Positions 1 through 64,000 are shown, counted from the first letter of the stretch. The stretch: DNA of 64,000 bases from Planctomycetota bacterium (GCA_037439485.1 JBBIVY010000004.1:93-64092), one strand, 5' to 3'. Numbers and translations are program-made. The notes: a model not told the origin generated them from the sequence alone.

Positions 1-86
1 ATCGGCCTTCCGGGGCCGGAAATTCTGTTGAGGGCGGGCCGGCGTTGGGGTATAAACTGGGGCAACCGAGCGGGGGGACATCGTTC

Positions 87-1093
87 ATGGGCGATACTGT
101 GGCGGGCGCAAGACCGGGTCGAGGGCCGCTGGCCGCCTTCGTCGCCGCCCTTCGGCCCAAGCAGTGGGTCAAGAACGGCTTCGTCTTCGGGCCGCTGCTC
201 TTCTCCCGCAACCTCGGCCACTGGACCACCGACCTCGAAGCCTGCCTCATGTTCGCCGCCTTCTGCGCGGCGTCGAGCGCCGTCTACCTCATGAACGACG
301 TCCTCGACTACGAGGCCGACCGTCTGCATCCGGTGAAGCGCCGTCGGCCCGTGGCGGCGGGCGAACTGGGCCGTCCCGCGGCGCTGATCGCGTCGGTGCT
401 GCTCGGCTTGGCCGGCATCGCCGGGGCGATCGCGACGGGCCTCGTTCCGGGGGCGCCGGGGACCGCGGCCGGGGCCTTCTCACGCGGGCTCGTCCCCGCG
501 GCGCTCGTCGCGGCCTACATCCTGCTCAACGTCTCCTACTCGCTCGGCCTCAAGCAGGTCGTCATCGTGGACGTGATGATGATCGGCGCCGGGTTCGTCC
601 TGCGTGTCCTCGGCGGCACCGCCGCCATCCACGTGTCGCCGTCGCACTGGCTCGTCCTCTGCACGATCCTTCTGTCCGTCTTCCTCGGCTTCACGAAGCG
701 CCGCGGCGAGCTGGCGACGCTCGAGGAGAAAGCCGCGGACCACCGCAAGGTGCTGGACTCCTACAGCGCCGCGTTCCTCGACCAGATGATCTCCGTGGTG
801 ACCGCGGCGACGCTGATGTGCTACATCCTCTACACGGTGGACCAGCGCACGGTGGAGAGCGTGGCCGGCGGCTCGCGCGGGCTGCTCCTGACGGTGCCGT
901 TCGTGATGTACGGCATCTTCCGCTACCTCTACATCGTCTATCGCCGCGAGGAGGGCGAGAACCCGACGACGGCGCTCCTGGGCGACCGGATGCTGCTCGC
1001 GGGCATCGTGCTCTGGGCAGTGCTCGCCGCGGCGGTCGTCTATTATCCGCAGTTCTTCCGCGGATGGTTCGCCGGCGCGACGGGGGCGGCGCC

Positions 1094-1097
<4 letters not shown>
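87..1097 (+). CDS. UbiA-family polyprenyl-phosphate 5-phosphoribosyltransferase-like membrane enzyme (DPPR-synthase-like)
   Basis: ORF 45..1097. Polytopic membrane protein with LRPKQWVKN and [24 protein letters not shown] (UbiA Asp-rich motif), as in decaprenyl-phosphate phosphoribosyltransferases. ATG 87 preferred over the alternative start at 45. Stop overlaps the next start (ATGA 1094-1097). Confidence 0.8.
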
Positions 1098-1872
<775 letters not shown>

Positions 1873-1876
<4 letters not shown>

Positions 1877-3192
1877 CGCCCACCGCCTCCGTCGCCGTCG
1901 GAACGCTCGCCGGCTCGGCCGCGGGGGCGCTCCTCTGGGCGTGGCTCTTCCGCGCCGAGCGATCGGGGACCCTCTCGCGGAAGGGATGGCTGCTCCTGAT
2001 GCTCCTCGCCGGGCTCGCCTGCCGCGGGGGCCTTGCGGCGAAGACCCCCGCCTTCTACGCCCCCGACGAGCGGTCGCACTTCAACTACGCGCGCTATCTT
2101 GCTGAATATCGAGCCTTCCCCGTCCAGGCGGCGAAGACCGACGCCGAGACCGATGACTGGGAATATTACCAGCCCCCGGCCTATTACATGCTCCTCGCGG
2201 CGCCCCATGCCTTCGTCGCGGACGTGTGCGGCGCCGGGACCGCGCTCGACGTGCGAGTGCTGCGGCTCGTCTCCGTCGCCCTCTGGGGCCTCGCGGCGTG
2301 GGGCGTATACCGCTTCCTCATGAAGCGGAGCGACATCGACGACGTTGGCGCGGCGGCGCTCATGGGAATCGTTTCGCTCCTGCCGGCGTGGATGTCCATC
2401 TCTTCGTCGGTCAATAACGACGTCGCCGTCGTTGCGCTCGGCATCGCGTTCATGCTGCTCGCGATGGGAGAGCCCTCGTTCCGGCGTTCCGCCCTCATGG
2501 GCCTTGTGGCCGGCCTCGCGATGCTCTCCAAGTCGAGTGCCGCGCTGCTTGCCGTGTGGGCCGCGGCCTACTGGATCATCCGCGCGGTCCGCCGCGAGTC
2601 GCGGCCGGGTGCGGCCTTCGCGCACCTGGCGCTCATCGCGCTCATCATGGCGGCGGTCTGGCTGCCGTGGGGCGCGAGGAATCTCCAGGTCTACGGCAGC
2701 TTCACCGCGGAGGACGTCGCCAACGTGCGTCCCGACGCGTCGGGACCGGCGACGGCGGACGACGTCATGCGCTGGGCCGCGGGGTGGACGAGCACGTTCT
2801 GGGCCGCGGCGGGGATCTACAACGACCTGCGGTTCTACTACGTCGGCACGGCGCTTTCGGCGGGCCTCGTCCTTGCGGCGATCTGGCTTCTCTGGAGCCG
2901 GCGCGAGAGGCTGATGGAGGAGGTCCGTCCCCAGGCCACGCTCCTTGCGGCCGGGCTCGTCGCGCTGATCGTCAATGCGGCCCTCGCGGTGCGGTTCGCG
3001 ATGCTCTACAACCAGGCCCAGGGGCGGTTCTTCTTCGTCCTGCTCGTGCCCATCGCCTTCCTGCTGGCCGCCGGGCTCCGCGCGTCGGCGGACGACCCCC
3101 GCCGGGCCTCGCTCCACGCGACCGGCTTCCTGCTGACGTTTGCTCTGGCCTTCACGGGGTATACTCTCGGAAGCGTCCGGTTTCTCGGATAG
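1873..3192 (+). CDS. GT-C fold integral-membrane glycosyltransferase (PMT_2/ArnT-like)
   Basis: Internal ATG of ORF 1447..3192 (ATGA overlap with the GT2 stop). Many hydrophobic helices. First-loop motif [15 protein letters not shown] is typical of polyprenyl-P-sugar-dependent GT-C enzymes. Confidence 0.75.
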
Positions 3193-3298
3193 CCTCCTAA
3201 AGGGGCGGGCCTCCGGGTGCCGATATTATATGGAGAGAGTGTGCGTGCCGGGCGGGGCTGCCCGTCCGGGCGAGTGAACCCGCGGAAAGGTCCGATCC

Positions 3299-4405
3299 AT
3301 GAGCCGAGCGAAAGTCGCCATCGTCCGCGTCAAGCCCGAGACCATCCTGGCCGATATCGCCCGCGCGTGCGAACTGGGCGGGATGCGCGAGACGATCAAG
3401 CCGGGCGTCACCACCATCCTCAAGAACAACATCTCCTGGCACCTGATGTATCCCTCGGCCAACACCACCCCCTGGCAGCTCGAGGGGACCATCCTCGCGC
3501 TCAAGGCCGCGGGCGTCAACGACCTCGTCTGCGTCGAGAACCAGACCGTCGTCACCAACGCCTTCAAGGGCGAGGTGCTCAACAAGCAGCGCCCCGTCTG
3601 CGAGCACTACGGCGTGCCTATCAAGTACAACTTCCGGCCCGAGGATATGAAGTGGACGATGTACGAGCCGAAGAACCACGAGCCGCTCGCGGTGGATGAG
3701 GTCTTCACGAAAGGCGTCTACATCCCCGACTTCTTCATCGGCAAGAACGTCGTCCACCTGCCGACGACGAAGTGCCACATCTACACCAACACGACCGGCG
3801 CCATGAAGAACGCCTTCGGCGGGCTCCTGAATAACAAGCGGCATTACTGCCACTCGCGCATCCACGAGACGCTCGTTGACCTCCTGGCGATTCAGAAGGA
3901 AATCCACCCCGGCATCTTCGCGATCATGGACGGCACGACCGCGGGCAACGGTCCCGGCCCGCGCACGATGAAGCCCGAGACGAAGAACGTCTACCTCGCT
4001 TCGAGCGACTGCGTGGCCATCGACGCCGTGGCGGCAAAGATGATGGGATTCGACCCGATGGATTGGGGGTTCATCCGTCACGCGCACGAGCGGGGTCTCG
4101 GCGTCGGGCGCATTGAGGAGATCGAGATCGTCGGCGACGTCGACGCCGCGGCGGAGAACTGGCACTTCCACACCGGCGACAACTTCGCTTCGGGCGTGGG
4201 CAAGCAGTTCTGGTTCGGGCCCCTGCGCTGGTTCGAGCACCTCATGTTCCACACGCCCATCGTCTACGGCTTCATCGTCGCCTCGGCCGTCTATCACGAC
4301 CGCTTCTGGTACCCCATCAAGGGGAAGAAGGTCGTCAAGAAGTGGCTCGCCGAAAGCCCGTGGGGGCAGATGTTCGAGAAATACCAGCCGGGCGTTCTGA
4401 AGTAG
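3299..4405 (+). CDS. DUF362 domain protein
   Basis: 368-aa ORF with non-repetitive composition. Resembles the DUF362 family (VKPGVTTILKNNISW, HLPTTKCHIYT..TGAMKNAFGG, AIMDGTTAGNGPGP, SSDCVAIDAVAAKMMGFDP). Confidence 0.8.
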   Translation: MSRAKVAIVRVKPETILADIARACELGGMRETIKPGVTTILKNNISWHLMYPSANTTPWQLEGTILALKAAGVNDLVCVENQTVVTNAFKGEVLNKQRPVCEHYGVPIKYNFRPEDMKWTMYEPKNHEPLAVDEVFTKGVYIPDFFIGKNVVHLPTTKCHIYTNTTGAMKNAFGGLLNNKRHYCHSRIHETLVDLLAIQKEIHPGIFAIMDGTTAGNGPGPRTMKPETKNVYLASSDCVAIDAVAAKMMGFDPMDWGFIRHAHERGLGVGRIEEIEIVGDVDAAAENWHFHTGDNFASGVGKQFWFGPLRWFEHLMFHTPIVYGFIVASAVYHDRFWYPIKGKKVVKKWLAESPWGQMFEKYQPGVLK

Positions 4406-4485
4406 GGGCACGGTCCCGACGCGTCGGGATGCCCGCGCTTTCAGTTTTCGAGAAACAAGACGGGCACGGCGTGCCGTGCCCCTGC
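4402..4485. repeat. class A REP doublet (REPIN-like): GTAGGGGCA-cgg-TCCCGACgcGTCGGGA-TGCCC ... GGGCACGGCgtGCCGTGCCCCTGC
   Basis: Two palindromes in head-out orientation. The GTAG head contains the DUF362 TAG stop (4403-4405). Confidence 0.8.
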
Positions 4486-4506
4486 GGGAAAAAGCCGGAG
4501 GCAACA

Positions 4507-4902
4507 ATGCGCTGGTTCTTCCTTCTCTTCGCGATGACGATCAACTCCGCCGCGAGCGTGTTTCTGAAGCTCGGCTCGAAGTACGCCGAGGCCAATCCGC
4601 TCGCCGACGGCGCCGGGCTCGTCGACAAGGTCTTTCATTTCCTGAACGCATGGACGATCGTCGCCATCGTGATGTTCGCGCTGAACGTCCTGGCCTACCG
4701 CAAGGCGCTCGACGGGTTCAACCTGAGCATCGCGAACCCCATCATGGTCTCCGGCGGCGTCGTCCTCGTCGCCACCGCCGCCTGGCTCATCCCGGCGCTC
4801 TCCGAGCGCCTCTGCTGGTGGCAGGTCCTCGGCATCGGCATGATCGTCGCGGGGATCTGGTTGGTGGTCTACACGCCCGCCCGGGCCGTCTCGACCCACT
4901 GA
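4507..4902 (+). CDS. small 4-TM SMR/DMT-superfamily membrane protein (ArnE/ArnF-flippase-like)
   Basis: Internal ATG of ORF 4342..4902. 131 aa with four hydrophobic segments. The upstream part of the ORF is REP sequence. Confidence 0.65.
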   Translation: MRWFFLLFAMTINSAASVFLKLGSKYAEANPLADGAGLVDKVFHFLNAWTIVAIVMFALNVLAYRKALDGFNLSIANPIMVSGGVVLVATAAWLIPALSERLCWWQVLGIGMIVAGIWLVVYTPARAVSTH

Positions 4903-4991
4903 CGTAAACCGGTCAGCATGTTCCCATTCGGAATCCGGCGACGTCAACCCGACGAGCCGCCTCGGCAAAGGCGCCCCAAAGCAGATCACGA

Positions 4992-5019
4992 TTGACTTTT
5001 GACGACGGGGCGCTATAAT
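4992..5019 (+). promoter_or_regulatory. sigma70-like promoter for icd: TTGACT-N16-TATAAT
   Basis: TTGACT 4992-4997 and TATAAT 5014-5019, about 58 nt upstream of ATG 5078. GAGGA Shine-Dalgarno before the ATG. Confidence 0.55.
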
Positions 5020-5077
5020 GGCTACTCCGTTGAATCGCGTATCTTATTGAGCTGCAATCACTTATGGCGAGGACCTC

Positions 5078-6160
5078 ATGACGCACAATATCACTCTCAT
5101 CACCGGCGACGGCATTGGCCCCGAGGTGGCGCTGGCGACGCGGCGCTGCGTCGATGCGACGGGCGTCAAGATTCAGTGGAACGAGGTCGAGGCGGGGGTC
5201 GATTACCTGGCGAAGACCGGCAAGCTGATGCCGGACGACCTCATCGACCGCATCCGCAAGGACAAGGTCGCGCTCAAGTCGCCGATTACGACGCCGGTGG
5301 GGACGGGCTTCCGTTCGATCAACGTTCACCTGCGCAAGGCGCTCGACCTTTACGCCTGCGTGCGTCCGTGCAAGAGCTACAAGGGCGTGCGTTCGCGCTA
5401 CCAGAGCATCGACCTCGTGCTCGTGCGCGAGAATACGGAAGACCTCTACGCCGGCATCGAGTTCCAGAAGGGCACCCCCGAGGCGGCCGAGATCATCCAG
5501 ACGATCGAGCGGCTCGGCAAGGTGAAGGTCCGCCCCGACTCCGGCATCTCCATCAAGCCGATTTCCGTCACCGGCAGCACGCGCATCGTGAAGTATGCTT
5601 TCGATTACGCCCGCGCCAACAAGCGCAAGAAGGTGACGGCTGTCCACAAGGCGAACATCATGAAGCACACCGACGGGCTCTTCCTCGAAGTCGCGCGCAG
5701 CGTCGCCAAGGGCTACTCGGATATCGAGTTCGAGGATCGCATCGTCGACAACATGTGCATGCAACTCGTGCAGAAGCCGGAGCTTTACGACATCCTCGTG
5801 CTGCCGAACCTCTACGGCGACGTGCTGAGCGACCTGTGCGCGGGGCTCGTCGGCGGGTTGGGCGTGGCGCCGGGCGCGAACATCGGCGAGAACTGCGCTC
5901 TTTTCGAGGCGACGCACGGCTCGGCCCCGAAATACAAGGGCCTCAACAAGGTCAACCCCGTCGCGGTCATCCTCTCCGCGGTGCTCATGCTCCGGCACAT
6001 CGGCGAGAAGGCCGCCGGCGACAAGCTCGAGAAGGCCGTCGCCGACGTCATCGCCGAAGGCAAGTACGTCACCTACGACATGAAGGCCGACCGCAACGAC
6101 CCGACCGCCGTCGGCACGAGCCAGATGGCCGACGCGATTATCCGCCGCATTCGCGGCTGA
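5078..6160 (+). CDS. icd: isocitrate dehydrogenase, NAD-dependent IDH3-like (isocitrate/isopropylmalate dehydrogenase family)
   Basis: 360 aa. Motifs [73 protein letters not shown]. Confidence 0.9.
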
Positions 6161-6168
6161 CGGACAGA

Positions 6169-6258
6169 AAGGTCGAAGGTCAAAGGTCAAAGGCCGAAGG
6201 AGAAGCGGGAAGAAGCGCATCTTCAACCTTCGGCCTTAGGCCTTTGACCTTCGGCCTT
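6169..6258. repeat. class B low-complexity-armed hairpin (unit about AAGGTCA/G)
   Basis: Left arm aaggtcgaaggtcaaaggtcaaaggccgaagg. About 25-nt spacer. Imperfectly complementary right arm accttcggccttaggcctttgaccttcggccttc. Confidence 0.8.
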
Positions 6259-6280
6259 CTCGGTTCAGCGGAGCGCTTGT

Positions 6281-7339
6281 ATGCCTAACCGCGCGTGGCT
6301 GGTTCAGGAACTCCTCTCCGGCCGGCGTCGCTCGTTCGGCGCGTCGCTCGCGCGCGGGGCGCTCTGGACGCTCTCGGTTCCCTATCGCGCCGCGGTCGCC
6401 CTCCGAAACGCCTGCTACGACCGCCACCTCCGCGCGGTGAGCCGGTTCGATTGCCCCGTCATCTCCGTCGGCAACATCACCGCGGGCGGCACCGGCAAGA
6501 CCCCGCTCGTCGAGCTCATCGCCCGGCATATCCTCACGCGCACCGACAAGCTCGCCCTCATCAGCCGCGGCTACGGCTCGGCCGGCGGCGACGAGAAGAA
6601 CGACGAGGCGAAGCTGCTCGAGGAGAACCTGCCCGGCGTCCCGCACGTCATCGGCAAGGACCGCGTCGCCTGTGCATCGGCTGCCCGTCGCAAGCACGAC
6701 GCGCGGGTCATCCTCCTCGACGACGCCTTCCAGCATCGGCGCATCGCGCGCGACCTCGATATCGTCGCGGTCGACGCGACCCGCCCGTTCGGCTTCGGCC
6801 ACGTACTGCCGCGCGGGCTCCTGCGCGAATCGCCGAAATCGCTCTCGCGGGCCGACGTCGTCGTCATCACGCGCTCGGCGCTCGTGACGCCCGAAGAGTT
6901 TGTGGCCGTCGAGGCCGAAGTCGCGCGGCTTGCGCCGAAGGCGCTCGTCGTCCACGCGGAAGAGGTCGTCACTGCGCCCGAGTCGCTCGCCGGAAAGCGC
7001 GTCGTCGCGTTCGCGGGGCTCGGCAATCCCGATGCGTTCCGCCGGACGGTTGCGAAGTCGGGCGCGAGGCTCGGCGCGTTCCTCGTCTTCGGCGACCATC
7101 ATCCTTACGCCGAACGCGAGATCCGCGTCATCGACCGCGTCGCCGTCGACGAGAAGGCCGACGCGATCCTCACGACGCAGAAGGACGCGGTCAAGCTGCC
7201 GCCCGGATTTGACTGGCACGTGCCGCTCGTCGTCGTCAAAATGGAGATGCGCCTGACGAAGAACGCCGACGCGTTCCTTCGCCGGCTCGACGAAGTCGTC
7301 GCTTCTTCATCCCTCTCCCCCCGGGAGAGGGCGGGGTGA
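6281..7339 (+). CDS. lpxK: tetraacyldisaccharide 4'-kinase
   Basis: VISVGNITAGGTGKTP P-loop, LISRGYG, ILLDDAFQHRRIARDLDIVAVD, LPRGLLRE. The last ~10 codons and the stop lie in a class C repeat. Confidence 0.9.
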   Translation: MPNRAWLVQELLSGRRRSFGASLARGALWTLSVPYRAAVALRNACYDRHLRAVSRFDCPVISVGNITAGGTGKTPLVELIARHILTRTDKLALISRGYGSAGGDEKNDEAKLLEENLPGVPHVIGKDRVACASAARRKHDARVILLDDAFQHRRIARDLDIVAVDATRPFGFGHVLPRGLLRESPKSLSRADVVVITRSALVTPEEFVAVEAEVARLAPKALVVHAEEVVTAPESLAGKRVVAFAGLGNPDAFRRTVAKSGARLGAFLVFGDHHPYAEREIRVIDRVAVDEKADAILTTQKDAVKLPPGFDWHVPLVVVKMEMRLTKNADAFLRRLDEVVASSSLSPRERAG

Positions 7340-7345
7340 GGGGGA
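7311..7345. repeat. class C hairpin CCCTCTCCCC-ccg-GGAGAGGG + GGGGTGAGGGGG tail
   Basis: Perfect short stem. Contains the lpxK TGA stop (7337-7339). Confidence 0.75.
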
Positions 7346-7372
7346 ACGCGGAAGACGTCCAAGGGAAATCAC

Positions 7373-8872
7373 ATGCCTGAACAACTCGCTGAAATTCTCG
7401 AAGGCCTCGGCCGTCCACGCGTGCTCGTCGTCGGCGACGTCATCCTCGACCGCTACGTCTGGGGCGAGGTCGAGCGCATCTCGCCCGAGGCGCCCATTCC
7501 GGTGCTCTCGGTGACGAAGGAGGAGTCGAGTCTCGGCGGCGCCGCGAGCGTCGTGCAGGACCTTGTCGCGCTGGGCGTTGACGTGGAGTGCGCGGGGGTC
7601 GTGGGACGCGACGCGGCGGCCGCGGAGTTCCGCGCGCTTCTGCGCAAGGCCGGCGTGCGCGATTCGCTCATCGTTGCCTGCCCCGGCCGGCGCACCACCA
7701 CCAAGGCGCGCGTCATCGCCCGCAAGCAGCAGGTTCTCCGCGTCGACCGCGAAGACACTCACGAACTTCCCGCAAAGGTCGTCGCCAAGGTTCTCGCGTT
7801 CGTGCTGAAGGAAATCCGTCGCTCGCAGGCGGTCATCGTCAGCGACTACGGCAAGGGCCTCGTGACGGGCGCGCTCGTCGCGAAGATTGCCGCCGCGGCG
7901 AAGCGCGCGGGGATTCCCGTCATCGCCGATACGGCCAAGCAGGCTAACTTCCGCAAGTACCGCGGGCTCACCGCGATCACCCCGAACCGCAGTGAGTCGG
8001 AACTGGCGACCGGGATGAAGATCGCCACCGTCGAGGGCGCGAAGCCCGCCGCGAAGAAGCTCCTGCGCGAGTTGAAGCTCGACGCCGTGCTCATGACACT
8101 CGACCGGGACGGCATCGTGGTGATGGAGAAGTCCGGGGGATTCACGCACGTGCCGACGCGGCCGCGGACGGTCTACGACGTGACGGGCGCGGGCGACATG
8201 GTCATCGCGATGGTGGGAGCCGTCGTTGCGGCGGGTCACGGGTGGGTCGACGCGGCGCGCCTCGCGAACGTGGCCGCGGGCATCGAGGTGCAGCGCATCG
8301 GCTGTCAGCCGATTCCCAGGGAGGACATCCTCCGCGCACTCGCCGGCGAGCACGTCGTCGCGGCGGACAAGCTGAAGACGCCGCGCGAGCTGGTTCAGGT
8401 TCTCGCCGAGCATCGCCGTCGTGGCGACCGGATCGTCTTCACGAACGGCTGCTTCGATCTCCTGCACGTGGGCCATGCCAAGTACATCGGGTTCGCGAGG
8501 CGCCTCGGCGACCTGCTCGTCGTGGGGCTCAACACGGATCGGTCGGTGCGGGCGCTCAAGGGCCCGAGCCGTCCCGTCGTCGGCGAGCGCGAGCGCGCCC
8601 AGATGCTCGCGGCGCTTGGCGACATCAGCTACGTTGTCCTCTTCGACGACGACACCCCCGAGAAGCTCATCCGCTCCGTCCGCCCCGACGTCCTCGTCAA
8701 GGGCGAAGACTGGAAACACAAAGGCGTCGTCGGCCGCGAGTTCGTCGAATCCTATGGCGGCGAGGTCATCCTTGCGCCGCTGGTGAAGGGGAAGAGCACG
8801 ACGGCGCTCATCCGCCGGGCGCAAGGAATCTGCGACACATCTTCGGCAATCGGATTGACTGATAAGAAATAG
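7373..8872 (+). CDS. hldE: bifunctional D-glycero-beta-D-manno-heptose-7-phosphate kinase / heptose-1-phosphate adenylyltransferase
   Basis: N-terminal PfkB-type kinase (DVTGAGDMVIA) plus C-terminal cytidylyltransferase (FTNGCFDLLHVGHAKYI). Confidence 0.93.
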   Translation: MPEQLAEILEGLGRPRVLVVGDVILDRYVWGEVERISPEAPIPVLSVTKEESSLGGAASVVQDLVALGVDVECAGVVGRDAAAAEFRALLRKAGVRDSLIVACPGRRTTTKARVIARKQQVLRVDREDTHELPAKVVAKVLAFVLKEIRRSQAVIVSDYGKGLVTGALVAKIAAAAKRAGIPVIADTAKQANFRKYRGLTAITPNRSESELATGMKIATVEGAKPAAKKLLRELKLDAVLMTLDRDGIVVMEKSGGFTHVPTRPRTVYDVTGAGDMVIAMVGAVVAAGHGWVDAARLANVAAGIEVQRIGCQPIPREDILRALAGEHVVAADKLKTPRELVQVLAEHRRRGDRIVFTNGCFDLLHVGHAKYIGFARRLGDLLVVGLNTDRSVRALKGPSRPVVGERERAQMLAALGDISYVVLFDDDTPEKLIRSVRPDVLVKGEDWKHKGVVGREFVESYGGEVILAPLVKGKSTTALIRRAQGICDTSSAIGLTDKK

Positions 8873-8883
8873 TCGCTTTCGGC

Positions 8884-8940
8884 TTGATTACGGCCGATAA
8901 TGCAGTATAATACACTGCGTGTGCAGTATATTGCGCTGCA
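8884..8940 (+). promoter_or_regulatory. TA-module promoter TTGATT-N16-TATAAT with overlapping operator-like repeats
   Basis: TTGATT 8884-8889 and TATAAT 8906-8911. Palindromes GCAGTataatacACTGC (8902-8918) and TGCAGtatattgcgCTGCA (8922-8940). Direct repeat TGCAGTATA at 8901 and 8922, 21 bp apart. Confidence 0.5.
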
Positions 8941-8951
8941 TGGAGGCCAAG

Positions 8952-9575
8952 ATGAGCGGGACGGTTTTCGGGTCGCGGCTGCGGTCAAAGGCTATCGGGT
9001 GGCTCTTCTCTCACCCGGACGAGCGGTTCCACGTCCGCCGGCTGGAGGCGCTTCTCGGCGAGGACTCGACGAACCTGAGCCGGGAGCTGGCGCGACTGGC
9101 GGCGGACGGATTGCTCGTCGCGCAGACCGAAGGACGCCAGAAGTACTATCGGGCCGACGCGCGCTGTCCCATCTTCGAGGAACTGAAAGGCATCGCCGTC
9201 AAGACCACGGGCGTCGCGGATATCGTACGCGAGGCGTTGGCGCCCATCCGAGATCACATCCGCGTCGCGTTCATCTACGGCAGCCAGGCGTCGGGGGCGT
9301 TTGATGTTCATAGCGACGTGGACGTGATGATCGTCGGAGAGGTCGGCTTTGCTGAGGAAGCTTCCAGCATGGCGGGCGTTCACGAGAGGCTCCGACGCGA
9401 CGTGAACACCACCACCTATCCTCCGGAGGAGTTCCGGCGAAAAGTCCGGGAAGGACATTACTTTCTGGCAGACGTGATGCGAGGTTCGAAGATATTCCTC
9501 GTAGGAGACGAGCGTGAGCTTGCAGCAGTGGCTGGCGAACGGCTGGCTCCATGCGCACCAGGCGACGCGCGGTGA
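8952..9575 (+). CDS. winged-HTH + minimal nucleotidyltransferase (MNT) antitoxin-like protein
   Basis: GGAGG sits 5 nt before ATG 8952. ArsR-like wHTH segment (LSRELARLAADGLLV..GRQKYY), then the NTase motif FIYGSQASGAFDVHSDVDVMIVG. Confidence 0.8.
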   Translation: MSGTVFGSRLRSKAIGWLFSHPDERFHVRRLEALLGEDSTNLSRELARLAADGLLVAQTEGRQKYYRADARCPIFEELKGIAVKTTGVADIVREALAPIRDHIRVAFIYGSQASGAFDVHSDVDVMIVGEVGFAEEASSMAGVHERLRRDVNTTTYPPEEFRRKVREGHYFLADVMRGSKIFLVGDERELAAVAGERLAPCAPGDAR

Positions 9576-9960
9576 GATTGCCGAGCGCCTCGCCCACGCG
9601 GAGGAGGATCTGCGAGGATGCCGCATCGCCGAACTCAGCGCCGATTGGCGCCTCGCGATGGCCTATAACGCCGCGCTCCAGGTTGCTGCCGCCGCCCTTG
9701 CCGCCGAGGGATTTCGGACGAGGGGAGGCACGCCGCACCATCATTACACGATTCAGTCTCTGAGCCTGACGGCCGGGATCGACGCGGCCCGGGTCCGCCT
9801 TCTCGACGATATCCGCAGGAAGCGCAATGCCGCGGAGTATGACCGCCTCGGCAGCGTGTCGGACGCGGAGGCGCGCGCGGCGGTCGAGTTCGCAACCCGC
9901 CTGAGGGAAGACGTGATCCGGTGGCTTCGCGACAAGCATCCCATGCTTCTTTCGAAATGA
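9514..9960 (+). CDS. HEPN-domain toxin-like protein
   Basis: GTG 9514 preceded by AGGAG with a 6-nt spacer. All-helical 148 aa containing an R-x4-H string (RGGTPH). Lies downstream of an MNT gene, the typical MNT-HEPN order. Overlaps the MNT ORF by 62 nt in another frame. Its TGA overlaps the gatB ATG. Confidence 0.6.
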   Translation: MSLQQWLANGWLHAHQATRGEIAERLAHAEEDLRGCRIAELSADWRLAMAYNAALQVAAAALAAEGFRTRGGTPHHHYTIQSLSLTAGIDAARVRLLDDIRRKRNAAEYDRLGSVSDAEARAAVEFATRLREDVIRWLRDKHPMLLSK

Positions 9961-11417
9961 CGGGCTCCATGGATAACGACTACCGCATCACCATCGGCCT
10001 CGAAGTGCATGTGCAGCTTAAGACCGCGAGCAAGATGTTCTGCGGGTGCGCGACGACGTTTGGGGCGGCGCCCAACTCGCAAACGTGCCCGGTGTGCCTG
10101 GGGATGCCGGGGACGCTGCCGGTGATGAATAAGCGCGCGTTCGAACTGGCGGTGAAGACCGCGTCGGCGCTCGATTGCGAAATCGTGCCGCTCACGCGCT
10201 TCGACCGCAAGAGCTACTACTACCCCGACCTGCCCAAGAATTACCAGATCTCGCAATACGACCAGCCGCTCTCGCGCAACGGGCGGCTCGACGTCGATAC
10301 CTCCGCCGGAGCGAGGCGCATCCGCATCCGCCGGGTGCATCTGGAAGAGGACGCGGGCAAGCTCCTCCACGGCGAGGGCGGCTCCACCGCGGTCGACCTC
10401 AACCGCACGGGGCTGCCGCTGATGGAGATCGTCAGCGAGCCGGACATCCACTCGGTGGAAGAGTTGCGCGAATACCTCGCGTCGCTCAAGCGGCTCCTTG
10501 TCTACCTCGACGTCTCCAACTGCAACATGGAAGAGGGCAATATCCGAGCCGACGCGAACATCTCGGTGCAGAAGGACGTGGACGGCCGCGAGGTCTCGAC
10601 GCCTATCAGCGAGATCAAGAACATGAACTCGTTCAGCGCGTGCGAGAAGGCGATGGCTTACGAGGCCGAGCGCCTCGTGAGGCGGCTCGACGAGGGCGCG
10701 CGCATGGAGACGCACCCGAAGGAGACCCGCGGCTGGGACGACGACCGGGGCGTCACCGTCGCGCAGCGGCAGAAGGAGGAGGCGTCGGACTATCGCTATT
10801 TCCCCGACCCGGATCTGGCGCCGGTGAAGATGACGGCCGAGTGGCTTGCGAAGATTCGCGCGGAGATCCCGGAACTGCCCGAGCCCCGGCGGAAGCGATT
10901 TATCGCGGATTATGCGCTCGGCGAATATGACGCGGGCGTGCTCGCCGCGGATCGTCGCATGGCGGACTACTTCGAGGCGCTGGCGAAGGCCGCAGGCGAC
11001 GCGCGCTCGGCGTGCGTCTGGGTGTCCCAGCACGTGATGCGCGCGCTGAATTCCCGCAACATCGGCATCGCCGAATTCCCCGTCGCGCCCGAGCGCCTCG
11101 CGGAGCTGTTGCGCCTGGTCGCCGACAAGTCCGTAAGCCTCTCCGCCGCGCAGACGACGGTCTTCCCCGCGATGATCGACAGCGGCAAGTCCGCGAAGGA
11201 GATCGTCGCCGAGAAGGGCCTCGCCCAGGTCTCCGACACCGGCGCCCTCGATGCCGCGGTCGACGTGGTTGTCGCGAAGTTCCCGTCGCAGGTCGAGCAG
11301 TATCGCTCCGGCAAGACGGGTGTCTTCAACTTCCTTCTCGGGATGCTCATGAAGGAGACGAAGGGCAAGGCCAACCCGCAGGTGGCGGGGGAGCTCTTGA
11401 AGAAGAAGCTCTCTTAG
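9957..11417 (+). CDS. gatB: Asp-tRNA(Asn)/Glu-tRNA(Gln) amidotransferase subunit B
   Basis: IGLEVHVQL, MFCGC...CPVCLGMPG, YYYPDLPKNYQISQ, and a YqeY-like C-terminal tail. ATG 9957 (ATGA overlap with the HEPN stop); ATG 9969 is an alternative. Confidence 0.95.
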   Translation: MTGSMDNDYRITIGLEVHVQLKTASKMFCGCATTFGAAPNSQTCPVCLGMPGTLPVMNKRAFELAVKTASALDCEIVPLTRFDRKSYYYPDLPKNYQISQYDQPLSRNGRLDVDTSAGARRIRIRRVHLEEDAGKLLHGEGGSTAVDLNRTGLPLMEIVSEPDIHSVEELREYLASLKRLLVYLDVSNCNMEEGNIRADANISVQKDVDGREVSTPISEIKNMNSFSACEKAMAYEAERLVRRLDEGARMETHPKETRGWDDDRGVTVAQRQKEEASDYRYFPDPDLAPVKMTAEWLAKIRAEIPELPEPRRKRFIADYALGEYDAGVLAADRRMADYFEALAKAAGDARSACVWVSQHVMRALNSRNIGIAEFPVAPERLAELLRLVADKSVSLSAAQTTVFPAMIDSGKSAKEIVAEKGLAQVSDTGALDAAVDVVVAKFPSQVEQYRSGKTGVFNFLLGMLMKETKGKANPQVAGELLKKKLS

Positions 11418-11422
11418 CTTTT

Positions 11423-11505
11423 GTAGGGGGCCACCTACGTGCGGCCCCGTGCTTCTTCTTCGAGCAGCAGAAGAAGAGCGGGCGGACACAGGGGTCCGCC
11501 CCTAC
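11423..11505. repeat. class A REPIN-like doublet
   Basis: Sequence: GTAGGGGGCCacctacgtgcGGCCCC - GTGCTTCTTCTTcgagcagcAGAAGAAGAGC - GGGCGGACacaggGGTCCGCCCCTAC. Sits between convergent gatB and plsY. Confidence 0.85.
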
Positions 11506-11511
11506 AAGAAA

Positions 11512-12171
11512 CTACGGCTTCGGCCTTGGCGCGCGGGTCTGGCTGGCGAAGATGCGGCCGATGCGGTTCTCGGTGCCCTTGACGATGCGGGCGATGTTGC
11601 CGGCGTGCTTGGCGATGACGAGGACGGCCAGGAGCATCGCGAAGACTAGGCGCGGCGTGTCGGAGCAGCTCTTCAGCAGCCACACCGACATGGGCAGAGC
11701 CGCCGCGGCGAAGATGCTGGCGAGCGACACGTAGCGCGAGACCGCGACCACCACCAGCCACACGCCGAACGCGATGAGCGACGGCAGCCACGCGAGCACG
11801 AGCCACACTCCGAGCGCCGTTGCGACTCCCTTGCCTCCCTTGAACCGGAGCCACACGGGGAACGTATGTCCGATGACCGCCGTCGCGGCGGCGAGGACGA
11901 GATAGAGCGACTGCTGTTCGGGCGCAATCCATCCCAGAAACGCGCGCGCCACCAGCCCGACCGCCGCGGCGCCCTTGCCCACGTCGAGCGCGAACACCAG
12001 CACCCCGCGCCGCCAGCCGAGGATTCGCGCGACGTTGGTCGCCCCGACGTTCTTTGAGCCCCACTGGCGAATGTCGATGCCGCCCATCCGCCCGACGAGG
12101 TAGCCGAACGGGATGCTGCCGAGGAGGTAAGCGCCGAGAAGTCCGAGCGTCCAGCCGAGCACTGCCGTCAT
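11512..12171 (-). CDS. plsY: glycerol-3-phosphate acyltransferase (acyl-phosphate dependent)
   Basis: GSIPFGYLVGR, GSKNVGATNVARILG, GHTFPVWLRFKGGKGVAT. Confidence 0.93.
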   Translation of the reverse strand: MTAVLGWTLGLLGAYLLGSIPFGYLVGRMGGIDIRQWGSKNVGATNVARILGWRRGVLVFALDVGKGAAAVGLVARAFLGWIAPEQQSLYLVLAAATAVIGHTFPVWLRFKGGKGVATALGVWLVLAWLPSLIAFGVWLVVVAVSRYVSLASIFAAAALPMSVWLLKSCSDTPRLVFAMLLAVLVIAKHAGNIARIVKGTENRIGRIFASQTRAPRPKP

Positions 12172-13250
12172 GAGCGCCCTTTCAGGCGAATGGTTTCTTC
12201 GTAGACCGCGAGCATCTCGCGGACATTATCTCCGATCGTGTGCTCTTCCGCAAGGGCCCTCGCGGTGAGCCCCATCTCCGCGCGGCGAGCGGGCTCGAGC
12301 ATCGCCCAGAGCGCGCTGTTGAGCGCCTCCGGGTCGCGCGGCGGAATGATGAATCCCTCGCGCCCGTCCGTCATCAACTCGCCGGCGCCGTTCATCGTCG
12401 TCGTCACCACCGGCAGCCCCGACGCGAGCGCCTCCAGCACCGTGAGCGAGCACGGGTCGTAATGCGTCGGATGCACGTAAGCATCGGCCGCCGCGTAATA
12501 GGGCGCCGCATCTTCGACGGCTCCGGCGAGCACGAGGCGTCCGGACTCGGATCGGCAGACCGCCTTGCCTTTGCCCACGACGACGACGCGGCAGGCGGGG
12601 AATCCCTCGGCCAGGACGCACGCGCTCAGCTCGCCCACGCCCTTGAGCTGGAAATTGTGCGCGACGATGAGGAAGACGAGTTCGTCCTCGCCGATGCCGA
12701 GCCGCTTGCGGACGTCCGCGCGGAAGGCCTCGCGATTTCGCGGATGGAACCGCTCGACGTCGACGCCGTTATAGACGACGCGGATCTTCTCATCGGCGAC
12801 GGAATAGAACCGCTGCATGTCGCGCTTGACCATCTCGGAGAGCGCGACGAAGAGCGCAGGCGGGCGTTCGACGTACTGCCTCCGCTCGATGCGTCGGAAC
12901 CGCCGTTGTTTCGGGTTGATTGCGTCGCAGAGCCTGCACGCCCGACGCGCCTCGCGGTTGGCGAGGTGAACGCCGCCGTGAGGCTGAAAGACGTCGGCGC
13001 CCCACGTCCAGCCGGTGCCGTGGACGACGTCGAACTCCTCCTCCGCCAACTCCCGCTCGACGTCCGCGCCGAAATCGCTCCCCCGAACGGGCCGCACCGT
13101 TACGCCCTTCGGCGCCTCGGGACCGCACACGGCGGCGAAGACGGAGACCTCGTGCCCCGCCGAGGCGAGGGCGGAGGTGAAGTCCCACGCGTAGCGTTCG
13201 GCCCCGCCGAGGGAGGGATCGAATTTCTCACAGAGGTAGGCGATCTTCAT
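12168..13250 (-). CDS. GT4-family (GT-B) glycosyltransferase, probable LPS core glycosyltransferase
   Basis: Internal ATG (MKIAYLCEKFDPSLGGAERY) of ORF 12168..13445. C-terminal EALASGLPVVTT motif. 4-nt overlaps with both neighbours. Confidence 0.85.
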   Translation of the reverse strand: MKIAYLCEKFDPSLGGAERYAWDFTSALASAGHEVSVFAAVCGPEAPKGVTVRPVRGSDFGADVERELAEEEFDVVHGTGWTWGADVFQPHGGVHLANREARRACRLCDAINPKQRRFRRIERRQYVERPPALFVALSEMVKRDMQRFYSVADEKIRVVYNGVDVERFHPRNREAFRADVRKRLGIGEDELVFLIVAHNFQLKGVGELSACVLAEGFPACRVVVVGKGKAVCRSESGRLVLAGAVEDAAPYYAAADAYVHPTHYDPCSLTVLEALASGLPVVTTTMNGAGELMTDGREGFIIPPRDPEALNSALWAMLEPARRAEMGLTARALAEEHTIGDNVREMLAVYEETIRLKGRS

Positions 13251-14104
13251 CGTCGCGCGGCCTTTCGGCGGTCGTGCTCGCGGATGCGGGCGGTCTTCGC
13301 AAGCACCGCGCGGGCGAAGTCCCTGTGAGCGGGACCGAGCCGGTCGACCTTGAAATAGGCATGCAGGAATCGCACCGCGTCGGTGCGGCTCAGGGCACTC
13401 ACCGGGCGCGAGAACTCGAGCTGCGCCAGGTCCTTGACGCGCCATCGTTCCAGAAAGAAGGGCGCCAGGCGCTGGAGGTCGATGAGGTGCAGCGTGATGT
13501 CGTCCGCGGACTCGGTCACGAACACGTGGCAGAGGTAAAGGTCGCGGTGCGAGAGCTTCGCCGCGTGCAGCTTGCGCACGAGCTTGCCGAGTTTTTCGGC
13601 AAACCGCCTTCGCGCGGGAAGGGACTCGCGCTTCGCAGTGGAGAAGTGCGCGCGGGCGTAGTGGTCCGCCTCCACCCCTCCTTCGATCTCCGCGGCGACG
13701 AAGAGAGAGCGGCCCGTGTCCGGGTCTTCGCCGAGGAGCACCGCGCGGGCGGTCGAGATGCCGAGTCGGGAGACGGCCGGGATGGCGTCGCTTTCGACGC
13801 GCGCTGGGCTGAGGTGCGGGTAGAAGAGCCGGGCCATGAGCCCCGGCGGCTCGTGTCGCTTGACGAAGAGCGTGAGCGTGCGTCCTCCTTCGAGCGCGAG
13901 ATCGACCCGCACGTTGGCGCGGTCGCGGAGCCGCCGCCAGGGCCGGCCGACGAGATCGTCGTCGTACCAGTTCTCGAACGCGTCGAGCCGGGCGTGGCGG
14001 AGGATCTTCGCGAACTCCGGGGCGACCCTCAGGCGCTTGTCGTCGAAGAGGGCCTGCAGGGCCGGCTCGTCGGTGTCCAGGAATTCGGCGGCGGGGTCGC
14101 TCAT
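13247..14104 (-). CDS. lipopolysaccharide kinase (Kdo/WaaP/InaA) family protein
   Basis: Internal ATG (MSDPAAEFLD) of ORF 13247..14554. Kinase catalytic-loop-like LSHRDLYLCHVFV and LHLIDLQRL. Confidence 0.75.
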   Translation of the reverse strand: MSDPAAEFLDTDEPALQALFDDKRLRVAPEFAKILRHARLDAFENWYDDDLVGRPWRRLRDRANVRVDLALEGGRTLTLFVKRHEPPGLMARLFYPHLSPARVESDAIPAVSRLGISTARAVLLGEDPDTGRSLFVAAEIEGGVEADHYARAHFSTAKRESLPARRRFAEKLGKLVRKLHAAKLSHRDLYLCHVFVTESADDITLHLIDLQRLAPFFLERWRVKDLAQLEFSRPVSALSRTDAVRFLHAYFKVDRLGPAHRDFARAVLAKTARIREHDRRKAARR

Positions 14105-15174
14105 GTCTTCGGGAATTTCTCCATCAGCTCGCGCGCCGCGGCGACGACGCTCTCGGGCGTGATGCGCCTCATGCAGCGATGGTCCGCGCGGCACGTCGGC
14201 CGCTGGCACGGGGCGCATTCGGCCGACGCGCTCAGGGCGATCTCCTTCGCGAAGCCCGTGTCGGACCAGCGCGGGTCGGTCGGGCCGAAGAGGGTGACGA
14301 CCGGCGTGTCGAGCGCGGCGGCGTAATGCCGCGGGCCGGTGTCGTTGGTGATCATGACCGCGGCGCGGCGGACGAGCGGCTTGAGAAGCGAGAGGCCGGC
14401 GGGCTCGTCGTGAAGCGACACGACCGGTGCGTGCGATTCGAGCGCGATGGAGCGCGCGAGGTCGCGTTCGTTCGGGGCGCACGTGATGACCACCTGCACG
14501 TCCCGGCCGGCGGCGAGCGTCTCGGCCGCGCGGGCGAAATGCTCCGGCGGCCATCGCTTGGACGCGCCGAACGCCGCGCCCGGGTTCATCAGCACGATGC
14601 GCTTCGTGAAATCGATCCCGCGCCGGACGCCATAGGTATCGAGGTCCCTCTCCAACTCCGGCCGCGCGAAGAGTTCGAGCTGCCGGTCAGTCGCCTCGCA
14701 GCCCAGATACGCCGCCAGCGCGAGGTAGTAATCGACCATCGGCGCCGGGAGGTAGTGGCCGTTCTCCGTCTTCGGCTTGAGGCTCTCGGTGAGAAGCGCC
14801 CGGCGGAAATCGCGCGCGTAGCCGACGCGGTTTTTCACGCGGCCAAGCCGCAGGAGGAGCGCCGTGCGGAAGGAATTGGTGAGCAGGATGCCGACGTCGT
14901 ATCCGCCGGAGCGCACGCGCTTGGCGGCGCGCAGCGTGCCGAGGAAGCCCTTGTCCTCGGGGCCGGTCTCGAGGAACGCGTCGAACCACGGGGCGTCTTC
15001 GAGCACGGGCCGGGCGTTGCGCGTCACGGCCACGGTGATGTGCTCGTTCGGGAACCTCGCGCGGATCGCGCGGAAGGCGGGCGTCGCCATCACGATGTCG
15101 CCTACCCACGTCGGCGCATAGACGAGGATGCGCGTCGGGTGAGCCTTCAGTCCGGGAGTCTCGAGTGTGCTCAC
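14101..15174 (-). CDS. GT9 ADP-heptose:LPS heptosyltransferase (WaaF/WaaC family)
   Basis: ILVYAPTWVGDIVMATPAFRAI, NPGAAFGASKRWP, ITNDTGPRHYAAAL. GTG 15174 chosen because the longer ORF start (15258) reads through a REP doublet. Confidence 0.85.
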   Translation of the reverse strand: MSTLETPGLKAHPTRILVYAPTWVGDIVMATPAFRAIRARFPNEHITVAVTRNARPVLEDAPWFDAFLETGPEDKGFLGTLRAAKRVRSGGYDVGILLTNSFRTALLLRLGRVKNRVGYARDFRRALLTESLKPKTENGHYLPAPMVDYYLALAAYLGCEATDRQLELFARPELERDLDTYGVRRGIDFTKRIVLMNPGAAFGASKRWPPEHFARAAETLAAGRDVQVVITCAPNERDLARSIALESHAPVVSLHDEPAGLSLLKPLVRRAAVMITNDTGPRHYAAALDTPVVTLFGPTDPRWSDTGFAKEIALSASAECAPCQRPTCRADHRCMRRITPESVVAAARELMEKFPKT

Positions 15175-15190
15175 GCTGTTTCTTTCCTTT

Positions 15191-15274
15191 GTAGGGGGGG
15201 ACCCACGTGTCTCCCCGTTCTTCTTCTTCACAACTCGCAAAGAAACACGGGCGGACACATGGGTCCGCCCCTAC
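15191..15274. repeat. class A REPIN-like doublet
   Basis: Sequence: GTAGGGGGGGACccacgtGTCTCCCC - GTTCTTCTTCTTc...gcAAAGAAACACG - GGCGGACacatgGGTCCGCCCCTAC. Confidence 0.85.
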
Positions 15275-15288
15275 ATGAAAACAAGAAA

Positions 15289-16482
15289 CTACAGCCGCCC
15301 GAGGACGAACAGCGTCAGCGTGAGGAGTTGGAAAAAGATCGCCCACTGAAGCCCCATCGACGGCGCGCCGAACCAGTAGCCGAAGACGATGCTGCCGACG
15401 GCGAAGGCCTGGGCGATGGCGCCGATGACGTGCCACATGCTGAACTGCCGGAAGCCGAGCGTCCGCGAGATGCTCTGCAACTCGCGCAGGATCTCATCGT
15501 TCGCGGGCTCCTTCTCCACGCGCCGTCGCGAGACGATGAGCGCGGCGCAGGCCTCGCAGAGATAGACCCCTTCGCGGCCGAAGGCCCGTCCGGCCTCGAT
15601 GTCGCCCGGGCGGATCGCGCGGCCGCATCGCCCGCAGGCAGGCTCCGCCGTCTTCGGCGGGAGGGCCGGCGTCGGCGCCGCGACCGGCGCGGGAGCAGGA
15701 GCCGGCGCGGGAGCAGGAGGGGGCTCAGGCGGCTCCGCCTTCTCGGCCTTCTCCTTCGCGCGCGGCTTCGGCTTCTTCTTCTCCAGTTCGGGCTCCGGGA
15801 CGAATTCCGGCGCCGCCGGGCGGATGGGAATCTCCGCGGGCTTCTCCACGGGCTCCGGCTCCGGGGGGGATGCGGGTTCCGCCGCGGGCTCGGGAGCGGC
15901 GGCGACCGGCGGCGGCTCCGGTTTCGCGTCGGATTCCATGCGCAGGATTTCGTCCACCGCGGCGGTGAGGTCCGGGGCCTGGCCGCAGGAGTCCGGCAGG
16001 CGATCGGCCCGCGACGCGCTCTGGGTCAGCAGGATCGCGCGGGTCCCCGCCGCAAGGCCGGCCTCGACGTCGCGCGGGGCGTCGCCGATCATTACGGACC
16101 TCGTGAGGTCGAGGCTGAGGTCCTGTGCGGCTTGGAGGATCATCCCCGGGCGCGGCTTTCGGCAATTGCATACGACGGAGTATTCCGGCACCTTGCCCTC
16201 GGGCAGGTGCGGGCAATAGTAGATCGCATCGAGCGCGGCGCCGCGCTTCTTCAGCAGGTCGGTCATGCGCTGGTTCGTCGCCGCGACGTCCGCCTCGGTG
16301 TGCAGTCCGCGCGCCACGCCCGACTGGTTCGTGACCACGACCACCGCCCACCCGGCCTTGTTCAGCCGAGCGATCGCCGATCCCGCCTCGGGCATCAGCT
16401 TCACGTCCTCCACGCGGTGGACGAAGCCGACGTCTTCGATGATCGTGCCGTCACGGTCGAGGAATACGGCGCGCTTTGGCAT
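15289..16482 (-). CDS. gmhB: D-glycero-D-manno-heptose-1,7-bisphosphate phosphatase (GmhB, HAD) fused to a Pro/Glu-rich linker, CxxC..CxxC zinc-ribbon-like segment and two C-terminal TM helices
   Basis: AVFLDRDGTII, VVVTNQSGVARG, CNCRKPRPGM, MIGDAPRDVEAG. Then about 100 aa of P/A/E/K-rich sequence, then ACGRCG...LCEAC and a hydrophobic tail. ATG 16482 (alternative GTG 16521). Confidence 0.8.
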   Translation of the reverse strand: MPKRAVFLDRDGTIIEDVGFVHRVEDVKLMPEAGSAIARLNKAGWAVVVVTNQSGVARGLHTEADVAATNQRMTDLLKKRGAALDAIYYCPHLPEGKVPEYSVVCNCRKPRPGMILQAAQDLSLDLTRSVMIGDAPRDVEAGLAAGTRAILLTQSASRADRLPDSCGQAPDLTAAVDEILRMESDAKPEPPPVAAAPEPAAEPASPPEPEPVEKPAEIPIRPAAPEFVPEPELEKKKPKPRAKEKAEKAEPPEPPPAPAPAPAPAPVAAPTPALPPKTAEPACGRCGRAIRPGDIEAGRAFGREGVYLCEACAALIVSRRRVEKEPANDEILRELQSISRTLGFRQFSMWHVIGAIAQAFAVGSIVFGYWFGAPSMGLQWAIFFQLLTLTLFVLGRL

Positions 16483-16520
16483 CGCGGAGTCCCTCGGGCA
16501 GTCAATTACTTGCTGTTTCA

Positions 16521-16623
16521 CCCCTCTCCTCCTTCAGGGGGAGAGGGTAGGGTGCGGGGGCTGTCGGCTGCTGTGGAAACGGTCCCCTCACCTTTAGCCC
16601 TCTCCCCCTGGAGGGGGAGAGGG
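16521..16623. repeat. class C inverted doublet
   Basis: CCCCTCTCCTCCttcaGGGGGAGAGGG+tagggtgcggggg, and the inverted copy cccctcaccttta+GCCCTCTCCCCCtggaGGGGGAGAGGG. Confidence 0.75.
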
Positions 16624-16643
16624 AGAAGAAGCGACATGATAAT

Positions 16644-18107
16644 TCAAACCGCCGGCCGTCTCAAGTGGAAGTCCGTCGCCGACTGAAACGCGTTCGCGAG
16701 GTGGAGCAGACGCGATTCCTCGAGCGCCGGGGCCATGAGCTGGACGCCGACGGGGAGCCCGGAGGAGTCGAACCCGCACGGGATCGAAATGCCCGGGATG
16801 CCCGCCATGTTTGCCGGGATGGTGAAGATGTCGGCGAGGTACATCTGGAGCGGGTCGGTCGATCTCTCGCCCAGCTTGAACGCGGTCGTGGGGCTCGTGG
16901 GAGAGAGCACCGCGTCGACCTCTTCGAACGCCTTGCGGAAGCCTTCGGCGACGAGCCGGCGGACCTTCGCGGCCTTGAGGTAATACGCGTCGTAGTAGCC
17001 GCTGGAAAGCGCATGCGTTCCGAGCATGATGCGGCGCTTCGCCTCGTCGCCGAAGCCCTCCTCGCGCGTGCGCGAGTAAAGCTCGATGATGTCCGTCTTC
17101 GCCGCAGTGCGGTGGCCGTAGTGGACGCCGTCGAAGCGCGCGAGGTTGGAGCTGGCCTCCGCGGTGCCGATGATGTAATAAGCGGAGACGCCGTATTTCG
17201 GGTCGGGGAGCGATACGTCGCGCACGTCGTGGCCGAGCGAGCGGAATGCCTCGGCGGCTTCGCGGACGCGCTTCTCGACGTCGGGGGCGAGGCCGTCGAT
17301 GAAATACTCCCGCGGCAGGCCGATGCGCATCTTCGGGCAGGGGCGGGAAATCCCGGCGAGGTAATCCGGCACCGGCGCCGGCGACGAGGTCGAGTCGCTC
17401 GCGTCGTGCCCGGCGATGACGCCAAGGAGAAGCGCCACGTCCTTCGCGTCGCGCGCGCAGGGCGCAATCTGGTCGAGCGAGCTGCCGAACGCGATGAGCC
17501 CGTAGCGCGAGACGCGGCCGTAGGTCGGCTTGAGGCCGGTGACGCCGCAGAAGCTCGCGGGCTGGCGCACCGAGCCGCCGGTCTCGCTGCCGAGCGCCAG
17601 CGGGGTCATCCCCGATGCAACCGAGGCGACGGACCCGCCGCTGGATCCGCCGGGGACGCGCGAAGAGTCCCACGGGTTTCGCGTCGGGAAGAACGCCGAG
17701 TTCTCCGTCGAACTGCCGAACGCGAACTCGTCCATGTTGGCCTTGGCCAGGATGACGGCGTCCGCCGCGCGGAGCTTGGCGACCACGCCGGCGTCGTAGG
17801 GCGGCTTGAAGTTGCGGAGGATCCTCGACGCGCAGGTGGTCTCCCAGCCCTTCGTGCAGATGTTGTCCTTGAGGACGATGGGAAGCCCGGCGAGGGCGCC
17901 GAGTGGCTCGCCCTTCGCTCGGGCGGCGTCGATCGACTGCGCCTGGGCGAGGGCTTCTTCCGCGCGGACGGAAAGGAGGGCTTTGATCGACGGGTCGAGC
18001 CCGGCGATGCGGTCGAGCGAGGCGCGGACGATGTCGCGGGCGGAGAGGGCGCCGGACTTCTGTGCGTCGAGCAACTCGCAGGCGGTCATTTCGTGGAGGG
18101 GCTTCAA
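16644..18107 (-). CDS. gatA: Glu-tRNA(Gln)/Asp-tRNA(Asn) amidotransferase subunit A
   Basis: Amidase signature GGSSGGSVASVASG, KDNICTKG, LPVGVQLM. Confidence 0.95.
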   Translation of the reverse strand: MKPLHEMTACELLDAQKSGALSARDIVRASLDRIAGLDPSIKALLSVRAEEALAQAQSIDAARAKGEPLGALAGLPIVLKDNICTKGWETTCASRILRNFKPPYDAGVVAKLRAADAVILAKANMDEFAFGSSTENSAFFPTRNPWDSSRVPGGSSGGSVASVASGMTPLALGSETGGSVRQPASFCGVTGLKPTYGRVSRYGLIAFGSSLDQIAPCARDAKDVALLLGVIAGHDASDSTSSPAPVPDYLAGISRPCPKMRIGLPREYFIDGLAPDVEKRVREAAEAFRSLGHDVRDVSLPDPKYGVSAYYIIGTAEASSNLARFDGVHYGHRTAAKTDIIELYSRTREEGFGDEAKRRIMLGTHALSSGYYDAYYLKAAKVRRLVAEGFRKAFEEVDAVLSPTSPTTAFKLGERSTDPLQMYLADIFTIPANMAGIPGISIPCGFDSSGLPVGVQLMAPALEESRLLHLANAFQSATDFHLRRPAV

Positions 18108-18111
18108 GGCG

Positions 18112-18405
18112 CTATTCTCCCCACTCGAGGACCGGGGGGACGAGGAAGAACCCGTCGCGCTTCTGGGGCGCGTTAGCGAGGGCCTCGTCGGGGGAAAGCG
18201 AAGGCTTCGTCGCGTCGTCGCGGAAGATGTTGGAAAGGTCGAGCGGGTGGCTCATGGGCTCGACGCCGGAAGTATCGATCTCGTTCAGTTCGTCGACGTA
18301 GGCGAGGATGTGCGAAAGCTGGGCGGCGAATCGCTGCATCTCCTCGGGCGTCAGGGCGAGGCGCGCGAGCTTGGCGACGTGCGCGACCTGCTTTTCGTCG
18401 ATCAT
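18112..18405 (-). CDS. gatC: amidotransferase subunit C
   Basis: Internal ATG (MIDEKQVAHVAKLARLALTPEE...) of ORF 18112..18534. The upstream ORF portion is repeat sequence. Confidence 0.88.
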   Translation of the reverse strand: MIDEKQVAHVAKLARLALTPEEMQRFAAQLSHILAYVDELNEIDTSGVEPMSHPLDLSNIFRDDATKPSLSPDEALANAPQKRDGFFLVPPVLEWGE

Positions 18406-18435
18406 GGCGGGCTCCCGGGGAATCGCCTTTCGCGG

Positions 18436-18533
18436 GTCAGGCATTCCTGTCTGACGCTTTTCGTAGGTCATCCCGACGCGTCGGGACTGTCTGACCTCAA
18501 CCGGACAGGCCCCGATACATCGGGGTCCCCACA
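18436..18533. repeat. cluster of three class A palindromes
   Basis: GTCAGGCAttcCTGTCTGAC; GTAGGTCA-TCCCGACgcGTCGGGA-CTGTCTGACC; GGACAGGCCCCGATacATCGGGGTCCCCAC. Confidence 0.75.
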
Positions 18534-18611
18534 AGCAGCGTCCCCAAATGAAAATTGGTTAGACGCTCAGGCGCCTAACCAATCTTGTGAATGCGTTTCC
18601 CCTTCTCGGGG

Positions 18612-19214
18612 TTATCGTCTCTTGCCGCCGCCGCGCTTGCCGCCCTTGCCCTCGCGCTCCTCACGCCGCTCGTCGCGACGCTTCTGCTCGAGGGTCTTCG
18701 GGGGCACGCCGGACTCGATGGCGTCGAGCATCTCGAGAGTCTCCAGACGGGCTTCGCCGGCGGACACGCCGCGCCGCGGACCGCCGGGCTTGCCTTCGCG
18801 CGACTTCATCCGGGCCTCGTCGCGCGCTTTTTCCTCGGCTTCCCTCGCCGCCTCGGCCGCCTCCGCCTCGATGCGCTCCTTCTCCGCCTGCGCGACCGCC
18901 GCATGGGAAGCAGCCTCCGCCGCGGCCAGGGCCTGGCGGCGCTGCTCCGCCTTCTCGGCCGAGCGCGCGATCTGGTTGGGACGCACGGGGGCGCGCTGGA
19001 TCTTGCCGGCGTGGATGCACCGCGCGCACACGCCGACGCGGGCGACCTTGCCGTCCAGCACGATCTTCACCGTCTGGATGTTCGGATAGAAGCGGCGCCT
19101 GCTGATTCCGCCCGTGTGCAAGCCGATGCCGCCCTTGTACTTCGGCGAACCGGAACGCGTGATCTGGTTTCCCATGGAAGACGTGCTTCCACAGATGGCG
19201 CAGGATCGACCCAC
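18612..19214 (-). CDS. rpmB: 50S ribosomal protein L28 with a roughly 120-aa charged C-terminal extension
   Basis: GTG 19214 with AAGGAG 6 nt upstream. L28 core CAICGSTSSMGNQITRSG..RRRFYPNIQTVKIVLDGKVARVGVCARCI, followed by an A/E/K/R-rich tail. Confidence 0.8.
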   Translation of the reverse strand: MGRSCAICGSTSSMGNQITRSGSPKYKGGIGLHTGGISRRRFYPNIQTVKIVLDGKVARVGVCARCIHAGKIQRAPVRPNQIARSAEKAEQRRQALAAAEAASHAAVAQAEKERIEAEAAEAAREAEEKARDEARMKSREGKPGGPRRGVSAGEARLETLEMLDAIESGVPPKTLEQKRRDERREEREGKGGKRGGGKRR

Positions 19215-19274
19215 GTGACACTCCTTAACGCTCAAGCCCCAAGACGCGACAGTCTGACCTGACAAGAACGCAAG

Positions 19275-19303
19275 ATATTAGCCGCCGGACGGTGGAAAGT
19301 CAA
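19275..19303 (-). promoter_or_regulatory. sigma70-like promoter for rpmB: TTGACT-N17-TAATAT (minus strand)
   Basis: The reverse complement of 19275-19303 reads TTGACTttccaccgtccggcggcTAATAT, about 55 nt upstream of GTG 19214. Confidence 0.55.
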
Positions 19304-19430
19304 GGCTTTTCCGATCCGCAGGCTGGTTGAGGACCAATCACTCCGTTGGCTACCATATGATGGAGGCGTAACTATTGTGCATACAGCCGCTTGCGTATTA
19401 TGCAGGCTGCCCGGCTGTCGACGGGGCACT

Positions 19431-19649
19431 CCGGGGGATTCTTGCCCCCGGGCCGGTCCATGCGATGGTGGGAATCTCTGCCACAGGCTGTGGCAGAACT
19501 GGTTCCGTCAAAACTCCAACAGGTTGTTGGAGAATCGAGGGCGTCCAGGGAAGCAGGCCCTCGCCCGACCGCGAATTGTCCAGCAACCTGCTGGACAATG
19601 TCGACAATCGGCGCAACGGAATCGGGCGGACACATGGGTCCGCCCCTAC
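19431..19649. other. array of six consecutive stem-loops in a non-coding gap
   Basis: H1 19431-19451 CCGGGGGattcttgCCCCCGG. H2 19478-19496 CTGCCACAggcTGTGGCAG. H3 19514-19532 CTCCAACAggtTGTTGGAG. H4 19537-19562 GAGGGC..GCCCTC. H5 19575-19599 ATTGTCCAGCaacctGCTGGACAAT. H6 19624-19649 class A REP. Confidence 0.7.
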
Positions 19650-19657
19650 ACAAGAGA

Positions 19658-21271
19658 CTACTCCCCATGCTGGAAGGTCAGGTGACGCTTCCAGTTCGCG
19701 TCGTCGAGGTCGGGGTGGTCGGTGCGGCAGTGGACGCCGCGGGTCTCCTCGCGCAGGCGGGCGGCGTGGATGACGAGCTTGGCGACGGTGAGCATGTTCT
19801 GAATCGTCCAGCCGTGGGTGTCGGTGAAGGACTTGTCGAGGACGTAGCCGCACCAGAAGTCGACGTAGTCCTCGGCGGTCTCCAGGTGCGCCTGGTCGCG
19901 TTCGATGCCCGCGGCGCGCCACATGAGGGCGCGGAGCGAATTCTCCACGTCGCCGAGGTCGATGGCCCCGCGCTTGGGCTCTTCGAGGCGCGACGAGATC
20001 GGCAGCGGATGCCCGTTCGATCCGCCGCGGGTGAAGTCCTCTCCGGCCTGAATTCCCGCGCGGGCGCCGAGGACGAGGCCCTCCAGAAGCGAGTTCGATC
20101 CGAGGCGGTTCGCCCCGTGCAGTCCGGAGCAGGCGACCTCGCCCACCGCGAAGAGCCCCGGCACATTCGTTCGGCCGAGGGTGTCGACCTTGACGCCGCC
20201 GATGTAGTAATGCGCGCTCGGGCGGACGGGGATGAGGTCCTTCGTGATGTCGATGTCGAAGGAGAGGCAATCGCGGTAGATCGCCGGGAAACGCCGTCGC
20301 AGGTGATCGGCGTCGAGCCTGCGGACGTCGAGGTAGACGCAGGGGAAGCCGGTCTCCTGGAGTTCGTGGATGATGGCGCGCGAGACGACGTCGCGCGGGG
20401 CCAGCTCGGCGTCGGGGTGATACCTCGGCATGAATCGCTGGCCGGCCTTGTTGACGAGCCAGCCGCCTTCGCCGCGGACGGTTTCGCTGACGAGCGTTCG
20501 CCCGGCGCCCGCGACGTAGAGCGTGGTCGGGTGGAACTGGACGAACTCCAGGTCCTGCACCGTCGCGCCCGCGCGCCAGGCCATCGCGAGGCCGTCGCCC
20601 GTCGCGGTCGGAGGGTTGGTTGTCTCGCGATAGAGCCGGCCGATGCCGCCGGTGGCCAGAATCACGCGCGAGGCCCAGAAGAGCATCAGCCCCTTCGTCG
20701 GGCTGTGGACGAGCGCCCCCGCCGCGCGGCCCTCGGCGGTCAGGAGGTCGATGACGTAGTGGTCCTCGAACAGCTCGATGCCCGGAACGGAGCGTGCCTT
20801 CGCGACGAGCGCGCGGGAGATCTCCGCGCCGGTCGCGTCGCCGTTGGCGTGCAGGATGCGCGCGCAGGAGTGGCCGCCTTCCTTCGTGAACTCCAGGTCC
20901 CCGTCTTTCCGGTCGAAGTTGGCGCCCCACGAGATGAGTTCGTTGACGCGCATCGGGCCTTCGCCCACGATGACGCGCACGGCCTCCTCGTCGCACAGGC
21001 CCACGCCCGTGGCGAGCGTGTCTTTCACGTGCAGTTCGAACGAGTCCTCCGGCGACAGCGCCACGGCGATGCCTCCCTGCGCCTCGGCCGTGTTGGAGTC
21101 GCTCATGGACTTCTTCGCGATGAGCGCCACGCTGCCGTACTCCGCCGCCGCGATCGCCGCGCGCAGGCCGGCCACGCCGCCCCCGATGACGAGGACGTCG
21201 GCAAAGAGATGCGGCAGCGCCCGCGAGTTGAAGGGCGTCAGGTAGCGTCGGACTTCGAGCGGTCTTTTCAC
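19658..21271 (-). CDS. nadB: L-aspartate oxidase
   Basis: DVLVIGGGVAGLRAA FAD motif, SNTAEAQGGIA, HPTTL, RGEGG, GLHGANRLGSNSLLE. Confidence 0.95.
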   Translation of the reverse strand: MKRPLEVRRYLTPFNSRALPHLFADVLVIGGGVAGLRAAIAAAEYGSVALIAKKSMSDSNTAEAQGGIAVALSPEDSFELHVKDTLATGVGLCDEEAVRVIVGEGPMRVNELISWGANFDRKDGDLEFTKEGGHSCARILHANGDATGAEISRALVAKARSVPGIELFEDHYVIDLLTAEGRAAGALVHSPTKGLMLFWASRVILATGGIGRLYRETTNPPTATGDGLAMAWRAGATVQDLEFVQFHPTTLYVAGAGRTLVSETVRGEGGWLVNKAGQRFMPRYHPDAELAPRDVVSRAIIHELQETGFPCVYLDVRRLDADHLRRRFPAIYRDCLSFDIDITKDLIPVRPSAHYYIGGVKVDTLGRTNVPGLFAVGEVACSGLHGANRLGSNSLLEGLVLGARAGIQAGEDFTRGGSNGHPLPISSRLEEPKRGAIDLGDVENSLRALMWRAAGIERDQAHLETAEDYVDFWCGYVLDKSFTDTHGWTIQNMLTVAKLVIHAARLREETRGVHCRTDHPDLDDANWKRHLTFQHGE

Positions 21272-21434
21272 GTCGTTCTCCGGATGAAGGTGAATCTCGT
21301 AATTCTAGCCGATGCCGCGCGAAAGTAAAGTTCCAAGCAGCAAGCTCCGCACGCGAGGAAACGGCAAGCACCGGATTGCGGACGGAGACGCGAAGCCGCT
21401 CTGCCGGGCGGGTGAGGCCCTCGCGAGGTCCGGT

Positions 21435-23180
21435 TCAGCGGCCTGGCTGCGGCTCGGGCTCGGGATGGGTCCTGAGGTACATCTGCCGGCACTCGTTGGT
21501 GATGTAGAGATAGATGCCGGCGCCGACGGTCAGGGCTTCGCGGGCCCCCGGCCCCCCGGCGCTCCATCGGCAGCAGAAATCCTTCGGCAGGTAGATGATC
21601 GCCGGCCGGCCCTGCTCGCTCTCAAGCGCCGCGTATTGCACCTCGGCCTTGGGCGCGACGCCGCCCGACGTCATGCGCTCGAAGATGCGGTGCTTCGCCG
21701 GGAACGCCGCGAGGTCGGCGGCGAAGAGTTCTCTCGCGAGCGCGCGGACGGACGCATCGAACTCCTTCTTCCCGCAGCACGTCTGCGCGAGGATCGTCCC
21801 GCCTCCGGCGACGTAGGCCTTGAGCTTTGCCTTCTCGGCGTCGGAGAAATCGAGCTTCTCGTGGCCGCTGATGTAGAGGATGGGCGTCCGGAGCAGCAGC
21901 TCCCGCGGCGCTTCGAGCGTGACGATGCGCCATTGTACCGCCTGCTGGTAGCAATCCTCGATGAACTCGGCGAGGTGCTTCGCGTCGTAGGGGTCGCAGT
22001 TCCAGTCGCCGGTGCCCGCGCGTTCCAGCTTGTTGATGACGATCGGCTCGAGTCCGCGCGAGAGGAACGCGATGCCGAAGCAGTTCGTGACCTCCGTCGT
22101 GCCGAACATCGAGTCCCACCGGTTGGCCAGGAGGTCCTTCGCCCCCTCGGCGTACCAGTCATGCCCGCCGATGTTGGAGCGGCCCATGAGGATGCCGAGC
22201 CGTTCGAGCGCGTAGAGCCCGTAGGCGTCGGCGGTGACGCCTCCCTCGCCGGTCTCCTTCGTGCTGCCGGTCTTGCCCTTGGGGCCCGCGTTGCCCTCGC
22301 CGCCCTTTTCCCAGTTGTCGGCGAGCCACCTGAGCCCGGCGTCCACGGGCTTCGCGCGGGGGAGGGGCTTGCACTGTTTGTGCCCCTCGACGAGCGCCAT
22401 CTCGATGCACAGTTCGAGCGAGATCGTCCCGGCGAGCGTCATGTTGGCGTAAGGCTGCGGGCGAAGCTGCGGGGCGTAGCCCCATCCGCCGTCGACGGAC
22501 TGGGCCTTCACGTAGTGCTCGGCCGATCGCTCCCAAACCGACCGCGGGACCTGGAAGCCGGATCGCTGGGCGTTGTAGAGCCCGAGGAGCGCGAACTGCG
22601 TGTTGGACTTGTCGCCGCGGAAATCCGCGGTGAGCCGCTGACCCTCCCAGCCGGGCGGGGGGAAGTTAAGGAAGTATCCCCACGTGCCCATCGTCTCGGC
22701 GGTCGGGTGCTGGCTTGTCACGAGCATCGTCGCGTAGGCGTCGATGAGCCGGCGGTAGCGATCCGGGTTCGCCTGCGACGCCTGGTAGAGCACGGTGAGC
22801 GCGAGTCCGGCCGTATAGGTCCGCGGCTCGGGCGCGCGCTGGACGATCCAGGCGATGCCGTCGCGGCAGGCGCTCGTGGCCTTCGTCTGCAACTCGCCTT
22901 TGAGGTGCGGCCGCGCATATTGCAGCGCAAGGACCGCGAGCGCCGTCTGGCCTACGGGATATTGCGGATAGAGGTCGACGAGCGCCTTGTCCGTGGGCCG
23001 GCCGAGGACAAACGACCCGTCCGACTGGCGGCAGGCCAGGAGCAACTGGACCTTGCCGGCGACGGTTTCTCGAATCGCTTCGAGCGACGGGCTCGCGGGC
23101 GGAGCGTCGTCGGCCGGCGCGGGCGCGGCGCAGGCGAAAAGCATCAGGCACGCCGGCACGAGCAGGGCGATCGTTCGCAT
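21435..23180 (-). CDS. exported DUF4159-type protein with an N-terminal prenyltransferase/terpene-cyclase-like alpha-toroid repeat region (paralogue 1)
   Basis: Internal ATG (MRTIALLVPACLMLFACAAP signal peptide) of ORF 21435..23315. QxxDGGWGY-type repeats. C-terminal ILYISGHEKLDF...GGTILAQTCC...CCRW. Confidence 0.8.
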   Translation of the reverse strand: MRTIALLVPACLMLFACAAPAPADDAPPASPSLEAIRETVAGKVQLLLACRQSDGSFVLGRPTDKALVDLYPQYPVGQTALAVLALQYARPHLKGELQTKATSACRDGIAWIVQRAPEPRTYTAGLALTVLYQASQANPDRYRRLIDAYATMLVTSQHPTAETMGTWGYFLNFPPPGWEGQRLTADFRGDKSNTQFALLGLYNAQRSGFQVPRSVWERSAEHYVKAQSVDGGWGYAPQLRPQPYANMTLAGTISLELCIEMALVEGHKQCKPLPRAKPVDAGLRWLADNWEKGGEGNAGPKGKTGSTKETGEGGVTADAYGLYALERLGILMGRSNIGGHDWYAEGAKDLLANRWDSMFGTTEVTNCFGIAFLSRGLEPIVINKLERAGTGDWNCDPYDAKHLAEFIEDCYQQAVQWRIVTLEAPRELLLRTPILYISGHEKLDFSDAEKAKLKAYVAGGGTILAQTCCGKKEFDASVRALARELFAADLAAFPAKHRIFERMTSGGVAPKAEVQYAALESEQGRPAIIYLPKDFCCRWSAGGPGAREALTVGAGIYLYITNECRQMYLRTHPEPEPQPGR

Positions 23181-23190
23181 CGGGATGTCC

Positions 23191-25095
23191 CTACTTTCCG
23201 AACCCCTCCGGCAAGTCGTCCGGGAAGAGCGGTTTCGTCGGAGGCGGCTGCGGCTTCGTCGGCTTCTCGGGCGCCGGCTTCTGGGGCTTCGGTTTTTCGG
23301 GCGGCGGCGCCTCATCCGGATTGCCGTCGTCCGGATTGCCGTCGTCCGGCGGGGCGACCTGGGGAGGCGTCGGCTCCGGCTCCGGCAGCGGCTTCGGCGG
23401 ATCGGGCTTCTTCATCTCGGGATCCGGCGGCAGCGCCGGCTTCTCGCCGGGGTGCGCGGTCTCATACATATTCTTGCACTCGTTGGCCACGAAGAGGTAG
23501 ATGCCCGCCCCGACCGCCAGCGACTCGCGCGCCCCCGTGCCGCCCATGTGCCACCGGCAGCAGCAGTCGTGCGGCAGGAAGATGATCGCCGGGCGTCCCT
23601 GGTCCGCGGCGGCCGCCGTCTCGGAACTGTCGGTCGCGAACAGCACGTCGGGCTTCGGCGTGAGGCCCTTCATCTTCATGCGCTCGAAGATGCGGCTCGA
23701 TGCGGGGAACGGCCGGAACTCCGAGCCGAACGTCTCCTTCGCCAGCGCGCGGATCGAGTCGTCGAACGGCTTGCGCGAGCAGCACGCCTGAGCCAGGATC
23801 GTTCCGCCGTGCTGCACGTAGGTCCTCAGCCGCTCCTTTTCCTGCGGCGTGAATTCGAGCTTGTCATGCCCGCTGATGTAGAGGATCGGCGTCTTCACCA
23901 GCAGCGTCATCGGCGCATCCAGCGTCACGATGCGCCACTGCACGGAGAGCTGGAAGCGGTCCTGCAGGAACTCGGTGAGGTGCTTGACGTCGTACGGGTC
24001 GTTGTTCCAGTCGTTGGCGTTGCCGCGATCGAGCTTGTTGATGATGATCGGCTCGAGCCCCCGGCAGAGGAACGCGATGGCGAAGCAGTAGGACGTCTCG
24101 GGCGTGGCCCAGTACGGGAGCTGTTTCGCGTCGATGATGGCCGCGGCGCCTTCGTTATACCAGTCGTGGCCGCCGATGTTGGCCCGGCCCATCAGGATGC
24201 CCAGCCGCTCCAGCGCGTAGAGGCCGTAGGGGTCCGTGCCGATCTGCTGCGCCTCCCAGTTCGCGGCGATCCAGTTGAGCCCCGCCTCCACCGCCTTCGA
24301 CCTCGGCGGCGCCTTGCATTGCTTGTGCCCCTCGGCGTAAATCATCTCCTCGCAGAGCTGCAGCGATATGGTGCTGGCGATGGTCATGTTCGCGTAAGGC
24401 TTCGGACGCAGCACGGGGATGGTGAGCTTATAGCCCCAGCCGCCGTCCTGCGCCTGGGTCCTCACGTAGTGATCCATCGCGCGCTGCCAGACGATCTTCG
24501 GCACCTGGAACCCCGCGCGCTCCGCGTTGTAGAGACCCAGCAGCGCCACCTGTGTGTTCGAGTTGTCGCCCCACGCCACGTCCGTGTCCGACGCGTCGCG
24601 CGATCCCGCGGGCGCCAGCTTGTAGCCCCACTGTCCCGCCGTGTCGCCCGTCGCGTGCTGGCTCACCGCGAGCATCATTGCGTAGGCGTCGATTGGCTTG
24701 CGATACTTCTCCGGGTTCTCCTGGAAGAACACCGTCGTGACCAGCCCGCCCGAATACGTCATCGCCTCGGGCGTCTGCTGCGACAGCCACGCGATCCCCT
24801 TCTTGATCGCCGTCGCGACGCTCGTCCCCATGTCCCCCTTCATGTGCGGCCGCGCATATTGCAGCGCCATGACCGCCAGCGCCGTCTGGCCCTGCGGAAA
24901 CTGCGAGTACATCCGCGCGTCCTGCCCCGTCGCGTGACCCAGTGCGAAGTGCCCGTCCGCCTCCTGGCAGACCAAGATCTTCTCCACCAGCTTCTCGACC
25001 GCCGACTGGATCTGCTCCTGCGGCACCTCCGCGGCGGCCGCCATCGAGGCACACGCGGCTGAAACCACCAGGAGCGCAGCGATGACAATCCTCAT
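23191..25095 (-). CDS. exported DUF4159-type protein (paralogue 2) with a Pro-rich C-terminal tail
   Basis: Signal peptide MRIVIAALLVVSAACASMAAA. Collinear with paralogue 1 (GQTALAVMALQYARPHMKG, YGLYALERLGILMGRANIGGHDWY, ILYISGHDKLEF, CCRW). Tail contains DDGNPDDGNP, encoded by a direct DNA repeat. Confidence 0.8.
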   Translation of the reverse strand: MRIVIAALLVVSAACASMAAAAEVPQEQIQSAVEKLVEKILVCQEADGHFALGHATGQDARMYSQFPQGQTALAVMALQYARPHMKGDMGTSVATAIKKGIAWLSQQTPEAMTYSGGLVTTVFFQENPEKYRKPIDAYAMMLAVSQHATGDTAGQWGYKLAPAGSRDASDTDVAWGDNSNTQVALLGLYNAERAGFQVPKIVWQRAMDHYVRTQAQDGGWGYKLTIPVLRPKPYANMTIASTISLQLCEEMIYAEGHKQCKAPPRSKAVEAGLNWIAANWEAQQIGTDPYGLYALERLGILMGRANIGGHDWYNEGAAAIIDAKQLPYWATPETSYCFAIAFLCRGLEPIIINKLDRGNANDWNNDPYDVKHLTEFLQDRFQLSVQWRIVTLDAPMTLLVKTPILYISGHDKLEFTPQEKERLRTYVQHGGTILAQACCSRKPFDDSIRALAKETFGSEFRPFPASSRIFERMKMKGLTPKPDVLFATDSSETAAAADQGRPAIIFLPHDCCCRWHMGGTGARESLAVGAGIYLFVANECKNMYETAHPGEKPALPPDPEMKKPDPPKPLPEPEPTPPQVAPPDDGNPDDGNPDEAPPPEKPKPQKPAPEKPTKPQPPPTKPLFPDDLPEGFGK

Positions 25096-25279
25096 GTGGA
25101 CCCTCTGCGTCGCGAGAAGGGAATCCCATGAAAGAATTGTATCCTTGCATCCATCCCGCGCAACAGCAAATTCCGACCCGCGAAGCCGGCCCCGCGATCA
25201 ACGGGCCGGAGACCGCCGATTCCCGTCCTGATAATTAGGCGCTCTAATGGTCGAATGCGTTTTCACGCTAATAATCCCA

Positions 25280-25306
25280 GAATCCAGGGAATCCACTGAA
25301 TCCACG
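25280..25306. repeat. three tandem 9-mers GAATCCAGG GAATCCACT GAATCCACG
   Basis: Read directly, inside an AT-richer 830-bp divergent intergenic region. Confidence 0.7.
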
Positions 25307-25367
25307 AATAATGTGATACTGGTCTTTTCCACCTCCGATTTCTTGCCTGTCGGTCCTCAAAGCCGAT

Positions 25368-25467
25368 GGGTTGAACGTTGAAGGTTGAAGGTTTCAAGCT
25401 GAAGAACCGCGGAAGGGTGCCGTCTCCTGACCCTTGCTTCTAACCTTCAACCTTAGACCTTCAACCC
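25368..25467. repeat. class B low-complexity-armed hairpin (unit about GTTGAAG)
   Basis: Left arm gggttgaacgttgaaggttgaaggtttcaag. About 34-nt spacer. Right arm cttgcttctaaccttcaaccttagaccttcaaccc. Confidence 0.8.
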
Positions 25468-25843
25468 GCAACCGACGTCGCGCCCTTCTATAGTACCCGC
25501 GCCGGCAAATCAATCTTCACTTGACTAAATGTCAAAAACCGCGTTCCTGCTTCGCCAAGGCCGAAAAATTCGCCAAAATCTTTCGCATTTTGCTAAAAAG
25601 ATGTCCTATTATGAGTCAATCTGTCCTCTTTCGTCGCTATCCCAAAACCCTCGAAAACGCACGAAATGAGCCAAACGGCGTTTTTCCTGTACGCCCATGC
25701 GCACGGTCTACTCGGCCTCCATTCGGCGAATCTCCGCGGTCTTCGATGTGTGTTAATTGACTCTCTCCGGCAGCAAGAAGGGTGAAGGCCTGCGAAGCGG
25801 TGAGACTGCCTTCTGATCCCGGCTGCCCGGCGCGGCTTGACGC

Positions 25844-25871
25844 TTGAGTTGCGGCGGATTGCGGGTAGAAT
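25844..25871 (+). promoter_or_regulatory. possible promoter TTGAGT-N16-TAGAAT for the MATE gene
   Basis: Hexamers at 25844-25849 and 25866-25871, about 55 nt upstream of ATG 25927. Confidence 0.35.
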
Positions 25872-25926
25872 CTCCCTTGGCCGGGGGCCTTCCCCGGCCG
25901 GCGGTCTTTCAGGGGGACGGGTTTCA

Positions 25927-27294
25927 ATGGCGGTGCTGGTGGATAGAAGCGTCTCGCGAACTCTCTTCTCGATGGCCTTGCCGATGCTTGCGGGGACGTT
26001 CGCGTGGAACGCCTACGCCCTCACCGACGCCTACTTCGTCAGCCGGCTCGGCACCCTCCCCCTGGCCGCGATGGGGTTCATCTTTCCCGTCATCATGCTC
26101 CTCACCTTCATCGCCGGCGGCCTCGGCGTCGGCGTCACCACGCTCGTGTCGCACGCCATCGGCCGGCACGACCACGAGGACTCGGCCCGCCTCGTCACGC
26201 ACGGCATGGCGCTCGCGGTGACGGTGTCCGTGGCGCTCACCGTCACGGGCTACCTGACGGTGGAGCCGCTCTTCGCGCGGATGGGCGCCGACGAGCGGAC
26301 GCTGCCGCTGATTCATAAATACATGAGCATCTGGTACCTCGGCTGCCTGACGATGGCGCTGCCGATGCTGGGCAACGGCATCCTCATCTCCTGCGGCGAC
26401 TCGAAGACGGCGGGGCGGTTCATGATGCTGGGCGCGCTCCTCAACGCGGCGCTCAACCCGCTCTTCATCTTCGGCGCGCTCGGCCTCCCGGCGATGGGCA
26501 TCGCGGGCTCGGCGCTGGCGACGGTGCTCTCGCAGGCCGTGGCCACGACGTGGCTCATCTACCTCCTGGTCTGGAAGCACCGGCTGCTGTCGCTGCGCGG
26601 GAGGCCATTCGCAGGGCTCGGCGCGTCGGCGCGGCGGATCCTGCGATTCGCGGTGCCGAGCGTGCTGACCATGATGCTGATGCCTATCTCCGCGGGCGTC
26701 ATTACGTGGATCATCAGCCGCTTCGGCGCCGAGGCCGTCGCGGCGGCGGGCGCGGCGGGGCGCATCGAGATGTTCGCGTTCGTTATCCCCATGGCGCTCG
26801 GGATGTCGCTGACGCCCTTCGTGAGCCAGAACTTCGGCGCCGACCGTCTCGATCGCATCCGCGAGGCGCGGAAGACGTCGGTGCGCTTCGCGCTCCTCTA
26901 CGGCGCCGGCACGGCGGTGGTGTTCTTCCTCGCGGCGCCGCTGATGGCGTCGTTCTTCAGCGACGACCCGAAGGTGACGTCGATCCTCGTGTCGTATGTG
27001 CGGATCATCTCGTTCGGCTACGGGATGATGGAGGTGCACCGGTATTCGGGTTTCTTCCTCACCGGCATGCACAAGCCCGCGTCGACCGCCGTGCTCAACG
27101 CGATCCGCGTGATTGCGTTCCTGATTCCGCTCTCGTTCCTCGGCGCGCATTTCCTCGGCGTCCGCGGCGTCTTCGTCGGCCGCCTCGTCACCGACCTCGC
27201 CGTCGGCGCCCTCGGCATCGCCTGGGTCTCCCGCGTCCTCCGCACCGAGGAGCACGAGCAGGTCGAGAGCGTTGAAGCGGGGGAGATCATTTAG
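25927..27294 (+). CDS. MATE-family efflux transporter
   Basis: Internal ATG (MAVLVDRSVSRTLFSMALPMLAG) of ORF 25837..27294. 12-TM-like profile with typical MATE N-terminal motifs. Confidence 0.88.
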   Translation: MAVLVDRSVSRTLFSMALPMLAGTFAWNAYALTDAYFVSRLGTLPLAAMGFIFPVIMLLTFIAGGLGVGVTTLVSHAIGRHDHEDSARLVTHGMALAVTVSVALTVTGYLTVEPLFARMGADERTLPLIHKYMSIWYLGCLTMALPMLGNGILISCGDSKTAGRFMMLGALLNAALNPLFIFGALGLPAMGIAGSALATVLSQAVATTWLIYLLVWKHRLLSLRGRPFAGLGASARRILRFAVPSVLTMMLMPISAGVITWIISRFGAEAVAAAGAAGRIEMFAFVIPMALGMSLTPFVSQNFGADRLDRIREARKTSVRFALLYGAGTAVVFFLAAPLMASFFSDDPKVTSILVSYVRIISFGYGMMEVHRYSGFFLTGMHKPASTAVLNAIRVIAFLIPLSFLGAHFLGVRGVFVGRLVTDLAVGALGIAWVSRVLRTEEHEQVESVEAGEII

Positions 27295-27315
27295 CCGGAC
27301 AGGGAGGACCTACCC

Positions 27316-28512
27316 ATGCGTATGCGACGCGTCTTGGCGGGGCTGATCGCGGCGGCGTGTCTTGCCTTCTCGTGCTCTCGCGTGGAGGCGGCGGAGGCGA
27401 CGAACGCGTTTGCGAAGTGGAAGATGGGGCCGGCGAAATCGGCGGACTTCTTCCCGATCGCGGTGTGGCTGCAGGACCCGAGGAACGCGGAGAGGTACAA
27501 GGAAGTCGGGATCAACCTCTACGTCGGTCTGTGGCAGGGGCCGACCGACGCGCAGCTTCAGGCGCTCGCGAAGGCCGGAATGCCCGTCATCTGCTCGCAG
27601 AACGCGGTCGGCCTCGCGCACAAGGGCGACCCGATCATCGTCGGCTGGATGCACGGCGACGAGCCGGACAACGCGCAGGACGTGACCGATCCGAAGACCG
27701 GGAAGAAGGGCTACGGCCCGTGCCTCCCGCCCGCGCGCATCGTCGCGGATTATGAGAAGATCAAGACCGCCGACCCGACGCGCCCCGTGATGCTTAACCT
27801 CGGACAGGGCGTCGCCAACGACGAGTGGGTCGGCCGCGGCTCCGGCGCCAAGCTCTCCGATTACCTCACCTACGTCCAGGGAGGCGACGTCATCTCGTTC
27901 GACATCTACCCCGTCGCAAGCTACTCCAAGAAGCCGAGCGAGAATTACCTCTGGCTCGTCCCCAAGGGCGTCGACCGGCTCGTGAAGTGGACCGAGGGAA
28001 AGCGCATCGTCTGGAACTGCATCGAATGCACCCACGTCGACAATCCCGACAAGAAGGCCACCCCCGCGCAGGTCAAGACCGAGGTCTGGATGTCGCTCGT
28101 CCACGGCTCCACGGGGCTCATCTACTTCGTGCATGAGTTCAAGCCGAAGTTCATCGAGGCGGGCCTCTTCGCCGATGCCGAGATGGCCAAGGCGGTCGGG
28201 GAGGTCAACAAGCAGATCCACGACCTGGCGGGCGTCCTCAATTCGCCGAGCCTTCCGCCCGGGGATGCCGTCGCGGAGTCGTCGCCGGCCGATGCGCCGG
28301 TTGACGTGATGGCCAAAAAGCACGACGGCGCCATTTACCTCTTCGCCGTCGCCATGCGCAACGCCGAAGCCAAATGTAAGTTCCGCATCAAGGGCGCGAC
28401 GCCTGGGGCCAAGGTCGAGGTCCTCGGCGAAAGCCGCACGATCCCGCTCAAGTCCGGCGCGTTCGAGGACGCATTTGCGCCTTACGCGGTGCATCTGTAC
28501 CGAATCCGGTAG
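27316..28512 (+). CDS. secreted TIM-barrel glycoside-hydrolase-like protein (clan GH-A-like; family not assigned)
   Basis: Signal peptide MRMRRVLAGLIAAACLAFSCSRVEAAEA. WMHGDEPDN (NEP-like acid/base region), FDIYP, VWNCIECTH (possible nucleophile Glu). GGGAGG Shine-Dalgarno. Confidence 0.6.
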   Translation: MRMRRVLAGLIAAACLAFSCSRVEAAEATNAFAKWKMGPAKSADFFPIAVWLQDPRNAERYKEVGINLYVGLWQGPTDAQLQALAKAGMPVICSQNAVGLAHKGDPIIVGWMHGDEPDNAQDVTDPKTGKKGYGPCLPPARIVADYEKIKTADPTRPVMLNLGQGVANDEWVGRGSGAKLSDYLTYVQGGDVISFDIYPVASYSKKPSENYLWLVPKGVDRLVKWTEGKRIVWNCIECTHVDNPDKKATPAQVKTEVWMSLVHGSTGLIYFVHEFKPKFIEAGLFADAEMAKAVGEVNKQIHDLAGVLNSPSLPPGDAVAESSPADAPVDVMAKKHDGAIYLFAVAMRNAEAKCKFRIKGATPGAKVEVLGESRTIPLKSGAFEDAFAPYAVHLYRIR

Positions 28513-28536
28513 CCGCTGGTGGCGAGGAGGGACTGC

Positions 28537-29619
28537 TCAAACACCAGGTTTGGGGGAATGTGTGCAGTTCGTCCCGCGACACCGCCGGAGGATGAGGATG
28601 GCGAGAAAGGCGGCCGCCGCCAGAATGCCGGCCGCGACGGCAATGACCGGCCACCGAGCCCCCTGGCCGATCATTTTTCGCGGGGTGCCCGTGTCGGCCG
28701 CTGAAGGTGCAGGAGGGTTGGCTCCCGCGTCATGCTCTTTTCCATTTTCGGGGGCCAGCTCAGAGCGTGGCTCGACGGCGAACGCCTCTTTCGGCAGCCG
28801 ATCCAACAGATCATCCTCGACCATCTTGACGGCGCGATCGATGTGCTCCCGTGAAACCCTCGCCATAGGCGTTTCGGGATACTTCTTGATGATCTCGTTC
28901 ATCGCAATGGGAACATCTTCCGGCTTCTGTCGGCCGTAGGTGTACCCGAACTGGCGAACGGCAGCCCGGACGATCGTCATCTCGCTGGAACCGAGCACAT
29001 CGCCCTGCTCTGCCCGCCGGTGGCGCTCTGTCCAGGCCTGGACCGGCGCGTCAGGATTGATACTGTCAAAAAGGTCACCAACCCCCCGCGGAATCGGCTT
29101 AGGTTTCGGCTCGGCCAGCCAATCGCTCTTCCGCTGTTCGAAAGTCCGCTTCAGACAGTCCATGGCTTTCCAGAGGTAGTCCCTGGCCTTGTCGTTATTG
29201 GAGTTCAGGCCCCGCTCGATGGACGCGGCGTGAATGCAGGCCCGCGGCACCATCAGCTGCGGAGACCCTGTGGCGTTCATCGGCACTTTCTCGTAGTAGA
29301 CCATGTGGTCGTAGGTGGCGACGATTCGGCTGTAGATTGCCAGCCCCTCTTTCCGCCGCGGAGACTCCCCGTGCTTGGGGTCGGACGTCTGGCTGAGCGC
29401 CACGGCCATCTGGTATTCTATCACGATGTTCCGGGGGTCGTTCGGACGCAGCGAGAGGGCTTTCTTCCAGTGCTCGACCCTCGAATCCCGATCCGCCGCA
29501 CCCTCGGCAGCCGTTAACTCCCGGTCAAAGGCAATGTCCGGGGCCTGTTCCTGGCGTTCGGCGCCAAGGCACGCGGCGGCGAGGATCAGTCCCAGGGCCG
29601 CTGGTATCTGGGTTTTCAA
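28537..29619 (-). CDS. hypothetical exported protein with a C-terminal membrane anchor
   Basis: TTG 29619 preceded by AGGAGGAGG. N-terminal signal peptide and C-terminal TM (WPVIAVAAGILAAAAFLAILIL). No family recognised. Looks lower in GC than its surroundings by eye. Confidence 0.6.
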   Translation of the reverse strand: MKTQIPAALGLILAAACLGAERQEQAPDIAFDRELTAAEGAADRDSRVEHWKKALSLRPNDPRNIVIEYQMAVALSQTSDPKHGESPRRKEGLAIYSRIVATYDHMVYYEKVPMNATGSPQLMVPRACIHAASIERGLNSNNDKARDYLWKAMDCLKRTFEQRKSDWLAEPKPKPIPRGVGDLFDSINPDAPVQAWTERHRRAEQGDVLGSSEMTIVRAAVRQFGYTYGRQKPEDVPIAMNEIIKKYPETPMARVSREHIDRAVKMVEDDLLDRLPKEAFAVEPRSELAPENGKEHDAGANPPAPSAADTGTPRKMIGQGARWPVIAVAAGILAAAAFLAILILRRCRGTNCTHSPKPGV

Positions 29620-29839
29620 TGCCTCCTCCTAATTCCGCAAACCGGATCCCGATACTGGCCAGCCACTTTCGGGAGGGATAATCCGGGGAGAGATGGAAAA
29701 TGTGGGAGGCCGTTAGTCGGTGTTGTTGTGACGGGCGTTGGTGCCCCACGCGGCCAAGCCGTCGGTGTCGTCAGAGCCGGCTGAGGTGCAAGAAAGAACG
29801 GGACGGCCGGGTTCGTCCCGTTGGGTCCGCTCAGATTCG

Positions 29840-29875
29840 CCCTCACCCAGCCCTCTCCCCCAGGGGGAGAGGGGA
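29840..29875. repeat. class C hairpin (CCTCACCCAG + CCCTCTCCCCCagGGGGAGAGGGG)
   Basis: Read directly. Abuts the stop of the CBM-like gene. Confidence 0.75.
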
Positions 29876-29877
29876 GT

Positions 29878-30399
29878 TCATTTCTCCAGCCGCATGTTGT
29901 CGAGGTAGAACGTCGTGGGCTTGGCGACGTTGGAGCCGAAGAGGATGAGCATCTTGACCTTGGCGAGGTCGATTTTGCCGCCGACGTTGGAGAGGTCGAT
30001 GGCGACGGAGTTGGCGCCCTTGGCGATTTCCAGCCCATCGTTGTTGTAGCGCGACTCGTAGTCCTTGGAGTTCTCGTCGTCGATGCGGACCAGCAGCGTG
30101 AAGGCTTCGTCGGCGAAGAGGTCGAACTTGAGTTTCGACCAGGGCTTCCAGTCGTTCGGGATCTGCGTCGTGGTGATGCCCGGATACTCCGCGGCCTTGA
30201 GCGTCACCTTGAGCGCGCCCTTGCCGACGGTCGCGTGGTCGGCGACGACGGCGATGTCGGCGTCGGCCGCGTCCCACTTCGCCAGTTCGCCCGCCTCCTC
30301 GAAGTTGAACAGCACCTTCGCGTCCTTGGCCTCGGCCCACGCGAATGCCGCCAAGGCGCACGCGAGACACCCCGCCAATACCGGGATCGGCTTGCGCAT
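29878..30399 (-). CDS. small secreted beta-sandwich carbohydrate-binding-module-like protein (paralogue a)
   Basis: ATG 30399 with AAGGAGG upstream. Signal peptide. KVLFNFEE...HATVGKGALKVTL...YLDNMRLEK pattern typical of CBM11-like/CIA30-like modules. Confidence 0.7.
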   Translation of the reverse strand: MRKPIPVLAGCLACALAAFAWAEAKDAKVLFNFEEAGELAKWDAADADIAVVADHATVGKGALKVTLKAAEYPGITTTQIPNDWKPWSKLKFDLFADEAFTLLVRIDDENSKDYESRYNNDGLEIAKGANSVAIDLSNVGGKIDLAKVKMLILFGSNVAKPTTFYLDNMRLEK

Positions 30400-30420
30400 C
30401 GGGGTCCTCCTTGCCATTGC

Positions 30421-30444
30421 GGGCACGGCATGCCGTGCCCCTAC
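30421..30444. repeat. class A REP: GGGCACGGCaTGCCGTGCCCCTAC
   Basis: Perfect palindrome plus CTAC tail. Confidence 0.8.
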
Positions 30445-30453
30445 GTGAAAAGG

Positions 30454-30972
30454 CTACTTTTCCAGCCGCACGTTATCGATGTAGATCGTCCTCTCGGCGC
30501 CGAGGTGAACGAGCAGCGTGATGGCGGCCATCTTCTTGATGTCGAGCTTGGCATCTTCCATGCCCGCGGCGATGTCGGCGACGGGGATGGAGATCGTGTT
30601 GGCGCCCTTGGCCAGGTCGACCTCCTTGCGGAACGGCTTGCGGAAGGCGTCACGCAACGAGACGGTGAGGGCGAGCCCGTCGTCGGCGAAGACGTCGAAC
30701 GCGAAGGTGGTGTAGCCCGACCAGTCCTTCACCGCCAGGCCCTCGGTGGCGATGCCGGACGTGTCGCCGTTGGCCGTGAGCTTCAGCTTCAGCGACTTCG
30801 CCCCCGACGTCGCGTGCTCCGCCGAGACCGACTTCTCGCACCGCGCCGCCCGCCAGGCCGCGGCGTCCGCGTCGACCTCGAAGTCGAACAGAACTTTCGT
30901 CTCCGTCGCGGCGGCAAAGGCAAAGGCCGCGAGCGTCAGGCAGCCGGCGCACAGGAGGATAGTTTTGCGCAT
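30454..30972 (-). CDS. small secreted CBM-like protein (paralogue b)
   Basis: ATG 30972 with GGGAGG upstream. KVLFDFE...HATSGAKSLKLKL...YIDNVRLEK, collinear with paralogue a. Confidence 0.7.
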   Translation of the reverse strand: MRKTILLCAGCLTLAAFAFAAATETKVLFDFEVDADAAAWRAARCEKSVSAEHATSGAKSLKLKLTANGDTSGIATEGLAVKDWSGYTTFAFDVFADDGLALTVSLRDAFRKPFRKEVDLAKGANTISIPVADIAAGMEDAKLDIKKMAAITLLVHLGAERTIYIDNVRLEK

Positions 30973-31001
30973 CGAGAGCCTCCCTGTAGAAGCGGAAAGA
31001 C

Positions 31002-31034
31002 GGGCACGGTCCCGATGAGTCGGGATGCCCCTAC
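31002..31034. repeat. class A REP: GGGCAcggTCCCGAtgaGTCGGGATGCCCCTAC
   Basis: The CTAC tail supplies the glnS stop codon (TAG on the minus strand, 31031-31033). Confidence 0.8.
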
Positions 31035-32779
31035 GTGCGTTTCTGTATCTTCGCCCACTCATCCTTCAGCGTCACCGTGCGGTTGAAGACGAGCTTGGCG
31101 GGGGCGCTGTCGCGGTCGAGGCAGAAATAGCCGAGGCGCTCGAACTGGACGCGGGCGAGGGGCTTCGCGTCGGCGAGCGACGGCTCGACCTTGCAGCCCG
31201 TGAGCGTCTGGAGCGAATGCGGGTTGAGGTTCGACTTCCAATCATGCCCTTCGCCCACGTCCATCGGGTTCGGACGGGTGAAGAGGTAATCGTAGAGCCT
31301 CACCTCCGCATCCAGCGCGCGCTCGGCCGAGACCCAGTGCAGTGTCGACTGCACCTTGCGCCCGTCGGGGGCGTCGCCTCCTCGCGTGGCGGGGTCGTAG
31401 GTGCCGCGAAGCTCGGTGATTTCGCCCGTCTTCGGGTTTTTCACGACGCCGGTGCAGGTGATGAAATACGCATAGCGGAGGCGCACCTCGCGGCCGGGGG
31501 CGAGGCGGAAGAACTTCTTCGGCGGTTCTTCCATGAAGTCCTCGCGCTCGATGTAGATCGTCTTGGAGAACGGGACCTTGCGCGAACCGGCCGAGGCGTC
31601 CTCGGGGTTATTGACGGCGTCGAGGTCCTCGACCTGGCCCTCGGGATAATTCTCGATGACGACCTTCAAGGGATGGAGCACGGCCATGACGCGGTTCGAG
31701 CGTTTGTTGAGGTCCTCGCGGACGCAGTGCTCGAAGAGCCTCACGTCGATGGAGACGTCGGTCTCGGTCTTGCCGACGCCGACGCGCTCGGCGAAGGCGT
31801 GAATGGCCTCGGGCGTGATGCCCCGGCGGCGCAGTCCGGCCAGGGTCGGCAGGCGCGGGTCGTCGAAGCCGGAGACGAGCTTCTCGTTCACCATCTCGAT
31901 GAACCGGCGCTTGCTCATCACGGTGTAGGTGAGGGAATAGCGCGCGAACTCGATCTGCCGCGGGTGGTGGATCTTCTTTCCCCACGGGCCCGAGCCGTCG
32001 TCGGTGCGGCCTTCGTTGATGGCGTCGATGAACCAGTCGTAGAGCGGGCGATGGTTCTCGTACTCCAGCGAGCAGAGCGAGAAGGTGATCCCCTCGATGG
32101 AGTCTTCCAGCCCGTGCGCCCAGTCGTACATCGGGTAGATGCACCACTTGTCGCCCTGGCGGTGGTGAGATTCGTGGAGGATGCGATACATGACCGGGTC
32201 GCGCATGTTGAGGTTGGGGTGGGCCATGTCGATCTTGGCGCGGAGGGTCTTCGAGCCGTCCGGGAAGGCGCCGTCGCGCATCCGGTGGAAGAGCTCGATG
32301 TTCTCCTCGACCGTGCGCTTGCGGGAGGGGCTTTCCGCGCCGGGGGTCGTCAGCGTGCCGCGGTAGGCGCTCACCTCGATGCCGGAGAGGTCGTCGACGT
32401 AGGCCCGGCCCTTCTTCACCAGCTCCTCGGCCCACTCATACATCCGGTCGAAGTAGTCGCTGCCGTAGAAGAGCCGGTCGCCCCACTCGGCGCCCAGCCA
32501 CTTCACGTCCTCGATGATGGCGTCGACGTACTCCTGCTCTTCCTTCGCCGGGTTCGTGTCGTCGAAGCGCAGGTTAAAGAGGCCGCCGAACTCCTTGGCG
32601 ATGCCATAGCTGATCCACACCGCCTTCGCGTGGCCGATGTGCAGGTAGGCGTTCGGCTCCGGCGGAAAGCGCGTGTGAACGGTCTTCGCGCGGCCCGAGG
32701 CCAGGTCCGCCTTGATCGCGTCGCGGATGAAGTCCGACGCGGGGGTTGCATCGGGATTATTCTTGTTCGGTTCGGACAT
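31031..32779 (-). CDS. glnS: glutamine--tRNA ligase
   Basis: [17 protein letters not shown] (HIGH), [13 protein letters not shown] (KMSKS-like), and a C-terminal anticodon-binding beta-barrel region. Confidence 0.95.
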
Positions 32780-32809
32780 TCGAGGCGCCTTTTTCTGTCG
32801 TTAGCAGAA

Positions 32810-32852
32810 CCCCTCACCCGGACCCTCTCCCCCGAAGACGGGGGCGAGGGAA
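32810..32852. repeat. class C-like hairpin (CCCCTCACCCGGA + CCCTCTCCCCCGaagaCGGGGGCGAGGG)
   Basis: Read directly in the glnS/gltX divergent gap. Confidence 0.65.
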
Positions 32853-32923
32853 AGCCGTGAGGCGGGAGCATTCAGGACCAGATATTTTAGCCTCGGGACG
32901 CGCCCTTTGCACGTGAAATCCGA

Positions 32924-32951
32924 TTGACAAATCCTCCGGTTCTGATAGGAT
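32924..32951 (+). promoter_or_regulatory. sigma70-like promoter for gltX: TTGACA-N16-TAGGAT
   Basis: TTGACA 32924-32929 and TAGGAT 32946-32951. It would give a roughly 150-nt leader containing a class B hairpin. Confidence 0.45.
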
Positions 32952-32974
32952 TTGCGGCTCTTTCGACAGATGAA

Positions 32975-33084
32975 AAGCAGCGACGGCTGAGCAGGAGAGC
33001 AGCGGAGCAGGTGAACAGGTGATGCCCGGCCGACATCTCCTGCTCGCCTGCTCTCCTGATCGCCTGCTCGGCTTCTGCTGCTTC
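32975..33084. repeat. class B low-complexity-armed hairpin (unit about GAGCAGG)
   Basis: Left arm aagcagcgacggctgagcaggagagcagcggagcaggtgaacagg. About 18-nt spacer. Right arm ctcctgctcgcctgctctcctgatcgcctgctcggcttctgctgctt. Confidence 0.8.
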
Positions 33085-33106
33085 TCGCTCTCTTCCGAGG
33101 CATGAC

Positions 33107-34561
33107 ATGGCCGACATCGTTCGCGTGCGCTTTGCGCCGTCGCCCACGGGCTACCTGCACATGGGCAACATCCGCACCGCGCTCTTCAACTGGCTCTTTG
33201 CCCGCCATGCCGGGGGCAAGTTCATCATCCGCATCGAGGACACCGACCGCGAGCGATCGAAGGAGGAGTACGTCGACGCCATCCTCTCCGACTTTAAGTG
33301 GCTCGGGCTCGACGTCGACGAAGGCCCGGGCGTCGGCGGGCCGTATCCCCCCTACAAGCAGTCCGAGCGGCTGGCGCAGCTCACGGAGGGCTACAAGAGT
33401 CTGGCCGACGAGCTGATTGCCAAGGGCAAGGCCTACCGGTGCTTCTGCAACCCCGAGGAGTTCGAGAAGGCCCGCGAGGCCAAAGCCAAGTCGGGCGATG
33501 CGGTGCCGTATAACTGCGCCTGCCGCGACCTGACGCCGGGCGCGAATCCCGGCGGGACGAACTGCGTCCGCTTCCGCGTGCCGGCGGGCGAGACGATCAC
33601 CTTCGACGACATGGTCCTCGGCGCGACCTCGTTCCAGAGCGACCTCATCGGCGACTTTGTCATCGTGAAGACGGACGGCTTCCCGACCTACAACTACGCG
33701 GTCATCGTCGACGACGAGCAGATGAAGATCACCCACGTCATCCGCGCGGAAGGCCACGTGTCGAATACGCCGGTGCAGTGCCTGCTCTACGACGCCTTCG
33801 GCTGGCAGCGTCCGATCTTCGCGCACCTGCCCTCGGTGCTGAGCGCCGACGGCAAGGGCAAGCTCTCGAAGCGCCTGGGCGCGCTGTCCATCGTCGAGTA
33901 TCGTCGACAGGGCTATCTGCCGGAGGCGCTCGTCAACTACATGGCGCTCCTCGGCTGGAGCCCGGGCGACGACCGCGAGATCATGACGCTGGACGACCTC
34001 ATCCGCGATTTCGACCTCTCGCGCGTGAAAAAGTCCGGCGCTCGGTTCGACCAGGACAAGCTCACGTGGGTCAACGCGCATTACATGAAGCAGGCGTCCC
34101 CGGAGAAGCTCGTCCCGCTCGCCGCGGAGGCGCTGAAGGCGGCGGGTTACGACCTTACGCGCACGTCGCCGGAGTGGCTGGCGAAGCTCGTTCACATCTA
34201 CCGCGACAACCTGAACGCGATGAGCGACCTCGCGCCGCAGGTGAAGTTCCTCTTCGTCGACGAGGTGACGTTCGACGCGAAGGACGCGGAGAAGTTCCTG
34301 AACCCCGACGGCGTCGCCGTCCTTCGCGAGGCGCACGCGGGGCTTGCGGCGCTTGCGGAATGGGCCGAGCCCGCGATGGAGCCGGTGCTCAAGCGCATCT
34401 GCGACGAGCGGAAGATCGGCTTCGGCAAGGTCGCCCAGCCCATCCGCGTCGCCCTCACCGGAACGCGCGTGTCGAAGGGCATCTTCGAGACGCTCTGGCT
34501 CTTAGGCCGCGAAAGATCGCTTTCGCGCATTCAGAATGCGTCGGCGCGGTTCGGGAATTGA
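33107..34561 (+). CDS. gltX: glutamate--tRNA ligase
   Basis: RFAPSPTGYLHMGNIRTA (HIGH), IRIEDTDRERS, KLSKR (KMSKS). Confidence 0.95.
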   Translation: MADIVRVRFAPSPTGYLHMGNIRTALFNWLFARHAGGKFIIRIEDTDRERSKEEYVDAILSDFKWLGLDVDEGPGVGGPYPPYKQSERLAQLTEGYKSLADELIAKGKAYRCFCNPEEFEKAREAKAKSGDAVPYNCACRDLTPGANPGGTNCVRFRVPAGETITFDDMVLGATSFQSDLIGDFVIVKTDGFPTYNYAVIVDDEQMKITHVIRAEGHVSNTPVQCLLYDAFGWQRPIFAHLPSVLSADGKGKLSKRLGALSIVEYRRQGYLPEALVNYMALLGWSPGDDREIMTLDDLIRDFDLSRVKKSGARFDQDKLTWVNAHYMKQASPEKLVPLAAEALKAAGYDLTRTSPEWLAKLVHIYRDNLNAMSDLAPQVKFLFVDEVTFDAKDAEKFLNPDGVAVLREAHAGLAALAEWAEPAMEPVLKRICDERKIGFGKVAQPIRVALTGTRVSKGIFETLWLLGRERSLSRIQNASARFGN

Positions 34562-34656
34562 GTGACAACCGACACGTGACTACTGACAAGTAACAGCGAA
34601 GCCGTCTGATCGCGTATCTTGCCGTCACGTGTCAGTTGTCACGTGTCAGTTGTCAG
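34562..34656. repeat. class B hairpin, TGACAA/GTGACA family, copy 1
   Basis: Left arm gtgacaaccgacacgtgactactgacaagtaac. Spacer. Right arm gccgtcacgtgtcagttgtcacgtgtcagttgtcag. Confidence 0.85.
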
Positions 34657-34690
34657 CGACGGGCGGAAGAAGCCCTGAAAAGGGGATGAA

Positions 34691-35590
34691 ATGTCGCTAT
34701 TGGTCGTCGGTTCCATCGCGTTCGACTCGGTTCGCACCCCCGAAGGTGAAGTCACGGAGGCATTGGGCGGGTCCGCCGTGTATTTCTCGTATGCGGCGAG
34801 CTACTTCACGAAGGTGCGCATCGCGGGGGTGGTGGGGGAGGATTTCCCGGAGTCGGATCTGGACGACCTGCGCTCTCGCGGCGTCGACACGCGGGGCGTC
34901 CTGCGCGCGAAGGGCAGGACCTTCCGCTGGAAGGGCTCCTACGAAGGGGCGATGAACGAGGCGACGACCGAGGCGGTCGAGCTGAACGTCCTCGGCACGT
35001 TCGACGGGGCCATCCCCGAGGCGTTCGTCGATTCGCGCTACGTGTTCCTCGCGAACGGCCCGCCGGGAATCCAGCATCGGATCATCGACCAGGTGCGCTC
35101 GCCGAAGCTGATCGTCGCCGACACGATGAACCACTGGATCCGCGACACGCGCGACGAGCTGAAGAGGCTGCTCGGCCGCGTCCACGGCTTCGTCATGAAC
35201 GACCAGGAGGTCCGCGCCTACACGGGCGACCAGAACCTGCCGCGCGCGGGGCGGAAGCTGCTCGAAGAAGGCCCGCAGTTCGCGGTCATCAAGAAGGGCG
35301 AGCACGGGGCGCTGCTCGTCACGCGCGACGAGTTCTTCGCGGTGCCGGCGTTTCCGGTGCTCGACGTCAAGGACCCGACGGGCGCCGGCGACTCCTTCGC
35401 GGGCGGCATGATGGGACACATCGCCAAGACCGACGACGCGTCGATGCTGACGCTCAAGCGCGCCATGCTCTACGGCGCCGTCGTCGCCAGCATCAACGTC
35501 GAAGGCTTCTCGCTCGAACGCTTCAAATCGACCTCGCTCAAGGACGTCGAGGCGCGGTACGAGCGGTTCCGGAATATGCTGACGCTGTAG
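34691..35590 (+). CDS. PfkB-family carbohydrate/nucleoside kinase
   Basis: LVVGSIAFD, GGSAVYFS, VKDPTGAGDSFAGGMMGH (PfkB signature 2). Confidence 0.85.
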   Translation: MSLLVVGSIAFDSVRTPEGEVTEALGGSAVYFSYAASYFTKVRIAGVVGEDFPESDLDDLRSRGVDTRGVLRAKGRTFRWKGSYEGAMNEATTEAVELNVLGTFDGAIPEAFVDSRYVFLANGPPGIQHRIIDQVRSPKLIVADTMNHWIRDTRDELKRLLGRVHGFVMNDQEVRAYTGDQNLPRAGRKLLEEGPQFAVIKKGEHGALLVTRDEFFAVPAFPVLDVKDPTGAGDSFAGGMMGHIAKTDDASMLTLKRAMLYGAVVASINVEGFSLERFKSTSLKDVEARYERFRNMLTL

Positions 35591-35596
35591 TCGCGC

Positions 35597-35694
35597 GTGA
35601 CAACTGACAAGTGACTACTGACAAGCAACAGCATGAGGATGCTCCGGTCGCGCTCTTCGCCGTTACTTGTCAGTTGTCACGTGTCGGTTGTAAC
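35597..35694. repeat. class B hairpin, TGACAA/GTGACA family, copy 2
   Basis: Left arm gtgacaactgacaagtgactactgacaagcaac. Spacer. Right arm gccgttacttgtcagttgtcacgtgtcggttgtaac. Confidence 0.85.
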
Positions 35695-35717
35695 TCTCGG
35701 GTTTGCGGAGAAGCAAC

Positions 35718-36311
35718 ATGATGATGCGGTGCTTCATTGCCCTCGAAGTCCCCGAAGACCTGCAGGACGCGCTCGGCCGCGTGCAGGCGAAGCTGCGGGC
35801 GGCAGGGGCGGACGTCAAGTGGACGGCGCCCCGGTCGATCCACCTCACGGTGAAATTTCTCGGCGACATGCCGGGCGACGACGTGCCGGCGGTGTGCGAC
35901 GCGATGAACGCCGTGGCGGCGCAGGCGTTGCCGTTCGAGCTGGGCATCTCGGGACTCGGGACGTTTCCGCAGGACGCTCCGCCGCGGGTCCTCTGGGCCG
36001 GGATTCACGGGGACATCGAGCCGCTCAACGCTCTCGTCGCGGGCCTGGAAAAGGAGATCGCCGACGCCGTTGGCATCGCGCCGGAGGTTCGGCCCTACCA
36101 CCCGCACGTTACGGTCGGCCGCGTCCGCTCGTCCCGCGGCGGCGATCGTCTCGATCGGCTGATGAAGGACGAGATGTCGAAGGAGGACCTCGGCACGTTC
36201 AGCGCGGATGAGCTGGTGCTTTTCATGAGCGAACTCACGCGCGAAGGCCCGATGCATACGCCGATGGCGCGGGCGAGGTTTGGCGGGGAAGCACTGACGA
36301 CTGACACGTGA
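35718..36311 (+). CDS. thpR: RNA 2',3'-cyclic phosphodiesterase (2H family, ThpR/LigT)
   Basis: Two HxT/S motifs (IHLTVKFLG and HPHVTVGR). One of three consecutive ATGs (35718-35726) is preferred over TTG 35703. The last few codons (...EALTTDT) and the stop lie inside repeat copy 3. Confidence 0.85.
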   Translation: MMMRCFIALEVPEDLQDALGRVQAKLRAAGADVKWTAPRSIHLTVKFLGDMPGDDVPAVCDAMNAVAAQALPFELGISGLGTFPQDAPPRVLWAGIHGDIEPLNALVAGLEKEIADAVGIAPEVRPYHPHVTVGRVRSSRGGDRLDRLMKDEMSKEDLGTFSADELVLFMSELTREGPMHTPMARARFGGEALTTDT

Positions 36312-36386
36312 CAACTGACAAGCAACGGCGAAAGCGGCCCGGCGGCTCTTGCCGTCACTCGTCAGTTGTCACGTGTCAGTTGTGAG
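36300..36386. repeat. class B hairpin, TGACAA/GTGACA family, copy 3
   Basis: Left arm ctgacacgtgacaactgacaagcaac. Spacer. Right arm gccgtcactcgtcagttgtcacgtgtcagttgtgag. Confidence 0.85.
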
Positions 36387-36448
36387 TTGAAGTGTTTGCG
36401 TGGCGGGGCTCCGACCCGCCACCCAAGCCTCTAGCGGCAAAGAAACGC

Positions 36449-36474
36449 GGGCGGACACATAGGTCCGCCCCTAC
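36449..36474. repeat. class A REP: GGGCGGACacataGGTCCGCCCCTAC, with the AAAGAAACGCG left flank
   Basis: Near-identical to the copies at 15249-15274 and 19624-19649. Confidence 0.85.
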
Positions 36475-36500
36475 AGAAAAGGAAATAGGGGGACACGAAC

Positions 36501-37610
<1,110 letters not shown>

Positions 37611-37765
37611 GGGTTCATGACGACGGCGATTGTCGGCGGCACGTGCAGCGCTCTCGTGGGCCGCTCGGCTTGAAGACGTTGTTGATAGACGATCCGGCTC
37701 TCGGCGAAGGCCGTCGGGCCGGGGTCGCTCGCGGCCGCGGCATCTGAACTGAAAGGAGACCTGCC

Positions 37766-40744
37766 ATGCGATTCGGGACAAGGGCGCTGACGGGAGTGGT
37801 CCTGGGGTTCGCGATTGGCGTTCTCTCATGCGCCGCCGCGGGAGGGGCGCCCGGCGATGCCGCGACGGCGAAGCAACTGCTGGCTCTTTCGGGGGTCCGC
37901 GTCGGCCTGTGCATTCAGCTCGGCAGCGGCCGCGAGACCTCCGACGCCCTGGCGGCCGAACTTGCGGCCCAGAGCGACCTGGCGGTCGAGGGCCTGGCGC
38001 TCGACGACGCCGCTCTGGCGCGCGCGCGAAGGGCCGTGGAGTTGAAGACGATGTCCGGGCGGGTGACGATCGGGAAATACGCGATCGACCCGCTGCCCTA
38101 TCTCAACGATCTGGCGGACTTGGTCGTCGTCGAGGACCCGGGGACGCTGAAGGAACGGGGCCTGCGCGTCGAGGAGATCATGCGGGTGCTGGCGCCGGGG
38201 GGGGTGCTCTGCGTGACGAAGGACGGCGCATGGACGAAGGCCGTGAAGCCTCGGCCGGCGGGGATGGATGAGTGGACCCATCCCAACCACGGACCCGATC
38301 GCAACATGGTGAGTGAAGACAAGCTGGTCGGTTTTCCTATGGGATTGCGCTGGATCAACGGAGTGCCGACGACCGTGAGCGGCAAGAGTCGCGCGTACGT
38401 CACGGCCGGGGGACGGATCTTCATTCTCACGCACAACGTCCTCGAGAACGTCGGCGACGACAAGCGATTGAAACCGCAGTACCTCGTCGCCTACAGCGCG
38501 TGGAACGGTCTGCCCCTGTGGAAGATCTGCTGCGAGACTCCCAACGAAGGAGGCTACACGTTCTGGAACAACACCGGCGCGCTGGTGACCGACGGCCGAC
38601 GCGTCTACACCGCCAGGGCTGACGGGATGGTCGGCCTGGACGCCGTGACCGGCAAGGAGACGATCTCTTTCGCGACGGAGTATCCCGTCGTGCAACTGGT
38701 CCTTCTGGACGGCGTGCTGGTGACGACGTGCTGGCAGTCTCGCGTGTCGTCCAGGGCGCCGGGGGATTACATCGGCGGCTATTCGACGTGGACCGCGAGA
38801 GGCGACGTGGGCTCGGTCGAGGCCTATGACGCTGCCCGCGGAACGCTCAAGTGGAAACTGGAGCATCCGGCGCAGCAGCTCATCGCCGCGGACGGCGTCG
38901 TCTACCTTCTGGCGCAGAAGGGCAATCCCCCGACGGAGCGTTCGGTCGTGGCGCTGGATCTGGCGACGGGCAAGGAACGCTGGCGCGTTCCCCACGCGCG
39001 CTTCGGGGGAGTTCCGGATTTGCAGTTGAACACGGCGGGCAAGGGGTACGTGGTGGTCGCCAAGCGCGGGGACCTGCGGGGCCTGGGCGCGCCCATCAAA
39101 CCCGCGGGGGAGGAACCGCGACCGCACGCGGTTTACGTGCTCTCGGCCGACGACGGCAGAACGCTGTGGCAGGTTCCCTCCCTCAGCGATTCGACGCCCG
39201 GCACGTGGACGCCGGTGGTGAACGGCGAGCTCTGGTGCGACATGAGGAAATTCGATCCGCTGACGGGCCGACAGACCGGCGTCATCGACGGCGGGGTCCT
39301 CGATCAGTTCTGCACGCCCCGGACGGTCGTCAACAACATGCTGGTGAACTCGCGCGGGGGAGAGTTCCTCCGGATGTCGGATGGATACTCGCCGCTGAAG
39401 GAGTTCCAGTATCTCGGGGCGCGCGGGGCGTGCATCGAGGGGATGGTGCCGGCCAACGGCATGTTCTACTCCGCGCAGAGCAACTGCTCGTGTTTCCCGG
39501 GACAGGTCCCCGGCTTCCTCGCCGTCGGGCCTTGCGGCGAGGTCCCGAAGGTCGAGGATTTCGAGCGCGTGCGCCCGCTGGAGAAGGGTCCGGCCTTCGG
39601 CGCCGAGACCGCGGCCGACGAAGCGGACGACAAGGCCTGGCCGACGTATCGCGGCGATGCCGAGCGCCGGGCTTCAACGAAGTCCCCTCTGAGCGATACG
39701 CTGCGTGAACTCTGGCGCGTTCCCGTGGCGCGCGCGGAGAGCGGACTCCTGGCCGACGCGTGGCGGACGCGGCTCGGGCCCTCCGTGAGCGCGCCCGTCA
39801 GCGCGGGGGGACGGGTCTTCGTAGCCGTGACCGATGCCGGACAGATCGTCTCGCTCGATGCGTTCACCGGCAAGACCGCGTGGACGGCGTCCCTGGGCGG
39901 ACGCGTCGATACGCCACCCACGATCTACCGGGGACTGTGTCTTGTGGGCTCGCACGACGGCTGGGTCTACGCCCTGCGCGCCCGCGACGGCGAACTCGCC
40001 TGGCGCACCCGGGCGGCGCCATGGGAACGGCGCATGGTCGCGTACGGACAGGTGGAAAGCGTGTGGCCGACAGTGGGGTCGGTTCTTGTCCATGACGGCA
40101 TGGCCTTCGCGAACGCCGGACGCACTTCGGAATCGGACGGAGGCGTCGGCATCCTGGCGCTCAATCCCGAGACGGGCCGGCAGCTCTGGGGCGCGTGCAT
40201 GGCTCCGGGACCGCAGTTGATGAACGATCTGTTGTCCGTTCGCAACGGAAAGATCGCGTGGTGGCAGGCGCGGCTGGCCCCGAAGACCGGCGGAGCCCGG
40301 GGCACGGCAACGCCGCCGAAGGGGATTTCGCAGACCGGCATGCTCGACGGCGCATGGACGGAGTACCCGTCCCGCCGCTCCGGCAAAGGCTTCTTCGCGG
40401 GCACGACGGTGGCGAGCCTCCTGGCGTGGAACGACGAACAGATATTCAGTCCCGTCGCCGTCGTCAGGCGCGGAAACGGAGAAACAGTGTGGGAGCCGAA
40501 GTTCCCCCGCACGCATCAGGTGGAAGCCATGGCGCTGGCATCGAACGCCGTCGTCTTCGCGGGTCGGGTGAAGGCCGCCGACGGCGCGTCCACGGGGTTC
40601 CTGACCGTCTTGTCCGCGTCGGACGGCAAGACGCTTCAAGAGATGGCGCTCCCCGCGCTTCCGGCGTTCGACGGCCTGGCCATCGCCTGCGACCGGCTCT
40701 ATGTGTCGCTGCGGGACGGAAGCCTGTTGTGCCTGGGGAAGTAG
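37766..40744 (+). CDS. large exported PQQ-like beta-propeller repeat protein with an N-terminal methyltransferase-fold-like region
   Basis: Signal peptide. N-terminal LCIQLGSG...DLVVVED...VLAPGGVLCV. Repeated G..(V/I)(Y/F).....DG.(L/V).ALDA.TG...W propeller blades. AAAGGAG Shine-Dalgarno. Confidence 0.8.
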   Translation: MRFGTRALTGVVLGFAIGVLSCAAAGGAPGDAATAKQLLALSGVRVGLCIQLGSGRETSDALAAELAAQSDLAVEGLALDDAALARARRAVELKTMSGRVTIGKYAIDPLPYLNDLADLVVVEDPGTLKERGLRVEEIMRVLAPGGVLCVTKDGAWTKAVKPRPAGMDEWTHPNHGPDRNMVSEDKLVGFPMGLRWINGVPTTVSGKSRAYVTAGGRIFILTHNVLENVGDDKRLKPQYLVAYSAWNGLPLWKICCETPNEGGYTFWNNTGALVTDGRRVYTARADGMVGLDAVTGKETISFATEYPVVQLVLLDGVLVTTCWQSRVSSRAPGDYIGGYSTWTARGDVGSVEAYDAARGTLKWKLEHPAQQLIAADGVVYLLAQKGNPPTERSVVALDLATGKERWRVPHARFGGVPDLQLNTAGKGYVVVAKRGDLRGLGAPIKPAGEEPRPHAVYVLSADDGRTLWQVPSLSDSTPGTWTPVVNGELWCDMRKFDPLTGRQTGVIDGGVLDQFCTPRTVVNNMLVNSRGGEFLRMSDGYSPLKEFQYLGARGACIEGMVPANGMFYSAQSNCSCFPGQVPGFLAVGPCGEVPKVEDFERVRPLEKGPAFGAETAADEADDKAWPTYRGDAERRASTKSPLSDTLRELWRVPVARAESGLLADAWRTRLGPSVSAPVSAGGRVFVAVTDAGQIVSLDAFTGKTAWTASLGGRVDTPPTIYRGLCLVGSHDGWVYALRARDGELAWRTRAAPWERRMVAYGQVESVWPTVGSVLVHDGMAFANAGRTSESDGGVGILALNPETGRQLWGACMAPGPQLMNDLLSVRNGKIAWWQARLAPKTGGARGTATPPKGISQTGMLDGAWTEYPSRRSGKGFFAGTTVASLLAWNDEQIFSPVAVVRRGNGETVWEPKFPRTHQVEAMALASNAVVFAGRVKAADGASTGFLTVLSASDGKTLQEMALPALPAFDGLAIACDRLYVSLRDGSLLCLGK

Positions 40745-40807
40745 GATGAGGGTGAAGGCAGTCATCTCGCATGTCGGCGCACTACGGGAAAGGGCGGGAG
40801 TTCGACC

Positions 40808-43459
40808 ATGATGACGCACAATGAGCTTCGCGAGGCGTTCCTGTCGTTCTACGAGAAGAAGGGCCACGTGAGGAAGCCGAGCGACTCGCTCGTGCCGACG
40901 AACGACCCGACGCTCTTGTTCACGGGCGCGGGGATGAACCAGTTCAAGGACAACTTCCTCGGCCGCGCCGACAAGTCGCTCAAGCGCGCGACGACCAGCC
41001 AGAAGTGCCTGCGCACCGGCGACATCGAAAACGTCGGCCGGACGTCGTCGCATCAGACCTTCTTCGAGATGCTCGGCAACTTCTCGTTCGGCGACTACTT
41101 CAAGCGCGAGGCCATCCCCTGGGCGTGGGAACTCATCACGAAGTCCTTCAAGGTCGACCCGAAGCGCCTGCGCGTCTCCGTCTACGAGGAGGACCAGGAG
41201 GCGTACGACCTCTGGGCGAAGGAGGTCAAGGTCCGCGCCGACTGGATCTACCGCTTCGACGCGAAGGAGAACTTCTGGCCGTCCAACGCCCCGAAGGTCG
41301 GCCCCAACGGCCCGTGCGGCCCGTGCAGCGAGATCTTCATCGACCGCGGCGCCGAGCACGGCTGCGGCAAGCCCGAGTGCAGCCCGGCCTGCTCCTGCGG
41401 CCGCTACGTCGAGTTCTATAACCTCGTCTTCACCCAGTTCGACCGCCAGTCCGACGGCACCCTCCAGCCGCTGCCGCAGAAGAACATCGACACCGGCATG
41501 GGTTTCGAGCGGATGCTCGCGATTTTGCAGGGGAAACCCAATAACTTCGAGACCGACCTCTTCATGCCGATGATCGAGCGCATCGAGGAACTCTCCGGCC
41601 GAAAATATGCGACCTCCACCGACGACGGCCGCCGGATGCGCCGCATCGCCGACCACGCCCGGGCCATCGCGTTCTGCATCGCCGACGGGGTGCTGCCCTC
41701 GAACGAGGGCCGCGGCTATGTCGAGAAGCGTCTCCTGCGCATCGCGACCATCGACGGCCGCGCGCTCGGCATCCACGAGGCCTTCCTGCACCAGCTCGTG
41801 CCGGTCGCCGCGGCGATCATGGAGAAGCCCTATCCCGAAGTGAACGAACGGCGCGAGACCATCGCGCGCATCGTGAAGGGCGAAGAGGAGAAGTTCGCCG
41901 ACACGCTGGCCTCGGGCGAGAAGCTCCTCGCCGAGCTGGAGAAGGAATACGCCGCGTCGGGCGCGAAGCGCATCCCCGGCCGCGAGCTGTTCCGGCTCTT
42001 CGACACCTACGGCATCCCGGCCGAGGTCGCGGCGACGCGGCTGAAGGTGACGCCGGAAACCGAGGCCGAGTTCGAATCCGAGATGGAGAAGCAGCGCCAA
42101 CTCGCCCGCAGCGGCAGTTCCATGACCGGCGACATCTTCGTCTCGGGCGCCATGGGCACCCTCAAGGAGAAGATCAGCGCCACGGAGTTCCTCGGCTACA
42201 AGGCCGATTCCGCGAAGGCCCGCGTTCGCGCCATCATCAAGGGCAACGCCCTCGTCGACGTCGCCGTCCCCGCCGACGGGGAAGTGACCGTCGTCCTCGA
42301 CCGCTCGCCTTTCTATCCCGAAATGGGCGGCCAGGTCGGCGACATCGGCCGCATCCAGACGGCCGAGGCCGAGTTTGCCGTCTCCGATACGAAGAATGCC
42401 GCCCCGCACATCCTCCACCTCGGCCGCGTCACGAAGGGCGCGCTCCTTCCGGGCGACGAAGTCACCGCAACGGTCGACGCCGAGCGCCGCGAGGACGTCA
42501 AGCGCAACCACTCCGCCACGCACCTCCTTCACGCCGCGCTGAGGGAGCGGCTGGGCGAGCACGCCGAGCAGTCGGGCTCGCTCGTCGCGCCGGACTACCT
42601 GCGATTCGACTTCCATCACTTCGAGGCCCCCACGAAGATGGACCTGGAGGCCGTCGAGCGCCGGGTCAATGAGAAGATCATGGCCAACATCGACGTCCAC
42701 ACCGAGGAGATGTCCATCGACGAGGCCCGCAAGACCGGCGCCAAGGCGCTCTTCGGCGAGAAATACGGCGAGCGGGTGCGGGTGGTGAAGGCGGGGGACT
42801 TCTCGCTGGAGCTTTGTGGCGGCATTCACTGCGAGCGCACGGGGAACATCGGGCAGTTCAAGATTGTCGGCGAGGAGTCGGTTGCCGCCGGCATCCGGCG
42901 CATCACCGCGGTGACGGGGAAGTACGCCCTTGATTACTGGAAGGCGACGGAAGATCGGCTGAAGAGCGTCGCCGAGGAGCTGAAGGCGCCCGTCTCGGAC
43001 GTCGTCCGCCGGGCCCAGACGCTGACGAAGGAGCTGAAGGAACTGCGCCGCCAGCTCGAAAAGTCCCGTGGCGGCGAACGCTCGACCCAGCTCCAGGACC
43101 TGCTCAAGTCGGCCCCGTCGGCCGGAGGGGTCAAGCTGGTCGTCGCGGCGCTCGAAGGGGTCAGCGCCGAGGAACTCCGTTCAGCCGTGGACATTATTAA
43201 GAAATCCAATGAAGAGGCCGCTGCGGTGCTGGCGTCGGTGTCGGGGGATAAGGTCTCCCTGATTGCCTACGCCGGGAAGAAGGCGCAGGGATCGGGGGTG
43301 GATGCCGGGAAGCTTATCCGGGAGGTCGCAGGGGTGGTTGGCGGCGGCGGCGGTGGGCGGCCCGAGATGGCCCAGGCGGGCGGGACGGATGTATCTAAGG
43401 TCAATGATGCCTTGGACTTAGGGCTAAAATTGCTCCGGGAGAAGCTGGGGACGAGCTGA
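40808..43459 (+). CDS. alaS: alanine--tRNA ligase
   Basis: FTGAGMNQFK, SHHTFFEMLGNFSFGDYFK-like region, HSATHLLH editing motif, C-terminal DHHA1-like tail (GGGGGGRPEMAQAGG). Confidence 0.97.
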   Translation: MMTHNELREAFLSFYEKKGHVRKPSDSLVPTNDPTLLFTGAGMNQFKDNFLGRADKSLKRATTSQKCLRTGDIENVGRTSSHQTFFEMLGNFSFGDYFKREAIPWAWELITKSFKVDPKRLRVSVYEEDQEAYDLWAKEVKVRADWIYRFDAKENFWPSNAPKVGPNGPCGPCSEIFIDRGAEHGCGKPECSPACSCGRYVEFYNLVFTQFDRQSDGTLQPLPQKNIDTGMGFERMLAILQGKPNNFETDLFMPMIERIEELSGRKYATSTDDGRRMRRIADHARAIAFCIADGVLPSNEGRGYVEKRLLRIATIDGRALGIHEAFLHQLVPVAAAIMEKPYPEVNERRETIARIVKGEEEKFADTLASGEKLLAELEKEYAASGAKRIPGRELFRLFDTYGIPAEVAATRLKVTPETEAEFESEMEKQRQLARSGSSMTGDIFVSGAMGTLKEKISATEFLGYKADSAKARVRAIIKGNALVDVAVPADGEVTVVLDRSPFYPEMGGQVGDIGRIQTAEAEFAVSDTKNAAPHILHLGRVTKGALLPGDEVTATVDAERREDVKRNHSATHLLHAALRERLGEHAEQSGSLVAPDYLRFDFHHFEAPTKMDLEAVERRVNEKIMANIDVHTEEMSIDEARKTGAKALFGEKYGERVRVVKAGDFSLELCGGIHCERTGNIGQFKIVGEESVAAGIRRITAVTGKYALDYWKATEDRLKSVAEELKAPVSDVVRRAQTLTKELKELRRQLEKSRGGERSTQLQDLLKSAPSAGGVKLVVAALEGVSAEELRSAVDIIKKSNEEAAAVLASVSGDKVSLIAYAGKKAQGSGVDAGKLIREVAGVVGGGGGGRPEMAQAGGTDVSKVNDALDLGLKLLREKLGTS

Positions 43460-43506
43460 AAGCCTCGTGAGAGGGCCCTGGAACGCTTGAGCCTTGAGTT
43501 TTTCCC

Positions 43507-43535
43507 TTGACAGAAGGCGCTCTGGACCGTATCTT
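43507..43535 (+). promoter_or_regulatory. sigma70-like promoter for the rpmF-plsX-fab operon: TTGACA-N17-TATCTT
   Basis: Hexamers at 43507-43512 and 43530-43535, about 125 nt upstream of rpmF. Confidence 0.45.
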
Positions 43536-43662
43536 TTCACCCCTTGTCCTGTGGGGGTAAGGTGCCCGCCGGGGTCTTCCGGCACCGTTTTTCTGCACGG
43601 GTGCCCGAGGAAGGTCCAAGGCGGGTCTGTTTTTGGCTTAACACTAGAGGCGACAGAGACTT

Positions 43663-43845
43663 ATGGCACTTCCGAAACGCAGGCATTCGGTCACGCGCGG
43701 GCGTCTTCGCCGCACCCACTGGAAGCTTCCGAAGGTGGGTCTCGCGGAATGTCCCCAGTGCAAGCAGGCGAAGCTGCCTCATCGCGTCTGCGGCAATTGC
43801 GGGTACTACAAAGGCCGGACGGCCGAGGTCAAAGAGGAAGCCTGA
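43663..43845 (+). CDS. rpmF: 50S ribosomal protein L32
   Basis: [10 protein letters not shown]...RRTHWKL, CPQC...[10 protein letters not shown] zinc ribbon. Confidence 0.93.
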
Positions 43846-43848
43846 CAG

Positions 43849-44829
43849 ATGCGCATCGCGGTGGACGCAATGGGTGGGGACTTCGCCCCCCGTGAGGTCG
43901 TCGCAGGCACGGTGAAAGCGGCCCGGGAGTACTCCGACACGGAGTTCCTCCTTGTCGGGGTGGAGGCCGTCGTTCGTGAGGAGATGGCCAAGTCCGGGGA
44001 GGCTCCGGTCAACATATCGGTGGTCCATGCGCCCGACGTGGTGGGGATGGGCGAGGCGCCGACCGAGGCATTGAAATCCAAGAAGAACTCCTCGATCACC
44101 GTCAGCACGAAGATGGTGGCCGAGGGCCGGGCCGAGGCGATCTTCTCGGCCGGCAACACGGGTGCCCAGGTGGCCTGCGCAACGGTGCTGCTGGGCCCCA
44201 TCAAGAGCATCAAACGTCCGGGCATCGCGATCGTCGTTCCGACGCACAAGGGCCCGGTGGTCCTTATCGACGTCGGGGCCAACATTCATTGCCAGCCGCT
44301 GCACCTCCTTCAGTACGGCATCATGGCGTCGTTTTTCAGCCAGGCGATTGTCGGGGTGAAGAGCCCGCGGGTGGGCATCCTGAACATCGGCAGCGAGGAT
44401 GAGAAGGGCAACCCGCTGGTGCGCGAGTCGCGGCAGCTCCTGGAGGCGCAGCAGGGCTTGAACTTCATCGGCAACGTCGAGGGGCGCGACATCTTCAAGG
44501 GCGCCTGCGACGTCGTCGTCTGCGAAGGGTTCGTGGGCAACGTCATCCTCAAGGTGGTCGAGGGGCTGGGCTCCAGCCTCCTCGCCGACGTTCAGGCCGC
44601 GCTCATCTCGGCCAGCCCCGACCGCGCGGAGGAGAACAAGAGGGTCCTCAAGGACCTGATGGGCCGCAACGATTACGCGGAGTATGGCGGCGCGCCGCTC
44701 CTGGGCGTGAACGGAATCAGCATCATCGGGCATGGCAGCTCAAACGCCCGGGCCGTCTTCAACGCGCTGCGCGTGGCCCGGGAATTCGGGGGACGTCGCA
44801 TCATCGAGCAGATCGCCCAGGCCGTCTGA
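43849..44829 (+). CDS. plsX: phosphate acyltransferase
   Basis: MRIAVDAMGGDFAP, SAGNTGA, GFVGNVILK, GAPLLGVNG. Confidence 0.95.
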   Translation: MRIAVDAMGGDFAPREVVAGTVKAAREYSDTEFLLVGVEAVVREEMAKSGEAPVNISVVHAPDVVGMGEAPTEALKSKKNSSITVSTKMVAEGRAEAIFSAGNTGAQVACATVLLGPIKSIKRPGIAIVVPTHKGPVVLIDVGANIHCQPLHLLQYGIMASFFSQAIVGVKSPRVGILNIGSEDEKGNPLVRESRQLLEAQQGLNFIGNVEGRDIFKGACDVVVCEGFVGNVILKVVEGLGSSLLADVQAALISASPDRAEENKRVLKDLMGRNDYAEYGGAPLLGVNGISIIGHGSSNARAVFNALRVAREFGGRRIIEQIAQAV

Positions 44830-44895
44830 CGCGTCCCGGAGTCCTCCGAGGCGCGGCGAGGGCGGAGTGCGGCGAGTCCCCCCAGGGAACACCCC

Positions 44896-45891
44896 ATGGC
44901 CTCGGATATTCGCGCCGTTATTGCCGGAACGGGCAGCTATGTTCCGGAGAAGGTCCTGACGAACGACGATTTCGCGCGCATGGTGGATACGACCGACGAG
45001 TGGATCACCACGCGCACGGGGATCAAGTCGCGGCACATCGCGGATAGCGGCCTCACGACGAGCGCGATGGCGGTCGAAGCCGGCCGCGCGGCGCTCGCCG
45101 ACGCGAAGGTCGCTCCCGCGGACGTCGACCTCGTCATCGTCGGCACGTTCACGGGCGACCGGCCGCTTCCGGCCACCGCCTGCCGCGTGCAGCACAAGCT
45201 CGGTCTTTCGAAAGCCGCCGCGTTCGACCTGTCCGCCGCGTGCAGCGGGTTCGTCTACTCGCTCTCGACGGCGTGGAGCTTCATCGCGAGCGGGCGATAC
45301 AAGACCGTGCTCGTCGTCGGCGCGGACCAGTTGAGCCGGTTCACGGACTACACCGACCGCACGTCGTGCATCCTCTTCGGCGACGGCGCGGGCGCGGTGG
45401 TGCTGAAGGCGGCGCCCGCGACGGAGATCAGCGGCCTCCTGAATTGCGAGCTGGGGGCCGACGGCTCCGGCTACGAGCTGATGACGGTCGAGGCGGGCGG
45501 CAGCGAGAACCCGGCCTCCGCCGAGACGGTTACGGCGCGCCGGCATTACATGATCATTCACGGCAAAGAGGTCTTCAAGTTCGCCGCGTCGAAGATGCAG
45601 GAGCTGGTGGGCAGCGCGGTGAAGTCGTGCGGACTGACGATCGCCGACATCAAGCTCGTCGTTCCGCACCAGGTGAACACGCGCATCCTCGACTTCGCGG
45701 CCGAAAAGCTCGGCTTGCCGAAGGAGAAGATGTTCGTGAACATCGACCGCATGGGCAACACCTCCGCCGCGAGCGTTCCCATGGCGCTCGATGAGGCCCG
45801 CCGCGCGGGGCTTATCCACAAGGGCGACGTCGTCGTCCTCGTGGCGTTCGGCGGCGGGTTGACCTGGGCGAGCATGGTGGTGAGGTGGTAA
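44896..45891 (+). CDS. fabH: beta-ketoacyl-ACP synthase III
   Basis: TSDEWI-like TTDEWITTRTGI, AACSGF active-site Cys, PHQVN, GNTSAAS. Confidence 0.95.
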   Translation: MASDIRAVIAGTGSYVPEKVLTNDDFARMVDTTDEWITTRTGIKSRHIADSGLTTSAMAVEAGRAALADAKVAPADVDLVIVGTFTGDRPLPATACRVQHKLGLSKAAAFDLSAACSGFVYSLSTAWSFIASGRYKTVLVVGADQLSRFTDYTDRTSCILFGDGAGAVVLKAAPATEISGLLNCELGADGSGYELMTVEAGGSENPASAETVTARRHYMIIHGKEVFKFAASKMQELVGSAVKSCGLTIADIKLVVPHQVNTRILDFAAEKLGLPKEKMFVNIDRMGNTSAASVPMALDEARRAGLIHKGDVVVLVAFGGGLTWASMVVRW

Positions 45892-46826
45892 TGGACAAGC
45901 CGGCGTTTCTCTTTCCGGGGCAGGGCGCGCAGGTGGTGGGGATGGGCAAGGATCTGTTCGACGCCTACCCCCGCGCCCGCGATGTTTTTCAGCGCGCCAA
46001 CGACCAGGTCGATTTCGACCTCGCCGACCTCTGCTTCAACGGCCCGGACGAGAAGCTCCAGATGACGCAGTATTCGCAGCCGTGCATCCTCGCGGCGAGT
46101 ATCGCGTTCCTCGAGGTCGTGAAGAACGAGACGCGCCTCGCCGCGGTGAAGCCGGTGGTGTGCGCGGGGCTCAGCCTCGGCGAATACACCGCGCTCGTTT
46201 ACGCAGGGTCGCTCCGGTTCGAGGACGCCGTCAAGCTCGTTTACCGCCGGGGCCGCGCGATGGCCGCCGCGGGAGAGAAGCACAAGGGCTCGATGCTCTC
46301 GGTCATCGGCCTGGGCGAGGCGCAGATCGCCGACATCGTCGCGAAGGCGTCCGCCAACGGTATCATCGCGGCGGCGAACTTCAACAGCCCCGAGCAGATC
46401 GTGCTCTCGGGCGAGCCGGCGGCGCTGGCCTCGGCCGATCTGCTGGCGAAGGAAGCGGGCGCCAAGATGACGGTGGAGCTGAAGGTGAGCGGGGCGTTCC
46501 ATTCGCCGCTGATGAAGCCCGCCGCCGACGAGCTGGCCGCGGCGCTCGCCGAGGTCGAGGTGGCGAAACCGCAGACGCCGGTGATCAGCAACGTGACGGC
46601 CGACTACGTGTCGCACCCGGACCAGGTGCGCGAGCTGTTGATCCGGCAGCTCACGAGCCCGGTGAAGTGGTGCCCGTCGATGCAGAAGCTGATGGCGGAC
46701 GGGGTGAACGCGTTCTACGAGATCGGCCCGGGCCGCGTGCTGGGCGGGCTCATGAAGCGTATCGACCGCAAGGCCGGCGTCACGAGCATCAACTCGGCCG
46801 ACGCGGTCAAGGCGCTGGGAGAATAG
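45891..46826 (+). CDS. fabD: malonyl-CoA:ACP transacylase
   Basis: FLFPGQGAQ, GLSLGEYTAL (active-site Ser), VSGAFHSPLM. ATG 45891 overlaps the fabH TAA (alternative GTG 45885). Confidence 0.95.
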   Translation: MDKPAFLFPGQGAQVVGMGKDLFDAYPRARDVFQRANDQVDFDLADLCFNGPDEKLQMTQYSQPCILAASIAFLEVVKNETRLAAVKPVVCAGLSLGEYTALVYAGSLRFEDAVKLVYRRGRAMAAAGEKHKGSMLSVIGLGEAQIADIVAKASANGIIAAANFNSPEQIVLSGEPAALASADLLAKEAGAKMTVELKVSGAFHSPLMKPAADELAAALAEVEVAKPQTPVISNVTADYVSHPDQVRELLIRQLTSPVKWCPSMQKLMADGVNAFYEIGPGRVLGGLMKRIDRKAGVTSINSADAVKALGE

Positions 46827-46835
46827 GGGGACCCG

Positions 46836-47585
46836 ATGGAACTGAGCCTGAAGGGAAAAGTGAGCCTCGTGACCGGCGGCGCGCGCGGCATCGGCAAGTC
46901 GATCGCCGAGGCGCTGGTCGCGGCGGGCTCGGACATCGTGCTCATCGACGTGCTCGAAGCCGACCTGAAGGCCTCCGAGGCCGAGATGGCGGCGAAGGGC
47001 GTGCGGGCGCTGGGTCTCAAGGCCGATGTCACCAGCTTCGAGAGCATCGAGAAGGCCGTCGACGAGATCGTCGAGAAGATGGGCAAGATCGACGTCCTCG
47101 TCAACAACGCCGGCATCACCCGCGACAACCTCCTCATCGGCATGTCGGACGAGGAGTGGGACAAGGTCATCGCGGTGAACCTGAAGGGCACGTTCAACAT
47201 GACGCGCGTGGTCGGCCGCCAGATGCTGCGCAAGCGTTCCGGCTCGATCGTCAACATCGCGTCGGTGAGCGGGCACATCGGCACGCCCGGCCAGGCGAAT
47301 TACGCCGCGTCGAAGGCGGGCGTGATGGCGCTCACGAAGACCTCGGCCCGCGAGTTCGCCAAGCGAGGCATCCGCGTCAACGCCGTCGCCCCGGGGTTCA
47401 TCGAGACCCCGATGACGGCGGTGCTTCCGGACGAAGTCAAGGCGAAGTACAAGGAGCAGACCCCGCTTCAGCGGTACGGCCAGCCGGCCGACGTGGCGGG
47501 GGCGGTCCTGTTCTTCGCTACCGATATATCGTCGTTCATTACCGGTCAGACCCTGAACGTGGACGGCGGCATGGTGATGATGTAG
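46836..47585 (+). CDS. fabG: 3-oxoacyl-ACP reductase
   Basis: TGGARGIG, NNAGIT, YAASKAG (SDR catalytic YxxxK). Confidence 0.95.
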   Translation: MELSLKGKVSLVTGGARGIGKSIAEALVAAGSDIVLIDVLEADLKASEAEMAAKGVRALGLKADVTSFESIEKAVDEIVEKMGKIDVLVNNAGITRDNLLIGMSDEEWDKVIAVNLKGTFNMTRVVGRQMLRKRSGSIVNIASVSGHIGTPGQANYAASKAGVMALTKTSAREFAKRGIRVNAVAPGFIETPMTAVLPDEVKAKYKEQTPLQRYGQPADVAGAVLFFATDISSFITGQTLNVDGGMVMM

Positions 47586-47620
47586 GATGGGGACTGTCCC
47601 GCTGTCCGGGACTGTCCCCT
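47582..47620. repeat. GTAG-headed element with two GGGACTGTCCC palindromes
   Basis: Sequence: GTAGgatgGGGACTGTCCCgctgtccGGGACTGTCCCC. The GTAG contains the fabG TAG stop (47583-47585). Confidence 0.7.
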
Positions 47621-47705
47621 CCTGCCGGACGGGGGTCGGAGATCCGGCGCTGTTCCGTCATGCTGTTGGGCCGCAAGAAAGTCACAAGAACAGGAGGCAC
47701 GGCAC

Positions 47706-47939
47706 GTGGCGTCCATCGAGGAACGCGTCAAGAAGATCGTCAGCGAGCAGCTTTCCATTCCGGAAGAGCAGATCACGGCCCAGAAGTCGTTCGAGGCGGA
47801 CCTCGGGGCCGACTCCATCGGCCTGGTCGAACTCATGATGCAGTTCGAGGACGAGTTCGACATGTCCATCCCGGACGAGGAAGCCGAGAAGATCAAGACC
47901 GTGGGCGATGCCATCAAGTACATCGAGGAGCACCAGTAA
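47706..47939 (+). CDS. acpP: acyl carrier protein
   Basis: GTG start with ACAGGAGG upstream. [19 protein letters not shown] (phosphopantetheine Ser motif). Confidence 0.93.
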
Positions 47940-47940
47940 G

Positions 47941-49188
47941 GTGAACGAGCGGCCGCGGGTCGTCATTACGGGGTTGGGCGTCTTCACGTCTCTGGCGTCG
48001 AGCGTCCCTGCGTTCTGGGAGGCGCTCCTGGCGGGCAAGTCGGGCATCAGCCGGATCACCGGCTTCGACACCACCGACTACCCGACGCAGATCGCCGGCG
48101 AGGTGAAGGATTTCGACGCCGAGAAGCTCATCGACCCGCAGGTGGCCAAGCGCATGGACCGCTTCGCGCAGTTCGCCATGGTCGCCGCTCAGGAGGCCGT
48201 GCGCATCTCCGGGCTCGACTTCGACAAGGAGACGCGCGAGCGTTGCGGCGTCATCATCGGCTCCGGCATCGGAGGGCTCGGCGAGATCGAGGCGCAGCAC
48301 ATCCGCCTTCTCGAACGCGGTCCCCGGCGTGTCTCCCCGCTCATGATCCCCAAGCTTATGGCCAACGCCGCGGCGGCCCAGGTCTCCATCGTCTTCGGCC
48401 TCCGCGGGCCCAACTCCGCCACCGTCACCGCCTGCGCCTCCGCCGCTCACGCCATCGCCGACGCCGCCAGCGTCATCCGCCGCGGCGAGGCCGAAGTCAT
48501 GGTCACCGGCGGGGCCGAGGCGGCGATCAGCCCGTTGTCGCTGGCCGGCTTCTGCGCCCAGAAGGCGCTCTCCCGCCGCAACGACGCGCCCGAGAAGGCC
48601 TCGCGTCCGTTCGACCTCGGCCGCGACGGGTTCGTGATGGGCGAAGGGGCGGGCGTGCTTGTGCTGGAGACGCTGGAGCACGCGAAGGCCCGCGGCGCGC
48701 GCATCTACGCCGAGTATCTCGGCGCCGGCGCCAGCGCGGACGCGTATAACATCGTCGCCCCTCACGAGCAGGGCCTCGGCGCCACGCTTGCCATGGCCGC
48801 CGCGCTCAAGGACGCCCGCGTCAACACTTCCGACGTCGGCTACATCAACGCCCACGGCACCAGCACCCCGCTCGGCGACGAGACCGAGTGCGTGGCCATC
48901 CGCCAGGTCTTCGGCGACCTGACGCCGAAGATGCCGATCAGCGCGACGAAGTCCATGACCGGCCACCTTCTCGGCGCCTCCGCCGGCATCGAGGCCGTCG
49001 CCACGGTGCTGACGCTCGACACCGGCGTCATCCATCCGACGATCAACTACGAGACTCCCGACCCCCGCTGCCCCATCGACTGCGTCCCCAACGTCCCCCG
49101 CGAGGTCAAGGTCGATATCGCCATCTCCAACTCCTTCGGCTTCGGCGGCCACAACGCCACCGTCGTGCTCAAGAAGTTCATGGGCTGA
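47941..49188 (+). CDS. fabF: beta-ketoacyl-ACP synthase II
   Basis: GTG 47941 (VNERPRVVITGLG). ACASAAHAI active-site Cys, NAHGTSTPLGD, GHLLGASAG, NSFGFGGHN. Confidence 0.95.
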   Translation: MNERPRVVITGLGVFTSLASSVPAFWEALLAGKSGISRITGFDTTDYPTQIAGEVKDFDAEKLIDPQVAKRMDRFAQFAMVAAQEAVRISGLDFDKETRERCGVIIGSGIGGLGEIEAQHIRLLERGPRRVSPLMIPKLMANAAAAQVSIVFGLRGPNSATVTACASAAHAIADAASVIRRGEAEVMVTGGAEAAISPLSLAGFCAQKALSRRNDAPEKASRPFDLGRDGFVMGEGAGVLVLETLEHAKARGARIYAEYLGAGASADAYNIVAPHEQGLGATLAMAAALKDARVNTSDVGYINAHGTSTPLGDETECVAIRQVFGDLTPKMPISATKSMTGHLLGASAGIEAVATVLTLDTGVIHPTINYETPDPRCPIDCVPNVPREVKVDIAISNSFGFGGHNATVVLKKFMG

Positions 49189-49217
49189 GGCGGCGGGATT
49201 CCATCGGCAATTACGAA

Positions 49218-49242
49218 GGGCGAAGCTCAGGCGGCTTCGCCC
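49218..49242. terminator. bidirectional stem-loop between convergent fabF and queC
   Basis: GGGCGAAGCtcaggcgGCTTCGCCC followed by gatttcgttt. Confidence 0.55.
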
Positions 49243-49276
49243 GATTTCGTTTAACGGCCGCCTTTCCAGCGTGGCG

Positions 49277-49954
49277 TCACTTCTCGTAGGGAATCGGGTC
49301 CGGCACGCCCGCCTCTTTGAAGGCGCGCAGGCGGAGGAGGCAGGAATCGCAGCGGCCGCAGGCTTTGGACTGGCTCCTGTAGCAGCTCCAGGTGAGGTGG
49401 AGGGGGGCGCCGAGGGCGGAGCCTTTCCGCACGATCTCGGCCTTGCGCAGGTGGATGACGGGGGTGACGATGTCGATCTTCGACTCGGGTCGCGTGCCAA
49501 GCGTGACGGCTTTGCGGTAAGCGTCGAAGAAGCTCTCGCGGCAGTCGGGGTATCCGGAGGAATCCTCCTCGACGGCGCCGATGTAGACCGCGCGCGCGCC
49601 CAGCGTCTCGGCCCACGCCACCGCGGCGGCGAGGATGTTGGCGTTGCGGAAGGGGACATACGTCGGCGGAATCCCTTCGCGGCCGATCTTGCCTTCGGGC
49701 ACGTCGATCGATCTATCCGTGAGCGCCGAGCCGCCGATGTGCGAGAGGTGCCGCAGGTCGACGATGAGCCGCTTCGTTGCCTTGTAGAAATCCGCGATGC
49801 CCGCGAACGCCTTTGACTCGCGCGCCTCCGTCCGCTGGCCGTAGTTCACGTGCAGGAGCGCGAGTTCGTGCGTCTCGGCCGCGATGCCCGCGGTCACGCA
49901 GGAATCCATTCCGCCTGAAACGCAGACGACCGCGAGGGGTTTGTCGGCCTTCAT
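49277..49954 (-). CDS. queC: 7-cyano-7-deazaguanine synthase
   Basis: VVCVSGGMDS (PP-loop), and a C-terminal Cys cluster CYRSQSKACGRCDSCLLR. Confidence 0.93.
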   Translation of the reverse strand: MKADKPLAVVCVSGGMDSCVTAGIAAETHELALLHVNYGQRTEARESKAFAGIADFYKATKRLIVDLRHLSHIGGSALTDRSIDVPEGKIGREGIPPTYVPFRNANILAAAVAWAETLGARAVYIGAVEEDSSGYPDCRESFFDAYRKAVTLGTRPESKIDIVTPVIHLRKAEIVRKGSALGAPLHLTWSCYRSQSKACGRCDSCLLRLRAFKEAGVPDPIPYEK

Positions 49955-50592
49955 CGCTTGGTGTCCTGCCCCCAGATGAGTTTGTGAAGCTGGAACCCGA
50001 GTCGGACGGGAAGCTTGTCCGCGAGGATCCAGTCGGCGAGCGTTCCGAGGTCGAGCCGCCCGGCGACGGGGGTGAAGTGAATCGCATGGACGTGCTCGAA
50101 CTTGCGGTTCGACTTCAGCGTCTGCTTCGCCCAGTCATAGTCCGCGCGGTCGGCGATCACGAACTTTACCTCGTCGCGCCCCGCGAGGAAGTCGAGGTTT
50201 CTCGTCAGGTTTTTCGCGCTCATCCCGCTCGACGGGCACTTCACGTCCATCACCTTCACCACCTCGTCCGGCACGTTTCCGAGGTCGAGGGTGCCGTTGG
50301 TTTCGAGCATCACCGTGAAGTCGTCATCGACGAGCGCCCGCATGAGCGGAATCGCGCCCTCCTGGATCAGGGGCTCGCCGCCGGTGATCTCGACGTCTTC
50401 CAGGTCGATCTCGCGCACCTTCGCCAGGACCGCCTCGACGCTCATCGGCGTGCCGCCAACGAGGGCGTACGTCGTGTCGCACCACGCGCAGCGCAGGTTG
50501 CACCCCGCGAGCCTCACGAACGTGCACGGCTCGCCGACGTGCGTCGATTCGCCCTGGATCGACGCGAAGATCTCGTGGACCTTGAGTTCCAT
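49951..50592 (-). CDS. queE: 7-carboxy-7-deazaguanine synthase (radical SAM)
   Basis: EIFASIQGES, FVRLAGCNLRCAWCDT. ATGA overlap with queC. Confidence 0.92.
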   Translation of the reverse strand: MELKVHEIFASIQGESTHVGEPCTFVRLAGCNLRCAWCDTTYALVGGTPMSVEAVLAKVREIDLEDVEITGGEPLIQEGAIPLMRALVDDDFTVMLETNGTLDLGNVPDEVVKVMDVKCPSSGMSAKNLTRNLDFLAGRDEVKFVIADRADYDWAKQTLKSNRKFEHVHAIHFTPVAGRLDLGTLADWILADKLPVRLGFQLHKLIWGQDTKR

Positions 50593-50613
50593 GGCTGTTT
50601 CCCTCCCGTTAAC

Positions 50614-50669
50614 GTGGGACAGACATCCCTGTCTGTTCGGGCATGGACAGGCAGGAATGCCTGTCCCAC
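50614..50669. repeat. class A-variant doublet (GTGG/CCAC heads)
   Basis: Sequence: GTGGGACAGACatccCTGTCTG ... GGACAGGCaggaatGCCTGTCCCAC. Confidence 0.75.
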
Positions 50670-50672
50670 ATT

Positions 50673-52430
50673 CTACATCTGCTCGACGACGTCGATGCCG
50701 AGAAGGTCGAGGCCGAGCCGGATGACGGCGGCCGTGTGATCGCAGAGGCTCAGGCGGCTCCGGCGCGTCGGCTCATCGGGGGCCTGCAGCACCGGGCACT
50801 TATCATAAAATGCGCTGAAGCGTCCTGCAAGATCATAGAGGTAGGAGGCAATGAGGTTGGGACGGAGCTGCTCGCCCGTCGATTCCACGACTTCGCCGAA
50901 GGCGACGAGCGCCTTGGCGAGCTTCAGCTCCTCGGGCGTGTCGAGCCTGTAGGCCGTCCGTTCGCGGAGGAGTTCGACGGAATCGGGACCGCTCTTGCGG
51001 AAGATGCTCCGCACGCGGGCGTACATGTACTGCATGTAGGGCGCCGTGTTGCCCTGGAGCGCCAGCATCTTGTCCCACGAGAAGATGTAATCGCTCGTGC
51101 GGTTCTGCGAAAGGTCGGCGTATTTCAGCGCGCCGATGCCCACGACGCGCGCGATCCGGCGCTTCTCGTCGTCGGGCATCTCGGCGCTCCTCGCCTCGAC
51201 CACGGCCATCGCGCGCGACTCGGCCTCGTCCAGAAGCTCGCTCAGCCTCACGGTGCCGCCCGCGCGGGTGCGGAACGGACGTCCGTCTTCGCCGAGGACG
51301 CTGCCGAACCACGGGTGCTCGAACCGCACGTTCGAATAGCCCCACATCCGCGCGGCGTCGAAGAGCTGGTTGAAGTGGAGCTGCTGCCGGCCGTCGACGA
51401 CGTAGATCATCCAGTCGGCCTTCCAGCGGTCGACGCGATACCGGATCGTCGCGAGGTCGGTCGCGGCGTAGAGGAACGCTCCGTCGCTCTTGCGGACGAG
51501 AAACGGGGGCAGCTTCTCGCCCTCGTAGAAGATCGCGAGCGCCCCTTCACTCCGGCGTGCGATGCCCTTCGCTTCGAGGTCATTCGCGACGCCGGGGAGC
51601 ATCTCGTCGTAGAAGCTCTCGCCGAGCGTCACGTCGAAGGAGACGCCGAGCCGCTTGTAGGTCGCCTCGAGTTCGGGCAGCGAGACCCTCATCAGCCCCT
51701 GCCAGACGGCGCGGTTTCCGGCGTCGCCGGTGTGGAGCTTCACGACCTCCGCGCGCGCGGCCTCGGCGGTCGCGCTCGATTCGCCTTCGCTCTCGATCCG
51801 CTCGTTCACCTCGCGGTAGATCTTCTCGATGTCGTTGACGCCGAGCGTGTCGACCTTGTCCGCAAGGCCCTTCGTCTTGAGCCCGTGGATGATCATGCCG
51901 AACTGCGTGCCCCAGTCGCCGAGATGGTTGTCGCGGACGACCGTGTGCCCCAGCCGCTTGAGCACCCGGCTGATGGAGTCTCCGATGATCGTCGAGCGGA
52001 TGTGCCCGACGTGCATGGGCTTGGCGACGTTGGGGGCGGAGAAATCGACGACGACGGTGCGCGGCTTCGCGACGGGCTCTACGCCGAGGCGCGCGTCGGC
52101 ATGGCATTTGCCGGCGAGGGCCTCGACCCAGGATTTCTTCAGCGTCAGGTTGATGAAGCCGGGCCCGGCGATCTCGGCTTTCTCGACGACGTCCTGGAGC
52201 GTTCCGGAAGCCATGAGCGCGTCGAGGATCGTCTTGCCGATCTCGCGGGGATTCTTCTTCAGGGCCTTCGTCAGGCGCATCGCCGCGACGACGGTCAGGT
52301 CGCCGTGCTCTTCGCGCGGGATCTCAAGGGCGCACGCCTCGTCGAGCAACACGGAATCGGCGGGAACCCCGACCGGGCCTGCGAGCACGGCGCGTAGCGC
52401 CTCGTGGATGATGCGGCGGGTTTCGCTCAC
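50673..52430 (-). CDS. argS: arginine--tRNA ligase
   Basis: GTG start. SAPNVAKPMHVGHIRS (HIGH), and the DALR anticodon-binding C-terminal region. Confidence 0.95.
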   Translation of the reverse strand: MSETRRIIHEALRAVLAGPVGVPADSVLLDEACALEIPREEHGDLTVVAAMRLTKALKKNPREIGKTILDALMASGTLQDVVEKAEIAGPGFINLTLKKSWVEALAGKCHADARLGVEPVAKPRTVVVDFSAPNVAKPMHVGHIRSTIIGDSISRVLKRLGHTVVRDNHLGDWGTQFGMIIHGLKTKGLADKVDTLGVNDIEKIYREVNERIESEGESSATAEAARAEVVKLHTGDAGNRAVWQGLMRVSLPELEATYKRLGVSFDVTLGESFYDEMLPGVANDLEAKGIARRSEGALAIFYEGEKLPPFLVRKSDGAFLYAATDLATIRYRVDRWKADWMIYVVDGRQQLHFNQLFDAARMWGYSNVRFEHPWFGSVLGEDGRPFRTRAGGTVRLSELLDEAESRAMAVVEARSAEMPDDEKRRIARVVGIGALKYADLSQNRTSDYIFSWDKMLALQGNTAPYMQYMYARVRSIFRKSGPDSVELLRERTAYRLDTPEELKLAKALVAFGEVVESTGEQLRPNLIASYLYDLAGRFSAFYDKCPVLQAPDEPTRRSRLSLCDHTAAVIRLGLDLLGIDVVEQM

Positions 52431-52444
52431 GGTTGTTTTTTCTC

Positions 52445-52662
52445 GTAGGGGGCTCCCGACGCGTCGGGATGGCCCCGTTCTTCTTCCATGTTTCTATGTA
52501 GCTTAGGGCCTCGTGCCCGTGGGTAGCGGGCGCCCTCGTGGCCCCGCGCCGGTGGTCATGGACGCCCCACAAGGGGGCTCTTACCCACGCCCACGAGGGG
52601 CTAAGCTACAGGGAAAAAGGGCCGGACAAAGAAACGCGGGGGGACACCCAGGTCCCCCCTAC
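52445..52662. repeat. nested repeat: class A REPIN (52445-52490 / 52627-52662) interrupted by a second GTAG...CTAC long hairpin (52498-52609)
   Basis: Outer: GTAGGGGGC-TCCCGACgcGTCGGGA-TGGCCCCGTTCTTCTTC ... AAAGAAACGCGGGGGGACacccaGGTCCCCCCTAC. Inner: GTAGCTTAGGGCCTCGTGCCCGTGGGTA ... TACCCACGCCCACGAGGGGCTAAGCTAC. Confidence 0.8.
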
Positions 52663-52664
52663 AA

Positions 52665-53036
52665 CTAACGGCGAACCGCCTTCTTCCAGCGCACGCGGGG
52701 CGCATCGGCCCAGAGGTGTTCGAGGTCGTAGAAGGAGCGCGTCGTCTCGTCGAAGACGTGGACGACGACGTCGCCGAGGTCGATGAGCGCCCATCGGCCT
52801 TCCCTCGTGCCCTCGACGCCGAGCACCGGCACCTTGAGGCCCTTCATCGCGCGCGCGACCTCGTCGCCGATCGCGGAGACCTGCCGCGGGTTCGTGCCGT
52901 TGGCGATCACGAAGTAATCGGTCAGGACCATGAGGTCCGTCATCTTCAGCACGACGACGTTTTCAGCCTTCTTGTCGTCCGCGATGCGCGCGCACAGCTT
53001 CGCGATCTCGCGGGCTTCGTCTTTCTTGCGTGCGAT
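52665..53036 (-). CDS. rsfS: ribosome silencing factor RsfS (5' end uncertain; probable non-canonical ATC start)
   Basis: DYFVIANGTNPRQVSAIGDEV, ALIDLGDVVVHVF, YDLEHLW. The conserved N-terminal helix (AREIAKLCARIADDKKAENVVVL) lies upstream of the first GTG (52952). The only upstream candidate with a Shine-Dalgarno (GGAG, 7-nt spacer) is ATC 53036. Confidence 0.75.
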   Translation of the reverse strand: MARKKDEAREIAKLCARIADDKKAENVVVLKMTDLMVLTDYFVIANGTNPRQVSAIGDEVARAMKGLKVPVLGVEGTREGRWALIDLGDVVVHVFDETTRSFYDLEHLWADAPRVRWKKAVRR

Positions 53037-53057
53037 GGGAGTTCTCCAAACTGAAAA

Positions 53058-53090
53058 CCCTCCCCCGCAAGCGGCGGGGGAGGGTGAGTG
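53058..53090. repeat. class C-like hairpin CCCTCCCCCGCaagcGGCGGGGGAGGG + TGAGTG
   Basis: Read directly between the hppA stop and the rsfS start. Confidence 0.7.
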
Positions 53091-53127
53091 GCGCGGTCAA
53101 GTCACGATAGGCGAGGCATTCCCCGCC

Positions 53128-55404
53128 CTACTTGGCCTTCTCGGCCGGAACCGTGATCGCCGGGGGCTTCACGTCGGGCGTCGCCGGCGTCGCGGGCTTC
53201 GGGCCCGCGGCGATGAAGAGCGGACACATCACCAGCGTAATCGTGCTCAGCAGCTTCACCAGCACGTGCAGCGACGGGCCCGCCGTGTCCTTCAGCGGGT
53301 CGCCCACGGTGTCGCCCACCACCGCCGCGGCGTGCGCCGGGGTGTGCTTGCCGATGACGTTTCCGTTCTCGTCCTTGAGCTGCCCGTCCTCGATCATCTT
53401 CTTGGCATTGTCCCAGGCGCCGCCGCCGTTGTTCATGAACGCGGCGAGCATGATGCCGGCGATCGTGCCGACCATGAGGACCGCGGCGACGACCATCGCG
53501 GCGTCGAACTCCATGCCGGGCAGCGAAAGATACCGGAAGCCGACCCCGATCACAATCGGGGCCAGGACCGGCAGAAGGCCCGGAAGGATCATCTCGCGCA
53601 GTCCGGCGCGCGCGGTGATGTCGACGGCCTTAGCGTAGTCGGGCTTCGAGGTGCCCTTCATGATGCCCGGGTTCTCGCGGAACTGACGGCGGACCTCGTC
53701 GATGATCTTGCCGGCGGTGCGGCCGACGGCCTTGATCGCCCACGCGCTGAAGAGGAAGACGAGCATCACAGCCAAGAGCGCGCCGATGAACACTTCCACC
53801 CGCGCGAGGTTCACGTCGTTGGCCATGCCTTCCTTGCCGGTGCGGATGAGGCTGACGCGGTCGAGGTAGGCCTGGAACAAGAGGAACGCGGCGAGTCCCG
53901 CGCTCACCATCGCGTAGCCCTTCGTCAGGGCCTTCGTCGTGTTGCCGACGGCGTCGAGCCGGTCGGTGATCTTCCGCACCTCTTCGCCGGCGCCCGCCAT
54001 CTGGTTGATGCCGTTGGCGTTGTCGGTGATGGGGCCGAAGGTGTCCATCGCGAGGATGTAGGGACAGGTCATGAGCATGCCCATGGTGGCGACGGCGGTG
54101 CCGAACGCGCCCGCGCCGGGGACGCCGCTCATCACGCCCATCCAGTAGGAGCCGAGCAGCGCGCCGCCGATGACGAACGCGGTCGCGCAGGTGGTCTCGA
54201 AGCCGACGGCCATGCCGGAGATGATGTTCGTGGCCGAGCCGGTCTTGGAGGCCTCGGCGATCTCGCGCACGGGCTTGAAGCGCCACTCGGTGTAATACTG
54301 CGTCACGTAGACGATGACGACGCTGGCGACGATGCCGACGCACCCGGCGCCGAACAGCCACATCGACTTGGACAGCTCCAGGTGGCCGGAGACGTGCAGC
54401 ATCGAGTAGACCGTCACGAGCATGCCGACGACGGAAAGCGCGACCGCCACGAAGTAGCCGCGGTTCAGGGCGAGCATCGGGTTCTCATCGGTGTGGCCCT
54501 TGACGCTCATCAGCCCGACGATGCTCGCGATGAGTCCGAACGCGCGCACGACCAGCGGGAAGAGGATCCAGACCACGTTGCCGGTGACGGCGTAAACGGC
54601 CACGCCCAGGATCATCGCGCCGATGTTCTCGGCCGCCGTGCTTTCGAAGAGGTCGGCGCCGCGGCCCGCGCAGTCGCCGACGTTGTCGCCCACCAGGTCC
54701 GCGATGACGGCCGGGTTGCGCGGGTCGTCCTCGGGAATGCCCGACTCCACCTTGCCCACGATGTCCGCGCCCACGTCGGCGGCCTTCGTGTAGATTCCGC
54801 CGCCGAGCTGCGCGAAGAGCGCCACGAAGCTCGCGCCGAAGCCGAAGCCCACGATCAGGTGCGGCGCAATCCCGGGCCTCGTGTAGCCGCCGAACGCGAA
54901 GTAGATCGCCATCACGCCGATGAGGCTCAGCGCCACGATGAGGAAGCCCGCCACCGCGCCGCCGCGAAGGGCGACGGTGATGGCCTGGTGCAGGTTCTTC
55001 TGCGCGGCGCTCGCGCACCGCACGTTGCTCTTGACGGCGATATACATGCCGACGAAACCCGACACGCCCGAGCAGATGGCGCCGGCGAGGAACGCCACCG
55101 CGGTCATCCAGCCGACGTCGACGGCGGTCACCACGGCCGGCACGCCCTGGGCGTCCTTGTAATCGATCTGGCCGCCCAGCCACCCGACGAGGATGCCGAT
55201 GAGCGGGGCGAAGATGATGGAGAGGACGGCGATGGTGCCGTACTGGCGCTTGAGGAACGCCCAGGCCCCTTCGAAGATGATGCCGCCGATTTCGGCCATC
55301 TGCTTCGTGCCGGTGTCTCGGCTCATCACGTCCTTGATGAGATACAGCACGAACAACACCGCAATAGCGCCCGAAATGGGCACAACCCAGAAGATCCCTG
55401 GCAT
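53128..55404 (-). CDS. hppA: membrane-bound proton/sodium-translocating pyrophosphatase
   Basis: 758 aa, about 16 TM. GGGIYTKAADVGADIVGKVE, DNVGDCAGRGADLFES, GGAWDNAKK, VGDTVGDPLKDTAGPSL. Confidence 0.97.
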   Translation of the reverse strand: MPGIFWVVPISGAIAVLFVLYLIKDVMSRDTGTKQMAEIGGIIFEGAWAFLKRQYGTIAVLSIIFAPLIGILVGWLGGQIDYKDAQGVPAVVTAVDVGWMTAVAFLAGAICSGVSGFVGMYIAVKSNVRCASAAQKNLHQAITVALRGGAVAGFLIVALSLIGVMAIYFAFGGYTRPGIAPHLIVGFGFGASFVALFAQLGGGIYTKAADVGADIVGKVESGIPEDDPRNPAVIADLVGDNVGDCAGRGADLFESTAAENIGAMILGVAVYAVTGNVVWILFPLVVRAFGLIASIVGLMSVKGHTDENPMLALNRGYFVAVALSVVGMLVTVYSMLHVSGHLELSKSMWLFGAGCVGIVASVVIVYVTQYYTEWRFKPVREIAEASKTGSATNIISGMAVGFETTCATAFVIGGALLGSYWMGVMSGVPGAGAFGTAVATMGMLMTCPYILAMDTFGPITDNANGINQMAGAGEEVRKITDRLDAVGNTTKALTKGYAMVSAGLAAFLLFQAYLDRVSLIRTGKEGMANDVNLARVEVFIGALLAVMLVFLFSAWAIKAVGRTAGKIIDEVRRQFRENPGIMKGTSKPDYAKAVDITARAGLREMILPGLLPVLAPIVIGVGFRYLSLPGMEFDAAMVVAAVLMVGTIAGIMLAAFMNNGGGAWDNAKKMIEDGQLKDENGNVIGKHTPAHAAAVVGDTVGDPLKDTAGPSLHVLVKLLSTITLVMCPLFIAAGPKPATPATPDVKPPAITVPAEKAK

Positions 55405-55424
55405 ACTTGTCCCCCTCTTTCAAT

Positions 55425-55480
55425 GTAGCACAGGCATTCTTGCCTGTGATATTCACGTCAGACAGGAATGTCTGACCCAC
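55425..55480. repeat. class A-variant doublet
   Basis: Sequence: GTAGCACAGGCAttcttGCCTGTG ... GTCAGACAggaaTGTCTGACCCAC. Confidence 0.75.
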
Positions 55481-55574
55481 GTCGGACTATAGCGATTCCC
55501 CTCGCCAAAGTCAAGGTTTTCATGCCTTCGCGATGCCCATTCCGGGGCCATTTCAAAATGAAATGGCGCCTGTT

Positions 55575-55601
55575 GTAGGGGGGGCCTGTGTGCCCCCCTA
55601 C
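55575..55601. repeat. class A REP with both heads: GTAGGGGGGGCctgtgtGCCCCCCTAC
   Basis: Complete palindrome read directly. Confidence 0.8.
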
Positions 55602-55613
55602 AAAAAGAGGCAA

Positions 55614-56870
55614 TCAATCGTTTTCTCGTTGCCTTATGACGTCTTGGAGGGCTTTGATGCCTTTTGTGCACCTTATGAGGAGGTAGGCATAGTCGGAGGC
55701 GGAGCGGACGGCCTCGGGCGTGCGATCGAGTTCGGCCTTGGCCTGACGGAGGAGTTCGAGGGCGCGGGCGGGGCCGGTTTCGCGGGCGGACATCAGCGCG
55801 TCCACGTGGCGGACGATGCTCGACGGGATTCGCAGCCACGCGTCGTTGACCTTGAGGCGGAACATCTCGGCGATGTGCGGCTCGTCATGCCGGGCGCGTT
55901 GGGTCGCGAACTCCGAGAGCGCCCGGTCGAGCACGGCGCGCGCCCGCGCGATCGAGGAGTCGCTGAAATCGCCCTCTTCCAGCGCCTTCGTCACCTGCGC
56001 CGCGTATCCGTCGGCGACCGCCGACTCTACGCGCGCGGGGAAGGTGCGGTAGATATCGTCCTTCGGGTATTTCGCGATGAGCGCTGCCGCCTCGCGCCGG
56101 CAGTTGTCGAGATAGGGCTTGGCCTGGGTGAGAGTCTTGGGGGAAAAGTGGGGGCCCGATGTGTCGGGGCCCACAACGTTATTGTCGGCAGACAAGAATG
56201 TCTGCCCTACAAGAGAAGCACGGCGCAGAACCTGTTCGCCTCGGAGGAGGAGCGCCCAGAAGGGGCCGCCTTCGACGACCCTGGGGGCGAACGGGAACTC
56301 CGGCCCCCAGGAGAGCTTGCGGGAGCGGTCGAAGCAGCGGGCGGCCTCCTCGTAGTTGTTCACCTTGAGGTCGCGTTCGCAGGCCTCCTCGAAGTAGGGG
56401 TTCTGGGACATCTTGTCCTGGTAGATCCAGCCGAGGTAGAACCAGAGGTCGCCGGTCTGGGGGTTGAGGTCGATGCCCTTCCGGAGGAACTGCACGGCGT
56501 CGCGGATCCAGGGCCACTGCTCGCGCGGGTTCTCGAACTGCACGCTGACGTCGTAGGCGATGGCGGTGGCCCAGAACGACCAGACGGAGACGAACCGCGG
56601 CTGGATCTCGGTGATGAGCTCGACCATGCCGCGCTCTTCGACGTACTGCCGGCGCTCGTGGTAGGTGATGGCTTCGAGCCAGAGGACGTCGACGGCGACG
56701 CCGCGGAACCCGCCGAGGAGGACGACGGACGCCGCGCCCACCGGCGGCAGATCGGCGAGTTGCGCCGGGGTGAGCCCCGCCTCGGTCCGCGCGGCGATCA
56801 GCTTCTCTCGCGCCGCGGCGGCGGCGAGGAGGAGGGCGGCGATGAGCGTCAAACTCCAAATCCCAATCAT
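55614..56870 (-). CDS. hypothetical membrane-anchored helical-repeat protein (partner of the ABC-2 exporter)
   Basis: ORF 55614..56960. ATG 56870 (MIGIWSLTLIAALLLAAAAA) is provisional. Complex non-repetitive composition on both sides of an in-frame REP. No family recognised. Confidence 0.6.
   Translation of the reverse strand: MIGIWSLTLIAALLLAAAAAREKLIAARTEAGLTPAQLADLPPVGAASVVLLGGFRGVAVDVLWLEAITYHERRQYVEERGMVELITEIQPRFVSVWSFWATAIAYDVSVQFENPREQWPWIRDAVQFLRKGIDLNPQTGDLWFYLGWIYQDKMSQNPYFEEACERDLKVNNYEEAARCFDRSRKLSWGPEFPFAPRVVEGGPFWALLLRGEQVLRRASLVGQTFLSADNNVVGPDTSGPHFSPKTLTQAKPYLDNCRREAAALIAKYPKDDIYRTFPARVESAVADGYAAQVTKALEEGDFSDSSIARARAVLDRALSEFATQRARHDEPHIAEMFRLKVNDAWLRIPSSIVRHVDALMSARETGPARALELLRQAKAELDRTPEAVRSASDYAYLLIRCTKGIKALQDVIRQREND
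56187..56209. repeat. class A-variant REP lying in-frame inside a CDS
   Basis: Minus strand reads GTAGGGCAGACattcttGTCTGCC and is translated as LVGQTFLSA within ORF 55614..56960. Confidence 0.75.
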
Positions 56871-56990
56871 CAAATTCCAATCAAACTTCAAATTCCAAAC
56901 TCCAAGTCCCCCTCCGCCGCGTGGCGAGATCCCCTTGGAATTTGGCGTTTGGGAATTCATTGGAATTTGGTCCTTGGAATTTGGGATTTG
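56849..56990. repeat. class B low-complexity-armed hairpin (unit about CCAAATT/TCCAAAC)
   Basis: About 60-nt arms: tcaaactccaaatcccaatcatcaaattccaatcaaacttcaaattccaaactccaag and cttggaatttggcgtttgggaattcattggaatttggtccttggaatttgggatttg. Confidence 0.8.
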
Positions 56991-56995
56991 TGTTT

Positions 56996-58450
56996 TCAGG
57001 GCATCAGCTCCCGCTTATAGAACACGACTTGAGCCAGCGCCAGGTAGCCGACGGCATAGGCCGCGACGAGGATGGCCGCATAGCCGCAGGCGGCCCAGGG
57101 CACGTCGCGGGAGGCCGTGAGGCAGCCGAGGGCGCTGAAGTTGTCGAAGTTGGGGAAGATGTGCGTCAGGAGCCAGAGCGTGCCGTAGAAGAGCTTGTTG
57201 ATCGCCACGATGTAGAGCGGGTCGCTCGCGTGGGCGACGGGGCCGTGGGTGTGCTCGTAGATGCCCGTGCCGAAGAGCCCGGCATGCTCGCTCGACGAGA
57301 TGGCCTGCATGTGCTCGACGAGGACGGTCTGGAAGAGCGAGAAGAAATAGCCCGTGAACGCGAGCATCGCCGCGACCCACGCGCTGAGGAACGTGCTGGC
57401 GGTGACGGCGACGACGATGACGAGGACGAGGCCGAGGAGGATGAGCCCCAGGGCCTTGGCGTAGGCCGCCTCGAACGGCGCCGACGGGGTCATGATCTGG
57501 AACGAGCCGGGGACGAACCGGACGAAGACGCCCGGCTTGTGGCAGGTGAGGACGACCTCGACCCCTTCGGCGGCGTGGACGAGCGAAGGGGGAAAATCGA
57601 CGAAGGCGACGCGGTCGCTGTCGAGGAGGAGGTCGGTGGATTGCTTCTCGCCGGTCTTCGGATTGCGGATGAGGACAGTGGCCTGCGACTGCGGCATCTC
57701 GGCGCCGGTGGCGATGGTGGGGAGCATCTCGATGCGCTGGACGCCCTCCGGCAGCGACTCCAGCCCCTCGCGGAATTCGAAGACCAGCTCCTGCGCGCCG
57801 CCGCCGGCGACCGTGGCCGCGCGGGACTCGGGGACGACCTTCGTCTTCTCTCCTTCGCGGCGGATGATCTCGGTGGGGTCGAGCCCGCGCTTGGCGGCGA
57901 CGAGGTCGGTGCGGCCGGTCTCGCGCTCGGCGGAGGCGCCCGCCCAGCGGAGGACTCCCCAGCCCGCGACGCCCATGACGAGGACGATGAGCCCCATCGT
58001 CAGCGAGAACCCGGCGACGCGGCCGAGGAGGTAATTCAAGCGCCCCACGGGCTTCGTCATGAGCGTGGAGAGGGTCTTCTTCGCGCGGTCCTCTGGCAGC
58101 ACGGAGGCCGCCAGGAAGACCGACACGATGACGCCGAAGAAGGAGGTCGTCTTAAGGCACAGGCTGACGAGCGCGTGGTATCGCTCCGCCGGTTCGTGCT
58201 TCGGAATGACCGCCAGGCCGATGAGGATGACCGCCAGCCAGAGCCCCAGGATGAACAGGACCTTGCGCCGCAGACACTGGCGGAGCGTCTGCGCGGCGAT
58301 GGCGCCGATGACGCCCCCGCAGACTGGGAAACGTCTGCGGGGGAGACTCGAAACTCGAAACTCGAAATTCGAAGAAGAGGCATCCCCGGCTCCAGGGGGC
58401 TTCTGGTTCGAGCTTCGAGTTTCGAGTTTCGAGTTTCCTTCCGTCGTCAC
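56996..58450 (-). CDS. ABC-2-type transporter permease with a large extracytoplasmic loop
   Basis: GTG 58450 overlaps the ATPase TGA (GTGA). Six or more TM segments. Its first ~35 codons are a class B hairpin. Confidence 0.8.
58344..58438. repeat. class B low-complexity-armed hairpin (unit CTCGAAA) inside the 5' end of the permease CDS
   Basis: Left arm gagactcgaaactcgaaactcgaaattcgaag. About 25-nt spacer. Right arm cttctggttcgagcttcgagtttcgagtttcgagtttcc. Confidence 0.85.
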
Positions 58451-59337
58451 GTCTTCGGCCCCTCTTTATCGCGCGCGTCCGCCTGGGCGACGATGCGGAG
58501 GAAGATTTCCTCGAGCGTGCTCCTCGGGTGCGAGACGTCGGCCGTCGCGGCCTGGTCGCCGAGCGCCGATTTCACCCGCTCCAGCGCCGCGGCGTCGAGG
58601 TTCGGCACCCTGATCTGCGTCACGTCCTTCACCGTCAGCAGGTCGGCCACGGCGCCGATCATCTCCAGCTTGCCGGTCTTGAGGATGGCGATGCGGTCGC
58701 AGACGTCCTCGACGTCGGCGAGGAGGTGGCTGGACATGAGCACGGTCTTGCCGCGCCGCTTGAGGTCGAGGATGAGGTCCTTGATCTGGCGCGTGCCGAT
58801 GGGGTCCATGCCCGAGGTCGGCTCGTCGAGGATGAGGAGGTCGGGGTCGTTGATGAGCGCCTGGGCCAGGCCGATGCGCCGGCTCATGCCCTTGGAATAT
58901 CCGCGGATGGGCCGCCGCCGAGCGTCTTCGAGCCTCACCTGCGCGATGAGTTCGTCCACCCGCCGCCGGCGCTCGCGTCGGGGGATGCGGAAGAGCCGTC
59001 CGTAGAAATCGAGCGTTTCGTCGGCGCTGAGGAACGGGTAGAAGTAGGATTCCTCCGGCAGGAACCCGAGCCGTTGGTTGGCGTTCACGTCTCCGGGCGC
59101 GAGGCCCAGCACCTCCGCGCGGCCCGAGGTCGGGAAGATGAGGCCGAGGAGGAGCTTCATCGTCGTCGTCTTGCCGGAGCCGTTGGGGCCCAGCAGTCCG
59201 AAGACCTCGCCGCGGCGGACCTCCAGATCGAGCCCTTCCAGCGCGACGACCTTCTGCCGACCGAACCGAAGGGAGTAGGTCTTCGCCAGCTTCTGGGCGC
59301 GGATGACCGCCTCCGGAAGCGCATTTGTCGTTACCAC
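58447..59337 (-). CDS. ABC transporter ATP-binding protein
   Basis: [12 protein letters not shown] (Walker A), LSGGMSRR-like [27 protein letters not shown] (Walker B). GTG 59337 with AAGGAAAGGAG upstream (alternative TTG 59355). Confidence 0.9.
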
Positions 59338-59432
59338 GGGGCTCCTTTCCTTCAATTGCTATCGCCTAACCACTATATTGTTGGCTTCCCGGCGCCCTTT
59401 TCAAGCAAAAACGGGGGCGTGTCGAGAAGATT

Positions 59433-59466
59433 CCCCTCTCCCTCCGGGGGAGGGGCGAGGGTGAGC
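59433..59466. repeat. class C hairpin CCCCTCTCCCTCCggGGGAGGGGCGAGGGTGAG
   Basis: Read directly. Confidence 0.7.
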
Positions 59467-59616
59467 TGTCCAACGTCTGCGGACCTCGTTTCGCCGAACG
59501 GGCGTCTTCCGGCGCTTCGCGTCGCGTTCTTCGACGCGGGGACGCCCCTCCCTACAGATTGTGGTTAGTGCGGCAGGTGAGCACAAAAACCAGCTTCCTG
59601 TCCACCATGGCCCCAG

Positions 59617-59706
59617 TGGAACCAGAATCAGTGGAACCATGGAACCTGCAGTATTTCGGCCGTTTTTGACCCCTTTTTGGGGAACAGAGGTTCCAGTGCT
59701 GGAACC
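59617..59706. repeat. five copies of TGGAACC (four direct, one inverted) within 90 bp
   Basis: Copies at 59617-59623, 59632-59638, 59640-59646, 59689-59695 (inverted) and 59700-59706. Lies in the divergent gap between the ABC operon and a radical SAM gene. Confidence 0.6.
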
Positions 59707-59809
59707 TCCCCCTGATGGGGAGGGAAGGGAGGATGTCCTTGCCGGGGTCGCGCGGGGCCCGTATACTATAGGGGCGAAGCTACCGGGGACGGTCCAGGAG
59801 CGATATATC

Positions 59810-61207
59810 ATGCGCGAATCCGGCGTTCCATCGCCATTCCGGCGCGCGCTATGCGTTTATCCTTACCGTCGGGAACTTCGAAGCGCGGGCTTCCTGCCTC
59901 CCATCGGCCTCGAATACATCGCCACCGTCGTTCGCCCCTTCGCCCAATCCCTCGACCTCGTCGACCTGCGGGTGGAGCGCCGCCGCACGGTCGATTTCCT
60001 GCGCGGCGACACCGACCTCGTCTGCTTCTCCGTCAACTGGGACCTCGACCGGGAGTTCGTGCGCGAGGAAATCCGCTCTGTGCCTCGTTCGCCGGGACGT
60101 CTCGTCGTCCTCGGCGGCCGTCACGTCACCGAAGACCCCAAGGCGTGGCTTGCGGACTTCCCCAACGTCGATGTCGTGGTGCGCGGCGACGGCGAAGAGG
60201 CGATGGAGGAGCTCTGCCGCGGGGTGCCGCTGGAGCGCATCGCGGGGATCAGTTTCCGGAAAGACGGAGAGATCCGACATGGCCCGAACCGCGTGCTCGG
60301 GCCGCTGCGCAACGACCTCATTCCCGACCGCAGCCTGCGCCGGCAGGACTATGGCGTGCGCATCCGCGGCGCCTGGGCGGGGATACCGATGGACGTCGTG
60401 TCGAGTTCGCGCGGGTGTCCGTTCCACTGCACGTTCTGCTCGTTCAGCCGGAACCCATGGGGCACGAAGCGCGGATGGTCGGCGCGGTCGCCGGAGTCGG
60501 TGGTGGACGAGATCTCGCGGATCCGGTCGCCGCTGGTGGGTTTTTCGGACGACCTGTTCACGCACGACATGGGCCGGGTGGAGCGCATCTGCGAACTGCT
60601 GGTGGAGCGGGGTATCCGCAAGCGTTTCGTGGCGAACGCGCGGCTGGAAGTGGCGCGCCGGCCGGACGTGCTGCGCAAGATGGAGCGCGCGGGGTTTTCG
60701 TTGCTGGCGCTCGGCATCGAGAGCGCGCACGACAAGACGCTGGAGGCCATGCGCAAGGGGTTCGACGTCGCGCGCATCCGCGAATACTTCCGCGTCCTGC
60801 GCCGGAGCCGCATGATGCTCGTCGGCTATTTCATGATCGGCAACCTCGGGGAGAGCGTCGCGGACATGGAGCGCATCGGGCCGTTCGCGCGCGAGCTGGG
60901 GCTCGACGTCATCGCGCTCTCGACGCTGCGCGCCAGCCCCTGGAGCGGCCTCGACGAACTCGTCGCCGACACCCCGGGCTATCACATTCATCCCGACGGC
61001 CGCGTCTATTCCGACCACAGCTCCGCCCGGCAACTCGGGGGCATCCGCCGGCTCATCACGCGCCGGTTCTATTCCGCCGGGCAGTACGGCCGCATCATCC
61101 GCAAGGCCGCGCTCAACGACTTCGCGCGGTTTCTCCCCGCCGTTTTCGCCCACCTGCCGGGAGTCCTCTATGCCGTCGGGGCGCACCCCTTCCTCAAACG
61201 ATCCTGA
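59810..61207 (+). CDS. B12-binding-domain radical SAM protein (1)
   Basis: Internal ATG (MRESGVPSPF) of ORF 59561..61207. N-terminal Rossmann-like B12 region (VVLGGRHVTEDP) and a SSSRGCPFHCTFCSF CxxxCxxC cluster. Confidence 0.8.
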   Translation: MRESGVPSPFRRALCVYPYRRELRSAGFLPPIGLEYIATVVRPFAQSLDLVDLRVERRRTVDFLRGDTDLVCFSVNWDLDREFVREEIRSVPRSPGRLVVLGGRHVTEDPKAWLADFPNVDVVVRGDGEEAMEELCRGVPLERIAGISFRKDGEIRHGPNRVLGPLRNDLIPDRSLRRQDYGVRIRGAWAGIPMDVVSSSRGCPFHCTFCSFSRNPWGTKRGWSARSPESVVDEISRIRSPLVGFSDDLFTHDMGRVERICELLVERGIRKRFVANARLEVARRPDVLRKMERAGFSLLALGIESAHDKTLEAMRKGFDVARIREYFRVLRRSRMMLVGYFMIGNLGESVADMERIGPFARELGLDVIALSTLRASPWSGLDELVADTPGYHIHPDGRVYSDHSSARQLGGIRRLITRRFYSAGQYGRIIRKAALNDFARFLPAVFAHLPGVLYAVGAHPFLKRS

Positions 61208-61264
61208 AGGGCCGGAGGCTGCCGCCGCGGGATCGCCATGGGCTGGGCGTCGAAGAAGAAACGC

Positions 61265-61288
61265 GGGGGGACACGTGGGTCCCCCTAC
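61265..61288. repeat. class A REP: GGGGGGACacgtGGGTCCCCCTAC, flanked by GAAGAAGAAACGC / AGAAGAAGAC
   Basis: Sits between the two convergent radical SAM genes. Confidence 0.8.
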
Positions 61289-61303
61289 AGAAGAAGACAG
61301 AAG

Positions 61304-62791
61304 CTATTGCATGTGGTACCGGACCCAATCGAGGTCCGGCCGGGTCGGGAGCTTGTCGACGAGGAGGTGGTCCTTCTCGTCGTAGTAGTCCCGCTCGGTC
61401 TCTTCGAGGAAGGGGAGGTAGTCGACCATCGTCGGACGCGTCACGCGCCAGATCTCGCGGAGGAAGTCCTGCCACACGGCGTCGCGTCCGCTCCAGCGGG
61501 GATACTCCGTCGGCGGCTGGTCCTTCCGGAACAGGTCGTCGTAGGTCGCCATGATCTGGCGCTGCACCTGGCTGGGACGGATGCGCAGCGGGAAATGGCA
61601 CACGTAGGAGCCGTTCAGGTAGTCCCAGTCCTTGAAGATGATCCGCTCCACCGGCGTCAGACGCTTGCCCTCGTGCGGGTAGAATCCCCACAGCGCGAAC
61701 ACGTTCATCTGCGACAGGCCCCACTCGTGCAGCATCCGCCGGGTCGCCTCCAGCGATTCGACCGTGTCCGTGTCGAATCCCATGATGAGCGTCGAGAGGA
61801 CGGAGATCCCGTTGCGCCGGATCTCGTCCACGGCCAGCTTGATGTCCGCCACGCTCTGCCGCTTCGTCACGCTGTCCAGCGATTCCTGGTTCAGCGACTC
61901 CACCCCGACGAAGATGCGCATGACGCCCGCCTTGCGCATCAGCTTCAGCATCTCGGGGTTCTTCCCGACGGAGGTCCGGCAGAAGATTGTCAGTTGCGGT
62001 CTGAGGTCTTCGGCGATGATCCGATTGAGGATTTCCTTCGCGAACTTCTGGTCGCCGTCGAAGAGGTTGTCCACGAAGACCACGGCGCGCGAGTACTGCA
62101 GCTTGTCCTTCAGGTCCACCATCAGCGACTCGATGGAGCGCCGGCGGTAGCCGCGCCCCATCATGACTTCGACCGGACAGAACTGGCAGGTGAACGGACA
62201 CCCGCGCGTGGCCTGCACCGTCATCATCGGGTAGGGCGGCGGGGCGCCCTTGTAGGCCTTCTCCCAACCGTAGATGGTGGAGAGGTCGACGACGGTGTCG
62301 AAATTCTTCACCGGCGGGCGGTCGGGCGTGGCGATGGTGCGGCCGTCGCGGTGGAAGGTCACACCCGGCACGGTCGCGACGTCGCGGCCGGTCTGGAGCG
62401 CGTCGACGAGGTCGAGGATCGTCTCATCGCCCTCCTGACGGACGACGTAGTCGCAGAACCTCAGCACGCTCTCGGGCAGGTAGGTCGCGTGCTCGCCCCC
62501 GATCACCACGGGGACGTTGCTCTTCATGCGAAGCTGCTCGACGATCCGCCGCGCGCGGCCCACGGCGCAGGAGAGCGCGTGGAACCCCACGAGGTCGGCC
62601 TGATACATGATCTCCCAGTTGATCGGCTTCAACTCCTCGACGAAGAGCGTGACGTCGTAACCGGCGTTCTTGAGGATGGTTGCGATCAGCGGCACGCCGT
62701 ACCGCGGCAGAACGATCTGCTCGCTCGGGGTGATGCTGGGCATGGGCTGTGCGGGCTGGACGAGGACGATTTTGCGGATGGGGCGGCTCAT
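61304..62791 (-). CDS. B12-binding-domain radical SAM protein (2)
   Basis: ATG 62791 (MSRPIRKIVLVQP; alternative 62821). VVIGGEHATYLPE, QATRGCPFTCQFCPV cluster. Only distantly similar to protein (1). Confidence 0.8.
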   Translation of the reverse strand: MSRPIRKIVLVQPAQPMPSITPSEQIVLPRYGVPLIATILKNAGYDVTLFVEELKPINWEIMYQADLVGFHALSCAVGRARRIVEQLRMKSNVPVVIGGEHATYLPESVLRFCDYVVRQEGDETILDLVDALQTGRDVATVPGVTFHRDGRTIATPDRPPVKNFDTVVDLSTIYGWEKAYKGAPPPYPMMTVQATRGCPFTCQFCPVEVMMGRGYRRRSIESLMVDLKDKLQYSRAVVFVDNLFDGDQKFAKEILNRIIAEDLRPQLTIFCRTSVGKNPEMLKLMRKAGVMRIFVGVESLNQESLDSVTKRQSVADIKLAVDEIRRNGISVLSTLIMGFDTDTVESLEATRRMLHEWGLSQMNVFALWGFYPHEGKRLTPVERIIFKDWDYLNGSYVCHFPLRIRPSQVQRQIMATYDDLFRKDQPPTEYPRWSGRDAVWQDFLREIWRVTRPTMVDYLPFLEETERDYYDEKDHLLVDKLPTRPDLDWVRYHMQ

Positions 62792-62948
62792 ATGCGCGAA
62801 GATCCTCGATAGAGTCGGCATCCTATCGGGGGGCACACGCCAAGTGTGTCGCGGCGATAGAAAGCATCGGAAGCGGGCCGGCCAGAACCGCCGCAAGCCC
62901 GTTCTACGGCTGTTTAGACCCGGTAAACATATCCAAATCCCGTCAGCA

Positions 62949-63338
62949 TCACAAGCAAAAAATCAAAAACCAGGGACAGCCGGGAAATACTTCGAACGCG
63001 AACCGTTTGCGCCGGACTCCGGCGGCCGAGGCGCTGGCCCTCGCCGTGATCGTGCCCTTCATGCAATCGGCCTTTGCCAGGGCCTTCAATCTGACGTCCG
63101 CGTGACAGATCAACGTCACCGTGACGGCGACGTTGGAGCTTCCGCCGATGCCCTTGATCGCCTCGCAGTCGGCTCCGCCGGAGATGTCGGGGTCCGGAAT
63201 CGGCGCGTCCTCATGCAGCAAGGCGGGACCTTCCCACCACGCCTTCCGGGGGTTGTAATTCGCGAGGGACTCGGAGCTGTCCTTGTACCCGAACACGTGG
63301 GCCGGCAGACCGTGCTTCTTGACGGTGAGGCTCTTCAT
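62949..63338 (-). CDS. hypothetical protein (weak call)
   Basis: ORF 62949..63398 with ATG 63338 (MKSLTVKKHGLPAHVFGYKD...). Mixed composition unlike antisense artefacts. No Shine-Dalgarno and no recognised family. The 3' end runs into AT-rich sequence. Confidence 0.35.
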   Translation of the reverse strand: MKSLTVKKHGLPAHVFGYKDSSESLANYNPRKAWWEGPALLHEDAPIPDPDISGGADCEAIKGIGGSSNVAVTVTLICHADVRLKALAKADCMKGTITARASASAAGVRRKRFAFEVFPGCPWFLIFCL

Positions 63339-63434
63339 GTAGATCAGGACGCTGGCCCGGGGCGCTTCGGGATCGGCGGAGGCTGTCCGGGCGAGCAAGG
63401 ATTCAGGCTCAAGGGCGTGCGTTCATTCTGGCGC

Positions 63435-63459
63435 GGACAGGCGACAATGCCTGTCCCAC
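63435..63459. repeat. class A-variant REP: GGACAGGCgacaatGCCTGTCCCAC
   Basis: Same core as 50645-50669. Confidence 0.75.
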
Positions 63460-63460
63460 C

Positions 63461-63486
63461 AAAAAGAAAAGCCCCGGTCCCGGGGC
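63461..63486 (-). terminator. rho-independent terminator of rpsU
   Basis: Minus strand reads GCCCCGGgaCCGGGGC followed by TTTTCTTTTT. Confidence 0.7.
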
Positions 63487-63525
63487 GTCGGGATCGGGGC
63501 TGATGTGTTTTTCGGGCGTGCAGGC

Positions 63526-63732
63526 CTAGAGCCGCCCCTGCTGCTCGAGCGATTCCTGCTGCGCGCGCTTGAGCGACTTGCGGTCCTTGCGACGCTGCTT
63601 CTCGGAGGGCTTCTCGTAGTAAGACGTGCGCTTCACGTCCTTGATCAAGCCTTCCTTCTCGCACAGCTTCTTAAAGCGCCTCAGCATCTGGTCGATCGAT
63701 TCGTTGCCTCGGGTCTTAATCCTGATAACCAA
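63526..63732 (-). CDS. rpsU: 30S ribosomal protein S21
   Basis: (M)VIRIKTRGNESIDQMLRRFKKLCEKEGLIKDVKRTSYYEKPSEKQRRK matches the S21 pattern. TTG 63732 chosen; the longer ORF (to 63852) adds non-S21 sequence. Confidence 0.8.
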   Translation of the reverse strand: MVIRIKTRGNESIDQMLRRFKKLCEKEGLIKDVKRTSYYEKPSEKQRRKDRKSLKRAQQESLEQQGRL

Positions 63733-63827
63733 GCGATCACGCAACCCTTCTGTGTCTGGGCCCCGTTTCGACGGGACGGTTTTAGGTGAACAGCAACCCC
63801 CGGCCACACGCTTTTCAGCAGCGCAGA

Positions 63828-63856
63828 ATAATACCCAATCGACCGCTCCCACTCAA
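63828..63856 (-). promoter_or_regulatory. sigma70-like promoter for rpsU: TTGAGT-N17-TATTAT (minus strand)
   Basis: The reverse complement of 63828-63856 reads TTGAGTgggagcggtcgattgggTATTAT. Confidence 0.5.
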
Positions 63857-64000
63857 GGGAAAAATCTCCGCAAAATGGCTCGGGGTCTTGCCTTGCATTG
63901 CCCTCGTCTCCCCTTAGAATGACCAAGGACATGCTTGGGAGCCGGAAACCGTGAATATCCGCCGGTTGCACACGTGGAACGTAGACTATCGGGCCGCAAA

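Follow-up and report, generated by a model that had tools for sequence, protein, structure and literature searches.

Tandem heptamers in bacterial genomes reportedly include the STRR repeats of cyanobacteria, described by Mazel in 1990, and the heptanucleotide long SSRs that Mrazek is said to have treated in 2007. In Xanthomonas, the heptamer GGGAATC forms tandem arrays of at least two copies, and 70-75 cases per genome consist of two convergent arrays, from which a stem-loop is possible (Rehm et al. 2015, PMC4692102). The arrays are 89-93% intergenic, lie 28 nt from the upstream and 160 nt from the downstream ORF, mostly between co-directional genes, and vary in length between sister species (PMC4692102). 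They are made of a single G-rich unit genome-wide, read as G-quadruplex forming, and many of them are unpaired (PMC4692102). The TAACTGA repeats of Beggiatoaceae are also intergenic tandem heptamers, with polymerase slippage proposed as their source; one inverted case only was reported, in Maribeggiatoa, and CspB heptamers are cited in the same paper (MacGregor 2015, PMC4679880). The inverted heptamer pairs of Xanthomonas are the closest precedent for the hairpins described here.

Intergenic palindromes also include REP, BIME and REPIN elements, which often lie no more than 15 nt from a stop codon, are co-transcribed and carry no target-site duplication (TSD); a REPIN consists of two inverted copies around a spacer. 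REPs have GC-rich stems of 20-40 nt with a GTAG/CGTC tag, belong to one or a few families of high copy number and are linked with RAYT transposases. RNase III cleaves the RNA hairpins of Correia elements. Integron attC sites are structure-conserved hairpins that directly follow a stop codon and are read as folded single strands. The foldback (FB) transposons of Drosophila have long inverted terminal repeats built from short tandem units, with a variable middle and variable arm length.

Here, we analyze a 64,000-nt stretch of a Planctomycetota chromosome (GCA_037439485.1 JBBIVY010000004.1:93-64092; hereafter the window), whose genes include an icd-like gene, lpxK, glnS, gltX and recA, and the hairpins that lie between them.

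Results

Architecture and position of the hairpins

An initial annotation had proposed that eight loci of the window share one design, hairpins with repetitive arms, and that their architecture is common while their sequence is not; an inverted-repeat finder and TRF bear out both points. According to the inverted-repeat finder, the eight loci, all of them intergenic and assigned to no strand, are long imperfect hairpins with arms of 32-57 nt that are 75-91% complementary and spacers of 1-36 nt, and of the nine longest distinct inverted repeats in the window they make up all but one. TRF detected period-7 arrays in both arms at seven loci and period 8 at the other (32989-33070), with 3.6-8.4 copies; every period-7 array in the window with at least three copies is a hairpin arm, none being unpaired. 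The repeat unit had been said to differ from locus to locus. At least six unit types do occur within 64 kb (AAGGTCR, GTTGAAG, GAGCAGGN, TGACAAC, CAAAYTC and GAAACTC), but the loci at 34562, 35597 and 36300 (w4, w5 and w6 below) form one sequence family and unit types intergrade; the units are not independent inventions.

The first hairpin, w1 (6169-6258; arms 6169-6200 and 6227-6258, 91% complementary), has 4.5 copies of AAGGTCR around a 26-nt spacer, folds with z = -9.3, and lies 8 nt beyond the stop codon at 6160 that ends the icd-like gene, with the lpxK start (6281) 22 nt further on. The arms of w2 (25368-25467; 25368-25399 and 25436-25467, 84%) are built from GTTGAAG around a 36-nt spacer that includes TGCTTCTAACC, in the divergent gap between a minus-strand DUF4159 gene and a plus-strand MatE gene. 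The 8-nt unit GAGCAGGN makes up w3 (32972-33086; arms 32972-33024 and 33034-33086, 75%; arrays 32989-33019 and 33039-33070), which is located in the gltX 5'UTR, 3' of a promoter-like site at 32924-32951. At the first base after the gltX stop codon (34561) begins w4 (34562-34656; arms 34563-34597 and 34621-34655, 86%), with the unit TGACAAC in a 14-nt super-unit and a 23-nt spacer; the following kinase gene starts at 34691. Its family member w5 (35597-35694; arms 35597-35632 and 35659-35694; spacer 26 nt) lies 6 nt after the kinase stop codon (35590), and thpR starts at 35718. The third member, w6 (36293-36387; arms 36293-36339 and 36341-36387, 83%), overlaps the thpR stop codon (36311), has a spacer that is mostly paired itself, and is followed by a GTAG REP at 36450-36474; its start had been placed at 36300, while the other seven spans are about as first described. 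Within a row of ABC-transporter genes, w7 (56849-56990; arms 56850-56906 and 56934-56990, 75%) carries about 8 copies of CAAAYTC around a 27-nt spacer, 5 nt past the stop codon (56996) of a minus-strand gene. The last hairpin, w8 (58342-58438; arms 58342-58381 and 58399-58438, 85%; z = -7.9), has four copies of GAAACTC around a 17-nt spacer containing a small GC hairpin, 8 nt past the stop codon (58447) of an ABC ATPase gene on the minus strand. In total, six of the eight hairpins begin 0-8 nt from the upstream stop codon or overlap it, and the downstream genes begin 22-35 nt after w1, w4 and w5.

Both comparisons with shuffled sequence that had been suggested, of fold energy and of frequency, set the hairpins apart. 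The DNA MFE of the eight ranges from -24.7 to -37.8 kcal/mol (z = -4.6 to -9.3), and none of 200 shuffles folds as well. An ungapped scan counted 12 long hairpins in the window, whereas 20 Markov shuffles gave 0-2 (mean 0.35), and other Planctomycetota loci hold 15 such hairpins in 1.1 Mb against 0 in shuffles. Pairing between the arms is possible in several registers, one unit apart, a signature absent from 1.18 Mb of shuffled sequence: the arms are 75-91% complementary in register, 47-88% after a shift of one or two units, and 11-33% at off-period offsets. The best register is always the symmetric one, making the arms mirror images. The GC content of the arms is 38-61%, compared with 66% for the window, and the GC-rich cores contain small stems.

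Turnover in relatives and occurrence elsewhere

The same intergenic gaps in close relatives hold hairpins of the same design, often with a different unit. Between gltX and the kinase gene, the unit is CACAGAGRR in L082, L001 and L002, and CACCAAGRR in L084, in every unit of both arms. The innermost 3' unit of w6 (GTCACTCG) is the 8-mer unit of L084, the GTTGAAG unit of w2 occupies the kinase-thpR gap in two relatives, and ACAGC...GCCGTYAC is common to the tips of w4 and w5 and to the GTTGAAG hairpin of L082. Orthologous hairpins keep their tips while the outer units change. Among family members, arms are 69-93% identical, while the similarity of spacers in most pairs matches that of shuffled sequence.

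The initial annotation had held that the hairpins were not an ordinary family spread by copying one sequence, a view contradicted by the w4-w6 family, by GTTGAAG in relatives and by the following cases. A CACCAAG element, arms and spacer included, is common to the gltX-kinase gap of L084 and the gap after recA in L082, that is, to non-orthologous sites of two genomes, with the spacer inverted (score 32, null maximum 18). The spacers of L082b and L082d are alike in forward orientation (38, null 21), and a Caenispirillum prophage carries two copies about 900 nt apart whose spacers are 85% identical. In the window, three adjacent gaps are occupied by one family, and in L084 a single family likewise fills two. 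The CACCAAG ends (AACCAC...GTGGTT) are conserved in L082, L084, L206, L210 and L216. Comparison of orthologous gaps, as had been recommended, revealed presence/absence polymorphism: w3 is homologous to L082:810-892 and missing in L084, and the element after recA is in L082 only. The only second assembly of the window organism is identical. The target-site features sought there did not appear as duplications, and direct repeats were seen at the borders of none of the eight window elements nor at the filled (L082) and empty (L084) gltX 5'UTR site; TA flanks accompany some CACCAAG copies only. Neither a transposase gene nor an autonomous element sharing these ends turned up among the ORFs scanned and the loci examined.

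The same design, with identical or near-identical arm strings, recurs in Planctomycetota MAGs, phage contigs and an alphaproteobacterial prophage, and phage head modules contain such hairpins between structural genes. Of 120 metagenome loci with GTTGAAG arrays, 21 are strict hairpins; about three quarters of the GTTGAAG arrays elsewhere are unpaired. Placement near stop codons is general: 46% of 76 further hairpins lie within -15 to +25 nt of an incoming stop codon, compared with 5% of random positions. The hairpins are members of a palindromic-repeat class that is widespread, occurs in phages as well, and has hardly been described.

DNA-level or RNA-level conservation

The mismatches in the arms were compared in 19 elements whose orientation was set from the flanking genes. 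G·T mismatches numbered 34 and A·C mismatches 41 (p = 0.49), with no wobble excess on the sense strand, and the MFE of the sense and antisense strands is similar. Since G·T and A·C are equal in frequency, arm complementarity looks to be kept at the DNA level and not by selection on the sense RNA, which leaves a selected sense-strand hairpin, as a form of the RNA-level element suggested, unsupported; a function needed on both strands is compatible with this wobble test. No T-run follows the arms at any of the eight loci, and a terminator consensus scan of 24500-38000 flagged none of w2-w6. Searches of Rfam 15 at gathering score returned 0 matches in the window, and the relatives showed sub-threshold likeness to microRNA precursor hairpins only. 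Cruciform-forming signals, also suggested, are unlikely because the GC-rich spacers are unpaired and 17-120 nt long.

Discussion

We favour, with moderate confidence, the reading that these hairpins are foldback-like palindromic repeats which are copied occasionally, whose arms are remodelled by slippage and arm-to-arm templating, and whose function is putative. Each element consists of two inverted arms, each a tandem array of 7-10-nt units, around a GC-rich variable core, and occupies a 5'UTR or the short non-coding slot behind the stop codon in ordinary genes of chromosomes and phages. Now and then a whole element would be copied into another slot at a gene end, frequently a neighbouring gap and in either orientation, without TSD; elements shared by non-orthologous sites, flipped spacers, single families in neighbouring gaps and presence/absence polymorphism fit such copying. 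Replication slippage would add or remove units, so that new unit variants may sweep through an array, and intrastrand template switching or arm-to-arm conversion (quasipalindrome correction) would transfer the change to the opposite arm. Mirror arms, concerted unit change across arrays, randomly drifted spacers and unlike units at orthologous sites fit this rewriting. Of the three explanations put forward at the outset, a DNA-level process of generation or copying is the best supported, although it is not fully sequence-agnostic as had been suggested. Because the elements are co-transcribed with flanking genes, stems of 30-57 bp should form in mRNA too. There, they probably act as intercistronic 3'-end hairpins (exonuclease barriers, RNase III substrates or brakes on terminating ribosomes), roles that have been shown for REPs in E. 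coli. Such an mRNA role would follow from the elements and would not be what maintains arm complementarity.

Could the arms have grown in place, without transposition? The starting point would then have been an ordinary hairpin at a gene end, a GC stem resembling a terminator or REP and flanked by A-rich sequence upstream and T-rich sequence downstream; slippage and arm-to-arm templating alone would have expanded it, and shared units would reflect local gene conversion. The GC-rich cores with small stems and AT-richer arms, the general proximity to stop codons, the change of unit from locus to locus and the kept tips with changed outer units agree with this. So does base composition in the window clade: 17 of 18 elements have an A-rich 5' arm and all 18 a T-rich 3' arm, which resembles the flanks of bidirectional terminators. 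We nevertheless consider it unlikely, given the arms and flipped spacer common to non-orthologous sites of different genomes, the near-identical arm strings across phyla and in phages, the failure of the A-rich 5' rule outside the clade (L096, L156, L210) and the position of w3 in a 5'UTR rather than at a gene end. Doubtful, too, is the idea of selected RNA elements, intercistronic signals (RNase III sites, 3'-end stabilisers, partial terminators or ribosome brakes) whose tandem arms fold fast and tolerate changes of register. All eight hairpins do occupy transcribed sequence, either gaps between co-directional genes or a 5'UTR, without covering the ribosome-binding site downstream; in the window and relatives they start 0-20 nt from the stop codon or overlap it; phage copies sit between highly expressed structural genes; and the slot after gltX or the kinase gene is filled by different units in several distant lineages. 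Yet the sense strand lacks a G·T excess, there is no U-tract, the terminator scan was silent, no Rfam family matched, most GTTGAAG arrays elsewhere are unpaired as noted above, and 76 of 83 Planctomycetota have no hairpin after the kinase gene.

Arrays of protein-binding sites, for a transposase (as subterminal repeats), for heptad-binding ribbon-helix-helix proteins or for cold-shock-domain proteins (footprint about 7 nt), would explain why arms and not spacers are conserved and why the CACCAAG string and its ends recur in unrelated genomes and phages; heptad arrays are a known protein-binding format. This is very improbable, however: with at least six units in 64 kb, drifting continuously between relatives, many protein specificities would be needed, unit length ranges from 7 to 10, and no candidate gene is nearby. 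Integron attC, or another known structure-specific recombination site, resembles the hairpins in conserving structure while varying in sequence and in lying 3' of a stop codon, but attC sites have no tandem arms, R''/R' core sites are not visible on inspection, and intI is absent. The flanks are housekeeping genes and not cassettes, and their context (gltX, PfkB kinase, thpR, recA, lpxK and icd-like genes in phylum-wide synteny shared with distant Planctomycetota) effectively rules attC out.

The favoured account of copied and remodelled foldback-like repeats meets objections of its own, among them that the loci examined yielded no TSD, transposase gene or autonomous counterpart. Slippage and template switching are deduced from sequence patterns. 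Identical arm strings in Planctomycetota MAGs and an alphaproteobacterial prophage are hard to obtain by local mutation, and a sequence-specific factor would fit them better. The tight placement after stop codons and in gaps between phage structural genes could be selection for an RNA-level function. As a more speculative and improbable possibility, the arms may be a modular code, either one that a conserved factor of the cell or of phages reads or one that a dedicated process writes symmetrically around a core. If true, this would explain identical arm strings with unrelated cores in Planctomycetota chromosomes, the alphaproteobacterial prophage and several phage head modules, as well as the hugging of stop codons in many taxa and the conservation of arms but not cores.

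Comparison with known systems

As the initial annotation had recognised, the hairpins are not REP/BIME, CRISPR, Correia or MITE-with-TSD elements. With units of 7-8 nt that are contiguous and arranged in inverted arrays, they differ from CRISPR arrays, which have direct repeats of 24-48 nt with unique spacers of like size, and they lack the GC stem of 5-20 bp, with short loop and U-tract, of an intrinsic terminator. Unlike attC sites, they are found in housekeeping synteny and among phage head genes, have tandem arms and lack core sites and an integrase. They share with REP/BIME/REPIN the intergenic palindrome, stop-codon proximity, co-transcription and absence of TSD, but their arms are tandem, 32-57 nt long and 38-61% GC, with no GTAG/CGTC tag; a genuine GTAG REP family (GGCGGACACATGGGTCCGCCCCTAC) is present at five other sites of the window, separate from the hairpins. 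Like MITEs (Correia/NEMIS), they are intergenic and co-transcribed, 100-180 bp long, and have conserved terminal inverted repeats around a variable core (arms 69-93%, spacers near the shuffled level), but they showed no TSD, have no known parent insertion sequence, and carry terminal repeats that are microsatellites and change unit between relatives.

FB transposons are the nearest architectural analogue; they are eukaryotic, 10-100 times larger and flanked by 9-bp duplications, and no descent relationship is implied. STRR, TAACTGA and long SSR heptamers resemble the hairpins in being intergenic tandem heptamers of several unit types with a patchy phylogenetic spread, whereas those heptamers are described as direct arrays, mostly upstream of start codons, and not with a hairpin architecture. 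A window unit, CAACTGA, is one base from TAACTGA. The Xanthomonas pairs are alike in their convergent 7-nt arrays, intergenic site and nearness to the upstream ORF. The window differs in having at least six non-G-rich units within 64 kb, no G-tracts and every array paired, and family turnover at orthologous sites and occurrence in phages are features of the present hairpins.

Structure and statistics of the tandem-arm hairpins

Tandem-arm hairpins are a real, non-random and widespread class of element. The initial annotation had described eight of them in the window, here called w1 to w8 (with starts now set at 6169, 25368, 32972, 34562, 35597, 36293, 56849 and 58342), as sharing one design, in which two inverted arms made of short tandem units enclose a spacer or core; this design is confirmed at all eight loci, both on reading the sequence and with an inverted-repeat finder. 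They account for eight of the window's nine longest distinct inverted repeats, with arms of 32-57 nt, complementarity of 75-91% and a gap of 1-36 nt between the arms. Tandem Repeats Finder reports arrays of 3.6-8.4 copies, with period 7 in both arms at seven loci and period 8 at 32989-33070. Outside the hairpin arms, the window has no period-7 array with three or more copies, and the tandem arrays of this genome are always paired.

Local folding of the RNALfold type was dropped, since it returned thousands of "stable" hairpins in DNA of 66% GC (the content of the window) and diluted the periodicity signal; an ungapped inverted-repeat scan combined with a multi-register test was used in its place. 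The ungapped scan yields 12 long hairpins in the window compared with a mean of 0.35 in 20 Markov shuffles, and eight of the 12 have periodic arms. As single-stranded DNA, the elements fold with z-scores between -4.6 and -9.3, and 200 dinucleotide shuffles include none that folds as stably. Furthermore, the arms pair in several registers one unit apart: complementarity is 75-91% in the symmetric register, falls to 47-88% at a shift of one or two units and to 11-33% at off-period shifts, and this multi-register signature does not occur in 1.18 Mb of shuffled sequence. Two more long inverted repeats, at 52486-52621 (40-nt arms, 56-nt spacer) and 50611-50672 (26-nt arms, 10-nt spacer), lie in gaps between minus-strand genes and have arms without tandem units.

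Genomic setting and placement

The window encodes housekeeping functions, including an isocitrate/isopropylmalate-type dehydrogenase, lpxK, glnS, gltX, a PfkB kinase, thpR and recA, together with alaS, an H+-pyrophosphatase and an ABC exporter. It contains no tRNA gene and no Rfam match at gathering scores, and relatives yield only weak microRNA-precursor look-alikes with E below 1. Relatives of the kinase belong to Planctomycetota without exception, the nearest species representative being 76% identical; the kinase of the window itself is on a 66-kb contig.

All eight hairpins are intergenic. Six begin 0-8 nt from the upstream stop codon (w6 overlaps the stop) and leave 22-113 nt to the next start. 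Of the other two, w2 is in a divergent gap and w3 in the gltX leader, between a promoter-like site and the start codon. This strong, sigma-70-like site for gltX (32924-32951; TTGACA-16-TAGGAT with an upstream TG, TG-n-TAGGAT) is conserved in two related contigs, L082 and L084. None of the four convergent gaps in the window has such a hairpin. Proximity to stop codons extends to 76 tandem-arm hairpins in unrelated contigs: 46% have, within -15 to +25 nt, the stop of a long ORF directed towards them, compared with 5% of random positions. An A-rich 5' arm with a T-rich 3' arm was rejected as a universal rule; it is true of the window clade but fails in contigs L096, L156 and L210.

Unit turnover in the same gaps of relatives

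We compared the window with three syntenic contigs of relatives, L082, L083 and L084 (kinases 87, 85 and 80% identical), with L001 (76%) and with more distant loci. Hairpins of the same design occupy these gaps in the relatives, often with a different unit; for L083 and L001, the comparison covers the two gaps on either side of the kinase. In the gap between glnS and gltX, the window has GAGCAGGN, L082 a homologous GAGCAGGN and L084 none. Between gltX and the kinase, the unit is TGACAAC in the window (w4), CACAGAGRR in L082 and L001 and CACCAAGRR in L084, with a plain GC hairpin in L083; CACAGAGRR also lies upstream of the kinase of L002. Between the kinase and thpR, TGACAAC (w5) is replaced by GTTGAAG in L082 and L083, by CGAGTGAC in L084 and by CGCAAAGGT in L001, the last also being found just after the kinase of L010. 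The gap between thpR and recA holds TGACAAC in the window (w6), other content in L082 and CGAGTGAC in L084, and that following recA holds CACCAAGG in L082 and no element in the window or L084.

The different unit types are not independent of one another. GTTGAAG, found after the kinase in L082 and L083, is also the unit of w2; GTCACTCG, the unit of L084, also stands innermost in the 3' arm of w6; and tips of the form ACAGC...GCCGTYAC are common to w4, w5 and the L082 GTTGAAG hairpin. The w1 spacer includes CTTCAACCTT, and the motif TTCTAACC occurs in the cores of four elements whose arms differ. In the gap after gltX, CACCAAG replaces CACAGAG throughout both arms, in every unit, which implies homogenisation within and between arms.

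Two of these slots are filled in few loci, 7 of 83 after the kinase and 3-5 of 35 after gltX. The elements are lineage-specific rather than universal, and deep positional conservation was dropped as proof of function. No target-site duplications were found at the element boundaries inspected or at one filled/empty site. Exact-protein look-ups for other strains returned a single identical 1.8-kb contig for the kinase; those with the icd-like gene and the ABC ATPase gave no match. The public short-read Logan contig L081 (SRR11582168), from the same organism, is 100% identical to window 34638-36467; it starts inside the 3' arm of w4 and its other end (36467) falls in a GTAG REP after w6. Repeats of this kind fragment assemblies.

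Occurrence in other bacteria and phages

Among other Planctomycetota loci, the multi-register test detects 15 hairpins in 1.1 Mb; their units measure 7-10 nt, and some of them are on Phycisphaerae and Brocadiaceae contigs. Most of the loci have no such hairpin. An exact 17-mer of the GTTGAAG family matches at least 120 metagenome contigs of 34-69% GC, 34 of which have both orientations within 220 nt and 21 of which pass a strict hairpin test. Unpaired single arrays also occur elsewhere. Array expansion can far exceed the state seen in the window, as GTTGAAR arrays in some metagenome contigs are much longer (10-28 units), some with very unequal arms (L119:1-95, L119:3380-3521, L127, L121 and L196). 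Raw 17-mer counts in IMG/VR were set aside as near chance order (by a rough estimate, about 10 per 17-mer; one pattern gave 0), and matches were counted only if the hairpin architecture was present.

In phages, a CACCAAG 17-mer identifies hairpins whose ends, AACCACCAAG...CTTGGTGGTT, are conserved and whose cores are unrelated. One adjoins the terminase gene of L206, and another fills the gap between the portal gene and the next gene in the Mu-like head module of L210/L214, where two more tandem-arm hairpins have other units. The core of the CACCAAG-armed element at L206:650-794 contains a second tandem array, CGCAGAGRA x3, a unit seen in L001, and the whole is either a nested or a composite element. 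In L216, a prophage-like region, a 175-nt element found with CACCAAG occurs twice (395-572 and 1291-1464), on either side of the scaffold gene and just upstream of the gene for the major capsid protein. Its arms, made of CACCAAGA 8-mers, surround four GC-rich hairpins; when one copy is folded, the 8-mers form a closing stem of 27 bp around these hairpins (z = -13). The L216 capsid protein matches a protein of the alphaproteobacterium Caenispirillum salinarum AK4 at 100% identity, with 88% of the query ORF aligned, and the T7/N4-like head module of L216 is conserved across Rhodospirillales.

Copying of elements and fate of the cores

The core of the L084 element after gltX is homologous, in reverse orientation, to that of the L082 element after recA (score 32, null maximum 18), and both elements have CACCAAG arms. 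Two L082 elements have homologous cores in forward orientation (38 vs 21), and the cores of the two L216 copies are 85% identical. These three comparisons show that whole elements are sometimes copied, in either orientation. Other family members have arms 69-93% identical and cores at the level of shuffled sequence; arms are retained or renewed with far greater fidelity than cores.

Other repeat families in the window

A classical GTAG-tagged REP family, GGCGGACACATGGGTCCGCCCCTAC, has 7 matches in the window compared with 0.05 expected, at 11476-11505, 15191-15274 (an inverted dimer), 19625-19649 and 36450-36474. One copy is in a convergent gap and one 60 nt after w6, and the same REP GGCGGACACATGGGTCCGCCCCTAC lies upstream of recA in L082. 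GTAG REPs in Planctomycetes have been published earlier (PMC3733652) and form a family separate from the tandem-arm hairpins, both being present in the window. A second, plain hairpin family, CCCTCTCCCCC(N)GGGGGAGAGGG, is found at 16522-16625, 29851-29873, 32823-32850 and 59434-59461; in L082, copies of this family lie on both sides of a DUF559 (Vsr-like endonuclease) gene that is inserted between thpR and recA (L082:4161-4843).

Origin and maintenance of the arms

What keeps the arms complementary? If the elements were selected RNA elements, one of the main rival explanations, selection on the sense RNA should leave a clear G·U excess. With the flanking genes setting the orientation of 19 elements, the best arm alignments comprise 652 Watson-Crick pairs, 34 G·T mismatches, 41 A·C mismatches (G·T vs A·C, p = 0.49) and 54 mismatches of other types. 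There is no G·U excess over A·C on the sense strand, and fold energies are alike for sense and antisense. Whatever keeps the arms complementary therefore acts on the two strands in the same way, and arm-to-arm copying at the DNA level is the simplest candidate. A terminator scan leaves the elements unflagged, and no T-run follows them. By analogy with REPs near stop codons, Correia elements and T7 RNase III sites, the stems are likely to form in mRNA and affect flanking cistrons.

A foldback-like, non-autonomous repeat is the reading that covers most of the facts, namely a palindrome with microsatellite arms, gene-end placement, concerted unit change, mirror-image arms, drifting or flipped cores, occasional whole-element copies, presence or absence between relatives and no sense-strand wobble signature. 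Replication slippage and intrastrand template switching between arms (quasipalindrome correction, established in E. coli) would remodel the arms, and an element would now and then be copied to another gene-end slot. The other main rivals are in-situ expansion alone, from ordinary gene-end hairpins, and arrays of protein-binding sites. Integron attC sites and CRISPR were rejected on gene context and repeat geometry. The observation that the preferred foldback-like model explains least well is the identity of arm strings across phyla.

Significance and relation to known systems

The excess of heptanucleotide repeats in bacteria has been known for decades, and we know of no accepted explanation for its origin or role. 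With this locus and its relatives the problem becomes testable, as the same intergenic slots can be traced through relatives of 57-88% protein identity. In this natural time series, units sweep both arms, spacers flip and families replace each other; such a series would document how slippage and palindrome correction have acted in a wild genome. If the stems act in mRNA, Planctomycetota and their phages would have a further level of intercistronic control that has gone unrecognised. In addition, such elements break short-read assemblies and are missed by repeat finders that seek one conserved sequence.

Our literature search found no paper with the unit strings and none on such hairpins in Planctomycetes. 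As far as we found, many unit families in one genome, unit turnover at orthologous sites and flipped cores are undescribed, as are arm strings common to phages and bacteria of different phyla. The closest architectural analogue is the Foldback elements of Drosophila. Over-representation of heptanucleotide repeats in bacteria has been attributed to polymerase slippage, and the cyanobacterial STRR heptamers and Beggiatoaceae TAACTGA repeats are direct arrays (PMC4679880). Closest among published cases are the GGGAATC heptamer arrays in Xanthomonas, with 70-75 convergent pairs per genome, intergenic and on average 28 nt from the upstream ORF (PMC4692102); unlike the window hairpins, these use one G-rich unit and are discussed as G-quadruplexes. 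The tandem-arm hairpins belong with the intergenic palindromic repeats, or with the inverted heptamer arrays.
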